NCBI RefSeq assembly: GCF_021869535.1
Contig: NW_026262712.1
Span: forward strand, 31,124,001 to 31,188,000
Length of the DNA: 64,000 nt
Source: Mytilus californianus
Taxonomy: Eukaryota
Direction of reading: 5' to 3'
Position 1 is the first letter of the stretch. Each line of letters starts with the position of its first letter. The notes beneath the pieces were generated by a model. It saw only the letters and a list, made by a program, of their open reading frames with translations. It was not told the origin of the DNA and searched no databases. Made by a program: the position numbers and the translations under genes. Shown piece by piece: positions 1-64,000 of this stretch.

Positions 1-214
1 GCTACGTCAAAATATTTGAAGGAAAATTATCAGCGACGTCAGAATGTGTGAAAAGTGTGAAAAGACGCTATCAAGCTTAATAAATTCAAGCGTAAATCTC
101 TCTAAGAGAGGTGATAAGGACCAGCAGTGGTACTTTAATCATGTAATTTGATTTCTCGTATAAATATCGTAAAATATCATCCGCTCGATACAATTTAGAG
201 TCGTTTAGTTTCAA

Positions 215-420
215 CTCCCTCAGGCAAAGTTGACCTTAGATGAATTTGGCTATTTGTTTTAGGCATTTTTGTCATATAGCTCTTCAACTGTTTCGGTACT
301 TATACATCCCTCGGATTTCAAATGTTTGGCTTTGAGCGTTCCTGATGAAGGTAAATCCAGAAAAGCGCTTCGGACGCATAAAATTATTACGTGTTGTTTT
401 CAATTGTTAGCTAGGGCGTT
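215..420 (+). mobile_element. Penelope-like element terminal repeat (pLTR) / retrozyme-like remnant carrying the hammerhead
   Basis: Same layout (gctcttcaact...ttggcttt..gagcgt..CTGATGA) as the family at 2398..2590; boundaries approximate. Confidence 0.55.
336..377 (+). ncRNA. Minimal type-I hammerhead ribozyme (Penelope-like element type)
   Basis: GCGTTC-CTGATGA-AGGTAAATCCA-GAA-AAGCGCTT-C-GGACGC. 6-bp helix I, intact CUGAUGA/GAAA core, very short helix II, palindromic helix III, UUC cleavage triplet (cut after 371). Confidence 0.75.
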
Positions 421-1617
421 TCGCTCATTCACCAAAAAAGGTTCACATTGTAGCTCTCTGCAGATATCTAACAATATAAATGTGTAGAAAACCGATAATC
501 TTTACATGCACAAGGGATCTGTTAAGTATCATAAAGTGAAACTCTTTGGTCAGAGTTTTGAAAATTATCATAAGATAGTCCTTAAATAAGGTGTATTTGT
601 TTGAACCAATAATGGAATTCCAACACTTGTATTAGTACTTTTCGTTAATCTTTTGATCTGAAAAAAGTTTTTTGCAACTAATTATTAAATTCATTAAAAG
701 TTAAAGAAACGCTCCATGCATGTTTTATCATATTATTCACCTTAGTGTTGTTTTATTTATATTTCTGCCGGACTGTAAACAGATGAATATATTCTAAATA
801 TTTCATGGATCCGACAACGAGGTCTACATTCTTTACTTATTTCAGAATTCATCCTGTATTTTTTTTTGTTCTGTCGAATTCGTAGGTAATTCGATTTGTA
901 AGAGTGGCAATATCATTACATTTAAAAAGATTTTTCATGTGTCATCTTATGAAGCACTTTAGAAACACAACAGGTAAATTTTAGCCATATGAACATTTTG
1001 ATGGCGGTCAAAATAAATTCTGGGGAATGCTCTAATTAAAGAGAAGAGTAGTGTAAACTTTACGTATTACCCTAAACTGTGAGAAATTGAAGGCATGTAG
1101 ATTTTAATAAGTAACTCATTACCAACTCTTTTTTGATATTTTTCTATTTTCAAAAATCATATTGCAGGTAACTTTCTATTCAAGTATATAATTCTAAAGT
1201 TAATTGGCACTCTTGTATATCTTGTATATGTACAGGAAGTTCCTATGCAGAAGTCCATTGTCTATTTGAATCAAATGCGGAATTAAGCGACACCAATTAA
1301 AATTGAATGGATAATGAATAGACGAGACAAATATATGACAATACCCCCAATTACGATCACATTGGTGAAAGTATGATACATTATTAAATCTAATCTTATA
1401 CCGTGTAGAAACTAATTTAGTCTAAAATTAGTCATTCTGAAATTATCTTTTAAATAACACAATAACAATTTAAATGAAATTAAAGATAATGTCTATTATA
1501 TACAATCATTACTTACGCATAGCATCATGAAAATTGTAAAAACTAAAGCAAATGCTGGATTTTACACAGAGTTTATAATCAAGGAGAGAATATAACTATA
1601 TTCATCTAGAGTGCATA

Positions 1618-1714
1618 ATGAGTAATATAGTACACTGGATATTTATACAATTTGTATGTGGCTATTTTTGCAACTCTAACGCCTATGAAGTATACAGGCT
1701 TCCTGAAAGACATA
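1618..1714 (+). CDS. Exon 1, signal peptide (MSNIVHWIFIQFVCGYFCNSNA-YEVYRLPERH)
   Basis: True ATG, hydrophobic core, small-residue cleavage site S-N-A, strong donor a|GTAAGT (phase 1). Confidence 0.65.
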
Positions 1715-4700
1715 GTAAGTATACATACATTCACGTTTTTATTAACATTAACTTTTCAGGGCCAAACTATACAAGATACATTTACATAGTTGACATTCAG
1801 GACAATGGCTCAGCTACCTAAAATTGAATTTATATTGAACAAGAAAAGTGGTTAAACTCGAATTTATGTCGCATGTATAAAAAATTAAATGACCGTGATT
1901 CTGACAAAATATCAAGAAGTGACAACAATCTTTACCATGAACATAACGAAGTTGATGATATGACATCAACTGACTTTAAACATTTGCAACACAATATCTT
2001 TGTACACTGTCGCTTCAAAATGAGTTGTCAGTGACAGGACTTAAAAGTGTTAAGGGCATAATGAAGTACCATGAACAAATAAATCATCATTTTAAGAAAA
2101 AATTAATTATGCGTTTAGTTCATTTGATATTCATGTTATTATTGAGCGCTTGAAAATGAATGATATATTGATGTATTTGAGCGTTATCTTACTAATCAAT
2201 ACTGAGTATCGAATATTTCATGTTTTATTACAGATAGAAGATCCTTATTTTATTTTGACGAAGATCGTAGTGGTTAAACTTAACATTAGGCGTATTTTGA
2301 CTTCAATTTCAAATCATATCTAGCTGGTACTCAAATGTCGGTTTCTATAGTCCTAAATATTTATATATCTGGAGCATTTTTATTTTTCTAAATACCAAGG
2401 ACTTTCCTTCCATTGAATTGATTACCTAGGATGTATTTGGCAACAAATTTTGGGTCCTCAGTGATCCTAAACGTCATACTTATTAGCCTTTTTAAACGTT
2501 TGTGATACTAGCATAACTGATGAGTCTTTGGTAGACGGAACGAGCGTCTGGTTACGAAATATTAATTCTGGTATCTATGATGAGTGTATTTGTCGATACT
2601 TTGATTCAATATTTTTTTAGCTATTCTGACAATAACAATATATGAGGACATGTACATGCAACTATTTTTAAAAAAAAATAGACAGACAAAATCTAGTGAA
2701 TAATAAATATCAATAGTCGGAGAGAGACTGACAAAATCCGAACAAACACGAAAAAAGAAGGAAATGCAAACAACAGTTACAACAGAACAATACATAAAAA
2801 ATTAAAGACAGAGCAACACAAACCACACCAACGAATGCAGGTGATCTTATGTGACAGTTTAAAAAAACGTCTTTTTTTAAAGCAATCAAAAGAGGAAAGT
2901 GTAAAATTTATGATTATGACAAACGAAACAACATCTAGCTATGAAGAACTGTATCCCGGAATGGGAGGGCTAAAATGATATAGAAAGCAAGTGCCACGAA
3001 AATGATGTACATGTAAAATAATAATGTGTATTTCGTAATGACATAGCAAATTTACGGTTAAAATTCGAAACAATCGAAACAGATGATAATGAAAGAAAAA
3101 ATATTAAACGGTTGCACCAAAGATAAATATTTCAATCAGTTTTGTATAGCTTGTGATACAGGTTGTCCTTTTGAGTATTAAGACACTCATTGTCATAAAT
3201 TGAAAATTAGAAACAATCAATCATTGTCAAAGTCGGTAACTGGAAATCGCAGTTCATATATATATATATTAGATTTTAAGAATTGTTTTATTATTTAGAT
3301 ATCACCCATGTAAATGGATTAAAGTTCTTATCGCCATATATTAGTAATTTTGCAATAGGAGAACATAAAAGACTTGTTCTAAGATGTCAAGTGCGCACTG
3401 ACAGAGAACCTAATTTTGAGGTAAGATTGAACATGAAATTACAGTATGCATTACATCCAATTACAATTAATAAGAAAAGTTCAAGTATAATGTAAAGTAA
3501 TAGAAATACCGACTCAAGGAAAATTCATAACGGACAGTCATTTGAGAAACGTCAAAATCAACTGATCAAAAACATTAAACGAATAGAAAACAACTCTCAT
3601 ATTCCTGAATACGTACAGGCATTTCCCGATGTCGAAAATTGGGGATTATCCTGGTTCTATATAAACTTAAACCTTCTAATTGTATGACAGTCGTAGAAAA
3701 TTCCATTGACACCAATGTGTTAGCATAAAAAGAGCACAATACCACAATGACGTCAACAATATCAGATGAAAGTAAGGTAACCAATTTTGCTATGGATAAT
3801 CAAAGAAAAAACTCTTTTGATCCTTTGAAACCTTTTAAAAACAATAACTGTACTTGAACTAGGTCTTAAAATATCTATCTTAGCCTTGTTAACCAAACGC
3901 TCTATTTAAAACTTTTTAATGTGAGAATCAAAACGCCGATTACATTTTGAACGTCATTTTTGTGTAGACAAATCGACAGTTTTTTTTGCTATATAACATA
4001 TTTTATTTTATTGTAATGTTTGTCCTTAGACCAATGAACATCAGACAACATATTTATATAAGAATATGGGGACACTCATTTTTTTTTATTCATATATAAA
4101 AACTCGAACCTTATAATGAGTGCAAGATATAACTATCACAGTTTGATATAAGTGAAGTTATTTTTTTAACTAGAATTTTTAACTGGTTTATTTAAGGTCA
4201 CTAAATAAGTATTTTGTACACGGAACTCAGTTATGAGTTTCGTATCAATAATGAGTTTTGATGTGAAATTTTTATAAAGACTTTCGAAATGTTTTTCGAT
4301 AAAGTGCTGGAAGGATGTAGTATACGTTGCTGGAACGTGTGTAATAATGTTAGGATTGTTAAGTATTATGTTCCGATGTCCTACGTTTAATTGATTTCCG
4401 AGCAAATGAGCTTCGGTCGGAAGTCGGAAGTTATACAAGCATTATTTTGGAAGCTTAATACATTCTCGATAGTCACATAAGTGAACACAAATCAGTACCT
4501 TATTTAAAAACGAATGCTCAAATATGAAGAAACTCACTAAACATTGCTAAAATCATAGTTCATTTTTGATACAGCTGCGGAAGAGTTATTTATTCTTTCA
4601 TATGAAAATAAATCGAGGAATTCAAAGCACTGCGAACGCACCAAATTGAGACAAAATTACGTTGTTCTCCTCTTATATTTGATGCGTTTCCCTCAGTTTT

Positions 4701-7700
4701 AGTTTGTAACCCGATTTGTTTTTATCTCTATCGATTTATGAGTTTGGAACAGCGGTATACTACTGTTGCCTTCATTCATTGGAGTGGTTTACACCTATAT
4801 CTTATTATAAGCTTGTTAAAGGCGAAAATTGTATTAGCTAGTACTAACCAAAGGAAAAGGTGTTTAAGGCTTTTAACTTGAGGAAATGTGCGGAGAGAAA
4901 ATAAAACACTATCTATGTTAACCAAGTCATAAAATTTTATAATCGGAAATATATGTATTTGGTTCTAGATTAATAAGGGATAGACAAATACCACAGTTTA
5001 CAATATGTCCGGAAAAACGTCACAACAAAAACCCAAATGGCATTTATTAAAATAATAAATGAATTATATAACGACTGTCAAAGAATTATTCATTAAATAC
5101 GCCATTTTGTTGTTCATTGTTATGGCATGGAAGTTTTGGCGTATTCTATACAAATTGGAGATGTTCCTCCTTCCCAACGTCAGTTTTTATGTATATTCTG
5201 GGTCCGTCGTCAAGGAGAAGGGTTAGACGATATATTTCAAGTTACTTTAGAAGGTCACGACAACCAAGTTAAAGAAACTCAGCGATTTGTAAATATTTTA
5301 TTATTAATAGACCCTTTGTCATATTGATATGTAATTGCACGTTTTATTATTGTTAAAATGTGAATATTGGAAAATGTCTGTACACCGATTAGAAATTCAT
5401 TTTATTTTTCTACAATTTGTATTTGTTTTTCTAATAAGCTATTTATGATAACCTTCATAACTAATAATGTGTTTAAAAACCTTTGTGAGATTAGCAATGC
5501 TTTGAAATCGTTTTTTGTTTTTGTTTGTTTGATTGTGTTTATAGAATAAGCTTAAGACAATATTGTATGATTGTCAATGAGAATATCACTATCAATCACA
5601 GACCAAGTGACATATACGTTGTCAACAAAAGGTCAAAGAACGACCTTCAAAAATGAGGAATACCCCTGTGTTTATTTTGAGTAGTATAATTGTATTTAAT
5701 TATTCCCTTTTTTGTTTTTGTTGTATTAGATTCATAAGATTTGTCGTACACTGTAGTACTTTATAATTGTAAATAATCTTATAATTTCTTTATTTGTTTA
5801 ATTCTTTTGATTTCCTTTAGTGGGTAAGGATAGAGAACTCAACGTCTGCAAAAGTTATAAGAAATAATACTGACGATGGACGCTATTTGATCTTCGTAAA
5901 AAGACGACAACGACGGCGAGGTGACACATACAACAATAAACTTGTAATACGAAACACACAAGCATCAGATTCAGGAGTTATAAAGTGTCGTGTAAATGTC
6001 AGAGGGTCCGCTGTCATAGAAAGACAATTCAAAGTTAACGTTGGAGGTGAGTCTTACATTAAACAATAGCAGTCTCTATAAGTATTTACCTATAAAACGT
6101 TTAAACCGCAGCATTGGTATGCACCTGTCTAAAGTGAGGAGCCTGTTGTTCAGTGGTTGCCGTTGGTTGGTGCTGTTCATAAATTTTTACAATTTGTACA
6201 AATTATACCGTTGGTTTCCCTCATTTAATTGTTTAACAATAGTTATTTTGGTGCACTGTCATAGCTTGCTGTTCGTTGTGAGTCAATGCTCTGTGTTGAA
6301 GGCCGTACTTTGACATATGATTGCTTATTGTTGACACAATGTGATTTGGATGGACAGTTGTCTTATTGGCACTCATACCACATCTTCTTATTCATAATTG
6401 AAAAGTCTTATCAAGTGATAGGCGACATGTTTTAGCGGAAAGGTAATTGACTGTTATCTAACTTTACACATCACCAAATTCTTAAACCGTTGATTCATCA
6501 ATCATAATAGAGAGACGGAATATATAAAAGGAATAATAGCATAATTTGAATAGAAAATGACAATGTCATGCAAAAGAAAGAATACCGACAACACAACAAA
6601 CTGCAGTCTACCAAACATAACGTATACAACCAAAGACTTTAATAACCACATCAAAACCACAAGGGTTGATATTGAGTGCTCCATATTGGGATAAGCATAT
6701 CATGCTCTATTTTCGGTTACCGTCGTAGTGCTTATGTAAGTACAAACCTTGTTATAAGTGTTATGCATACAACTGTGATTTATATATGTGTTGATCAAAA
6801 CGCATCACTCAGATGTGTTTCTTCATAAAACGATGGTTTAAATACGTTATCTGACTTGCCAATGCAGGTGTTTGAATAAAGCTATGTTTAATGTCTCCAT
6901 ATGAATATAAATGCAACTCAATGAAAACCATACTTCCCTGCTCCCGAAGCGCTTTTTTATTTATCTTCATCAAGACGTTCATAGTCAGAAAATTGAAAGA
7001 TAAGTATGTATAAAAAACTTAATATTTGATGAACTATATAACCACAATAGATCACAAATAAAAAGTCAAATGCATCTAAAGTCAACTTTGATGAAGATGT
7101 AATGTAAATAGAGTTCGTCAATTTGAAGCCTAGAGTATTACCATTATTCAAAATTCTACGGTCGAATCATTTTTCAGAATTCTACATTTAATTCCTTTAT
7201 CAAATATCTAAGGTAGTATATTCAATTACAATATTTCTATTTGATACGAAAATGTGAACCATGCATAAGAGAGATTAATGTTGAAAAAGGTAAAATCACA
7301 AAATACTAAACTCCGAGGAAAATTCAAAAAGGAAAGTCCCTCATCAAATGGCAAAATCAAAAGTTCAAACACTTAGTGTGAAGGCCTTTATTAACACAAA
7401 GACAGATCAGGAAAATGAAATCAAAATTACAAATTAATTCATGGGATCACATCTATCCTACTAAACTTGATATGTCAGATTAAACAAATTTACTTACGTC
7501 AGCTTCGCATCGAGGCTTGAATCTAGTAATTTTCGATCAAGGATTGTGTTTTGATAAGATCTTAATTTTGCAATAAAAGAGAGTTATAGATTTATATGTT
7601 GTTGATCTTTCAAATCATCTTACGACTAGAACAATATTCTGAAAATTTGATCCGCGGGATACATCATTTGAAGTTCCCCGTTCTGTTATTTATAAGCAGG

Positions 7701-10700
7701 CTATAACATTGAATTTTAATAGAATATTCTAGACGTGAAGTATAGCTTTACGTAACATCTGCATTGTGATTTTAATTTAATTTATAACAATATTCTTTTT
7801 TGGTTCGCCAGACCAATCTTTTGTCTGCAAACGACTTATATGTGGCATTAAATCCAAAACCGAGTCTGAAAATCATAAACCATCAAAATGTCGAGAAATT
7901 GCGAAAAAGACAGCATAGACGTATATCAATATCCTTACGCCATTCTTACGTGCAATTTATCAGTTCATGACAATTTAAAGTAATTATTCATATTGCAAAT
8001 TTGCTCATCTGTTTTTCTCTTCAAAAAGGTTTCAAGTATTTCCAAGAAATGTACGGTTTACGGAGTTGAAACACCAATACCTTCCAACGAAAAGCAATTT
8101 ATCTATTATCAAATGATGTCAAAGTACTTAACATTTGTCATGTCATTTTCAGAATCTATATTGACTCCGATTAGACTGGAATCATACACTCAGCGTGGAG
8201 AAGGATTGCTCCGAATTCGCTTAAAGAACAAATGGACTTATTTTCATTACAATACTTTCAGTTCAGTAAAGGCCTCTATTGTGTGTCGGTCTCTTGGATA
8301 TCCGTATGTATACAATTTGCTTAAATAACCAGCTACTTTAATACAATTTATATACATTATTTTGATTATTTAAGTATATTAATCTCCTTCTATGATTCAA
8401 TGAATAATGAAGAAAAAGAGTAGTATGTAGGTGTCATGAATATTCATTCTTACAACTTAGTTACGTTTGTGGTTCAAGTATCACAGTAAATCTTGGTAAA
8501 AACACATCCATGCTTTCTATCTAATAATTGCGAACGGCTTTTTTTTATGTCTACAAAAATGTGGCGCTTGAATTCTGACAGTTTTGCACAAAAAACCATC
8601 GGGAACAAAATTCCACCAGCAGTGTATTACCGAAAGGTCTGAATTTAACAATATGATTCTGAATAAGACTGAAACATTTCTCGACGTTCGTAAAGTGTAG
8701 GACTCTACCTCAATATTTCGATAATCTTAAAGTATCACAATTTTGTATTGATACATTATCCACAATCTAAACAGTATCGGAGTTTATAAGCAGTCTAGAG
8801 GGTGTATGAGTTTGTTTTGACAATTTAAAGTGTGTTTGAGTTCTTGTTGACACATCTTCAGCCATCAAGTGTGTATTCGTTTTCCTCCACACCTTAATGT
8901 TATACCTAGTTTATTAAAAGTTTTGAATACAAAAACTAAAAGAATATTATGCACGTACGATCCAACGCTGATCCATTTAGTCTTTTATCTTTCTTATTGT
9001 TATGGTGTCTATTAAGAATTACAGATTGTTCATTAATTAGTGAATCAAGTAACAACAGTATTTAACTGAATGATGGAATCATTGAACGGCAGTATACATG
9101 AAGTGAATTTAACTCTGACGCCATTCTAATCGACCTAGGTTTAATCACTGAAAGAAATAAGCTTCTGACATTATCTAAACCTCAAAATGTACGAGCTTAT
9201 GTCTATGTTTCATAGCCAAGTTTTTTTTTTCATTAAAAATAATAAAAGCAGCATAATTTTCAAGTTGTATCAAATATTCAAGCATCTCATATCAATTTTA
9301 TTTATGTCTTTTTCTTCCAGATATGGGGGTGTAGCACGAAATACATATGAAGAACGAACTATATTAGGACATGCAGAGCATCACGTGTACAAAAGTGAAA
9401 AATATAACCCATATTGTATCTATGGAATCAGTTGTTTCCCAAATGTTACAGATATCGTCCAATGTCAAATAATAAAACAAAAAAAATGTTACTCTCCACA
9501 TGTGCTTGGAATTACTTGCAGGTTGGAGCCTGTTAAAAGTATGAAATAATTTATAACTTTATAACACTTGAAAAGTAAATGTATTAGCAAAAACAGTGAA
9601 CTGTATGAGCTCTTATACGACTTCCCCTTAACAAAACTTGGGTACTTAAAAAAGGCATTTGTGACACAATTTTAGTCTTTTCTCATACAGTTCAGTTGCA
9701 TTTTGCCGGTTTGTTTTAGTTTCAAATAATTGACAGGATAAATCAGTATCAAAAGCTTTTATTATAAACATGATAAATGTGAGATTGTTCTAAGGTTAAT
9801 ACATTCATGTTTTTTTTTCATTGTCGAAGGCCGTACGGTTACCTTTAATCGCTTACTCGTGTTACTGTGGATTCATTATTATGCGTTGGATACCAATTTT
9901 CTTTGGCTTTCGTGGTTATTTGGTAACCACAAATTCCAATATCCAACAATTTACAAATTTTCTTCAGGAATATATTCAGACTTTGTCCAAACAACAAAAT
10001 CAAACATCCACGAAAATGCATGTTTTCCTCAATCCACGTAAATTGGTACCCACGAAAATAAATGAATCCACAGTACATCGACTTTATAAGAATGTATGTT
10101 ACTGACAAGATATGACACTTTCACAATTCCAACGTTGAAATCATCACAATTTTCATGGATTTCCGTTTGAGATTCGTCCATATATTTTCATTTGTTTAGG
10201 TTATATCCGTAATATCATATATGAAATAAATAAAGTGTAAAGTATATTGATTTTAATTTTTTCAGTTCCAGACGTGCCTGTTCGTTTGTTGGTTCCAGGC
10301 ATGGGGGTCCTGAAGTTACAAGAGGGTGTTGTAGAAGTTTTTCTTGATGGTCATTGGGGATTCGTTAATATAAATTATATCGGACAGTCCGAAGTACATG
10401 CTCTTTGTCAAACCCTTGGTTTTAAGTAAGTAAACATAATTCTTTGTTTTATGAACACATTTATACTGCTACCATTTTTGTTTGACTATAGCCTTAAAAG
10501 GAGAACGAAGACACCATAAAGACACAAAATGAAATACTAAACTTGAAGAGAAACCTACGATCCCATGAAAAAACGAGGTATAACTCAAAAGTCTACAACA
10601 CGTTACATATTAAAATTCCAGAGTGGCGCTACGAACCTCACTTAAACCCGGATGTGGTTTCCGGTTATCAAGAAGAACTTCGATGAGCAGATACAAATCA

Positions 10701-13700
10701 TGATAGAATGCATACTTACTTTGATAAATTTTCCTAGAAACTATAAAGACTGAATCATATCTAATTGAACGATTAAGTTAACCATTGCTAGCAACGTAGA
10801 TTTGCTTTTCATGTCAAATTAAAGGCAACATTTTTTGAACGTAAGATTCTCCATTTTTAACGTAAGATTCTCATTTTGTTCTCCTTAGACTTTTCTAAAT
10901 GCATGGTTTAAAGGTATTTAAAAATAGACGGTACATACGTCTACATTAAAGCTTTCAAAACATTTGTCTTATAGTTGTTTAAAAGTGAGAGGTTCAGCTA
11001 GTTTTTGAACATGGTTTAATTCTTTATTTTCTAAAAATAAAAAAAAAATGCTTGTAACATGGCAGGAGTACAACAGTTATTTTTCATTCGTATGATGTGT
11101 ATGAGTTTTTGATTTTTTTCCATTTGGTATAAGATTTTCCGTTCAGATTTTTCATTGGAGTTTGATATTTTATTATTCTACTTTTTATTTATTCTCGATT
11201 TAGGTATGGTGGTGAGAGTTATAAAGCAACAGATATTTATTTTAAATTCAATTCGCTGGACTATACAAATCCAATTTTGCGAAACCTTTCTTGCTCCGAG
11301 AATGCATTACATTTTAATGAGTGCAATCATACGGTATGGGGAGATCGTACATTGGATAGCAGTTGGGATATTTTAGCTATTAAATGCTGGACACATTCAG
11401 AAATATGTAAGTTTAAACACAACCATGACAACCTAGCGAACAGTCTGAACTATTAAATGTATTACATAGACTTGTTTATTTAAAGAAATGTTTTTATTAT
11501 ATTACATTCCTGCACCGAAATTCGTCAACTTAATAAAAAATCTAGACCTGTTTCACTATTTTGCAATTCAAGATTGTGGAAAACAATCATACATCCCTAA
11601 TTTAAAGATATGCACTCAATAAACTAAAATAAAAAAGTTAGCAACAAGTTTTATATGTATTCAATTGAAGATGATTCAGGAGTTCAAGTACGACTAGCAG
11701 GATCAAACATAGAACACGAAGGACGAGTTGAAATCTTGCACAACAACGTCTGGGGAACTGTGAATGATTACTGGTATGGATATCCGGGAGCGAATGTGTT
11801 GTGCAAAATGTTGGGGTATCCGTAAGTACTGTGTGATTGGAATGATGATAATGTGTAGCAACACATTTATATGATACATTCTTATGAGCAGTTTGTGACA
11901 TAGTTATATTCTGCATAGGGTTGACATGTCGAACAGGATCTGCCTACTCTTCCGGAGCATTGAGATCATACAGGGTGTTAAATGTAGTTCGTGTTGCTCA
12001 GTCTCTGGTTTTCTATGTAATGTTTTGTATCCTGTTGTTTGTCATTTAGTTTTTATTTTCATTTGCATATAAAAAATACAACGTCTGAAATGACTGATCA
12101 AATAAACAAGAGAAATCTAGTAAAAAAAATAGAAAAAATGTTGTTAACTAATCATTTAACATTCTTGTCGTTAAAATTGACCGATAAGTCAAAATTATGG
12201 ACAACTACCTTGCACAAAGTCTTTTATCTTTGACCTTTTTGACCTATAAATGTGGCTGAGGCCTCAAATTAATACTGGAAACACCAGAATCATGATGTAA
12301 TGTTCCTGAAACTTCTTCATGTTAATGCATTATGTCAAATTGACCCTTATTGACGAGAAATATATTCTGCGAGAACTGTTTTCGTGTTTAAGTTTTTAAA
12401 ACAATATTTTCACATTATACTGTAAAGACAAATTGACTATTTTTGAGAACTCTGCAGTGTATATTTTACAATAATACTTCATATACTATAATTGAAACAT
12501 AGAGTTTACATGTCATCTTTCAAAATCTTTTCAAAATCCTAGTTTTTTTCATCACTTTATAAGGATAAAAAGGCGCCAATATATAAACACATTTCCCCAC
12601 AAATTTCCAATGGCTTATATCTCGAAAACAAGCACACGGACCCTTCAATGCTTCATTTGTTTCTGCTTTTTTAGTTCCTTTATTTCCATATTATCGATGT
12701 GTAACAGTCTTTTTAAAAAACTTGTTATTTTGAAACAGAATAGCGTACATCCTTAATGGAAATTTATGAAAATAACAATTGTTAAAAATCGACAAAACAA
12801 AAACATTGCTTTCATTGAATCTTTTCAACAGCCAGTGTTGGAATGACAGTAAATACAAAAGTCACGTGAATGTATACAACACTTCCATAATAGTTCATGC
12901 ATAATAAAAAAGAACATAATGTTATCTGAAAAAAAAGGTTTATAGCAAGTGAATTAGATTTTTAGGTCAATTTTTTCGAATGAATCGGCGGAATGAGGAG
13001 CGTATTTCTCATAGTTAAAAATTGCCTTCCTGTCTAGCATTTATCTACTGTTGTAAAATTTCATTCAGTACGTTAATCATGCTAAAATCCTGCGCTAACC
13101 AAGTTAACTTTATACTTAAATTATATTATAAGTTCATAATAATCTGCAGGTATGGAGGAGTACCTAAATTTGAAAGAATAGCTCCCGGACAAGGACCAAC
13201 ATGGATAGACTTCATCGAATGTCCTCTTGATGCAAATGATTTACAGGACTGTGAGTTTGAATGGGTTAAGTCAGAAGAAGACATTCACAGAAGTTTGTTT
13301 GGATCAGCATTTATTAAATGCAGAACAGAACCGGTCGAAGGTATTTATATAAGTTGCTATAGTTATTATAATTATGACTACCCTATAGTTTTTGTTTGTG
13401 TGAACTGCAACAGTTTTTTTCCAATTTATGTATATAATTTTATATGATAAAAAGTAAAATCACAAAAATACTGAACTCCGAGGAAAATTCAAAACGGAAA
13501 GTCCCTAATCAAACGACTGGACAACAACTATCATATTCCTGACTTGGTAAAGGCATTTTCAAATGTAGAAAAAGGTGGGTTGAACCTGGTTTTATAGCGC
13601 TAAACCTCTAACTTGTATGACGGTTGCATCAAATTCCGTTATATTTACAACGATGCGTGAACAAAACAGACATAATAGTTAAAATAGTCACAATATGGGT

Positions 13701-16700
13701 ACAGCAGTCATCACTGTGTCACAATCTCGAAACAAACAAATATTTAACAAAAAAGCACAAAATATGTAAAATCACAAAATTACTGAACTCCGAGGAAAAT
13801 CCTAAACGGAAAGTCCCTAATCAAACGGCAAAATCAAATGATAAAACACATCAAACAAATGGACAACAACATCGTTAAGCATTTATAAGATTTAAAAACC
13901 ACATTCATTGCTTCGCGTGTCTGACGTCAGAAAATGTAAACGACTCATAGGAAGAAAATTTGTCGTTCAAAGTATTTTCAAAAAAAATTATAATTTCACA
14001 TGGGGAATGGTGGTATACAGGGTTAAAAAAATCAAAAGTTGTGTTAGAACTATTTTCAGAAACAGACAGAGATTTAAAATTATCCAGAAGTTCTTTAGAA
14101 TTTTTAAGAATCCACATATGGTTTATACCACTACGCGAGTAAAATAATTTTGTCGTTTGTCGTTCAAAGTATTTTCAAATTTATAATAGAACAATAACAA
14201 AATGACATATAATAGAACAATAACATAATGACGGGATCTTTAAAAGTACAGAGTCGCGTCACATGAACCAAAGAAACACAAAAAGTCGCACATAAACACC
14301 AGCAAAAATGAAAGAAAATACAAACACATTGACGGGATGTATAAGTACCGAGCCACGTCAAATGGATATCACAGAAAACAGACCAAACAGTAAAAGTAAT
14401 ATTAATAATTGAACAAAGACAAATAAAAGAACAATATAACACGTTGTTAAGATGATAAACAACGTCAGTACGCAGAATCTATACATCAAGACCATTATGT
14501 ATTATTTGTGAAGTTGATACGGAATATTTATCAACAAGGTCTTGGTACCTTCCGATGATATGCATATCTATAAACGTATGAAACGGATTGATCAATTACA
14601 TTTTCCCCCTTGGTTTACACTTCGATAAACCATGTTTTCGAAACTACTTTCTGCGATCTATTCATGCGCAATACAAATGCATGCATGGATCCCGGGAATT
14701 TGAGAAAATTGACATTGAAAAACAAAAATTGTTTCTATTTAAATGCATACTAGTATATACCAGAAAAGAAATAATGCATTAAAGCTTTGAAAATGTAAAA
14801 AATTTAAATTCGTATCAAATTCCGGGAAAATTCACGAATAATTTGGCGAATTTACGTCATGTCAAAACACGACGTCATACGAATGAAAACTTTCAAGCGA
14901 AAGACTATTTCGTTACTTGTACGCTTCAAATTCGGATAATATGTAATTGAAATTAAGTTTTTGAGGCAGGTGCAATTTTTGTTTTAGATTCTGATGCATT
15001 TATCGGACAAATATTTTTTTCAGAGAGTCAAGATGGCGACTTATTCTTTAGTTACAACACGCCATTATGCTTTTGGTGGTAAATATAGAAGCCATCAAAC
15101 AAAAACAAAAGGTTAATTAGAAATCGAAATTGTTTTGCTGAAGAATTATAAGGATTAAACACATTTTTTCTAGAGGTTATTGATGTGTACACCGGAGCTC
15201 TTACTCACAAACTTAACATAAAGGTCCTTCGGACTTTTATTCAGTTTGTGCATCAATAACCTCTTGAAAAAAATGTGTTTAATCCTAAAATAGCGACACA
15301 GAATTACTACACCGACACGCTGAGCCGGCTTTTTAAAGTGCTTGTTTAAAGTGCATAGGTCTCTGCTGGAAGAAATGTCAACTCAATCGGCCATATTGTT
15401 TTACTCTTAGCCAACCAGTCTTTTATTTCAGAACTTGACGCCGCGAGCTTAGCAGAGAAATAGCTAATTCTATTTCAAAAGTCTTTCGTTTGACCTGACT
15501 AGAGTTCATATCAATGACATCACAATCTCGGGGAGACTTTGGAGACAATGCAGACAATATAATAATGTTTAAATACTGTGTACTTTCAAATGATTTGTGG
15601 AGTAGGTTAAACATATATAGATATCAGAAGATGTGGTATGAGTGCCAATAAGACAAATCTCCATCCATGTTACAATTTGTAAAAGTAAACCATTATAGGC
15701 CACAGTACGATCTTCAACACAAATCAATGGCTCACACCGAACAGCAAGCAATAAGGGGTCTAAACATGACTAGTGTAAAACTATTAAAACAGGAAAACAA
15801 AATGTTCATCAATAATAAAAGTACTAGTAGATATACTTATTCCACACAATCTTATCAAAAAAGTTCACTCATTTAAATAAATTGTTTGGTTAATATGAAT
15901 GAAAATACATTTGCTGCAACTCATTTAAAGCCTTCCTCTCTAACGAGAAAGGTAAATATGTTAAAAAAGTAAAAACATAATAATACCGAACTCCTAGGAA
16001 AATTTCAAAACGGACAGTCCTTAATCAAATGGCAAAATCAAAACCTTGAACACACAAAACTAATGGGAAACAACTGTAATATTCCTGTCTTGGTATCGGC
16101 ATACTTATGTGAATTGTGCTAAGATATTAGAAGCTGCCGATGTTTCCTTGATAATATTTAAGTAAGTTTCGGCAATAAGTTTTATCGATAGGTAGTATGT
16201 ATTCCTTTTGGGCTCAATTTCGCCCCTTCAAGTGTAGACTAGTATTGTAATAAATCCCAGTCTATGACCTAACTCGATAAAGACCTGTTTAAATTGCATT
16301 TAATTGTTAAATTCAACAGCGCATACCGTTATTGTGATAATATTTATTCGTTAAATAATCAAGACTTTTCAAAATATACTGCTGCAATTTACCAAAAGTA
16401 ACTCCCTCTAATTGAATGAAATATGAATAATCACAACTGTCTTTCTTGATATTTAAAAATATTTCAATTTTACGCGGGTATCCGTTAATCTATTTTTTTA
16501 CAAAAGGAACGACTTTTTGTTCCCTATTCTAAATTTTTCATTTTTTCAACAGACATATTCCTTCGGCATCATCTTACAGTTTTTATATATTTTAACTTTT
16601 TCACTATGCTCATGTCTATTGTGACGTTTTGGATTTCAATTAACGTAATCTGTGTATTACTGGAAAAATATGAAGTCATCAAAAATTGCTTAAAACCTTT

Positions 16701-19700
16701 ACTTAATTTTTCCATCGATATAACAATTATGTTTACCGTTTGATTGTACTTGTAGAAAACAAAATTCAAACTAGATAGGCCATCCTCATTTTTACAGAGA
16801 TGTTGTTTACCGAACACTGTATTTTAAAAAAGATCCGGGTAAACTTATCGATCCTATAAATAAACTCATTCTGAAAGGATACCATTTAAACACTGTCATT
16901 AAATCTTTGAATTTTGTTTTATTTGTATTTTTATTGATTTTGTCAAAAATAATTTAAACTCAAACTAATTTTTGAGACGACGATGCTCCTTTTGCTCCAT
17001 TATACGGAATTTATATATCGTTCGTTATGTCTTTTACTTTAGTCAATTTGGCTGTACCTGTAGAACCCTACTAAAAACGGTATTTCATATCCTATATTTT
17101 ACGGTAATATTGTACTTTAGGCGCGGAAATCACTACATGATCCGTGTTAACTCATGGACCTTGCAACACACTTATTATTAAAGGTTATCAATGTTTTAAT
17201 CAAAACTTTGAATATTATTTTTCCTTGGCCCAAATATCGGTTTGTCATCAACAAATTAACACATAACTAAATATGTATTCTTTTTTAAACATGCAACAGT
17301 TCATTTTCTATATAGAAATTGCTTTATCTATATAAAACATTATACATATTTTTTATAGGGTTAAATTCTTACAAGCCTACTGCCTGTCGATATTTTAATT
17401 GTTTGTCATTGCACAAGTCATGACTTCCATGACGTTAAAATACTAAATCCCAGGGATGCGTTTCAGTTGATTTATTTTTTCGCGATTTTTGCGAGTAAAA
17501 AAATAACGTGAATATAAATAATCGCAAAAAATCTCGAAAAAAAATCGCCGCGAATTTGGATAGAAAGGGTTTGAAGCGAAATAACAACAACAACAACAAC
17601 AACAACAATACTTTATTTAAAGAGGGTTACACCGTTAGCTATATAACTAATCTTCCCGGAGGCCCTCATCATAAAAAAAATCAAACAAAATGCTAACATA
17701 TACATTGCCTAAATTAGTATAAAAAGACAAGTATGATAATAATGTTTAATAAAGGCAACAGTAGTATACCGCTGTTCGAAATTCATAAATCGATTGAGTA
17801 AAAAAACAAATCCGGGTTACAAACCAAAACTGAGGGAAACACATCAAATATAAGGGGAGAACTACGACACAACAGAAACACTACATTAAAATTTACACAC
17901 ACAGCAACTAACTATAATATAACAATGGCCATTTTCCTGACTTTGTACAGGACATTTAAAGAAAAATATGGTGGGTTGAACCTGGTTTTGTGGCTAGCCA
18001 AACCTCCCGCTTTTATGGCAATGTTAAATATAACATTAAAATGACAACATTACATGACAGGAATACAATACAAATAAATGGGAGAACATATAGGACAGAG
18101 AAACATAGGAATAGTAGCTAACAATACAACTTGATAAAATATTATGAAAAAAATAACGTGATGACATAATCAGTTTTCAATATTTTTATAAAGCTAGGTT
18201 GATTTCAATAAATGATCTGTTATTTTGTATTTGAAAGAATTAACATTTGTAATATTTTTCTTAACGGTATTGGCAAATTATTCCACAAGAATGGTCCAGA
18301 ATACATAAAAGATTTTTTGAACAATTCTGTTTTTGGTTTAGGGAGTATGAGGTTTCCTTGAATAGCATTTCTCAAGGGGTATGGATTTATGTCTGAAACA
18401 TAACGAAACTTGTTAGTAAGATATGATGGTGCGTCATTTTTAATGCACTTAAATGTCATCACAAACTTGTGATATTTTATTCTCTGTTCAACTGTCATCC
18501 AGTTTAAGTGTTTGAATAAGGGCTCGGAAGGAGCGAATGGGTCTGTTTCTAGTATTAATCTAGCAGCTCTCTTTTGTAATTTTAATATTCTATCTAAACC
18601 CTCACTGCTACAATTACTCCACACTATACAACAATAATTAATTAGTCGCAAGATATAACCATTATAGAATAATTTTCTGCAGTCTAGATTTAGAAATTTC
18701 TTAGGTTTTAACAATAGATATAGCCTAGATGAAATTTTTGAGCAGATCACATCAATTTGGTTTGTCCATGTAAGGGAAGGGTCAATTTTAATGCCTAAGA
18801 GACTTTCGCATGTGGAAGATTGTATCAGTTGATTGTTAATAGTTATACAACTCTCATTGAAATTAAAGCATCCGCGACAATAAGTTGGTTTACAGTATAT
18901 TGTGTGTGAAGAAATTAGTTTTATCCTTACTTACTTACTTAATACAATAATTTTTCATCCATACTCAGTTTTAACTGAAAAAGATTTATCGAATAAAGGC
19001 AACTGTAGTATACCGCTCTTCAATAGTAATAAATTGAAAAAGCGAAAGCAAAACGACAATGTTAAACATACCACTAAAAATGACAACATTAAGTGACAGG
19101 AATACAGTACAAATAAACGCGAGAACACTAAGGACAGATAAATAAATAAATAATATAATAGTACATTACAACATGTAAACAACTGAATGCAACGGCCATC
19201 TCCAACTCCAATGAATTTACGCCAGAACACCACAATATAATTATAAACTGTGCATCACTTGAAATTAATACTTCCTAGCACTCACTTTTTTCTACATTTG
19301 AAAATGCCTGTACCAAGTCAGGAATGTGACAGTTGTTGTCCATTCGTTTGATGTGTTTTATCATTTGATTTTTCCATTTGATTATGGACTTTCCGTTTTG
19401 AATTTTCCTCGGAGTTCAGTATTTTTGTGATTTTACTTTTTTCAATATTTTTCAGCAAATATGCCGCGATACTTTTTCTGGATTAACATCAATAATATTT
19501 AAAAGCATTTTATTTTATTGTCATATTGCATGGGTAAGGAAATTTGATACTATTTTTTTATGTTGATATATGATTTTGATATAGTTCAATATTTCGTAGG
19601 TTTCGTAGAATTAGGAAATGTTTTTTTTTATTTTCTTTTACACAACTGCATACAAATTCGATCTTTAACAACATGTGACATGCAAGACAACCTTATATAT

Positions 19701-22700
19701 ACTGTGTCTCTATTCCTTGTAATAATTGTAGTTCCAGAAGTTAAGTTTAGACTAAACGGAACATGGAGTGGTCAAGGTATTGGTATACTTGAGTACTTTA
19801 AAGACGGGTACTGGGGATATGTGTGTGGGGCCTATATGGGAACCTCTGAGGCATCGATGTTCTGTCACCAATTAGGATTTACGTGAGTAGAGAATATAAT
19901 TAACTACTTAATCATATCACATATAACCAGATACAACGGTTACTAAACTGCATTACATTCATGGACTTATTCCAGATTTTAAAAGAATTATAGGGAACTG
20001 CATTTTTTATCAAAGATTGACGTTCTCCATGTTTGTAGATAATTCATGCATATCATTACCGCTTGATACTTATCTGGTAAACTTGCACAAATACAAGGAA
20101 TATCTGATTATTTTCCAGCAGAACTATTCAAGTACTGTAAATGCTTGAATGTCCGTTTTTGTACTAAGAATAAATACAGTAATCTGTTTAAGTAATTTAT
20201 TATATAGAGCTTTCAAAATTCCAGGTTTTACTTCATGTAGTTTATAATTTGAAAGTTTTCAAAAAGGAAAGATTTGGTATAATTGACAATGAGACAACTA
20301 TCCACCACAGACCAAATTGCATACTTGTTAAGAACCGAACGGCCTTGCATGGTATAGAAATTTGTTATGAATTTGTTGCCAAGGTTGCACTGAAACCAAA
20401 TTTATTTTAAACTAACACTTCTTTCTAGAAACAAGCGCATAATCTGATCTGAACTAATACAATATAACAGTTTGATTTGATTTGTACTCTTTATTTACGT
20501 CGAACCGTGATAAAATGACAGTAAATTCAGTATAATTACAACATGACTAAACGATACCTAAGACGCATGCGCAGATAACGTTCAAAAGTACACCTTTTGA
20601 AATATGAAATCGAACGTCTTTAAACTAGGAAGACAATTAAGAAGAAAACATGACTTAAAATATAAGACCTTTAAAATGGAAAATGACTATTGGCTTAGAT
20701 TTCTCTTTTGCGAACCATTAACATTGTCTAAATTGTAAGAAATATACTGCATTATTTTGTTAAAATGGACTTTATAAAAAAAATATTAATCAACGAAGTA
20801 CAGAAATATCTAATCATTTTGAATTGGAACTTATTAACAATGATACAGACAGATATATAGATTTAATATGTTTTCTTATCAAATTATTGATATTACTAAA
20901 ATGCTATTTGTTTTATGTTTTGTTTGTATATTTTTACAGTAAAGGTGGTCGTCTTTTGTTTGGATATAACAATTATGGATATAGGAAAGGACAAAATCAT
21001 TTTAAACATGATATCGGACCAACCATATTAAAGTATATAGAATGCCCTTGGGATTCAGTTGAGCTCGATCAATGTTCAGAACGTTTATGGGCTTATAAAG
21101 ATGACATACTATCTTGTGAAATGCACACACTAGATGTAAAACTAAAATGTAATACAGAACCTTTCCCAGGTAATGTTTTAAAACTTTAAATCACAATTCG
21201 TGTGTTAGAGAAAAAGTAAAATCGAATGGACAACAAGAGAAATTATGTACTTGCATGTAAATGACGAAATGTAGCAATATGCATATTAAGACATTTTAAG
21301 CGATGCTCAGAAATATTCGAAAAACAAATTACATCAAATATTGAGTTTGGTGGAAGGAACACTATTTCAGTTGCCTGCTAGATGAGCAATGAAATCAGTT
21401 TTACCTTCATCAGCGGTTACAGCATTCATTCAATGGAAAAATACATCGAACTTGTATTGTAATGGCCTATCAAACATGAATGACAAATATTTTCTTTTCT
21501 CCGGACGATGCAAACAATTACTTCAACTACAATTTAAATTGCAAGTAGACACAATTGAATAAATAACTTGGACCCAAATTGGAATTGCACATCATCGCAA
21601 TTAAGGTCTTGAATAGCAAACAATAACTTTGATTGTATTTTAAGTTTTGGCTGAAGGGAGTTTGAAGATACAATATCAATAAAAGCTGTTTCAAACAAGC
21701 TTAAATTTTACATATTAAACATCTTATTTCCTTGCTTTTAATGATCAATTAATAGTAAACATAAAACATGACCAGATCCGTACCCGTTCTATGATTCTAA
21801 ATTTAGTAAGCAGAAAGTAAACATTCTAACTTTGATGCGAATAAAAAATTGATAAAAAAAAAAAAAAAAAAAATTGCAAAATTATGGTTCTAGAGGAACA
21901 GCTTGGGGTAGTTATTAAAAAATAAGCATGTTTTCATAGCAAACTGACGGTATATAACAAAGAGGTACATGTAATGTGGTCATCTAAGATGTTTATCACT
22001 GTGTTTGTCAGTGTGCACTGTTTTGACGAAATCTTGCCATACGAAACAAGAGTCTTATGCCTATATCAAATTGCAAGACAGATACGATATATCTGTGTAT
22101 TGAACCACCAGTGGTTTTTGATAATTAGAATGCTTAGATATGGACACCGATTTACAGTTAGTTTTCTTTTCCTTTTTGTGACATTAGTAAAACTGTTGAT
22201 TCGCATGCACAGTAATTGACTCCCATCCCACCGAACTAGCTGGTCCTCCCTTATGAGTTCACGCTTACCTTAGTCAACAACTTGACTTTCTGTTGTCCTC
22301 AGTGATTTCTAAGTAGAAGCTATTTTGATTATCAAAACGAACACTGACATTGTATAGTTCACTTTGTATTAATCCTAACACAAAGAAAAGTTTAAGTAAA
22401 CAAATCGAATTATTGTCATTTTACATCCAGGGAATCAACCTAATAAAAACCAAATGCTTCTGTGATGATTTAAACCTACTACTTTGTAACCCTGTAAAAG
22501 ACTACATACTATAAAGGTTACTTGCTTTACATATGTAAATATGTGGTCATTGAGCATCTGATCGCAGGCAAATATTTCACTTGTTGGCTTTTTTTAAGAT
22601 TACGAAATACAACTATTTGGTGGAAATTCAAACAATTCTGGACAACTTCTTGTGAAATATGAGAACACATGGTTGAAGGTAACACCTGAACGATTTGAAA

Positions 22701-25700
22701 TAAGAAATGTAGCTGTTGTTTGCCGGCAGCTTGGATTTAGGTACACAATAATTTTGTTTTATCATATATGTTAATAAAAAAAATCAAGTTGAGAATGTAC
22801 TTTGATTAATGAGGGTGATAAAGGGTTATTTTTGTGCAACGTTTTCGGCCTTTTATTTCACGTGTTTTCGTGTTTGGACGTTTTATTCAACGTTTTCTCG
22901 TGTTTGGTTCGATTTTCTTGCTTCGTGTTTCCCCATATTTATTTTCCGTGTTTCGTGTCGGAACTCTTAATTTCACGTGCTTGTCCCGCATTTGATTAAA
23001 AAGTAAACCGTGACTTATAAAAGTCACCCCAGATATCAAGTTACTATGAATGTTTTATTAATTTTTTTAAATCAGATGCAACTAGCGTACGCTTAAAGGT
23101 CACCGCAGGGTCTTCTTGTCCGTTAATAATGACTGCATGATCTCCAAGAATGGCGGAGTTATAACTTCTAGTACTTGTTTCTTAAGATATACGATCTTAT
23201 TTCTCGTGCTTCGTTTTTTCCGATTATTTTTCCGTGCAACGTTTTTGCGAATTTAATTTCACGTGTTTCAGTGTCCCCCCCCCCTTTTACCAACCTCATT
23301 AATTAATATAATATAACAATAAAAAAAACACCACATAAAACAACATTGTTTTGGTATTTAAATGATCTGGGTGAACTTTTTCATACTAATTGTTGTACTG
23401 TACATCTTATAAGCAATGCGGCGTGACAAAAGAAATGACATTCCCCAGGAAGATTTGAAACAGGTGTGAATATTCACATTCCTAACGCGTGATTGATTTT
23501 CTATACCAGTCAATCTCAATTTCATCGAACAATAATATAAATCATTTGACTATTCCATCTTTAACACAAGCTTTCATCATTCAAAAATATAAGACAAATT
23601 TAATTAATTGAACTTAAGGATACCACACAATAAGACAAATTCAATGAGTTGAACGAAAGGATATCACACAATAAGACAAATTGAATGAGTTGAAATAAAG
23701 AATACCACACAAATAAGACAAATTCAATGAGTTGAAATAAAGGATATCACACAATTAAACAAATTGAATGAGTTGAAATAAAGGATACCACACAATAAGA
23801 CAAATTGAATGAATTAAAAAAAGGATACCACACATACATTTAAATCTAATTCATATCATGACTTTCATATAGTCATTTGTTTTTAAATATTGCATTGTTT
23901 GAACCTGTCCTAAGTCAGGAATCTGATGTTCAGTAGTCGTCGTTTGTTGATGTGGTTCATAAGTGTTTCTCGTTTTTATATAGATTAGACCGTTGGTTTT
24001 CCCGTTTGAATGGTTTTACACTAGTAATTTTTGGGGCCCTTTATAGCTTGCTGTTCGGTGTGAGCCAAGGCTTTGTGTTGAAGACCGTACTTTGACCTAT
24101 AATGGTTTACTTTTATAAATTTTGACTTGGATGGAGAGTTGTCTCATTGGCACTCATACCACATCTTCTTATATCTATTTACTATAAATGTAGTTTCAGA
24201 ACTAAACTTTACTTTAGAAATGATATAAATAATCAACGTAGCACCTTATCGCCCTTTTTTCAAGCAAAATATATGTTTAGAATCAGCATAAATGGAGCAT
24301 CCAGGAGAAAAACAAAGATGACAAACATCTTTAAATCTGTTGCCTAGTAATAAACGCAATATGACTCAGAAGTGTTACGGAGACACTGAAGTGCGATGGT
24401 CACGCCGAAGTGCGATGGACCGTTCGCTGATGTGCGATCATTTTTTTGACGCATTTTGGCTAGTATAAAATCTACAGATGTGCATTTATTATGAGAAGTA
24501 CATGTTGATGATTTCCACCATTTACCGTTTATCGTGATGCGGATAGTATGTTTGTGGACCCGATTATGTTAAGAGAACGTTACACTCCATTGACGTGAAA
24601 AAAAAAAAAAAAAAAAAACATTTGGTAGATTTCGAAAAAAAGCCGTAGAAGGTTAACCTACCAGTTTTTAACCAATCCTTCCTGTTTCTCTTCGTATATA
24701 CAGGTATTTAAAGGATTTAAGCCCAACATCAACTTAAAACCCTTGAAAACTGCTTCTAACATACAAATTGATTTCTATGTTGACGTGAAAAGCGTTGAAA
24801 TGTAATTTGTGTAAAAACCATCAAACTGCAGCGTGATTAAAATATATCCCAGCGTCAAAACACCGAGCCTCAGCCTGACCATGGCGGTTAAGAGTCCATT
24901 ATTCATTATTTATATATAATTTTCAATACAAATTACTATGCTCGTCTTGCTTAAAAACCAACTATCGATTTGTAGCTCCATGATGTTGAATTTCTTTTCA
25001 ATATATTCTAATCTCAAAGTATATTACACTGTTGACAAAACAATATGTGTCAGAAATGATTTTAAGTATAAATGGTTAATTTCAACATGTAGACATAAAG
25101 GGGTAGAACTATATCAAGCGTACATTTAAACTCATCGAAAGACATCCATGTCAAGATAAAACTGACAACGCAAAAAACAAAAACGACGAAAAGATAAACG
25201 TGAGTATACCAAGCATAATATACAATGTAGAAATCTTAAGACTAAGCATTGACCCCCAACACACACCAGGTGTTATCTCAGATGCTCCGGAAGGGTAAGC
25301 AAATCCTGCTCGACAGGTTGAATAATGATGAGATACGGATCATGAATTTAAACCACAAATACAAGGAACATTCTTTATTAATTACTGTTTGTTTTATATT
25401 TACAGAAGAATATTCTATTTAAATGTTCATCAATAGATATTACAAACAAAAGGAATTGTGTATTTGTCAATCAATGTAAAAAAAAATGTTTCCTATAGCA
25501 TATTGAAGAAGTATAAGAAAAATATCAAACTCCAGTGTTAAATTAAAAGAGGGAGTTTGTAAAAACTGGGAATAATCAAATGTTAAAACAAATCTAACAC
25601 GAACGCCAACAAAAAGTAGATGTAGCTCACTTTTTCGACAAATAAGAAATTAGAATATACATACAAAGGTAGAAAAAGGAAAACAACACTTTAGAAAAAC

Positions 25701-28700
25701 CAATGCGACAGAACCGCACCTTCGTATGCATCCGCACCAGAAACGCCTTAAACCAAAAATTCGATACCTGAGTATATAAAATACCACGTCACGTCAAGAT
25801 GCAAAATATCAAAATGAACATAATAGCACAAAGACAATTAAAGGCAATAATGTAAAGTTAAAAAATGCTTCAGCTTCTTAAATTTTATTTAAAGGCAATG
25901 CTAAGAACTAAAAAGATATTTTACAAAATTTAAACATTGCAACCAAGTGCTTGCTACAGATTTACGTAAGCCTCTAATAGAATAATTTGAGGGAATATCA
26001 AAGGGGAAAATTTAAATCTCATACAAATTCGAAATAGTGGTGACCTAGCCACTATTTCAGAGATTGAAATCTCATAGGTCGAGCAAACGAAACACATGTT
26101 AAAATAACTCTCCATAAAGAATAAAGACTGACCATAAAAACCGGATTTGATCTAATGGCATCCGTCTTGTAATGCATTGTAATAATATACCAAAGATGTA
26201 AACTGTGTATTACAGACATGGTGGAGAAATGCACGTTAATATGTCCATTTACGAAAATAGTAAAAATTGGTTGAAACTGGTATGCAATGGACAAGAACAA
26301 AATGTTGGACAATGCAACGGAGTGCATAGATTGTCTAGCAATGCGTGGTATAGTTACAGGAGTGCTGCGGTGTTCATTGAGTGCTATGATATCAACGGTC
26401 CAGGTATAAATAAAATCGTTTGTAGTGTAGTTAAGATTTTTCTAAATTATTGAATGACAATCATCAAATATTGCATAAAGAACACACTTTATGTCAAATA
26501 ATATAAATACGAAGATGTGCTTTGAGTGCCAATGAGATAACTCTCCATCCAAGTCCCAATGTCTTAAATGTCAATAATTATCGGTCAAAGCACGGCCTTT
26601 AACACGTAGTCATTGTTCACTCCGCACTGCAAGCTATTAAGGTCCCCGAAATGACTAGACTAAGTTTAAAACAATTCAAACAAGAAGACCAACGATCCTA
26701 TCATTATATATAAAAAAAAAACGCGAAACGAGAAACACTTACGAACCACACCAACAAAGACAACCTCTGAACAATAGACTCCTGTTATAGGAACAGGTGA
26801 ATTTAAATGCGGGTTGAAATGTTTAACAGGCGCAAATGAATTGGTTAGCTTCCCTTTAAGTAACACGTTTAACTCTTTGCTTTAATATTTGCTAATGTGC
26901 TTTGTCTATATGCCTTTCTGTGCTTCTGTGATACATATTTGTTGGTTTTTATAGCAAATAAGATAATAACACAATGGTGATTCCTTTTCCTCTATTTTTG
27001 ACATTTTTACCTATTACGCATGTCTGTTTGTTTTGTTCACACATCGTTGTCAATATCAAAGAATTTGATGCGTAAGAGGTTTAGCTAGCTTTTAAGCCAG
27101 ATTTTATCAACCATTTTCTACATAAGAAAATGCCTGTACCCAAGTCAGGAATACTTCAGCTGTTATGCATTCGTTTGATGTGATTTAGATTTTGATTTTG
27201 TAATTTGATCAAGGACTTTCCGTTATGAATTTTCCTCGGAGTTCAGTATTTTTGTGATTTTACTTTTTAGGTCACATGATAAGCTGTAAAAAAATACCAC
27301 AGGTCATTAGGTATATATCAAGCAAAACACTTGGAACAAATAACAAATAACTGATTCGGTTTTGAACATATCTCTAGTTGATACACAAATGAAAGTTTTA
27401 TAAAAAAAGTTTATTAAAATTAATCGAGCTAAATTAGTTTTAGTCACGTTGTTTGGTATCACTGAAACCGGCTGAACGCCAATCGATTTATTATCTATTC
27501 TGCTTAGATGTCGAGTTACAAAGCAAAATATTGCAAATTTCGTAGTGATTTGCAAAATGTAATTATGAACTGAAGTTGCTTCAACTAAGGTATGTATGGA
27601 GGCCTCAGTGATTGTGCTTCCCTGATTTAGTGAAAAGATGTCATTAAATGACTTTGCTTTGAGATTCAAATTTAAATCATGATTAATTTCTTTTAGAACT
27701 CAAAATGACTGTCTCTTTAAAAAGTGATGGAAAAGTTAATGTCCATCGATTAGGAGCAACATGGCAAATATGTGCCTCTGCATGGAATTCTTATCAGGAA
27801 CCTCTATGGGATGATGTAGGTGCAACTGCTGTCTGTCGTATGCTCAATAATAGGTAAAATTATTAGACGTTTCAGAATTTAATGCATTCTGGGTAATATG
27901 CTCCTCTGCAAGGAATCTATATGAGATGCTGTAGGTGCAAATGCTGTCTGTCGTATGCTCAATATATATATATATTAGGTAAATTGATTAGACGTTTCAG
28001 AATCTAATGCAATCTGGGTAATATTTTCAAAGCGGACACCAAAAGGTTGTGATTGGTTTAAATTGGTAATAAACAATAGAATATCAACCAATGACGTTAC
28101 GATTCTTTCTTTTTTGGTTTACGAACATTGAGATTACCAATTGTCCTTTGGATTCTGAAATCGTGAATTAAAACAATTTCATTAATAAAAATTCTTTAAA
28201 AAATTAACATTTGAAAGTTGTGTAATGTTGAGATCATAAAATACAATGTTTAAGCGAATTTTACGCTGAAGTTGCAAGTGTACCAGCAAAAAATCCCTAT
28301 CTTATATTATAATAATACTATGAAGAAATGGTTTTCTGTTACACCACTCTCCTAAGTTGAGGACAGGATTGAAAGCTCGTAATGCAATTAACCATCGCCA
28401 CAAACGTAGTGTGCCAACCCACGCTAGGAGCCTTACACTCATTAGTTTTCGTTGGATTGCAATAGTTGATTTTGTTTTGCTTTTAGTATAAACCAGTTAC
28501 CTCATTCTCTAAATATCAAACAATTTTGATTCACGCAGCATTTCAATTTTATAAGAGGGAAGGAATGCCTTTTACCCTATGTCTTCAAACAGTCATTTTC
28601 GGCTACCATCATAATTAGACGATTCTTTTATCGTCAAAACGAAAAATATAAATGTTATCGTCATGTGCAAAAAAATTAGCATTAACGTCGTTTAGCAACA

Positions 28701-29856
28701 TGTGTTACCGTTATTCGTCATTACAACCTTGTCGTAGTACGGCTTACTCTTTATTAAGTTTCCGATCATAATGATTGTCGAAGTTTGTACACATTTTTGT
28801 CTGTTTGTCTATGTTGGAAAGTTATCGTATTGTCAGCTGTACTACATTCCTTATTTCATTATTATCAAAATACTACCAGGCCATAAATGGAAGATCTGAA
28901 TGTTCTTTAGTGTCTTTGACAATCCTTTACAATATCAAGTAATTAAGAAGTAAATCACTCCGCTTGGAACATAGATGAAACTTTATAAAACTATTCAAAT
29001 CCATTGATTGATTCTCTCAATTTGACACGTTTGCTTATGACAGCTTTTGCGACCTCAATTTGGCGTAAGATTAATGGGTGATGTAGAATAAAATTTCATC
29101 GCAGACTTGTTCCGCAGCAGGATATGTAAAATCAACTCGGGTTTTGTCGTGGCGTTATCAGATGATATTCAACGTATGAGTTTTGAAATTTCCTGGTATC
29201 TTTCGCATCTTTGATAATGATAAAAAGTAAAAGAACACAAATACCGAACTCCAATGAAATTCAAATCAGAAAGTCCTAGCTTATCAAATGACAAAATCAA
29301 AAGCTCAAACACATCAAACAAATTGAGAACAGTTGAAAAGCCAAATCAGTTATGAAGTGAAACAGCATTGAAATTCAAAATGAAAAAAAATAATTATTCT
29401 GACGTTTTACTAGAAGTAAATTTTAAGAAAAAAATCTTATGTTATTATTACCAGAAAGGAAAGAAAAAACGGAGTGTTATCATAACCTTATGAGCAAAGC
29501 ATCTATGAGTTTGACTGTCCCTCTGGTATCTTTCGTCCCTCTTTTAGACACATCATTGGTATTTTTATCAGATTGATTTCATTTATGTAAATAACGGGAT
29601 GAAATATTCTACTAGTTTCAGCAATGCAACTGCAACACACATACCATATGATTATAAAGGATTTCCAGCAACAGCAAATAACATACAACAACTTTACTGT
29701 CCGAGGGGTGCTTCACATCTTGGAGATTGTTTCTACGGGGGTTACATAAGTTATAAAGAATCAAAGTTAGCATCTCCATGGCAACCAGGTGCTTGCAGGG
29801 AGGAAGATTCATACTACACGTTAACACGACGAGGAGGTGTTCGATGCAACATATAA
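1618..29856 (+). CDS. Multi-exon gene (15 exons, 873 aa predicted): secreted Ig domain + 6x scavenger receptor cysteine-rich (SRCR) protein, DMBT1-like
   Basis: join(1618..1714,3299..3420,5821..6046,8153..8303,9321..9538,10266..10425,11204..11406,11671..11821,13150..13340,19732..19882,20940..21169,22599..22740,26216..26403,27697..27853,29622..29856) = 2622 nt. All introns are GT..AG, phases 1,0,1,2,1,2,1,2,1,2,1,2,1,2, with no internal stop. Motifs: signal peptide; Ig C..W..L-x-I..DSG-x-x-x-C; six SRCR units of RL..G..EG.VE..W / C-x-x-LG[FY] / C..C..C. Confidence 0.85.
2398..2590 (+). mobile_element. Second pLTR/retrozyme-like repeat with a degenerate hammerhead (about 2511..2555)
   Basis: CTGATGA-GTCT(TTGGT)AGAC-GGA-ACGAGCGT-C. 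An inverted, truncated relative lies at about 62455..62720. Confidence 0.55.
3299..3420 (+). CDS. Exon 2, Ig domain N-half (ITHVNGLKFLSPYISNFAIGEHKRLVLRCQVRTDREPNFE)
   Basis: Acceptor ttatttag|, donor GAG|GTAAGA; B-strand LVLRC. Confidence 0.8.
5821..6046 (+). CDS. Exon 3, Ig domain C-half (WVRIEN...KLVIRNTQASDSGVIKCRVNV...FKVNVG)
   Basis: Acceptor tttcctttag|, donor G|GTGAGT; C-strand Trp, E-strand L-x-I, F-strand DSG-x-x-x-C. Confidence 0.88.
6105..6392 (-). repeat. Interspersed repeat family B
   Basis: Reverse complement match to 39746..40085. Confidence 0.75.
8153..8303 (+). CDS. Exon 4, SRCR1 N-half (IRLESYTQRGEGLLRIRLKNKW...IVCRSLGY)
   Basis: ttttcag| acceptor, CC|GTATGT donor; SRCR N-half pattern. 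Confidence 0.82.
9321..9538 (+). CDS. Exon 5, SRCR1 C-half (YGG...PYCIYGISCFPNVTDIVQC...KCYSPHVLGITCRLEPVK)
   Basis: tttcttccag| acceptor, A|GTATGA donor; SRCR C-half cysteine pattern. Confidence 0.82.
9865..10073. mobile_element. MITE, Tc1/mariner-like (TA target duplication)
   Basis: TA|CTGTGGATTCATT...AATGAATCCACAG|TA, 209 bp, non-coding. Confidence 0.85.
10266..10425 (+). CDS. Exon 6, SRCR2 N-half (PVRLL...EGVVEVFLDGHWGFVN...ALCQTLGF)
   Basis: tttttcag| acceptor, AA|GTAAGT donor; clear SRCR motif. Confidence 0.88.
11204..11406 (+). CDS. Exon 7, SRCR2 C-half (YGGESY...ILRNLSCSENALHFNECNHTVWG...LAIKCWTHSEI)
   Basis: gatttag| acceptor, T|GTAAGT donor; lies in a frame the ORF track does not show. 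Confidence 0.85.
11671..11821 (+). CDS. Exon 8, SRCR3 N-half (VRLAGSNIEHEGRVEILHNNVWGTVNDYW...ANVLCKMLGY)
   Basis: Most canonical SRCR sequence in the gene; CC|GTAAGT donor; not in the ORF track. Confidence 0.92.
12560..12752 (-). mobile_element. Partial inverted copy of the 30437..30828 MITE
   Basis: aatggcttatatctcgaaaacaagcacac..ccttca..cttgttattttgaaacaga.tagcg.acatcc|TTAA is the reverse complement of 30437..30580. Confidence 0.7.
13150..13340 (+). CDS. Exon 9, SRCR3 C-half (YGG...GQGPTWIDFIECPLDANDLQDC...AFIKCRTEPVE)
   Basis: atctgcag| acceptor, G|GTATTT donor; G-x-GP-x-W motif. Confidence 0.9.
13449..13872 (+). repeat. Interspersed repeat family A (two adjacent copies)
   Basis: aaaagtaaaatcacaaaaatactgaactccgaggaaaattcaaaacggaaagtccctaatcaaa... 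Other copies at about 3494, 7284, 15966, 19286(-), 27021(-), 29223, 32679, 49561, 56252. Confidence 0.85.
13905..14560 (-). mobile_element. Penelope-like (Naiad-type) RT fragments and 3' UTR
   Basis: MWILKNSKELLDN..TFDF.TLYTTIPH-like segment at 13985..14150, and an ORF end DLVDKYSVSTSQIIHNG at about 14480..14555 followed by UTR. Confidence 0.65.
15151..15286. repeat. Nested palindrome (long hairpin), probably a transposon terminus
   Basis: aggattaaacacattttttctagaggttattgatg / catcaataacctcttgaaaaaaatgtgtttaatcct, with an inner hairpin 15206..15250. Confidence 0.8.
16135..17460 (+). pseudogene. Highly decayed Penelope-like (Naiad-type) RT plus 3' region
   Basis: Translates with stops as FLDNI*VSFGNKFYR*VVCIPFGLNFAP...AYRYCDNIYSLNNQDFSKY, homologous to the 46-kb RT. 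The 3' part recurs at about 49805..50290. Confidence 0.7.
17581..18900 (-). mobile_element. CR1/L2-type LINE 3' fragment (RT C-terminus, 3' UTR, (GTT)n tail) interrupted by a nested repeat
   Basis: ORF 18220..18750: ICSKISSRL..FY..I..INYCCIVW..LQKRAARLIL..L..LNW..FMYSGPFLWNNLP. Tail AATAAAGTATTGTTGTT... at 17581..17620. Confidence 0.85.
17748..18115 (+). repeat. Interspersed repeat family D nested in the LINE
   Basis: taaaggcaacagtagtataccgctgttcgaaattcataaatcgat... Other copies at about 4575..4772(-) and 18993..19145. Confidence 0.8.
19286..19442 (-). repeat. Interspersed repeat family A
   Basis: Reverse complement of 13449..13570. Confidence 0.8.
19732..19882 (+). CDS. Exon 10, SRCR4 N-half (FRLNG...GILEYFKDGYWGYVC...ASMFCHQLGF)
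   Basis: attgtag| acceptor, AC|GTGAGT donor. Confidence 0.88.
20940..21169 (+). CDS. Exon 11, SRCR4 C-half (KGG...GPTILKYIECPWDSVELDQC...LSCEMHTLDVKLKCNTEPFP)
   Basis: tttttacag| acceptor, G|GTAATG donor. Confidence 0.88.
22599..22740 (+). CDS. Exon 12, SRCR5 N-half (YEIQLFGGNSNNSGQLLVKYENTW...VAVVCRQLGF)
   Basis: ttttttaag| acceptor, AG|GTACAC donor; canonical AVVCRQLGF; not in the ORF track. Confidence 0.88.
22810..23298. mobile_element. MITE flanked by TTAA
   Basis: TTAA|TGAGGGTGATAAAGGG...CCTTTTACCAACCTCA|TTAA; imperfect 16-bp TIRs. Confidence 0.6.
23585..23834. repeat. Intronic minisatellite, 41-bp unit x about 6
   Basis: aaggataccacacaataagacaaattcaatgagttgaaata; units at 23616, 23657, 23698, 23740, 23781. 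Confidence 0.92.
23892..24178 (-). repeat. Interspersed repeat family B
   Basis: Near-identical reverse complement of 39746..40040. Confidence 0.85.
26216..26403 (+). CDS. Exon 13, SRCR5 C-half (HGG...WLKLVCNGQEQNVGQC...AVFIECYDINGP)
   Basis: tattacag| acceptor, G|GTATAA donor; C-x-G-x-E motif. Confidence 0.85.
26505..26835 (+). repeat. Interspersed repeat family B
   Basis: Diverged direct match to 39746..40085. Confidence 0.75.
27021..27268 (-). repeat. Interspersed repeat family A
   Basis: Reverse complement match to family A. Confidence 0.8.
27697..27853 (+). CDS. Exon 14, SRCR6 N-half (LKMTVSLKSDGKVNVHRLGATWQICASAW...GATAVCRMLNN)
   Basis: ttcttttag| acceptor, AG|GTAAAA donor; not in the ORF track. 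Confidence 0.8.
27768..28024 (+). repeat. Tandem duplication (about 125 bp) of the exon 14 3' end, donor and intron start
   Basis: Copy 1 about 27768..27899, copy 2 about 27896..28024; both contain gtaggtgcaa.tgctgtctgtcgtatgctcaat..taggtaaa.t.attagacgtttcagaat.taatgca.tctgggtaatat. Confidence 0.85.
29622..29856 (+). CDS. Exon 15 (terminal), SRCR6 C-half (...QQLYCPRGASHLGDC...GACREED...GGVRCNI*)
   Basis: tttcag| acceptor (an in-frame alternative AG gives 29616); TAA at 29854..29856; no donor after the last Cys. Confidence 0.8.
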
Positions 29857-29879
29857 ACATTCTACATACTTATTCAATG

Positions 29880-29910
<31 letters not shown>

Positions 29911-30333
29911 GTATATACATAAGCATTCGACATAATTATTCAGTGCAACATATGAACATTTGACATACTTTTCCAATGCAACATATTAACATTTGACATA
30001 CTTATTCAATAAAACATACAAACATTTTACATACTTATTCAGTGCAACTTTTAAACATTTGACATCCTTATTCAATTCAGCTTTTAAACATTTAACATAC
30101 TAAATCAATTCACCTTTAAAACATTGACACACTTATTCAATGCAACTTTTATACATTTGATATACTTATTCAGTGCAACTTTTAAACATTTGAAATACTT
30201 ATTCATTATAACTTTAAAGCATTTGACATACTTATTCAATGCAACTTTTAAACATTCGACATGCTTATTCAAAAACATGTCAACATAATTATTCAATTTC
30301 TCATATGAGCAGTTGACATACTTTTTCAATATG
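29845..30333. repeat. Minisatellite, 33-bp unit x about 14, starting in the last codons of the SRCR gene
   Basis: Consensus tgcaac(a/t)t(a/t)taaacatttgacatacttattcaa. Unit 2 contains an (AT)n expansion. Confidence 0.92.
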
Positions 30334-30436
30334 ATTCGTTTTTGGCAAGAGTTTGAACATTGATCCAAAAAACTACTTAAACTATTATATTTCAAATGTG
30401 TTATTTTCATAATCAAAAACTCCTAAGTTGTATTAA

Positions 30437-30828
30437 GGATGTTCGCTACTCTGTTTCAAAATAACAAGCTTTTGAAAAGACTGTTCTAAAATGATAGTGT
30501 ATAAATAAAGGAACTCAAAAAGCAAAAAAATGAAGGGTCGGTGTGCTTGTTTTCGAGATATAAGCCATTGAAAATTTGGCGGGAAATGATTTTCTCCAGA
30601 TTTTTCATACATTTAATATTGTCACCATTTTTCTTTCAAAAACGATGAAAAAATAACAAGAATTTTATAAGATTTTCAAAGATGACATTTTAAACTACTA
30701 TATGTAATCAAAATATGGAAAGAAAAGTAGGGGTTAGTGGGCAAGATTTTTTAAATATCACTACATGGATAAAGCCAGAGGATTCCAAATATCTGGCAAA
30801 AATTCAAAAACAAGAGGAGCGAACATCC
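30437..30828. mobile_element. MITE, Kolobok-like (TTAA TSD, GG..CC termini)
   Basis: TTAA|GGATGTTCGCT...AGCGAACATCC|TTAA, 392 bp. Confidence 0.85.
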
Positions 30829-32678
30829 TTAAGATCGAATTATAAAATTCGTTATCTAAGTAACATGCAACAAAACTGACCCAAAACTTTGAAAGTTATT
30901 CTAATTTTTGAATGCCAGATGATTTAGACAGTTTCAATTTGTGTAACCTCTATCTCTGGTCATACCCCTTACAGATAGTCATAGAAAAGGAATTCGAATG
31001 ATAGTAAACCTGTATTCTATCTATTTGTTGAGCAACATGCTTGTATACCAGAGGATGCATTTTGTTGAGCTCACTTTCAGGATTTGCGAGAATTCTTTAG
31101 CGTAGTAATGATTATACTTATGACTTTTACATTTTGTTATTCATGAACCGATCATGTAAAGTTAGGTGTTTTTTTATTTATCTTTTGGCTGTCAGATTTG
31201 TTCATAAGACAAAACGACGTTACGTTATGACATTGTTGAATATTTCTACAACTGACATGGTTCTGTGACCATTTGCTGCTGCTTATTTTACATGCAAGAA
31301 AATTCGTGTGTCTGCTTCCTCCTGATTGCAATGTTTGAGTGTTTCTGTGTCTTTATGTCTCTTGTGGAGAGTTTCTCGTTGGCAATCATACAACATCTTC
31401 TTATTTTCATATTTGAGTTCTTCAAGAATTATTGACTGACGGCAGACAATCCCTTCTCCTCGAGTGACTATAACACTAAAAGTTGTGTACTACCCCTGCC
31501 ATTGGTTGTGCCTTCATGGACAGGTATTTCATTTTATCAATATTGGAAAAATTGATGCGTTATGTATCTACAATGGTCTACATGATAACAGATTGAGGTT
31601 TTATTCGGAAACGAGTAGGTAAATACAAAAAATATCTTTGAATACTTGAGTACTTACCAAAACAGACATGGTTTACAAATCGGCTCTTTTTACTTAGTGC
31701 AACCTAAACTATGTATTTTCCAAATTAGTAAGTTACTATGTACACAAATTATTCCGTTCTGGCAGTAAAACTTTTTCTTAAGTAGGGTGACTGTTTTGGT
31801 CGTTGTTGGGATATGTCTAAATACATTGTCACGTCTGGATTGTCCCACTGTACGTTGAATAATTTTTTAAACAACTCTAGTTCTTTGAACAACGCCTATT
31901 ATAACATTGAATAGGTGTCATCTATTCCACATACTATAATTTCAAGTTGTAGTTAGACCTCCACATTTTCTTTCCGATCGGAAATACTTTGCCGAACATA
32001 TAACTATTGTATAAATTTAATAGTTCATCTTGCATATGCAAAACATAATTGCCATTTAGTAAGGAACAATCAGTTTATCAATCTATAAAGACCAAAAGTC
32101 ATATTGTATAGTTAGTTAAAAAGTCACCGACATAATTACATCTTAAACCTGTAACTCCAGAAAATCAATGCTATACTAGTACTTTAACTACATTTCTGAT
32201 CATGCAAATCGCATTTTTGTACAGCTTAACAGATTTTGAAAAGATCAAAACTTTCAATTATCATAAAACGAAAAGCTAACGCCAATTCCCCTGTATTGAT
32301 TTCACGAAATGGGTCAAAATCTAAAAGTTCTACAAAAAATTGTATATTTAAAAGTATTAATAATATTTTTAAATATTAAATATTTTTTTAATAATTTTCC
32401 TTCCCACTTACTTTCCTTATAATCTATATGTTATTCAGCACAACTTATTTCAGTTGAAGTCAATTAGAGATTAAATTGCAACTTTTACGTGTCGAAACCT
32501 TTTCATCGAAGGACATCGCTTACAAAAGGAACTAGTTTGTGACCGAAAAAAAAAAATGAATTACTTTACTTTCTACAGAAATATGGTGTAGGTAAAAAAT
32601 ACTTTTCTTATATATTTTATGGGTCAATTTGTCAAAATCTGTCAAAATTGCGGTTTTCGGGTATAATTAAAAGTTTAT

Positions 32679-32915
32679 AAAAAGTAAAATCACAAAAATA
32701 CCGAACGGCGAGGAAAATTCAAAACGGAAAGTCCCTAATCAAATCACACATCAAACGAATGGATAACAACTGTCATATTCCTGTCTTGGTTCAGTCATTA
32801 TCTTATGTAGAAAATGGTGGGTTAAACCTGGTTTTTATCTAGCTAAACCTCTCACTTGTATGACAGTCGCATAAAATTCCATTATATTGAAAGCGATGTG
32901 CGAAGAAAACAAACA
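32679..32915 (+). repeat. Interspersed repeat family A
   Basis: Direct match to 13449..13670. Confidence 0.8.
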
Positions 32916-33050
32916 ACTTTGTTACCTGTTCAAAACTTATCCATGATTTTGATGGAACAGAAAAGTCAAACATTGGACTAATTAAACATTGTAATATATG
33001 AATCTTATTAATGATCTTATTACCTGTTATAGGTCCCTGATATGAATTAA

Positions 33051-33256
33051 GGGGGTAGACCTTGGTTCAGGGAGATAACTCTTTAAATCAGTTATGCGTT
33101 TGTAAAAGTCAAGTTTCATCAATGTATTTTACGCATTTACCTGAAACAGATTGGAAATAATCTATGTAACCTGGAAGCTTAGAATATATTTATGAAAATG
33201 GTTGACACAAACGTACTAATGATTTTAAGATTATCCCTTAACCAAGGTCTACCACC
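33051..33256. mobile_element. MITE, Kolobok-like (TTAA TSD)
   Basis: TTAA|GGGGGTAGACCTTGGTT...AACCAAGGTCTACCACC|TTAA; 17-bp TIR with one mismatch. Confidence 0.85.
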
Positions 33257-36200
33257 TTAAATTCAGCGGAAATTAACCTTACCTCTTTCGAATGAAACAT
33301 CGTTTTACTATAACCTATATTATTAAATCCCGTTTTCAAATTAACAAAACCATCATGCAGGTGAGGAAATGCCTAGTGGTCCACACATGTTCCATGTGCC
33401 GTAGAACTGACTTTTTTGTTGCTTCTACACAGAAAAGATTTTCTCCATTGTAAGACGTATACTCATGCACTAATAGTTGAAAAATATTGTTTGTGTTTTT
33501 TCTTTATGCAAAACATACAATAGCCATCAACAACCGATCGCAATTATATAATTCATAACACGTGTCATTTCTAATATGCGCCATGTGAACAATTGTAAGT
33601 GTATATACTAATCTTCTATTTGTATGGTACTTTTCAACTTTCACAATTATAGCAGGATAAATAATAATAGCCTCACATTGGTTATACATAAAAAGGATAC
33701 CAGTCATCACCAAAAATAACTGCACAGTACAACGGACCACATGCACGTACAACAACTGATTTCTCCATAAATAAAAATGAATGACAAACAAACAAAGTAA
33801 AAACAAAATGACAACTACAGGTCACCGTACAACCTTCAAAAATGAGCAAAACCCATTCCGCATATTAGGCTATAAAACCCGATCTTTACCCCTAAAACCG
33901 TCCAGGTCTTTTCAATAGAAAACCAACTGAAATGATATCCTTACTGTTTCGTGTGATATGACCTTTGTTAGCCAATGTTGGTCGATTTGTGACGGTAAAC
34001 AAAGTAGCACGAAGGAGCCATATTAATCGAGTGACAAATCCGAGAAGATTATAATGCGTACCATGTTGCAATAAACGAAACGAATTATGCGTATTCGATA
34101 CTCTCACTAGCTAAGTTTCGATATAAATGTACTTTGAATACATGATACGATTCTGATTTTATTACAGATAAAACAATCAATCTCAAACTGCTGGCATTAC
34201 AAAAAAAAAAAAAAAAAACAACGTTTGTTATCTCCAGTTCCTTTGTTCTATTGAATATTATTATCTTATAAACGAAATACAACGAATATAATCAGCTGAA
34301 AACATACTTGTTTTAATTGTATGCTATTTTATGAAAGTTTTGCTAATTTAATGATCGAGAATAAAAAATAGAAGGATTGAGATTTCCGTAAACTTTTAAA
34401 ACCCCACCTGAGTTGTATGTGCCTGTTATGGGTCGGAAAATGTCAGCGGTTGTCGTTTGGCATGTCTTATTGCGTCTCGTTATTTGTTGGTAATATCATA
34501 ATTTAGTCCTTCAATTACTGAATCAATTGCTTGTTAACAACATCTCCCTGTATTCATATTCATTAAGTATTTGTATAAAGAACAGCAGCTTAAAAACTAT
34601 TAACCATCTTTCATAAATCATTTTGTTTCAGTGTCGAAGAGAGCAAAAACGATAACAAAACAAAATCAAAATAAAGCTTACAACATCAAGATAAAATCAA
34701 AACAAACAAAAGACAAAGAAAGTAAGGCAAAGAAAAGACTAAATACAACAAAACAAATATTTTGGTGATATGTATAATATTACAAGTCCAATTTGTAGAC
34801 TTGGGCTGTTTTTAGCTTTTTTGCCGAGTTGTTCTCTCTTTGGAACGTTCATTGTTTCCATTACATATTTTATAAAAACAAAAGCTCGTAAATCCAGACA
34901 CTTGAACGTGGTAACTAGAATTCGTATTATTGTAACCACTTTGATCATTCAGTACATTTTCAGTAAAAGTATCTATACAAACTTTTCCTGGAATATGGAC
35001 ATACACAGATTGATAATTTAGTCTTATATGCATGATTTTTTATATTAGTTGTTATTGGCTTTGAACTAGCTGTCAGTAACTGTGAGTACTCTCAGTTCTG
35101 TACTAAGTGTCTTTTTGTTTTTGGGATGTACAAGTACCCGGTCACGTCCACGTGTTATATTATAGGTATTTCTATTTGTATCCATCTGATGATTTAAGCC
35201 TTTTTCAACTGTTATAGTTCGTTCTTATGTTGTACTGTTACACCACTGTCCCAGGTTAGGAGAAGGATTGGGATCCCGCTAACATGTTTAACCCCGCCAC
35301 ATTATGTATGTATGTGCCTGTCCCAAGTCAGGAGCCTGTAATTCAGTGGTTGTCGTTTGTTGCTGTGTTACATATTTGTTTTTCGTTAATTTTTTTGTAC
35401 ATTAATTAGGCCGTTAGTTTTCTCAATTGAATTGTTTTACATTTGTGATTTCGGGGACTTTTATATCTGACTAATGTTGAAGGCCGTACAGTGACCTATA
35501 GCTGTTAATTTCTGTGTCATTTGGTCTGTTATGGAGGGTTGTCTCATTGGCGATCATACACATCTTCTTTTATATATATAAAAATGAACTGAAGTTGAAA
35601 GTTAACCAATACCCGACCAAAGCAATCAAAAACAATAACATCTATTCATATGGAACCGTTTCCGCTGGCTTTATCACATTGCATTTTTCAGCGTACTTCG
35701 AAAGCAAAACCTTTTATTTTAAAAAGGTGCAAAATACTTTTTAAATTATGACCTCGCTTGTATGGTTAAAAACAAATGTACAACATTTACCTGAATATGA
35801 TGGACGTAAGTATACATAAACAAGAATACATCTTTATTCAGTTTTTGGGCATTACAATACAAATCAACAATTGGAAAAACAGACTGGTCAAAAGTCAGCT
35901 GTTGTAAGCATCACATATAGTGAATTGGAAATTCATCGTCTGAATAAAATATCGCCGAGTATAATAAAATTAACAGAAACAACAATATATTTAAATACAA
36001 GTTAGAATCACAAATTACTTAAAACCATACTCATACATTTAATGTTGATCAAAAATATAAGTTTTTATTAGGACAAAGAGCAATTTCACTATTGACTTCT
36101 TAATAAATTTATATTTAACTATTTTTTCTTCCGTGATGTAAGTCTACCATAGAATTTTTATTATCAAACTGCATATGAAGAGGAGCAAGTCGGTTAGCGA

Positions 36201-36689
36201 GTAAGTGTTTCTTGATAATGCTTCTATTGTGATGTTAAGTTAATATCTGGTGCAGTTACAAGTATCTTAAATCATACAAGCATGAAAATACCAATGACAG
36301 TCTAAATGACCAAATGTAACCAAACGAGCTACTATCGTCAGTGATGTTCCTTATGAGTTCTGACAATAACGATAGAATATTTATATGACAATACACAGTG
36401 TAATTGTGTAGCGTTAACCCTTTCGTACGGTATTGTATGATAAATGAAAATGATAAAAATGACCTTCTAGAGACCCGATATTATTGATCCGGATTTGTTC
36501 AGGTAATGATAAATTATCTATCTAAAATATTAAACGTTAAGTATATGTACATACTTGTCTACAAATACTGTAGAAATACACATGCATTAGAATTTTGATA
36601 CATACACGATGCAATAATGGCCTCACGAGGAAAACCTACTCATAAAATCTAATCTAAATCCAAAGGGTCTTTCGACTAAATTAACCGAA

Positions 36690-39268
36690 TCATCTGTTTG
36701 AATCGATCGCCTTTCTAAGCTGTTCCAAAAAGACAACATCGCCGTACTCATCATTTGGATACTCAATGTATGATTGACCGTGAACCAATTCGAGAACTTG
36801 AAGCGGAAGATCGGAAGCTGACATTTGCTCGTAAAATACTAGGAAAAGAATGTTCTCACACTTCCGCTCATATATACTCTCCATTCTAGCCATATTATAT
36901 TCGAACATACACCAGTAAGAACTTACATAATTGTGAGACATTATTACAATAGTTTTTCGGCTGTTATGAATTGCGGATGTGATATTAGTCGCGATGTCAT
37001 TTCCGGGTAAAAAGTTCCGCTTGTGCAAGCACAACTGAATTCCATTCTCCTTTTCTAATTGATGAACAAGCAGGTTGTGAACAAATGTTTGATCTTCGTC
37101 TGCATATGACACAAAAACATCATACATATATAATCTTTCTTCTGTGTTGTCTAATTGGTATTCATGGTCATGCCATTTGACCTTGACCATGTAGTAAAGA
37201 TATCGTAGTTTCCAACGATATCTGTAAACAATACCACCGCAAAGAATGAAAATAAACATTAAAATGCCTGATGTAATTCCAATTATTATACCTTTATATG
37301 ACATACATTCCTTTTCGAGGGTTTGATAAACGTCTCTTGGATTGATAAGTAGAATTATTGTGTTATTTGACATTTGACATTTATATTTTTTCCGACGATA
37401 AAAATGGATAGGTGTGGTAGCCATCCATTTAACGAAAGATATAGTATCACAACTACATACAAGATTATTGCCACTAAGATCAATAGTAAGATTTGCGTTT
37501 ATGTTGGTCAATAAGTCAAACATTTTCATGGCAGATTCACTCAATGTCGATATTCTATTATTTCGTAAACCAAACAGCATGAGCTTTTTCATATGAGAAA
37601 CTTTAAAGTTGATGTCACCAAGCATGTTTTCACTGAGGTCTAAATGTTCTAAATTGTGTTGATTTTTAAAAAACAGATTTGGTATATTCGTTATTTTGTT
37701 TGCAGAAAGATTAATAAAACCTACGTTGCAAAGATTCTGCAATATTTCCCCGTCACCATCCGTAGGTATGACGAGTCCTAACAGATTGTCTTGTAAAAGT
37801 AAGTATCTCAAGTTCATGAAATCTTTACTGAAAAATTTCTTTGAAACATTAGAACAAAAATTCGACGATAGGTGAAAATATGACAGGCTTTTTACATTGG
37901 TTATTGGACCTGTCCATGTATGAAAGACGTTGTCACTCATTGTAAGATTGTGTAATTCGTTTTGAGTGAACATAAATTCTGGTATTTCATATTTCACTGC
38001 ACAAGACCTAAATGTAACTATTCTCATTTTTTTTGGTACGGGAATTCTGAAAACTGATTTGCCTTTTACATTGCGATAAAATGAAACTATATCGAACAAC
38101 CTGTTGTTTTCGGGATTGGTTGATACAGTATTTTCCCTGGCAACACATCTCTCTATGTAAGATGTTAGCACATTGTGAGAAGAAAATGTTTGAGATACAT
38201 CTAGTGATGTTATTGGCATGTGCATAACGTCAAACATATATATGCCAATAGAAAATACATTGTCCTTAAAATCGGCACTTTCGAGGGAGACTGGGAAATT
38301 TTGTAACGCACCGGATTCAATCCTCTGAATACGGTTTCCAGCAGCTTCAAATTTTACAAGTGACGTTTTTTTCAGATTCCAAATGTGAGAAGTCTTTAGT
38401 ACTGTGCTCATTTCGAAAATGCCATGAATATAGTTTACTTTCAAGATTTTAATTGCAGATTGTTGTAAATCTGTGGTTATGTTTTCAAGCGCTGCGAATC
38501 CCAAACATGTATTAAAAGAAACATCAAGCTCAGAAATATTTCTCATATTCTTAAACGTTCTTTTGTATATGTATTGAATTTTGCATTTTGAAATATTTAC
38601 ATGAGTTATTTGAGGCAAGAAAAAGAACGTTTTTGAAGTAAGAATATGCATTTTGCAATAACCCGTAAAACCAGATAGATTGATACTTCTTAGGTTTTTC
38701 AAATATTTAAATTTTTTACTAAGAACTGCAGTTTTGGCAGAAACATAGTCCATTGACAGCAATTCTAGCGAGGGAATATTCGATAAATCCGGCATGAAAG
38801 AACTGTTGAAATTCTTTTGCGTATTCAAGTTTTTCAATCTCTCCAGGAAATAGAACGCTGAAAAGTCAAACGAATCATTTCCATATTTTAAATCATTGTT
38901 GCTGAGATTTAGAGAGAGTAAATGTTTAAGTCCTTTGAACGAAAATTTTCCAATATGACTTATTCTATTGGAAGACAAATCCAAAGACTTCAATAAACTG
39001 TTTTCTTCGAATATTCCATCTTCTATTGCACTGATATTATTCATTTGGAGAGATAAGTCTTGAAGAATGTTTGGTAACCTAGGTATGCGAAGTAGATTTT
39101 TGTCAGAACAATCTGCTATAAGTAGTTGTGAACCAGGAATATTTTTACATACACAAGAACTATCAAACTGACATTCCTTCCATTCTTTTTTCTCATGGTC
39201 CTTTGAGTTTTCGCAGAATTCTAGAAACACCAAAGCAGCAACCAGGCTGTAGGTAAAGTTGCAGTTCC
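36690..39268 (-). CDS. TLR: Toll-like receptor, single-cysteine-cluster type (LRRNT, LRRs, LRRCT, TM, TIR); main coding exon
   Basis: Uninterrupted reading frame (ORF track 36690..39287). LxxLxLxxNxL repeats; LRRCT NNLVCSC...W...C...C; TM about 37225..37293; TIR 36693..37124 with YDVFVSY box 1, LHKRNFLPG BB loop and SxWCxFE. The track start codon is TTG; a splice acceptor (ttctatgcag|) gives an exon start at 39268. Confidence 0.96.
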
Positions 39269-39745
39269 CTGCATAGAATATGTACAATTTGAATATAAAA
39301 AACTGACGTATAAATTTTTATATAATGAATATGTAAAGAAACCAATTCATTAAGTTATGTGGAAATCTAAGCTAGCCCCAAATTTATTGCATATTCGCCA
39401 AACAAATTAAGTCATTTACATCAAATATCCTAAAATACTTTGGCAAGTTGTCTAACTCACTCTATTTGCAATGCAATTAAACAAGGTATCGATGGCAATA
39501 TAAGAAAATTGGACATGTTAGGGGTGATTAATTTCCCCAACAACACAGAAATTTACCGAATCTTACTCTTGTGCAGTGTTAATATGGTAGAATGTATCAC
39601 TGCATTTTGAAAAGTATGCTCGATAATTTTTAGATTGCGTGCATGAGATTACTTCTCACCTTATTTTTTTATGGTCAAAAGACAAGAGAATAATGTAACG
39701 AGTCACTGACAAGGTTTTTGACTAAGGAAGAAACAAAGCAATTGT

Positions 39746-40085
39746 TAGATAGATATAAGAAGATGTGGTATGATTGCCAATGAGACAACTCTCCATCCAA
39801 GTCGCAATTTATATAAGTAAACCATTATAGGTCAAAGTACGGCCTTCAACACGAAGCCTTAGCTCACAACGAACAGCAAGCTATAAAGGGCCACAAAAAT
39901 TACTAGTGTAAAATTATTCAAACAGAAAACCAACGGTCTAATCTATATAAAAAAAAACGAGAAACGAGAAACACTTATGAACCACATCAACAAACGACAA
40001 CCATTGAACATCAAGTTCCTGACTTAGGACAGGTGCAAACAAATGCAGCACGTTTAAACGTTTTAATTGGCGCCAACCTTCATCC
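39746..40085 (+). repeat. Interspersed repeat family B
   Basis: agatataagaagatgtggtatga.tgccaatgagacaactctccatcc...cctgacttaggacaggtgcaaac. Other copies at about 6105(-), 15615, 23892(-), 26505, 35150(-), 41355, 50622(-). Confidence 0.85.
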
Positions 40086-41539
40086 TAGTCTTCTCTAGAT
40101 TAGAGTTGTTATGTAGGCAATCAAATCCACATTTCCTTCGTCGAATACAAAAGTTTAGTTAGTACGTGCCTAATTGCTTCTTTTGTATCTTTGTGGTCGA
40201 ATTATACTAACAATTATATACGAAATCATCCGATCTGACCTTTTTCTGAGTATATTTGCGACCGGTCTGAATTATTTGTATATTTAATCGGCAGTCCTCA
40301 AATAATTGTGAATATTCAACTGTTCCTTTTCGAGGCTGGGAAAAACCACCCGCTCACCCGTGCTTAATTGTTTTTTGAGTACCGTTTTGGTTGGGTTAAA
40401 CTAGTTTACTGAGTACTTAACCGCGCCTTAATGTTTTATTGTATTCAACTCTATGTCTATGTGACCTGTTCTATCCGTGCCTCATTGTTACGTGAGTATC
40501 TTTTGTGATCGGATTAAACCAGTTACGGGATTACTCATCATTGCTTAATTACATTTTAAGTACCTTAAGGGTCGGGTTAAAAGAGTTTAATTGTACTTAC
40601 ACAAGCCTGAAAGTTTCGTAAGAATTCAACATTTATTTTTTTGTGCCGGGTAAACAGTTGTGTTGGTCGAGTATAATATTTTTTCGAGCTACTAGCGGGG
40701 TCCGTGTCAAACTGTTTCAATTTCGTGGTAACCTTTGTGAGTGATCGGGTTTTGTTAGTTTAAGTTGTACCAATTTGCTTTTTTATTGAACGCAATGAAC
40801 ATATAGAAATCATTACAAATATGACAGGGAAGGAGAGCTTCATACATTTTCAAAAGTTTGGAAAAATATCAAATAAATAACAATGCAAAGGTAAATGCAA
40901 TATATATATATACAAGTCTAAATTGAAAACAACGTTCAAACCTATAATTGCGTTGGATAAAAGCCGCAATTTTTATACGTGTGCATGCAAAAGAAATTTC
41001 TTGGTAGAGGGGTTTAAATACAGCACAAACATCATTTTCCAAAAGACCAAAAAAGTGAAAAAGTATATTTTAACAAAAGCATTTGACTAGCAGGTCGAAC
41101 AACAGTTGTTCTTAAACCCTGCCGACTGCCATTGGCGATTGCCAAATAAACGGATCACCAGATGTAACAGAATGAATCTTAACTATTAATTTAATACCAA
41201 ACAGAAAACAATAAACTTGCGGAAAAGATGGTATACCGCAAACAAAAGGTGCAAAAATTAGTACACCATATCCGGATTTCGACAATTAATGTCTCTTCAG
41301 TGATGTTAGGAATCGAAACGTATTTTGGAAACGGTATATATTTATATATAAATCGGAAGATGTGGTATAATTGCCACCAGAGACCAAATGACCCATCAGT
41401 TTACAACAATAGGTCACCATACGGCCTTCAACAATGAGCAAACCTAATGCATAGTCAGCTTTATTTAAAACTATAATCATGGCATACAAAAATCGGAAAG
41501 CATTAGTTATGCAGTAAGTTAAGTTTTCCTGTTAAATAT

Positions 41540-44225
41540 TGTACGATTTTGTAAACAAAAGATAATATAAACTTTCACATTTTTAAGTCAGAAAAAAAAA
41601 AATAACGCGGAAAGTACAAAGCTATCACAAAGGGAGAAGATGTAAAATACGATAAAAATATGAAAGCAAAATCAATCAATGGTCTAAAAATTTAAAAGAC
41701 ATGGAAAGGTTAAAGTTCGCAAAGACGGAAGAAAATATTAAAGAAAGTGTGAATAGCAAAATGTAATCTATGATCTAAAGTAAAGATATCTTTCAAAAAG
41801 AAGTAATTTAAGTATTTTCCTTTGCCGCTGTGTAGGTAAATTTCGTCATAAATCACCTTGTTCAACTCATTTTTTTAACTTTGAAAAAATAAAGTATCAA
41901 ACGAGACTGACGCAGCTGTTTTATGATGGACTGAGCTGGGTTTTTTTTTTTTTAAGTTTTCATCTTTTTCGGCATACAGTCAAGATAGGCACAAAAGTTA
42001 GAGTAAATTGGTTTAAAACCTCCAAATTTCATGTGTGGCCAAATTTTGCAGTCTGTATGGACCATGTCATGTTTGTTATTTGGGTTTTTTTTTCTTTGCA
42101 TTAAATTTCTATCTTTTTAATTTGTACGTCAAATTTCTCAGAGGATCAGATTGTTTGTTGTTGATAATGTCTGTTGTGTTGTAACATATTTTGTTATTCT
42201 TATTATCCTCTATACGTATTGTTCACGAAAATGAAAAGCAAAAGTCTGATAGATGTAAATAAACTTGAAATATACAGGTAGAAAGGATTTTTAGAAATTA
42301 GAATTACTCGGGCAGTATCTTTTTTTTTATGAAAGGGGCCTTTTTAAGTAAACTATGTAAAAGAAGTACAAGGAGTACATGACGGGTTAAAATAAAACCG
42401 AAAGATCAATAATTTAACAGCCTAACATTTGACATTCCATGTGTTTGTCAAACAATGTTGGTTAACATAATATTTACAAATCATTTGTTTTGTATCAATG
42501 GTATTTTGAGTTTAGAGTTGAATTATTTTTTACGGTTATTATGCCATTCAGGCCATAATTATTTTGGTCAATTTTCTTTATTGTTTAGAGACATCGTTTA
42601 GATACCCAGAGGGTTAATTCCTGTATAGGAATATCTCAAAATATATCCATTTATTTTAATGTTGATTTGTGTTTCTTACGCTGTCTATTTACAGTTTCTG
42701 TATTAACTTATTGGTGTTGAATCTAAAATTGTATGCTTAATAAATATAATAGGGAATATACTATTTATGTCGGTATACTAAAACATCCATTCAGGACGGA
42801 AATGTGTGCTTTTGTAAGGTATAAATTCACCTTGAGGTATATTGTTTTATTTCTTTTTTAATGATCGGCATTGACACATCAAATATGGTAGGGAAGAAGA
42901 GTTTCGTACATTTCAAAAACAATATGAAAAAGTAATAATTACATTAAATGTTTTTATCATTATAATACGTTATTTTGATTGGCTAACAGCAATCTCGCGT
43001 CAGTCTGAAATTAACCTTCAGTTCAAAATGAATTGTAACATTCATGATGACACGAGCTTCCACAATAAAGTGCACAGGCAAATAAAAGAAAAAGATCATA
43101 GAAATCGTGTTTCATGATCCTAGCAAAAAAATGTAATTATAAGTATTTAATGCTACTTTTAGTAATTTTATAAGGTTGTAAATGCGTTGACCGTGCGCAC
43201 ATTTTTAGAATGAAGCGCTTCCGCGCTTCATACAAAATGTACTTCGGTCAACGCTTTTACACCCCAATAAATTTAAAAAAAGAAGCATTCAATTCTTAAT
43301 TAAAGATTATCAATTAGCAAATGAATACAGTGCATGTATTTATAGTTATTGCATACAAATATCGGAAATAATCAATAATGCTGTTAGTTAAATTTCCTTT
43401 GAATATCCTACGATTTTTTAAAATTAAAACAATATATACTTACACATCTTCAATTCATTTAAAGAAGCTAATTAAAAAGAAAATAAAACACGCGGTCTTT
43501 TAGACAGTACAGAGCTGTCACAAAAGAAGAAGATGTAAAATACGATACGAATATGAAAGCAAAATAAATCATTGGTCTAACACTTCAAAAGACATAGAAA
43601 GTTCAAAGTTCGCAATGTCGGAAAAAGATACAAAGTAAAACGTAATCGTTGATCTAAAGTAAAGATAGCTTTCCATAAAAGCAATTTTAACGTTTTCCTT
43701 TACCATGTTGAAGGTCAATTTCTTTATAAATCTTTCTTGTTTAACTTTTGTTTTTTAACTTAAAAACTTTAGAAGTGTAGAACGAAAGAAAAGTAGTTGA
43801 TTGATGCTGAGTTGAGTACGTTTTTTTTCCATCAATTTGTCAACTTTTACGACATATGGTTCGTATAGGCAAAAAGGGACAGTAATCGGATTTGATACCT
43901 CGAGCTCCACATTTTGTTTTTGGACAATTAATTCGGTTTTTTTTCCTTTGTTTGTTTGGGTCTTTTTTCTTTTGTGGCTAATTTGAATGACAATTTTCTC
44001 GGAGAAGCAGATCGTTTGTGGTTAGTTATGTCTGTTGTATTGTTACATATTTCGTTAATTATTGTACACATTTTTCCGCATTGTTCAAGTAAGTGAAAAC
44101 TAATTGAAGAAATGCATTGCCTCCAAAAATGTTTTGTTATGGTTGTGGACTTTTACTATTGGTTGTGAAATAAGTACAAGGTGATGAGGGTGGGTTAAAA
44201 AAAAACGGCAGCTCTAATTATACGA
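41540..44225. repeat. Two diverged direct copies of a non-coding block of about 800-900 bp (41540..42430 and 43405..44225)
   Basis: Shared gaagatgtaaaatacgata..aatatgaaagcaaaat.aatca.tggtctaa, gatctaaagtaaagata.ctttc and ttatgtctgttgt.ttgt.acatattt. Partial third and fourth copies at about 47850..48060 and 49190..49230. Confidence 0.8.
43135..43301. repeat. Imperfect palindrome of about 165 bp, probably a transposon terminus
   Basis: tgtaaa.gcgttgaccg..acatttt..atgaagcgc-TTCC-gcgcttcat..aaaatgt..cggtcaacgc.tttaca. Confidence 0.8.
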
Positions 44226-44907
44226 CATTTCAAAATAATGATATTCTGTTTTTGACGAATGATCTGAGGATTTTGTTTTGTAATTAGTTAAAATCATTCA
44301 GACCGCAACTAGTTGTGTTTATTTCCTAAATATAGTAACAAAGCTATAGTGTGTGCAATGTCAATTTCATCATGGATCACTTTTTCCACAATCAGGGGTT
44401 CATTTAGGGATGAAAATACGTTTGAAATTTGTGTAACAATTTAAATAGCTATCAATGTATTAATTTTAGTTGCAGTATAAAAACAATATTATGTCAATGT
44501 CAGAAAAATATAAACGTTTTTGTATTCGGCACAAAACTGGGAAAGAGCTCGGTACAACCTTGCCCTTCCCCAGTTTCTCAGCCTCATACAAAAAAAGATT
44601 ATACTTTTCTGACATTGACCTAATGTTGTATATATATTTTTTTCCTTTAGTGATCTTTTAAAATTAGACTTTCATTACTAGTATCCTATCTTAGTCGAAT
44701 TTGTACTATTATGAATAATAATGAATACATTATTTTTAGAGCGCATTATATAATAACAACACTCACTCTAATCGCTTCACATTTAAAAAATAATTAAAAT
44801 ACAAAAACTTTTAAGACATAAAATACAAAGCACCAACTGATACGGATCAAACAAGCAGATAAAATCTTTTTAAAATGCGTGTACCCTAACATATAATCTA
44901 TATAGGA

Positions 44908-45108
44908 TCTGCTTACCCTTCCGGAGCACCTGAGATCACCCCCAGTTTTTTGGAAGGGTTCGTGTTGCTTAGTCTTTAGTTTTCTATGTTGTGTCATCTG
45001 TACTATTATTTGTTTGTTTGTCTTTTTATTTTTGGCCATGGCGTTGTCAGTTTGTTTTCGATCTATGAGTTTGACTGTCCCTCTGGTGTGTTTCGTCCAT
45101 CTCTTATA
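44908..45108 (+). repeat. Family C: 5'-truncated 3' end of the Penelope-like element
   Basis: Reverse complement of 45763..45965. Shorter or older copies at about 11925, 25130(-), 29140, 29500, 60590. Confidence 0.85.
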
Positions 45109-45762
45109 TAAAAAACAGTCTAAAATTAATGCAGCCAATTAAAAGTATATAAAATCTATTAGAAATCCTTAAAAGCTGTTCCAAAGAAGTGAGTCTTGGT
45201 TTGTTTTTTAAAAACGTCTAAAGAATTCACACTCCGCAAGGACGATGGTAAACTGTTTCAGAATGTAGGCGCGGCCTTGTCAAAACGCCTTTCGCCGTAG
45301 CTTTTCGTTCAGACGTCATTTAGAGATGTAAAAGCATACTGTTTTCCAACCTAAGGGATCTGTTGGGTTTGCACGGTGTTATTAGATTTTGAAGGTAGTT
45401 AAGAGCCTTTCCATGCTGTGCTTTGTACACATATAACATAAGTTTATGTTGGTAACGGTAATGAATAGGTAGCAAGTGTAACGAAACATGCGTAATTGAG
45501 TCAAATTGCCTTTTTTCGGGTAATCAAACATGCTGCTGTGTGTTCTGAATACGCTGTAGCTTACTAATAATGTTGATGTTAGTACCGTACAACAATGCGT
45601 TGCCATAGTCTAGCCTTGATGTAACTAGGGAGCACACTAAATTCTACAGGTTTCAACCGAAATTCGACCAATTTTCAGAATCTGATAAAAACAAGCCTTA
45701 GTAATCGCACTGGCTTGATGTTCCATTCTGATGGTTTTATCAAGTGTATTCCCAGATTTATC

Positions 45763-46855
45763 ATACAAAAGAGGGGCGAAAGATACCAGAGGGACAGTCA
45801 AAATCATAGATCGAAAATAAACTGACAACGCCATTACTAAAAAATAAAAAGACAAACGGACAAATAATAGTACACAAGACACAACATAGAAAACCAAAGA
45901 CTAAGCAACACGAACCCCACCAAAAACTGGGGGTGATCTCAGGTGCCCCGGAAGGGTGAGCTGAGCCTGCTCCACATGTGGCACCCGTCGTGTTGCTCAT
46001 GTTATTACAAATCCGGTAAATAGTCTTATTCGGTAGGTCACATTCATTGTGAAAAAGGAATTAGATTGTAATTACGACATAAGGAACATATCCGATATCA
46101 TCTGTGAAACGATCAACCAACTCGTGATGGCGTCCATAAAATTTACGAAGGGATGATTTCAGGTTCACCATTTGGATCTCTTGGTTTAATAGCTTCCTTG
46201 TGAGCAGCAACCCTCTATCAAGAAAATCATGATAAGAAATACAAGCCCTGGAATATCGTATCAATTAGGAGATATATTCTCCTGCTGGAATGTTGCTACA
46301 TAGAAATGGAAAGTTCCTGAAATCATCTCTTTTGTCGGAAAGTTTTGTTTTCAACCGACCCTCATTGTCAATTTCTAGATGTAAGTCAAGATATGAGGCA
46401 GACTTAACTTTATCTGCTGTATCCTTTATCTCTAGTTCGATGGGATAGATGCGTTCAACATAGTCACCAAATTTTGAATTATTAAGTGAGAGAACATCAT
46501 CTATATAGCGGAAAGTAAAGTTAAAGGATATTGCTAACATTAATTATCTTTCCTCCTAAGAAGTTCCTGTATGAAGTCAGCCTCATAATAATAAAGAAAC
46601 AAGTCGGCAAGAAGAGGGGCACAATTTGTTTCAATTGTAATGCCGACAGCCTGTTGAAAAACACGTCCTCCAAACGTAACAAATATGTTGTCAATAAAAA
46701 AATCAAGAATCTTGATAATGTCAATTTCAGAGAATTTTTCGTTTGAATCAGAGTGATTCTTTACAAAGTAGGATTTATCCCTCCCCAAGACAAGATACTT
46801 GTATCTACGTTCGCCATTCTTTTTTTATGAAAGAAAGCAATACCAACTCTTTAAA
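45763..46855 (-). mobile_element. 5'-truncated Penelope-like retroelement (Naiad-type) with frameshifted RT and 3' UTR
   Basis: Three consecutive RT fragments: ..DNIFVTFGGRVFQQAVGITIETNCAPLLADLFL / RYIDD..YLDLHL..DKRDDF..SNIP / LIRYSRAC..RKFYGRHHELVDR. Frameshifts near 46540 and 46265. The 3' UTR matches many short copies in the window. Confidence 0.85.
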
Positions 46856-48074
46856 AACGTCGCTTAACACAGTTTAATGAAAACATAAAAAAATTGACCT
46901 TTTTTTTTGTACGGTTCCACTTATCGGTTTACGTTATTTTAATTATCTCATGACTTTTTTTGTCAATTTTCTGTATCGTTAGAAGAAATAGTATAGAAAA
47001 CGCAAAGGGTTGACTTTGGTATAGGATTATGAAAATCTTTGGACCTTTTCCCATTTGGAAATAAAACCGTTGTTCTAGTGAAGCTTCATTCTAATAACAG
47101 TGGCAGTCTGAATGTCCTGCTTTACATTAAATTAACTCTACCTCTCAGAACGTAATATTTTAGTTGTTCAATTGTTTTTTGTCCTGATTATAAATGCAAT
47201 ATTTTCAATGGACGTTTCAGACCCAACATTGAATCTCTAAATTGGGAACCACAAAACTGAACTGTATCACACAAACTCGGGCTTTTTTTTGTAGAATCAG
47301 AAAATAAAATTATATTGTCAAACATACTGATGTTAATAACTAGGACTTGGTCGGCAGATATATTTCTATATAATTAATCATTGTAATTGTAATTGCTTTT
47401 TTGTAGTTTCTGTCTATTTGTTTTTAATTTATTAACGTTGGCAGCATAGTTATGTTTAGCTGAAATAATCTGGAGTACACTATATCTGGTTGTATACTGA
47501 CAAATCCATTTGGAATAGAAATGTGCACATTTGTAAGAAATAGATTCAACCTGAAGTATTTTTTCTTTTTTTATTATTGGCATTTGGCATATCAGATTCT
47601 CTCCAAATATGACAGGGTAGTGAGCCTCATACATAACGGAAAGATAGGAAGCATATGAAAGCGTGTTAAGTAAGCAATAAATGCAAAGCATGTATTTATA
47701 GTTAGAATTATAATTAGTGTATACGAATTTTGGAATTTAAGAAATAACAGTACTGTATTTGAAGAGTTACTAACGTCAATTGATAATTTGACGGTCGCAA
47801 ATGACGTTTTACTGGCGACGCGGAGCAAAGCCATCAGAAGGGATACATGTATTTAACGATTTTGTAAAAATAAGCGATATATAAATACAAATTGTAAACT
47901 CTGTTTAAGAAAGTAGTTGAATGTGCTATAACAAATGAAAAAGATGTCAGATACGATACAAATATGAAAACAAATCAATCAACGGTCTTACAACTTAAAA
48001 GAAATCGCGATGTAGGTTAATTTCTTCATAAATCATCCTTGTTCAACTTGTTACTTTGTTAGAATAGATCATGC

Positions 48075-48795
48075 AGATTATTAAAGATGGCATATTTTGG
48101 CTTTAATAGTGATTCACTTATAGGGTCTTTGCATCGGAACTAAATATACTTATTCTAAAACCAGTTGTTGGCATGACACGGGTTATGTTCTTCTCATATA
48201 TTTTATGATGGTATAATACTAAACCCCTAACAAGAGGGATTGTGCCTGATATTCATATGATGAAGACATAATCTTTCAATCAGTTTAATTGAGGTCTGGA
48301 GCTGGCATGTCAGTAACTGCTAGTAGTCTGTTGTTATTTATGTATTATTGTCATTTTGTTTATTTTCTATGTTTTCTTTTGTTTCCCATTCTGACATCGG
48401 ACTCGGACTTCTCTTAAACTGAGTGTTACTGTGCGTACTGTTGTACGTTTGTTTTTTCTACATTGGCTAGAGGTATAGGGGGAGGGTTGAGATCTCAAAA
48501 AACATGTTTAACCCCGCCGCATTTTTTGCGCCTGTCCCAAGTCAGGAGCCTCTGGCCTTTGTTAGTCTTGTATCATTTTAAATTTTAGTTTCTTGTGAAT
48601 AATTTGGAGTTTAGTATGACGTCCATTATCACTGAACTAGTATACATATTTGTTTAGGGGCCAGTTGAAGGACGTCTCCGGGTGCGGGAGTTTCTCGTTG
48701 CATTGAAGACCCATTGGTAGCCTTCAGCTGTTGTCTGCTCTATGGTCGGATTGTTGTCTCTTTGACACATTCCCCATTTCCATTCTCAATTTTAG
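48075..48795 (-). repeat. Interspersed repeat family E (related core to families A, B and D)
   Basis: Contains aacatgtttaaccccgcc..gcctgtcccaagtcaggagcct, also present at 35280..35340. Confidence 0.55.
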
Positions 48796-49804
48796 ATGCT
48801 AATTACAAAAAAATAACACAATCTGCCATTTTAAATCTTTACATAATTTGTTACATGTATTAAGTTCTGGATAATGTCATTGACAAACTTTCAAGGGAAT
48901 AACTAATCCAGTTACCGGTAACCAAATCCAAAATTGACGGTTGCAACTCTTCAAATATAGTACTGTTATTCCTATTTTAATGCAATCCTCAAAATGTTCA
49001 AAATTCTACATTCTACATTCAACATTTCAAATATCCCGTAAACATCGATTGCGATTGCGCATTGTTGTTGTCAATGACTCCGACGATGAACCTTGGAATG
49101 GATGACGTCTGTCATTAAATCAAAATTGTCATTACATGGCAAATTGCATTAGAATAATTAATAATGCAGTTAGTCAAATTTCTTTTTAAATATTTTACGA
49201 TTTTGTAAAAATAAGACAATATATAAATTCTACTAAATCAGTTAATTTTTTTTAATTCTTGTTTCTAATCATAATGATGTATGAGTTTGAGGAAGAGTCT
49301 CTTCGCTTAGTTTAACGGCATTGCTCACAAACTGTTTATTATGAAATGTTTGGCGTGTATATAGACGTAACTCATACAAATACGTCTGAAAAGCGGACAT
49401 ATATCAAATATTCGATTGCATTTTTGTAGGATCCTTATTATTGACCAATTTATGAAAGCAAGGCTATTTTCTTGTGTGTGCGTCGGTCGACCGTCAGGTC
49501 GTTCGTTCCGTTCCAAGTTTAAAATTTTTGAAATTATATACCAAATATCTCTGCAAAAATTAAAATAACAAAAAAACCGAACTCTAAAGAAAATTCGAAA
49601 CGGAATGTCCTTTATCAAATAGCAAAATCAAAAGCTCAAACACACAAACGAAAGGAAACCAACTGTTATATTACTGACTTGGTACAGGCATTTCCTTCTG
49701 CACAAAAAGATTGATTACATTTAGTTGTATAGTTACCTAAACCTCTCACTTGTATTTCAGTCATAATTATATTGACAACAATGTGTGAGACAAACATAAA
49801 GCTT

Positions 49805-50290
49805 GGAAATCACTATGTGATCCGTGTAAACTCATCGAACCTTTAAACAAACTTAATAATAAGGATTATCTTACTAATGTTGTAATATGATCTTTGAATA
49901 TTGTTGACATTGGCGGAAATATCGATTTTGTCATCAACAAATTAAAACATAACTTATTTTGTATTCTTATCGAATGGGTTTTTTGGATGTATAAATACAC
50001 ATCCACGTTCATTTTCTATATAGATATTGCTTTATCTATATTTAACATTATACATATTTATTATAATGTTAAATCCAACTTATCCTACTGCCTGTCTTTA
50101 CTTTTATTTTGGCATTGACCAAGTCATGTCTTCTTTGTCTGTCCATGGCGTTAAAACACTAAATCCCTGGGGTGTGTTTTAGTGAATTTTAGTCTCTGAT
50201 GCATGAATTTTTTATTATTAATTGTTTTTTGGCTTTTAACTAGCTTTCAGTAACTGCGAGTACTCTCAAATTGTACTTTCATGTTAATTT
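49805..50290 (+). mobile_element. Second copy of the Penelope-like 3' region seen at 17120..17460
   Basis: Shared ggaaatcact..tgatccgtgt.aactcat, ttgtcatcaacaaattaa, cctactgcctgtc and actaaatccc.ggg blocks. Confidence 0.55.
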
Positions 50291-50621
50291 GACCTGTTAC
50301 ACAATTTGTAATGCACCTTTATTATTCAATGTTTACTTATTTCGTGTTATATCTCGTCTAACTATTTTTAATATGTAACATCTCAAGTATTTAGAATGAG
50401 AATAAATTTTCACTGCTGTTCTCGTACTATGACCAACACATTTATTTATCTTGTAAAAAATATCTCCGTACTCTTAACATCAAAATTAGCATACTTAAAT
50501 GTACATGTGAACGTTATTTTATTTAACGCCATTTTGTCCAAGGTTATAGTTTTCTTTTTGACATTGTGTAATAGATATTTGTTCAGTGTATGTTTACCTG
50601 TGTTTGTTACACTAGTATGTC

Positions 50622-50968
50622 AGGTTAGGGTGAAGGTTGGCACCTGTTAAAACGTTTAAACCCGCTGCATTTGTTTGCACCTGTCCTAAGTCAGGAACCT
50701 GTTTCAGTGGTTGTCGTTTGTTGATGTGGTTCTTACACGGATCACATAGTGTTTCTCGTTTCTCGTTTATATATATTAGACCGCTGGTTTTCCTGTTTGA
50801 ATTGTTTTACACTAGTCATTTTGGGGCCCTTTAAAGCTTGCTGTTCGGTGTGAGCCAAGGTTCCTTGATGAAGGCCATACTTTGACCTATAGTTGTTTAC
50901 TTTTACACATAGTGACTTGGATAGAGAGTTGTCTCATTGGCACTCATACCAGATCTTCTTATATCTAC
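50622..50968 (-). repeat. Interspersed repeat family B
   Basis: Reverse complement match to 39746..40085. Confidence 0.85.
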
Positions 50969-52992
50969 ATAATAGGTAAAAATGTCCACAATTTGAGGTA
51001 TCAGAAAGTACGAACAAAGATTGGTCGGTCCGCAGTCAGAATAATGTGTCCGGGTAGGGTGACTTGACTTCCTGTAAACTATTACCATGTGAAGACCTAC
51101 ATGTACATGTAGCACGTTAAAAACTTTTGATCAGTGTACCGGGTTAATATTAATCTTTTCTTCCTGAATATGCATGTTCATATTACATGTGTAATGAACA
51201 TGTATGGTCCTACATCCTGTTGATACTTATGTTTTAGCTTTGCACAATGTTGTGATCTTCTACACTTCATTGGGAATAAAAACATTGAAACGGAATAGAT
51301 AAGCATGCCATTTTGACTTCATTACACATCGAAGTCTGATTATTTTATTTTTTCTTTGTTTCTTACTTATGACACATGCATTTAGTCGATAACTTCTATC
51401 ATCGTGTGGTCAAATGTGGAGAGTTGAATCATTGCCAGTCATACCATATTTTCTTATTTTTATTACCTCAATGATGTTTACAATAGACACAAATTCGGTG
51501 ACTTCCTTTGTATTGTTTATAAATGAAATGTATGAAATGGTATAAGTTAATGTAATTCAAAGAATATATAATATGTCGCCTTGAACTGTCTTTTGTAATA
51601 GAATTTTAAACTGTCACTTCCCATTAAACAAAAGATAAAAAACTATACTTAATTGAACACATATTCTAAAATACAACCTATGCATGAAATGTTTCATCTA
51701 TACATTTTATAATAAATGGAAAATACGTTCATTTAGAAATTAAATGGAAGCGATAGCTTTTATCTCAATTTTTAAGAGACAAATTTTGACAAACAGTGAT
51801 GAACTTGTCAGAAAAAATATCCTTTTTCAAAATATTAACCCCACAAAAGATATGTATTAATAGATAAATTGATAAAGAATGTAAAAACATCGGATAATGA
51901 AATATGAGGTAAAACATAGAATAATAATGTGTTCATATGCATAACATATTGAAAAACAATCGACATAATCAAAGCCATGAACGATAACTCCAATCTATCG
52001 TATGATAGGTAACTGATACTTGTTTATACGTGATTTAATGTCAGTGAAAATTAAGGCGAGAATTTGAAGAACCACGTAATAACAAAAAAAAAAAAAAAAA
52101 AAAAATTCGAGTGTTTGATTTTTGATAAAATTTGAAATACTTTGTTTAAACTGGAAATACGTATTTGAAAAAAAAAAATGAATAGGTTGACAAAAACCGT
52201 TTCCTATAGTTAAATACGTCGAGCTATGTACGTATGTCATTTTATTTGAAGTCTCTATTAACATATATGATTCCACAGATAATAGAACTTTTCAAATATT
52301 AAAACAAAATAAGAAATGTTTCCATTGAACGCCATACCTCGCTCGAATTATCACTATTCTACGTTCAGTGAGCCGGAAAAAATTTGATAATATCCGAATG
52401 TAGTATATTGTTGTAAGAGTTCACATATAATTGGATATGCGTACTACGTTGTAAGTTCCTTTGGCTGCAACTTCATAGTGATCCATCTTAAATTAAAGTT
52501 AAAGCCTGATTTGAGACACACTAACATACTGACTACAAGGAAAACTAATAAGATAATGCACAAACAAGAAATATAATGCACCCTTTCTCACATAGGCGGG
52601 GCAAAGTAACTGTTGGTAGATATCAAAACACATATGTGCATATATTTTGTAGACTTTTGTATAACTGAAACGCGCTCGATTGAAGTGTTGTTTTCCGACG
52701 TCAGGTATCGTCAGTTGATAAGTTTAAATATCTGGGACAACAAAGGTACGAAGGTGTTTCTGAAACATTATTTCTAGTTGGACCTGATATAGAATATTGT
52801 GTTATTAAATGCATGTGCATAATGTCTGTATAGAAACAACATCATCTTTAGAAAGGTTTCTTCTTCTATGGAAATCTATTTCAACCTGACATTCCGAAAA
52901 AAACAAATTATTCTGCGTCAAAGTAGTTTACAGTCCGCTAGTATGTGTATTTTAGTCTAACACAGTCATTTTGATCTTAACAGCATCTGAAA

Positions 52993-53275
52993 AGTCATCT
53001 TGCAGTCAATTTTCAGACTTATCCACTGCGGTAAACTCAGTACTGTTCAGACAATTTGCTTGCAGTTGATTTAGTACTGTCAATTAGCTTTTTAGAGATT
53101 CAGTATGACGTTAGTGTGTTAAAGTAAATAACAAGGACCGAACATTCTGGACATAGACTGAACAGATCTGAATTGACTGCAAGCTTAAGCTTATTGTCTA
53201 AACAGTACTAGTACTAAATTTATCGCTGTGGTTAAGTCAGAAAATTGACCGAAAGACTGAACATGACATAAATAT
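52993..53275. mobile_element. Degenerate inverted-repeat (MITE-like) element
   Basis: Arms of about 80 bp (gtcaattttcagacttatccactgcg..agtactgttcagacaat..gcttgcagt and its reverse complement) around a spacer of about 90 bp. Confidence 0.55.
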
Positions 53276-54360
53276 TTATTTTTCAGTCTTTCTATAAAAG
53301 AGCTGTTCAGATTAATATCACGCCGATAAATATTTGATCTTATTTAATAAGGGTATTAGTTACGTCAGTGGTTATTTTTTGATTGAATTTCGGACTTAAT
53401 TGTTGAGGCTAAAGCTATCATGTATTCAATCGTAGAAATAAAATGCTGCAAGGACAACGTCTTTATCACTTCAACACAATCTTCAAAATGTCAACATCAG
53501 AAGAAAACAAATACAAAAGTGTTCACCTAGCACAGAAAAAAAAAGTCACAACAATTATCAGTGGAAAATATTCCTAAGTGGCACAAATGCGTTTAAATAG
53601 AACCTATTCGTTCCGACTGCCCACTTTTGTTCTGGTGGCACAAATGCATGCATGTGTGACACATATTTGCAGTTGCCAAACATGCGTTTAGGTAATACGC
53701 TTGCGTTTAGATGGTACAAACACGTATACCAAGAACAGGTCAACTATTACAAGTGGTAAATTCCATCTAGTGTCAAACGGGAAACATTTTCATTAATATA
53801 AAAAATCTCACTATTTGGCACACTGGCCAACAAAAACATCATACATTTATATTGATATATATTTTTTTTCAATTGAATATATTCCGACTAAACATGCTAA
53901 ACATAGACACCTCTCTATAACAAAATGTACGTTATACATACATTAACTTATCTCTACACTACACAATGATTATAAAGTGTTCTGTTCGATTCATGTCGGT
54001 TGCTGTACCTTATTATCTACATTTGATATCTTATATTGACTATAGCTTCGTCAGCATGAAATATGTTTTGAGATATATATATAAATTTGAATCTACTTAA
54101 TTGACTACATATGTCATGTTCTTATCTCATTGTAGCAAAAAATAGTGTGAATCAATTTGATTGGTTGATTGTTTTAAACGTCACATTTAGCACTTTTGTG
54201 CTATTTCGTGGCGGTCAGTTTTCATTTGTGGATGAAGCCAGAGTGTCCGTAGAGAATCACCGATATCCAGTAACAAAACTGACAATCCTAGTCGATAACG
54301 ATTGGTGTCGAGCGCACCTGCAACGTGCGGGCTTCAATTTTATGTCTTAACAACTACATC

Positions 54361-54366
54361 AATAAC

Positions 54367-54404
<38 letters not shown>
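54361..54404. repeat. (AAT)n microsatellite
   Basis: Direct reading; abuts the 3' end of the HINE-like element. Confidence 0.9.
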
Positions 54405-54405
<1 letters not shown>

Positions 54406-56075
54406 TAAAAACCAATTGTTCAGAGAACAATTGAAGGTCTTTCCACATCAATTTTCTAAATAATTAATGAGAAGCTAATTCTGGTTTACTCAAAGCTACT
54501 ATTGGCGTCCAATCATAGGTTTCTTCATACTGATTCAATAAACATATGGTTTCTATAGACTTTTGCCTGAAATAAGGGAGATAATTGTCAACTTCCGGTT
54601 TAGAAGATGTCACTTCCGGTCTCATATGATAGCTTTATTTACACTGATTCCAAAAATTAATGGTTTATATATACTATTGCCTGTAAAAAGGGAGATAATT
54701 GGCTACTTCCTGTTTAGAAAATGTCACTTCCGGTTTCATATGATAGCTTTATTTACACTGATTTCAAAAATATATGATTTACATATACCTTTGCCTGTAA
54801 AAAAGAAGATAATTGGCTACTTCCGGTTTAGAAAATGTCACTTCCGGTCTCATATGATAGCTTTATTTACACTGATTCCAAAAATATATGGTTTATAAAT
54901 ACTTTTGCCTGTAAAAAGGGAGATAATTGGCTACTTCCGGTTAAGAAAATGTTACTTCCGGTTTCATATGATAGCTTTATTTACACTGATTCCGAAAATA
55001 TATGGTTTATATATACCTTTGCCTGTAAAAAAGAAGATAATTGGCTACTTCCGGTTTAGAAAATGTCACTTCCGGTCTCATATGATAGCTTTATTTACAC
55101 TGATTCCAAAAATATATGGTTTATATATACTTATGCCTGTAATAAGGGAGATAATATGCTACTTCCGGTTTGTAGAATATCACTTCCGGTCTCAAATGAT
55201 AGATTAATGTATGACCATTCAAAAAATATATGGTTTCTATGTACTTTTACATGAAGTAAGTACAAAAATGACTACTTCCGGTTCACTCAAGGTCACTTCC
55301 GGTTGACATTTTTCAAGGTCATATGTCACCCAACATTTTGCAAAAGATCTTATGGCTTTATCATGTACCAATATGAAGTAATAATCAATTTACCTTAAAA
55401 TAAAACATTTCAGGGGCAATAACTCCAATAAGATGTCGCTGGACTGTCTCAGACCAAATGTATCATATCTTCATCACAATATAACAAACATTTTGCACTA
55501 GTTCTTTTATATAAAACATTAAAAAATATCGAAGAAAATGCAAAAACAAGCAAAAGACAAAATTCAGAACATGACCTTGACCTTTGACCTTGACCTCATT
55601 TTCTAAGTTAGGATCCAGGGGTCTCAAATAAAAACATTCCTGGGTTATACAGTTAACAGTTGATTAGTTGAAAACACATACCGACAAATTTATTGTGTTA
55701 AGGTAGATAACTCCTATAAAATTTCATCGAATCGCTTCGATCAAAATTAGCCAAAAATTCCTGAGAATGTAACGAGCAATTTGTAAAAAGAATTTTGTCG
55801 ATATCTTTTTTTGTTACGAAGGAGATGCACACAGATGATAAACAGTGAATAGGGAGATAACTCTTGCAAAGAAAACGGTTCGGCTTAGCAGGGTGAAATT
55901 TAAAAGCGCATGAACTATACGATACAATATGAGAAATATATAAGCGACATATTGCGAAACAAACATTTTTCGCAAGAACAAAATTTGGCGGAAGAAAAAA
56001 AAAAAAAAATTAATAATAATAATAATCAGAACAAATACAATAGGTCTTTCCACAGAAAAGTGGAAAGACCTAATA
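54406..56075 (-). mobile_element. Helentron-associated non-autonomous element (HINE-like) with a central tandem array
   Basis: 5' stem-loop TAGGTCTTTCCAC/GTGGAAAGACCTA (56041..56072), (TTA)n, a 114-bp array, second subTIR (54435..54446), 3' palindrome CAATTGTTC-AGA-GAACAATTG (54413..54433), then a T-run. Confidence 0.75.
54566..55250. repeat. Tandem repeat, 114-bp unit x6
   Basis: Units start at 54566, 54680, 54794, 54908, 55022 and 55136. Confidence 0.95.
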
Positions 56076-59000
56076 ATATCAATAAATAAAGAAAAAACAG
56101 TAGACATGTTTTAGATTTTATATTTTATAAAAGTATTTAGAACGTAAACCATGGATATATTAGCAATCTCAAACGTTCGGCAGTATCAAGTCAATCAAAC
56201 ATACTGTATAAGCAAAGTCAACGTAGATGTAGTTTTCTTCACAATGTGAACAAAGTAAAATAACGAAAATACCGAACTCGAAGGAAAATTCAAAACGGAA
56301 AGTCCTGGATCAAAGACCACAATCAAAAGCTCAAACACATTTAACGAATAGAAAACAATTGTCATGTTCATGGCTTGTTACAGGAGGCATTTCCTTATGA
56401 AGAAATTGGTGGATAAATGAGCTGCAAGTGTATCACTTATAGAAACTTAAAAAGAGATAACATTATAATCAATAAAACCATACTACTAAGACACGTACCC
56501 TTAGCCCCAAAAACATGTTCAATATATTGAAACGAGTTTCTGATTTTAGAATACGAATTACCGTATTTTATTTATTTATTTTAAAACCAAATTCAAAAAT
56601 ATGTACAGCAAATAGCAATTAACGTATATCTTCTAAGTAATACATTGCAATACACACCTGGTAATAGTTAGCCATCATGCTATCATGTGGTTCTTCAATA
56701 CAAGTTTAAAGGTATTGGCAAGTTCGCAGCAATCAGTCCGTTTCTGAATGGTTGATCTAACTGATTGCAATGTGGACGAGTTTCTCATAAACGAATCATT
56801 TTTCTTCAACAAACAGACTTATAAGGAAATCATAATTGTTTTGATTGATGGATTTATACTTCCAGGCCAGATACTTAAATATAACATTTATATATAACTA
56901 TGTTGGCATAACAAGTACATGAATAACCTGCCCAAGTGTATTTCAATCATAATTGACATTCAAGTAAGTCTGACAACTTTTTGATTAACCTGGTTATTAC
57001 TTTTTGATATAAAAATGATTTTTTATATCAAATGTTCTGAATATAAAAAGTTTTTTATATGTATGGAAACAAAGATCGAATAAACGTCGATAATGCAGGA
57101 ATACAATATTTAATTATTAATGTGTCTGGATTACCAAAACGGATTATGCATGCATAGTAGGAAGCGTTTATCAGCATCGTTACCCTTTCAAACAATTCCA
57201 ATTGATATTCTCTATTAGTGTTTATATTTCTATTGGTGCTTTTTGTAAGATTTGTGTGCACATACACAGCTGGTATCGAGTTAATAGATAGTTTAACATG
57301 AGTATAATGTAAAAACTAATATTATAAACATATAAGTATGGATGGCTTGCATTTCTTTATTTACAAGGAAGACTAAGTTCCGTTTTTGCATGTCTAGTTT
57401 TTAAACAAATAAAACATGTTTTGGTGTCAGTATAAATGTTTGAAATATAACAAGAAGGTTTGATCGTGAACATGTTGTGATGACATTTACAGACATACAT
57501 GGTACCAAATCAAAGCTTAAATAATGATTAAAGATGTAATAGATATATGTAAATGCAATATACTATTTGTTTTGCTTTTTTCAAACTTCATGTCTTTCCC
57601 CCCAAAAAATGTTTAAAGATTGAAAACTTTTTTATCTACTTATTTACCATTTTTTTCACGCACATTACGAATTTCACGAATATAAAAAGGCATATCTAGC
57701 AAATAGACAATTCCAACAGTTAAAGGAATAATGATTCTACGGCCACACTTTGAAAGTTTATAGGGCAGTTTTTCTATATTTTTAGTAAAGTTATTTCAAT
57801 TGGACAAATCCTTTTCCACTATTTCAAATGGACTTAGACTATTACAAAAGTTTATGCACAATGCTAATTTGAGGAATAGGGGAATGTAGTTACTAGTCAA
57901 TATTATGCATCAATACCAACTGAACAATACATGATTCTTTTATGTAAGTTTTTTTTTGTGATATCTAGAACTCGAATCTTCGTTAATCATAAATTACCAA
58001 ATGGTTTTGTCAAAACAAATCTATAAGCTAACCAAACCGAAACAAATGTAACGCAAAATGTAAAGAAAATCACAATAGAAATTCAAGAAATATTAATATA
58101 AAACGTATGAAAATATACTTCAGAAAAAACAAATATCAAAAACTTATTTTGATATATATTTTCGAACATTTTGTCAGGCAGTAGATCATGTAAATTGTAA
58201 TTTGCCCGAATTAAATGTTTACCGTCTCAAACGTGTCATACTTGCTGACACTATATTAAATTAGCATAAAAGGTTCAATATCCCTTCGTTCAAGGTGTGT
58301 TAACATCGTGGCCAGATTAAGGATGTTGACATATCTCTGTAAAGAAATAGGAAGAGAAAAATCAAATGTCATTTTTATCCCCGCACAACATATGTTTCTT
58401 GAAAAAGATATCAGACAAACTGTCATAAATAGAAAAAAAAGGATAGTGCAACGTTATCAAACCTTCTTAGAAAACTTATAATGTGTTTTAATGTGTAGCA
58501 CGTCAGTCTTCGTTAAAATAGTAATCATGACAATGAACTGGTTAACTCAGGTAATTACATATAATCCTCCGAACACCGCTAAATTGGTACTTTTTCATAA
58601 ATTAAAATATGAAAATTGACCAGAAAAACAAATCAAAGGCAATAGGTATGACAAAAACAATGAACTATAGAATAATGTGTGTAAGCTGTTTCTAGTATAT
58701 TTCTATGAGCTATTAAGGATAAAATATGTTTTGAATATATTTCAGCTAAGGATTTTTTCTAGATTTCTTTTTTATAATAGCTAGTTGCTGCTTCTTTGTA
58801 TTTGAACCTTCTGAGCAGTCCAAATTTACCATTAAAGTTTTAAAATCCAGAAGTCAATGTACTTAAATTTGTAATGAACAGCCAATGAAACAGTCAATGA
58901 TTTGAACGTATTTTTTGTGTGTTTTTGTTCATGTTTCATCACAGTTTATCTCCATAAATTTATTCTGACGTAAACGAGAAATTTTTAATGCAATTCAAAT

Positions 59001-62000
59001 ACAATGGACATGCAGAGTTTTGTTAAAAGTTGATGCAATATTATCTAAATCTCATATTTGTACATGTATTTCCATTTGTAGTTTTGTTCATAATTTTTGA
59101 AAATTCATCATCAGCATCTAAGAGTCTTATATATTGTTTAAGTATGCATATTGTCTATGGATTTATTCCTGTTAAAGTGAAAATAGAATCAAGGCGTCCA
59201 AATGATTAATTTCCACCATAGATATGTTGCAGTCAAATTCATATAATTTGAGAATGCTCTTGGTACGTCATGTTGAATAAATTTTGGCACAATATTGCAA
59301 AAAAAAAAAAAGGTTTAAACATTTATTTGGGGACTAGGTTTTATCTATAAGGGGACAATATCATCGTGACTCTTGTTAACGAGTGAGGGTCATATCCCAT
59401 CTCAAGTCTCAATAACTGAGTATCTTACAAATAAGGTCTTAAATACAGATTGAGATTTTGTAAAGAAGAAATATAGGAAGAAAAAAAAAAAACACAACAG
59501 ACTATGCAAACAACAGAAACCAAACGTAAAGAGAAAAAAATCACCCCCCCCCCCCCTAAAAAAAAGGCAATATAAAATTAGCACAACGATTAAGCCCCTA
59601 AATGGGTGTGAGATCATGTGCCTCGAACTAGTACTCAGTTCCTGCCCCATTAGTTCTACCCATCTTTTGCTCATTACAATTTCATTCTATTTGTGCTATA
59701 ATTCGCATTCGATGATGTTACATTAACGAAAATATAATGTCCTGGTCAACAAGGCCTAAGAAGGCAACATTATCGTACTTGTATTTTAACAGTCGTCCAA
59801 ATAATAATGACGTCCCAAAAACTTTCAAAATGGTGGCGTCAATTTATACACTAGGAACCTTTGGTTTCTATATTTCTTTGTATGAATTGATTCTCTATAA
59901 ATTAATATATATATATATAATCAGAAACACCAAAACCCGGAACAATATATTATATCTGCCTCATGCGATACTGAAACTTTATCTCACATAATTGAAAATT
60001 TCAAAATTGGCATAGCGTAATCAGGAATTTGGTCATAACGCTGAGTATTACACCGACAAGTTTTTATAAGGTTAAAGATTTATAAGTCAAATATTGAAGC
60101 AGACAGTACATTTGGTTTTCTATTTATTTCAATATCAACGGGATATATGTACTTGTTACCAACATTGTCACGAAATTTTGAATCATTATGCAAGAGACAT
60201 CATATAATTAATACAAGAGCATAAAGTAAAAGAACGCCGTCAGTTTTTGTTCGTCGGGTGGTCTTGTATGAAGCCTGCCGCATGCGATAACAAAACAAGG
60301 TGTCACAAAGAGCATTATAGACTTACTGTTGAAAAACGCGCCCATTAAACAGAATTAAAGAGTTGTAATACAACATAACAAAAACATAATTTTGGAGGTG
60401 CTGTTAATCCACTGCAATATTTGCGCTTTACTGTCTGTCGTCTATTTTTATTCTACAATGTACAGGTAACATATTATATAACTGTAATTTTCATCAAATA
60501 TCTACTCATTATGTTATGATTATCTTCATTCATTGGAACTAACATTTTAGTGTATAAAATAGTTTACAGTAACCATTTGAATACCGTAGAACCTGCGATC
60601 ATCCCAGGTTATTGATGAGGTTCGTGTTTTCTTTTCTTTCTAAAAAGAATTTTGTTACTTGATTATTACTTTTCTGGGGGTGGGGGAGGGGTTTCATGGC
60701 GTTGTCAGTTTGTCTTCGAGTCATGAATTTGATTATCTCTTTGATATCTCCCAAGTCTCATTTTGAATAGTATGATTTCTGAAAGAGCTGCCCAATATAT
60801 TACTCGACTTGGTAATTTTGACATTTTCCCATGAATGTTTGACTTTGATCAGATTATACTGTTTCTTATCATTCGCATATTATGACAAATACAGACGTTC
60901 TATCGGTTTGAATACAGACATGTAATATGAGTTTAAATAAAGTCATGTTCACACCATGCAAACGTCCCGTACTGAAAACCTGTTTATAATTAGTTACGTG
61001 TAATGAACACTGGTTTTACATTAAATCTGTACATCGAAATTAATTACCTGAACATAAAATTTTTCACACCAGTAAACAGCAAGTACACGTAATTTACATG
61101 TACATTACATATAATTGAATTAAACATTTGTATCAGTTAGGCGCAGACCTGTTCACTTTTTTTCTTATTTTTCTATGGAGTGGGGGGATGAATTGTTTGA
61201 ATAATGTACATATTTTTATAAAGGAAAAATCTATTTGTTTCAGAAGTGAATTGAGACAAATTGTTTGATTCCATTGAAAAATGCTCCTGTCTGTAATTGA
61301 AAATTTTATATTTTTATTAAATTAAAAGTAATAAACCAAAAACTTTTTCCTACGAAGTTGAATGGTCGGTACGTAAACGATATCATTCTATTGATTTGGA
61401 GAACTTTGAGATTTCTTTAAACGTCACGATAAATCTGGCTAAAACAGTGTTACAATATGCAAAAGAAGAATTTTGAAAATGATTGATTGATTGCTTAACG
61501 ACCAGTGGCAAATATTTCATCTATTTTCAGGACGATGATAAATTCAAAATAAATACAATATGTAGGTATTGTAAAAGAGTACTAAGTCTTGTACATTCCG
61601 CATAGTTCAATGTGAACACGGCCTAAGACACTTTCAATAATATACAAACTAGTTAAAGCTTGAAAGATCAAACGGTCGGTGTCAACATTTATATATATAT
61701 ATATATATATTGCCATGTCACTGCACAACCTCCAACATGGACAAAACATCCAAACCATAAAGGATACTCTTGAAGATGCAAGTAATTGATCGTCGCAAAC
61801 AAAATATGAAAATTCACTCAATACTACTTATGTTTTGTTCAGTTAAAACAAACAAAAAACTCAACGGAACACTGTTTTTTTATATAAACTACAGGCTTGT
61901 GCATGTTTGAATTTACATTATATATAACGATAGGTGAAGGTCCGGGAACACTGTTGTCGTCCTTAGTGTGGATAGAACAGCTTCCAATTGCTTTTGAGCA

Positions 62001-62454
62001 TTTCCATATGCTCAGGTCAATGTGTATTTCAGATAAGCCAAATTTATAAAATAAGAAAGTTGGTATCCTATTCTTGTTTGGTATTCAAACTCAACACAAT
62101 AAGGTATTTAAACAAATAAGAATATATTTCTTCTGTTATTATGCACATCTACATAGGTATCCGAATTCGGAAAAGAAGAAATTATCACATATTTCTGAAA
62201 CTGATACCAGTTTTTTTTAAATTACAATAAAAATTCTTATCTGAAATCGGATAAAGGTGTTATATACAAATTCACCTTAGATGTTATCCGAATTCCGATT
62301 AGAATATGAATTGTTTCCACTGAGCAATGTTTTTTCTCATTATATTGATTCTTTATTCGAAAAGATATATCTACTATACAAATAAATGGAAGAACATACA
62401 GGACAGAGAAACACACAAAAAATAATACAATAGAACATTACGACAAGTTAATAG

Positions 62455-62720
62455 TTATCTAAGGTGCCAGGCCTAAAGATGAAGAGCATTGGTGACCCAG
62501 AATTCCAAAAAGTTGTGCCAGATACGGCTTGGTAATCTGGCTGGAATAAGAAAATATTGAGTATTTAGAATAATTCATATTTTTGCAAACAGTAAATTTA
62601 TAAAACATAAAAATGACCATATAATTGATATACATGTTAACACCGAAGTGGTGACTAACCTTATAAGATAGCTTGAAATTGTTGAATGTCATAAAGTACC
62701 TAACATCCACGTTTGTCTTT
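62455..62720 (-). mobile_element. Truncated copy of the 2398..2590 repeat family (ribozyme part absent)
   Basis: Reverse complement shares gattacc..agccgtat.tggcacaac...tttt.ggg...aatgctcttca with 2420..2470. Confidence 0.45.
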
Positions 62721-62797
62721 TCCTCTAATAACAAAATATATGATCAAACGCTGCTCAAATGATGGTTAGTAGCTCCTTCAGAAGTCCCGACCCACTT

Positions 62798-63874
62798 CTT
62801 CATAGTTTTCTAAGGTTTGACTAGCGAGCTAGTCAGTATTTCTTTAAAGTTGCAATGTCTACTATACGCAACCATCGGTAGTTTTGGAAAAAGGGCGAAG
62901 TAGTTTTTAATCATGTTTACGCTAAACTATATTTATATTACCTAATGAAAAAAGATATTTGGTTACAAATACTAGTGGTATCTACTTGTCAGGTTCTGGG
63001 TCAAAGCGGAGTAACTCCGATCGTTTGATCCTGAACAAAGATTCAAAGTTACGATATATCATGCTCTTTATATCCCCTTTGCTTAAGATGACATTTGAAT
63101 TCAAATTGTATCTTCTAAATTCTGGGTGTTACTTTTAATTTTTGGGGCGAATATCTTCCCCTTTTAAAAACTTTCTTTGTTTAAAATTTTATAAGTATTT
63201 TAAAAAAGGGCGATAATCATTTGATACTTAAAGAACTCCTCAACTACTTCTCTTTATGAATGAGCTATTATAAACGCATCGTCTATCGAAAAACAAAATC
63301 TTACCTTTATACTTATATTTTTCGATGATTTCAAATTTCTTGGCTGCATTTACTTGCCATACTGGCGCCTATTTTCTGTACAAAGTATCAGCCATTAAAT
63401 GCAACACAACTGTTTTTCAACACTTTGGCTACTTAAGATTTCCCTGCTAGGTAATTTTATCGCATAATCACATTTTACTGCAATATTATAAACCCGTAAA
63501 ACATATTGAATGATTAAATTGAACTCAATGTTGGTAGATACACACTGGTGAAGTAACACACAGAATGTAAAAGATATAATTTGTAAGTCCAAAGGTCATC
63601 TTAAGCAAAAGGTATATAAGGAGCATGAGTAATATCATAACTGTGAATCTGCTCTCAATATCAAACGATCACAGTTACTCCGCTTTAAAAAAAAAAAAAA
63701 AAAACAAGCACGTACCGCTAGTATTTGTTACTAAATATCACTTTTCATTAGAAAATATAATATGCAAAATGTAGGGAACTATTTCCTTAACCACCAATGG
63801 TTGCGTATAGTAGACATTGCAACCTTAAAGAAATACTGACTAGCTGGCTAGTCAAACCTCAGAAAACTATGAAG
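62798..63874. mobile_element. Foldback/MITE-like element with long TIRs
   Basis: About 85-bp TIRs (cttcatagttttct.aggtttgactagc.agctagtcagtatttctttaa.gttgcaatgtctactatacgcaaccat) plus a second inner inverted pair (about 62960..63040 and 63655..63740). Confidence 0.8.
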
Positions 63875-64000
63875 GACTTGGTCAGGACCCCTGAAGAAAC
63901 ACCCACCCTTCATTTGAGCAACGTTAGATCATAAGGTTTGTTCTTTTCTGTTCTGCAGAAACACGATGTGTTGAGTCCTAAGGAATAGACGTACGTTGCA

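Follow-up and report, generated by a model that had tools for sequence, protein, structure and literature searches.

The window, a stretch of 64,000 nucleotides of Mytilus californianus DNA, carries at 1618-29856 of the + strand a gene of 15 exons, which we rebuilt independently (Table 1). Every intron of the rebuilt model is bounded by GT...AG, and the coding sequence of 2622 nt encodes a protein of 873 aa followed by a stop codon. This protein is 99.8% identical to XP_052064963.1 (P0032; M. californianus; 875 aa), the longest RefSeq product at the locus, which bears the automatic and borrowed name "egg peptide speract receptor-like". The sole difference is 'SF' (Ser-Phe), as the RefSeq acceptor of exon 15 is placed at 29616 instead of 29622, 6 nt upstream. 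The rebuild and the near-identical RefSeq protein bear out the 15 in-frame exons and 873 aa proposed in a preliminary description of this DNA. The gene is real, transcribed and protein-coding, and it is already annotated automatically in the M. californianus RefSeq. Exons 7, 8, 12 and 14 had been reported as absent from the default list of open reading frames; they are indeed missing there, because they are short or lack an in-frame start codon. The acceptor of exon 8 is weak (TTGAAG), and its boundary is identical in RefSeq and in M. coruscus. The M. coruscus ortholog has kept 15/15 exons, and their splice sites are unchanged. The first part of the 3' flank is a minisatellite, whose beginning overlaps the final codons and the stop codon of the gene.

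Table 1. Exons of the Ig-SRCR gene and the adjoining repeat (positions in the window).
Feature	Position	Strand	Content
Exon 1	1618..1714	+	Start codon, predicted signal peptide (~aa 1-22), start of mature chain; ends in phase 1
Exon 2	3299..3420	+	First half of Ig domain, including C62
Exon 3	5821..6046	+	Second half of Ig domain (W74, DSGVIKC with C129); RRRGD insertion of clade A
Exon 4	8153..8303	+	SRCR1 N-half; PF00530 positions 5-41, E 0.0012
Exon 5	9321..9538	+	SRCR1 C-half; PF00530 positions 53-100, E 0.06
Exon 6	10266..10425	+	SRCR2 N-half; PF00530 positions 7-41, E 9e-5
Exon 7	11204..11406	+	SRCR2 C-half, four-Cys domain; PF00530 positions 59-99, E 0.002
Exon 8	11671..11821	+	SRCR3 N-half; PF00530 positions 2-41, E 8e-9
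Exon 9	13150..13340	+	SRCR3 C-half (four-Cys); domain boundary here is the end of clade-C paralogs
Exon 10	19732..19882	+	SRCR4 N-half; PF00530 E 3e-5
Exon 11	20940..21169	+	SRCR4 C-half; PF00530 positions 49-100, E 0.003
Exon 12	22599..22740	+	SRCR5 N-half; PF00530 E 3e-7
Exon 13	26216..26403	+	SRCR5 C-half (four-Cys); exon alone without Pfam match
Exon 14	27697..27853	+	N-half of divergent sixth SRCR-like domain; PF00530 E 0.01
Exon 15	29622..29856	+	C-half of sixth SRCR-like domain and TAA stop; no Pfam match
33-bp minisatellite, 13 copies	29840..30272	.	Found by Tandem Repeats Finder

The N-terminus encoded by exon 1 is the same as that of XP_052064963.1, and its pattern is kept in the paralogs; cleavage of the signal peptide is predicted after S-N-A. 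A Kyte-Doolittle scan in 19-residue windows gave no value above 1.25 and no transmembrane (TM) segment beyond the predicted signal peptide. The C-terminus is hydrophilic, without a GPI-type tail, and the stop lies three codons past the last Cys, as had been described. In every full-length paralog, the last SRCR Cys is followed by 1-2 residues before the stop. Pfam analysis of XP_052064963.1 revealed only Ig and SRCR domains and no CUB, ZP or enzyme domain. Onward splicing, which the preliminary description had named as a point to check, was not found: no annotated RefSeq isoform continues to a TM, CUB, ZP, LOX or protease domain. The structural outline given there (a signal peptide and one Ig domain followed by an SRCR array, with neither a TM nor an enzyme domain) therefore holds. 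Since neither a TM segment nor a GPI-type tail was detected, the protein is probably secreted, the signal peptide being predicted from the sequence pattern.

The single Ig domain is I-set-like and scores marginally over the Pfam threshold. For XP_052064963.1, the scores were 30.7 for Ig_3 (cutoff 30), 27.9 for V-set (cutoff 26) and 25.4 for I-set (cutoff 23.7), with the matches spanning residues 48-147. When single exons were searched, exon 2 gave no Pfam match, and exon 3 matched V-set, Ig_3 and I-set with E 0.003-0.01. The Ig signature consists of C62, W74 and DSGVIKC129; 66 residues separate the two cysteines, the same number as claimed earlier. The AF2 model of the domain (pLDDT 69) was matched by Foldseek to Ig domains with a probability of 1.0 and TM scores of 0.6-0.7, and it resembles the Ig domains of neuroplastin, CD147, titin and Dpr. 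An RGD at aa 106-108 lies inside an RRRGD insertion that is specific to clade A of the family, is preceded by a furin-like RQRR and forms the tip of a hairpin of the Ig domain in the AF2 model. The RGD is kept in 4/4 clade-A sequences (M. californianus and M. coruscus). Besides members of the family, an exhaustive search with the Ig exon recovered only generic multi-Ig proteins, each matched over several stretches; no kinship with VIgLs (FREP, CREP, GREP) was detected in this search. Three of the multi-Ig matches were looked up by name: fish hemicentin-like, Dscam-like and hypothetical.

Six SRCR domains had been claimed for the remaining part of the protein. Five of them are clear by Pfam (PF00530 matches XP_052064963.1 over 5 stretches with 218 bits, the cutoff being 26.1), and the sixth, encoded by exons 14-15, is only SRCR-like and very divergent. 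A phase-2 intron that follows an 'LG[YF]x' motif divides each domain in two, and the exon halves match PF00530 positions 2-41 and 49-100. The domains match the SRCRs of CD163, CD5L, M2BP, MARCO and DMBT1 by sequence. SRCR5 aligned with SRCR4 in hhalign at E 1.6e-6, in an alignment limited to the N-half and the opening residues of exon 13. In the case of the sixth repeat, the alignment with SRCR4 was weak (E 0.005, probability 7.5%), and a profile search of the PDB gave only CD6 (0.03) and M2BP (0.33); in the positions of its cysteines and the phases of its introns, the repeat is colinear with the other five. The AF2 model of domains 5-6 is of low confidence (pLDDT 31).

SRCR domains of group A have six rather than eight cysteines, and each is encoded by two or more exons. 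The number of Cys in the mussel domains is 4 or 6, and C1 and C4 of group B are missing; both partners of the C2-C7 disulfide (group-B numbering) are gone in three domains. The cysteine map showed that one of the six Cys of SRCR1 is relocated and that SRCR4 has the canonical six-Cys, group-A-like pattern. With two exons per domain, the SRCR domains are group-A-like. Ligand binding by DMBT1/SALSA is mediated by DD/DD/E cation-binding residues, and the dual cation site of SALSA SRCR8 comprises D1019, D1020, D1058, D1059, N1081 and E1086 (PMC7043408). An alignment with canonical 'WGTVCDD ... DDVKC ... EDAGVVC' domains revealed that this set is absent from 6/6 mussel SRCRs. At most one of the acidic residues is kept, in SRCR3.

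Expression was followed in a single RNA-seq run, X6. Depth was 0.3-2.6, confined to exons 3-8 and to one orientation, which corresponds to low expression; it was zero in unique intron bins. In the case of the Ig + 3-SRCR paralog (clade C), full-length intronless spliced transcripts were present in two RNA runs (L001, L004). The join between exons 3 and 4 of the window gene is predicted from RefSeq, homology and these paralog transcripts, since no splice-junction read for the gene was among those listed for X6. The lack of an exon 3-exon 4 read in that list, together with the fact that RefSeq models can be ab initio, could suggest that the join is an annotation artefact and that exons 1-3 and 4-15 belong to separate transcripts. 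We regard this as extremely improbable, considering that the paralog's transcript contigs join the N-terminal signal peptide-Ig block to SRCRs, that phase 1 out of exon 3 agrees with phase 1 into exon 4, and that the RNA depth of exon 3 (~2) is similar to that of SRCR exons (1.65 for exon 6). Moreover, independent predictions in M. coruscus, M. trossulus and M. edulis show the same layout, and no alternative start or stop fits.

Relatives of the gene were found only in Mytilus, where they form three clades; each species has 1-7 models in the databases, and several of these are fragments. The window gene belongs to clade A; a clade-B copy lies 4 kb upstream and a TLR gene 7 kb downstream. The tandem B-A pair is present in two species, and M. 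coruscus has several clade-A and clade-B models. The family was built by tandem duplication and by gain or loss of exon blocks at phase-1 domain borders, which gave the 3- and 6-SRCR forms. Public annotations of its members are all mislabelled (speract receptor, neurotrypsin/PRSS12, CD5L-like, M130-like). Comparison with the M. coruscus ortholog, which has a premature stop in the assembly of that species, gave a dN/dS of 0.25 overall, 0.14 for the Ig domain and 0.14-0.43 across domains. This data indicates that the window gene is under purifying selection. Between individuals, ten exonic variants were observed in 537 nt, of which 6/10 are synonymous. DNA run X3 had an even depth of ~40 over the unique parts of the exons 3-8 stretch.

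These results bear on the proposal of the preliminary description that the protein is an SRCR counterpart of the FREPs, CREPs and GREPs. It is not supported beyond analogy, because the family is small, restricted to Mytilus and under purifying selection, because the Ig exon matches only the family and generic multi-Ig proteins, and because the DMBT1/SALSA cation residues are absent from the six SRCRs. The existence of precedents for the architecture (FCRLS, invertebrate SRCR proteins) weakens it further. A true functional VIgL counterpart would be one of a set of diversified, polymorphic humoral receptors with presence/absence or somatic variation. The outline is the same (secreted, with signal peptide, N-terminal Ig and C-terminal recognition-type domains), the several M. 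coruscus models of clades A and B are lineage-specific duplicates, the premature stop could be a null allele, and the variants between individuals point in the same direction. However, there are only three clades with few, partly fragmentary models, dN/dS is low in every domain, most of the variants are synonymous and DNA depth is even. In addition, the Ig exon lacks specific relatives outside the family, and SRCR is not a lectin domain. Thus, we consider this reading very unlikely.

The borrowed RefSeq name would imply a role in gamete or reproductive recognition. The points in favour come down to this automatic name and the genus-restricted distribution; restricted distribution is common among reproductive proteins. 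The identity with the speract receptor itself was rejected: that receptor is a membrane protein, the mussel protein has no hydrophobic segment past the signal peptide, and the architectures differ. The resemblance to SRCR proteins of echinoderms is generic (22-27%), and selection is purifying, whereas proteins of gamete recognition typically evolve under rapid positive selection, which makes a reproductive role highly improbable.

Our preferred reading, with a probability of roughly 0.55, is that this real and transcribed gene encodes a soluble extracellular multivalent Ig-SRCR binding protein, for which a humoral role would be likeliest. The product is probably a soluble glycoprotein of ~850 aa with a signal peptide, an I-set-like Ig domain, five clear SRCRs and a divergent sixth, and would act extracellularly as a multivalent binding protein. 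The SRCR array may contact ligands through parts of its surface outside the classical Ca2+ site, and the N-terminal Ig domain may make another contact; in clade A its partners are possibly hemocyte integrins, bound via the conserved exposed RGD. Humoral recognition or opsonization would be the most likely single function of the protein. A bolder version is that clade-A proteins are bridging opsonins, in which the SRCR array binds microbial or altered-self surfaces independently of the Ca2+ site and RRRGD docks hemocyte integrins. This version is decidedly unlikely; if true, Mytilus would have invented, from Ig and SRCR modules, an analogue of MFG-E8 or peroxinectin-type RGD opsonins.

An alternative is a structural or adhesive component of the extracellular matrix (mucus, byssus, shell matrix, cell-matrix adhesion) not involved in immune recognition, with SRCR and Ig domains as scaffolds for protein-protein interaction and RGD as a cell-attachment site. 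The loss of the classical cation site for ligand binding, the purifying selection on a small Mytilus-restricted family and the RGD in an exposed loop all agree with it. Moreover, passages in reports on limpet mucus (PMC7333891) and the sea-anemone pedal disc (PMC6626399) mention SRCR proteins in adhesive secretions of marine invertebrates. On the other hand, no proteomic or tissue finding puts the protein into byssus, shell or mucus, RNA run X6 showed low expression, and the protein has no low-complexity or DOPA-type composition. We find a matrix role unlikely.

Mussels are unusually tolerant of pathogens, and only part of their repertoire for humoral recognition has been mapped. A genus-restricted secreted Ig-(SRCR)n family near a TLR gene is a reasonable candidate for functional work. 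The family also illustrates clearly how domains are shuffled at phase-1 introns: entire blocks of exons separate its 3-SRCR from its 6-SRCR forms. Our literature search revealed no paper on the Mytilus Ig-SRCR family and no published expression, binding or challenge data for it. The Mytilus family is uncharacterised, but a claim that the architecture is unprecedented is too strong, as a soluble chimera of this kind (FCRLS) and the co-occurrence of Ig and SRCR in invertebrates have been published. The novelty of the gene is accordingly modest, and it opens no long-standing question. Its main practical value is a corrected description of a mislabelled family.

Mammalian FCRLS, like the mussel protein, is a soluble chimera of Ig-like and SRCR domains without a TM; its gene adjoins the SRCR gene CD5L, and its function is unknown (PMC7940838). 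FCRLS has several FCRL-type Igs followed by a single group-B SRCR, whereas the mussel family has one Ig and three or six group-A-like two-exon SRCRs. Since no sequence relation was found in any search, the two have independent origins. DMBT1/SALSA/gp340 and CD5L/AIM are also secreted and have tandem SRCR domains. Unlike in the mussel protein, these are group-B, eight-Cys, single-exon domains without an accompanying Ig domain; DMBT1 in addition has the CUB and ZP domains that the mussel protein lacks. The DD/DD/E Ca2+-dependent ligand site (PMC7043408) is a feature of vertebrate DMBT1/CD5L and is absent in the six mussel domains. The sea-urchin sperm speract receptor shares tandem SRCR domains with the mussel protein, but it is a single-pass membrane protein with four SRCRs and no Ig, in contrast to an Ig and six SRCR-type repeats without a TM. 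The two resemble each other no further than SRCR domains do in general.

Among invertebrates, Ig domains were catalogued in SRCR-superfamily proteins of Acropora, Nematostella, Crassostrea, Pinctada and sea urchin (PMC10855680, Tables S5 and S6). That survey did not include Mytilus, and none of its Ig/SRCR proteins is characterised. Our profile searches revealed no homolog of the Mytilus family among the catalogued proteins. In the Acropora examples (PMC10855680), the SRCRs are N-terminal to many Igs, often with MAM and TM, whereas in the mussel protein the Ig is N-terminal. The VIgLs of gastropods (for example PMC5433772 and PMC10075465) are secreted, as the mussel protein probably is, with an N-terminal IgSF part and a recognition-type C-terminal module, and they form families specific to mollusc lineages, as the mussel family does. 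The C-terminal module of VIgLs is lectin-type (fibrinogen, C-type lectin, galectin) and that of the mussel protein is SRCR; VIgL families are large and diversified, whereas the mussel family is small and constrained.

The gene model was rebuilt by translating stop-free segments and reading the splice sites. It runs on the + strand, with AG/GT at every intron and a CDS of 2622 nt; its 15 exons join in frame into 873 aa and a stop, as the preliminary description had proposed. The spacing of 66 residues between the Ig cysteines was obtained again on counting (C62 to C129), and the stop lies three codons past the last Cys, as described, with no GT in between. The phases of the introns follow a regular scheme: every SRCR domain lies between phase-1 introns and is interrupted by a phase-2 intron immediately 3' of an LG[YF]x motif, and the Ig domain by a phase-0 intron. 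The window is AT-rich (GC about 31%). A word search seeded with one Ig-exon match retrieved the database version of the product, XP_052064963.1, an 875-aa protein named 'egg peptide speract receptor-like [Mytilus californianus]'. It shares 99.8% identity with the rebuilt model; the sole difference is two extra residues (Ser-Phe), present because the annotated exon-15 acceptor lies 6 nt upstream of that in our model. The locus sits on scaffold JAKFGE010000006.1 of assembly GCA_021869535.1. The gene is already present in the RefSeq machine annotation, with the same structure and under a misleading name. The protein collection keeps only the longest product of each gene, here the 875-aa protein. 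Since this is the longest product recorded at the locus, there is no longer annotated isoform with a TM, CUB, ZP, LOX or protease domain, in agreement with the preliminary description of a product with no TM and no enzyme domain. We estimate the probability that the gene and its architecture are real at about 0.9.

One RNA-seq run, from the same study as the best-matching DNA run and sampled to about 6%, was mapped to positions 5822-11821 of the window. The RNA depth was 0.3-2.6 over exons 3-8 only and zero in unique intron bins. The first mate was on the minus strand in all RNA reads, a layout that in most stranded libraries points to + strand RNA. No splice junction of the RNA run was present among the joints listed for 5822-11821; the listed joints were repeat-derived and came from DNA. 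Two runs guessed to be RNA (X1 and X2) were rejected, as they act as DNA, to judge by their contigs, which span exon-intron borders. The junctions of the gene receive strong, indirect support from paralog transcripts. Two intronless Logan transcript contigs, L001 (1633 nt) and L004 (1683 nt), encode a complete paralog with a signal peptide, an Ig domain and three SRCR domains; this paralog shares 99% identity with a protein of M. coruscus. A literature search for the SRA run that yielded the paralog transcript gave nothing relevant. The introns contain repeats, presumably abundant transposable elements, which showed very deep coverage in every DNA run and, in the RNA run, transcription in both directions. 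The many 'joints' of the DNA run originate in them.

The M. coruscus ortholog keeps all 15 exons with identical boundaries and 86-96% nucleotide identity. The dN/dS ratio between the two species (Nei-Gojobori) was 0.25 overall, with 0.14 in the Ig domain and 0.16-0.43 across the SRCR domains. In assembly GCA_011752425.2, the ortholog differs in two places: codon 169, in exon 4, shows CGA>TGA, and a homopolymer that closes exon 5 is longer by two A. Both are bypassed in the deposited annotation, which omits most of exon 4. The differences may reflect errors of assembly or a null allele. Among ten exonic variants in reads or contigs of other individuals, six were synonymous.

Domain searches were performed with single exons of the model, and whole-protein searches with XP_052064963.1. 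Exon by exon, the N-terminal halves of the SRCR domains matched Pfam PF00530 at positions 2-41 (E 8e-9 to 0.01), and four of the six C-terminal halves matched it at positions 49-100. Exon 3 alone matched V-set, Ig_3 and I-set (E 0.003-0.01). For the whole protein, Pfam returned SRCR with 218 bits in five stretches (gathering cutoff 26.1), Ig_3 with 30.7 bits (30), V-set with 27.9 bits (26) and I-set with 25.4 bits (23.7). The AlphaFold2 model of the Ig region, built from a 12-sequence alignment, is a β-sandwich with pLDDT 69. Its closest PDB matches are the N-terminal Ig domains of neuroplastin and CD147, titin M10, obscurin and Dpr/DIP Ig1; judged by these matches, the modelled domain is I-set-like rather than a V domain of the antigen-receptor type.

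The sixth repeat showed only weak SRCR likeness in Pfam, profile and PDB searches, and the AlphaFold2 model of SRCR5-6 (8-sequence alignment) was unusable, with pLDDT 31. This repeat is colinear with the other five in its cysteines and intron phases. The six domains contain 6, 4, 4, 6, 4 and 6 cysteines, respectively, with the group-B cysteines C1 and C4 absent. In all three four-cysteine domains both partners of the C2-C7 disulfide are gone, and such paired loss fits folded domains under constraint. A putative signal peptide was recognised by a 12-residue hydrophobic core and S-N-A at -3 to -1. The protein is likely secreted, because beyond the N-terminus no stretch of 19 residues reaches the hydrophobicity of a TM segment and the C-terminus is polar.

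When the Ig exon was compared exhaustively with 1.84 billion representatives by phmmer, 30 matches were obtained. All eight single-stretch matches were Mytilus sequences or short contigs of the Ig-SRCR family. The others matched in several stretches each, in the style of multi-Ig proteins, and the three that could be named were fish hemicentin-like, Dscam-like and hypothetical proteins. In single-sequence and profile searches, relatives were found in five species only (M. californianus, M. coruscus, M. edulis, M. galloprovincialis and M. trossulus); below them ranked generic SRCR proteins with 22-27% identity. A maximum-likelihood tree divided the family into three clades with full support. 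Clade A holds the window gene. The clade B member XP_052064975 (816 aa) is its upstream neighbour, 4.2 kb away and in the same orientation, and this B-A gene pair recurs in M. coruscus. The first residues of XP_052064975 (MSNFGIGENN...) fall within the Ig domain, and it lacks a signal peptide. As orthologs in other species carry one, the 5' end of this model is probably annotated wrongly. Clade C proteins (511-512 aa) have three SRCR domains and end exactly at the exon-9 domain border. The public names of the family disagree: speract receptor-like, M130-like, neurotrypsin/PRSS12, CD5 antigen-like and LOXL3B-like.

The product would act as a soluble, multi-domain extracellular binding protein. 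Ligand binding by SALSA is mediated by acidic residues of a dual cation site (PMC7043408). In a residue-level comparison these residues were missing from all six mussel SRCR domains, so that the analogy with DMBT1/SALSA is weakened. The GRVEVxxxxxW / VEVLxxxxW motif is kept in SRCR2 and SRCR3. It was rejected as a sign of bacterial binding, since PMC7043408 shows GRVEVxxxxxW to be buried in the fold and found nothing to support its binding of ligands. A three-residue insertion specific to clade A yields RRRGD at the tip of an Ig hairpin in the AlphaFold2 model. The surrounding basic stretch combines the RGD tripeptide with a furin-like RQRR. The insertion is kept in all four clade A sequences (the window gene and three that are from M. 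coruscus or unlabelled) and absent in clades B and C, which suggests that the RGD may be an integrin contact. A role of the protein in humoral recognition or as an opsonin is a tentative proposal, with a matrix or adhesive role and a reproductive role as its rivals.

Some 7 kb downstream, the strand opposite to the Ig-SRCR gene carries a single-exon ORF for a Toll-like receptor. A minisatellite begins in the last codons and stop of the Ig-SRCR gene. Further downstream, two adjoining ORFs encode a tandem repeat of roughly 35 aa (…IIGYFRFRKCHFRSHMIALFTLIPKIYGL…) with only a sub-threshold, zinc-finger-like Pfam match; they are probably satellite or repeat-derived.

Coordinates of the Ig-SRCR gene and of associated features (window positions unless another locus is named)
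Feature	Position	Strand	Details
Ig-SRCR gene	1618-29856	+	15 exons
Basic stretch KRRQRRRGD	5900-5935	+	aa 99-108, Ig domain
Intronic repeats	6222-6421, 7222-7421, 9822-10221		
Intronic/downstream ORFs	18223-18750, 44797-45138, 46268-46540, 54563-54895		Pfam: nothing meaningful
33-bp minisatellite	29840-30272		13.2 copies, 76% matches
(AT)n run	29884-29921		
Toll-like receptor ORF	36690-39287	-	865 aa; LRR_8 1.5e-26, TM-like segment, TIR 8e-22
Tandem-repeat ORFs	54563-55207	+	
Codon-169 TGA, M. coruscus ortholog locus (L002)	L002:21037-21039		Exon 4
Homopolymer difference, M. coruscus ortholog locus	L002:~23830		End of exon 5
XP_052064975, M. californianus DNA upstream of the window (L003)	L003:10001-34308		Clade B

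Soluble Ig + SRCR chimeras are exemplified in mammals by FCRLS (PMC7940838), and a survey that did not include Mytilus (PMC10855680 Table S5) lists Ig domains among the SRCR partners in cnidarians, oysters, pearl oysters and sea urchins. Our literature search, also under the RefSeq and UniProt names combined with Mytilus, found no paper describing the mussel family. Given these precedents and the result of this search, the family is a lineage-restricted form of an already known Ig + SRCR architecture. Its likeness to FREPs, CREPs and GREPs appears to be architectural only. In the Ig-exon search the mussel Ig domain showed no specific kinship, its C-terminal partner module (SRCR) is no lectin, and the family has few members and is under constraint.
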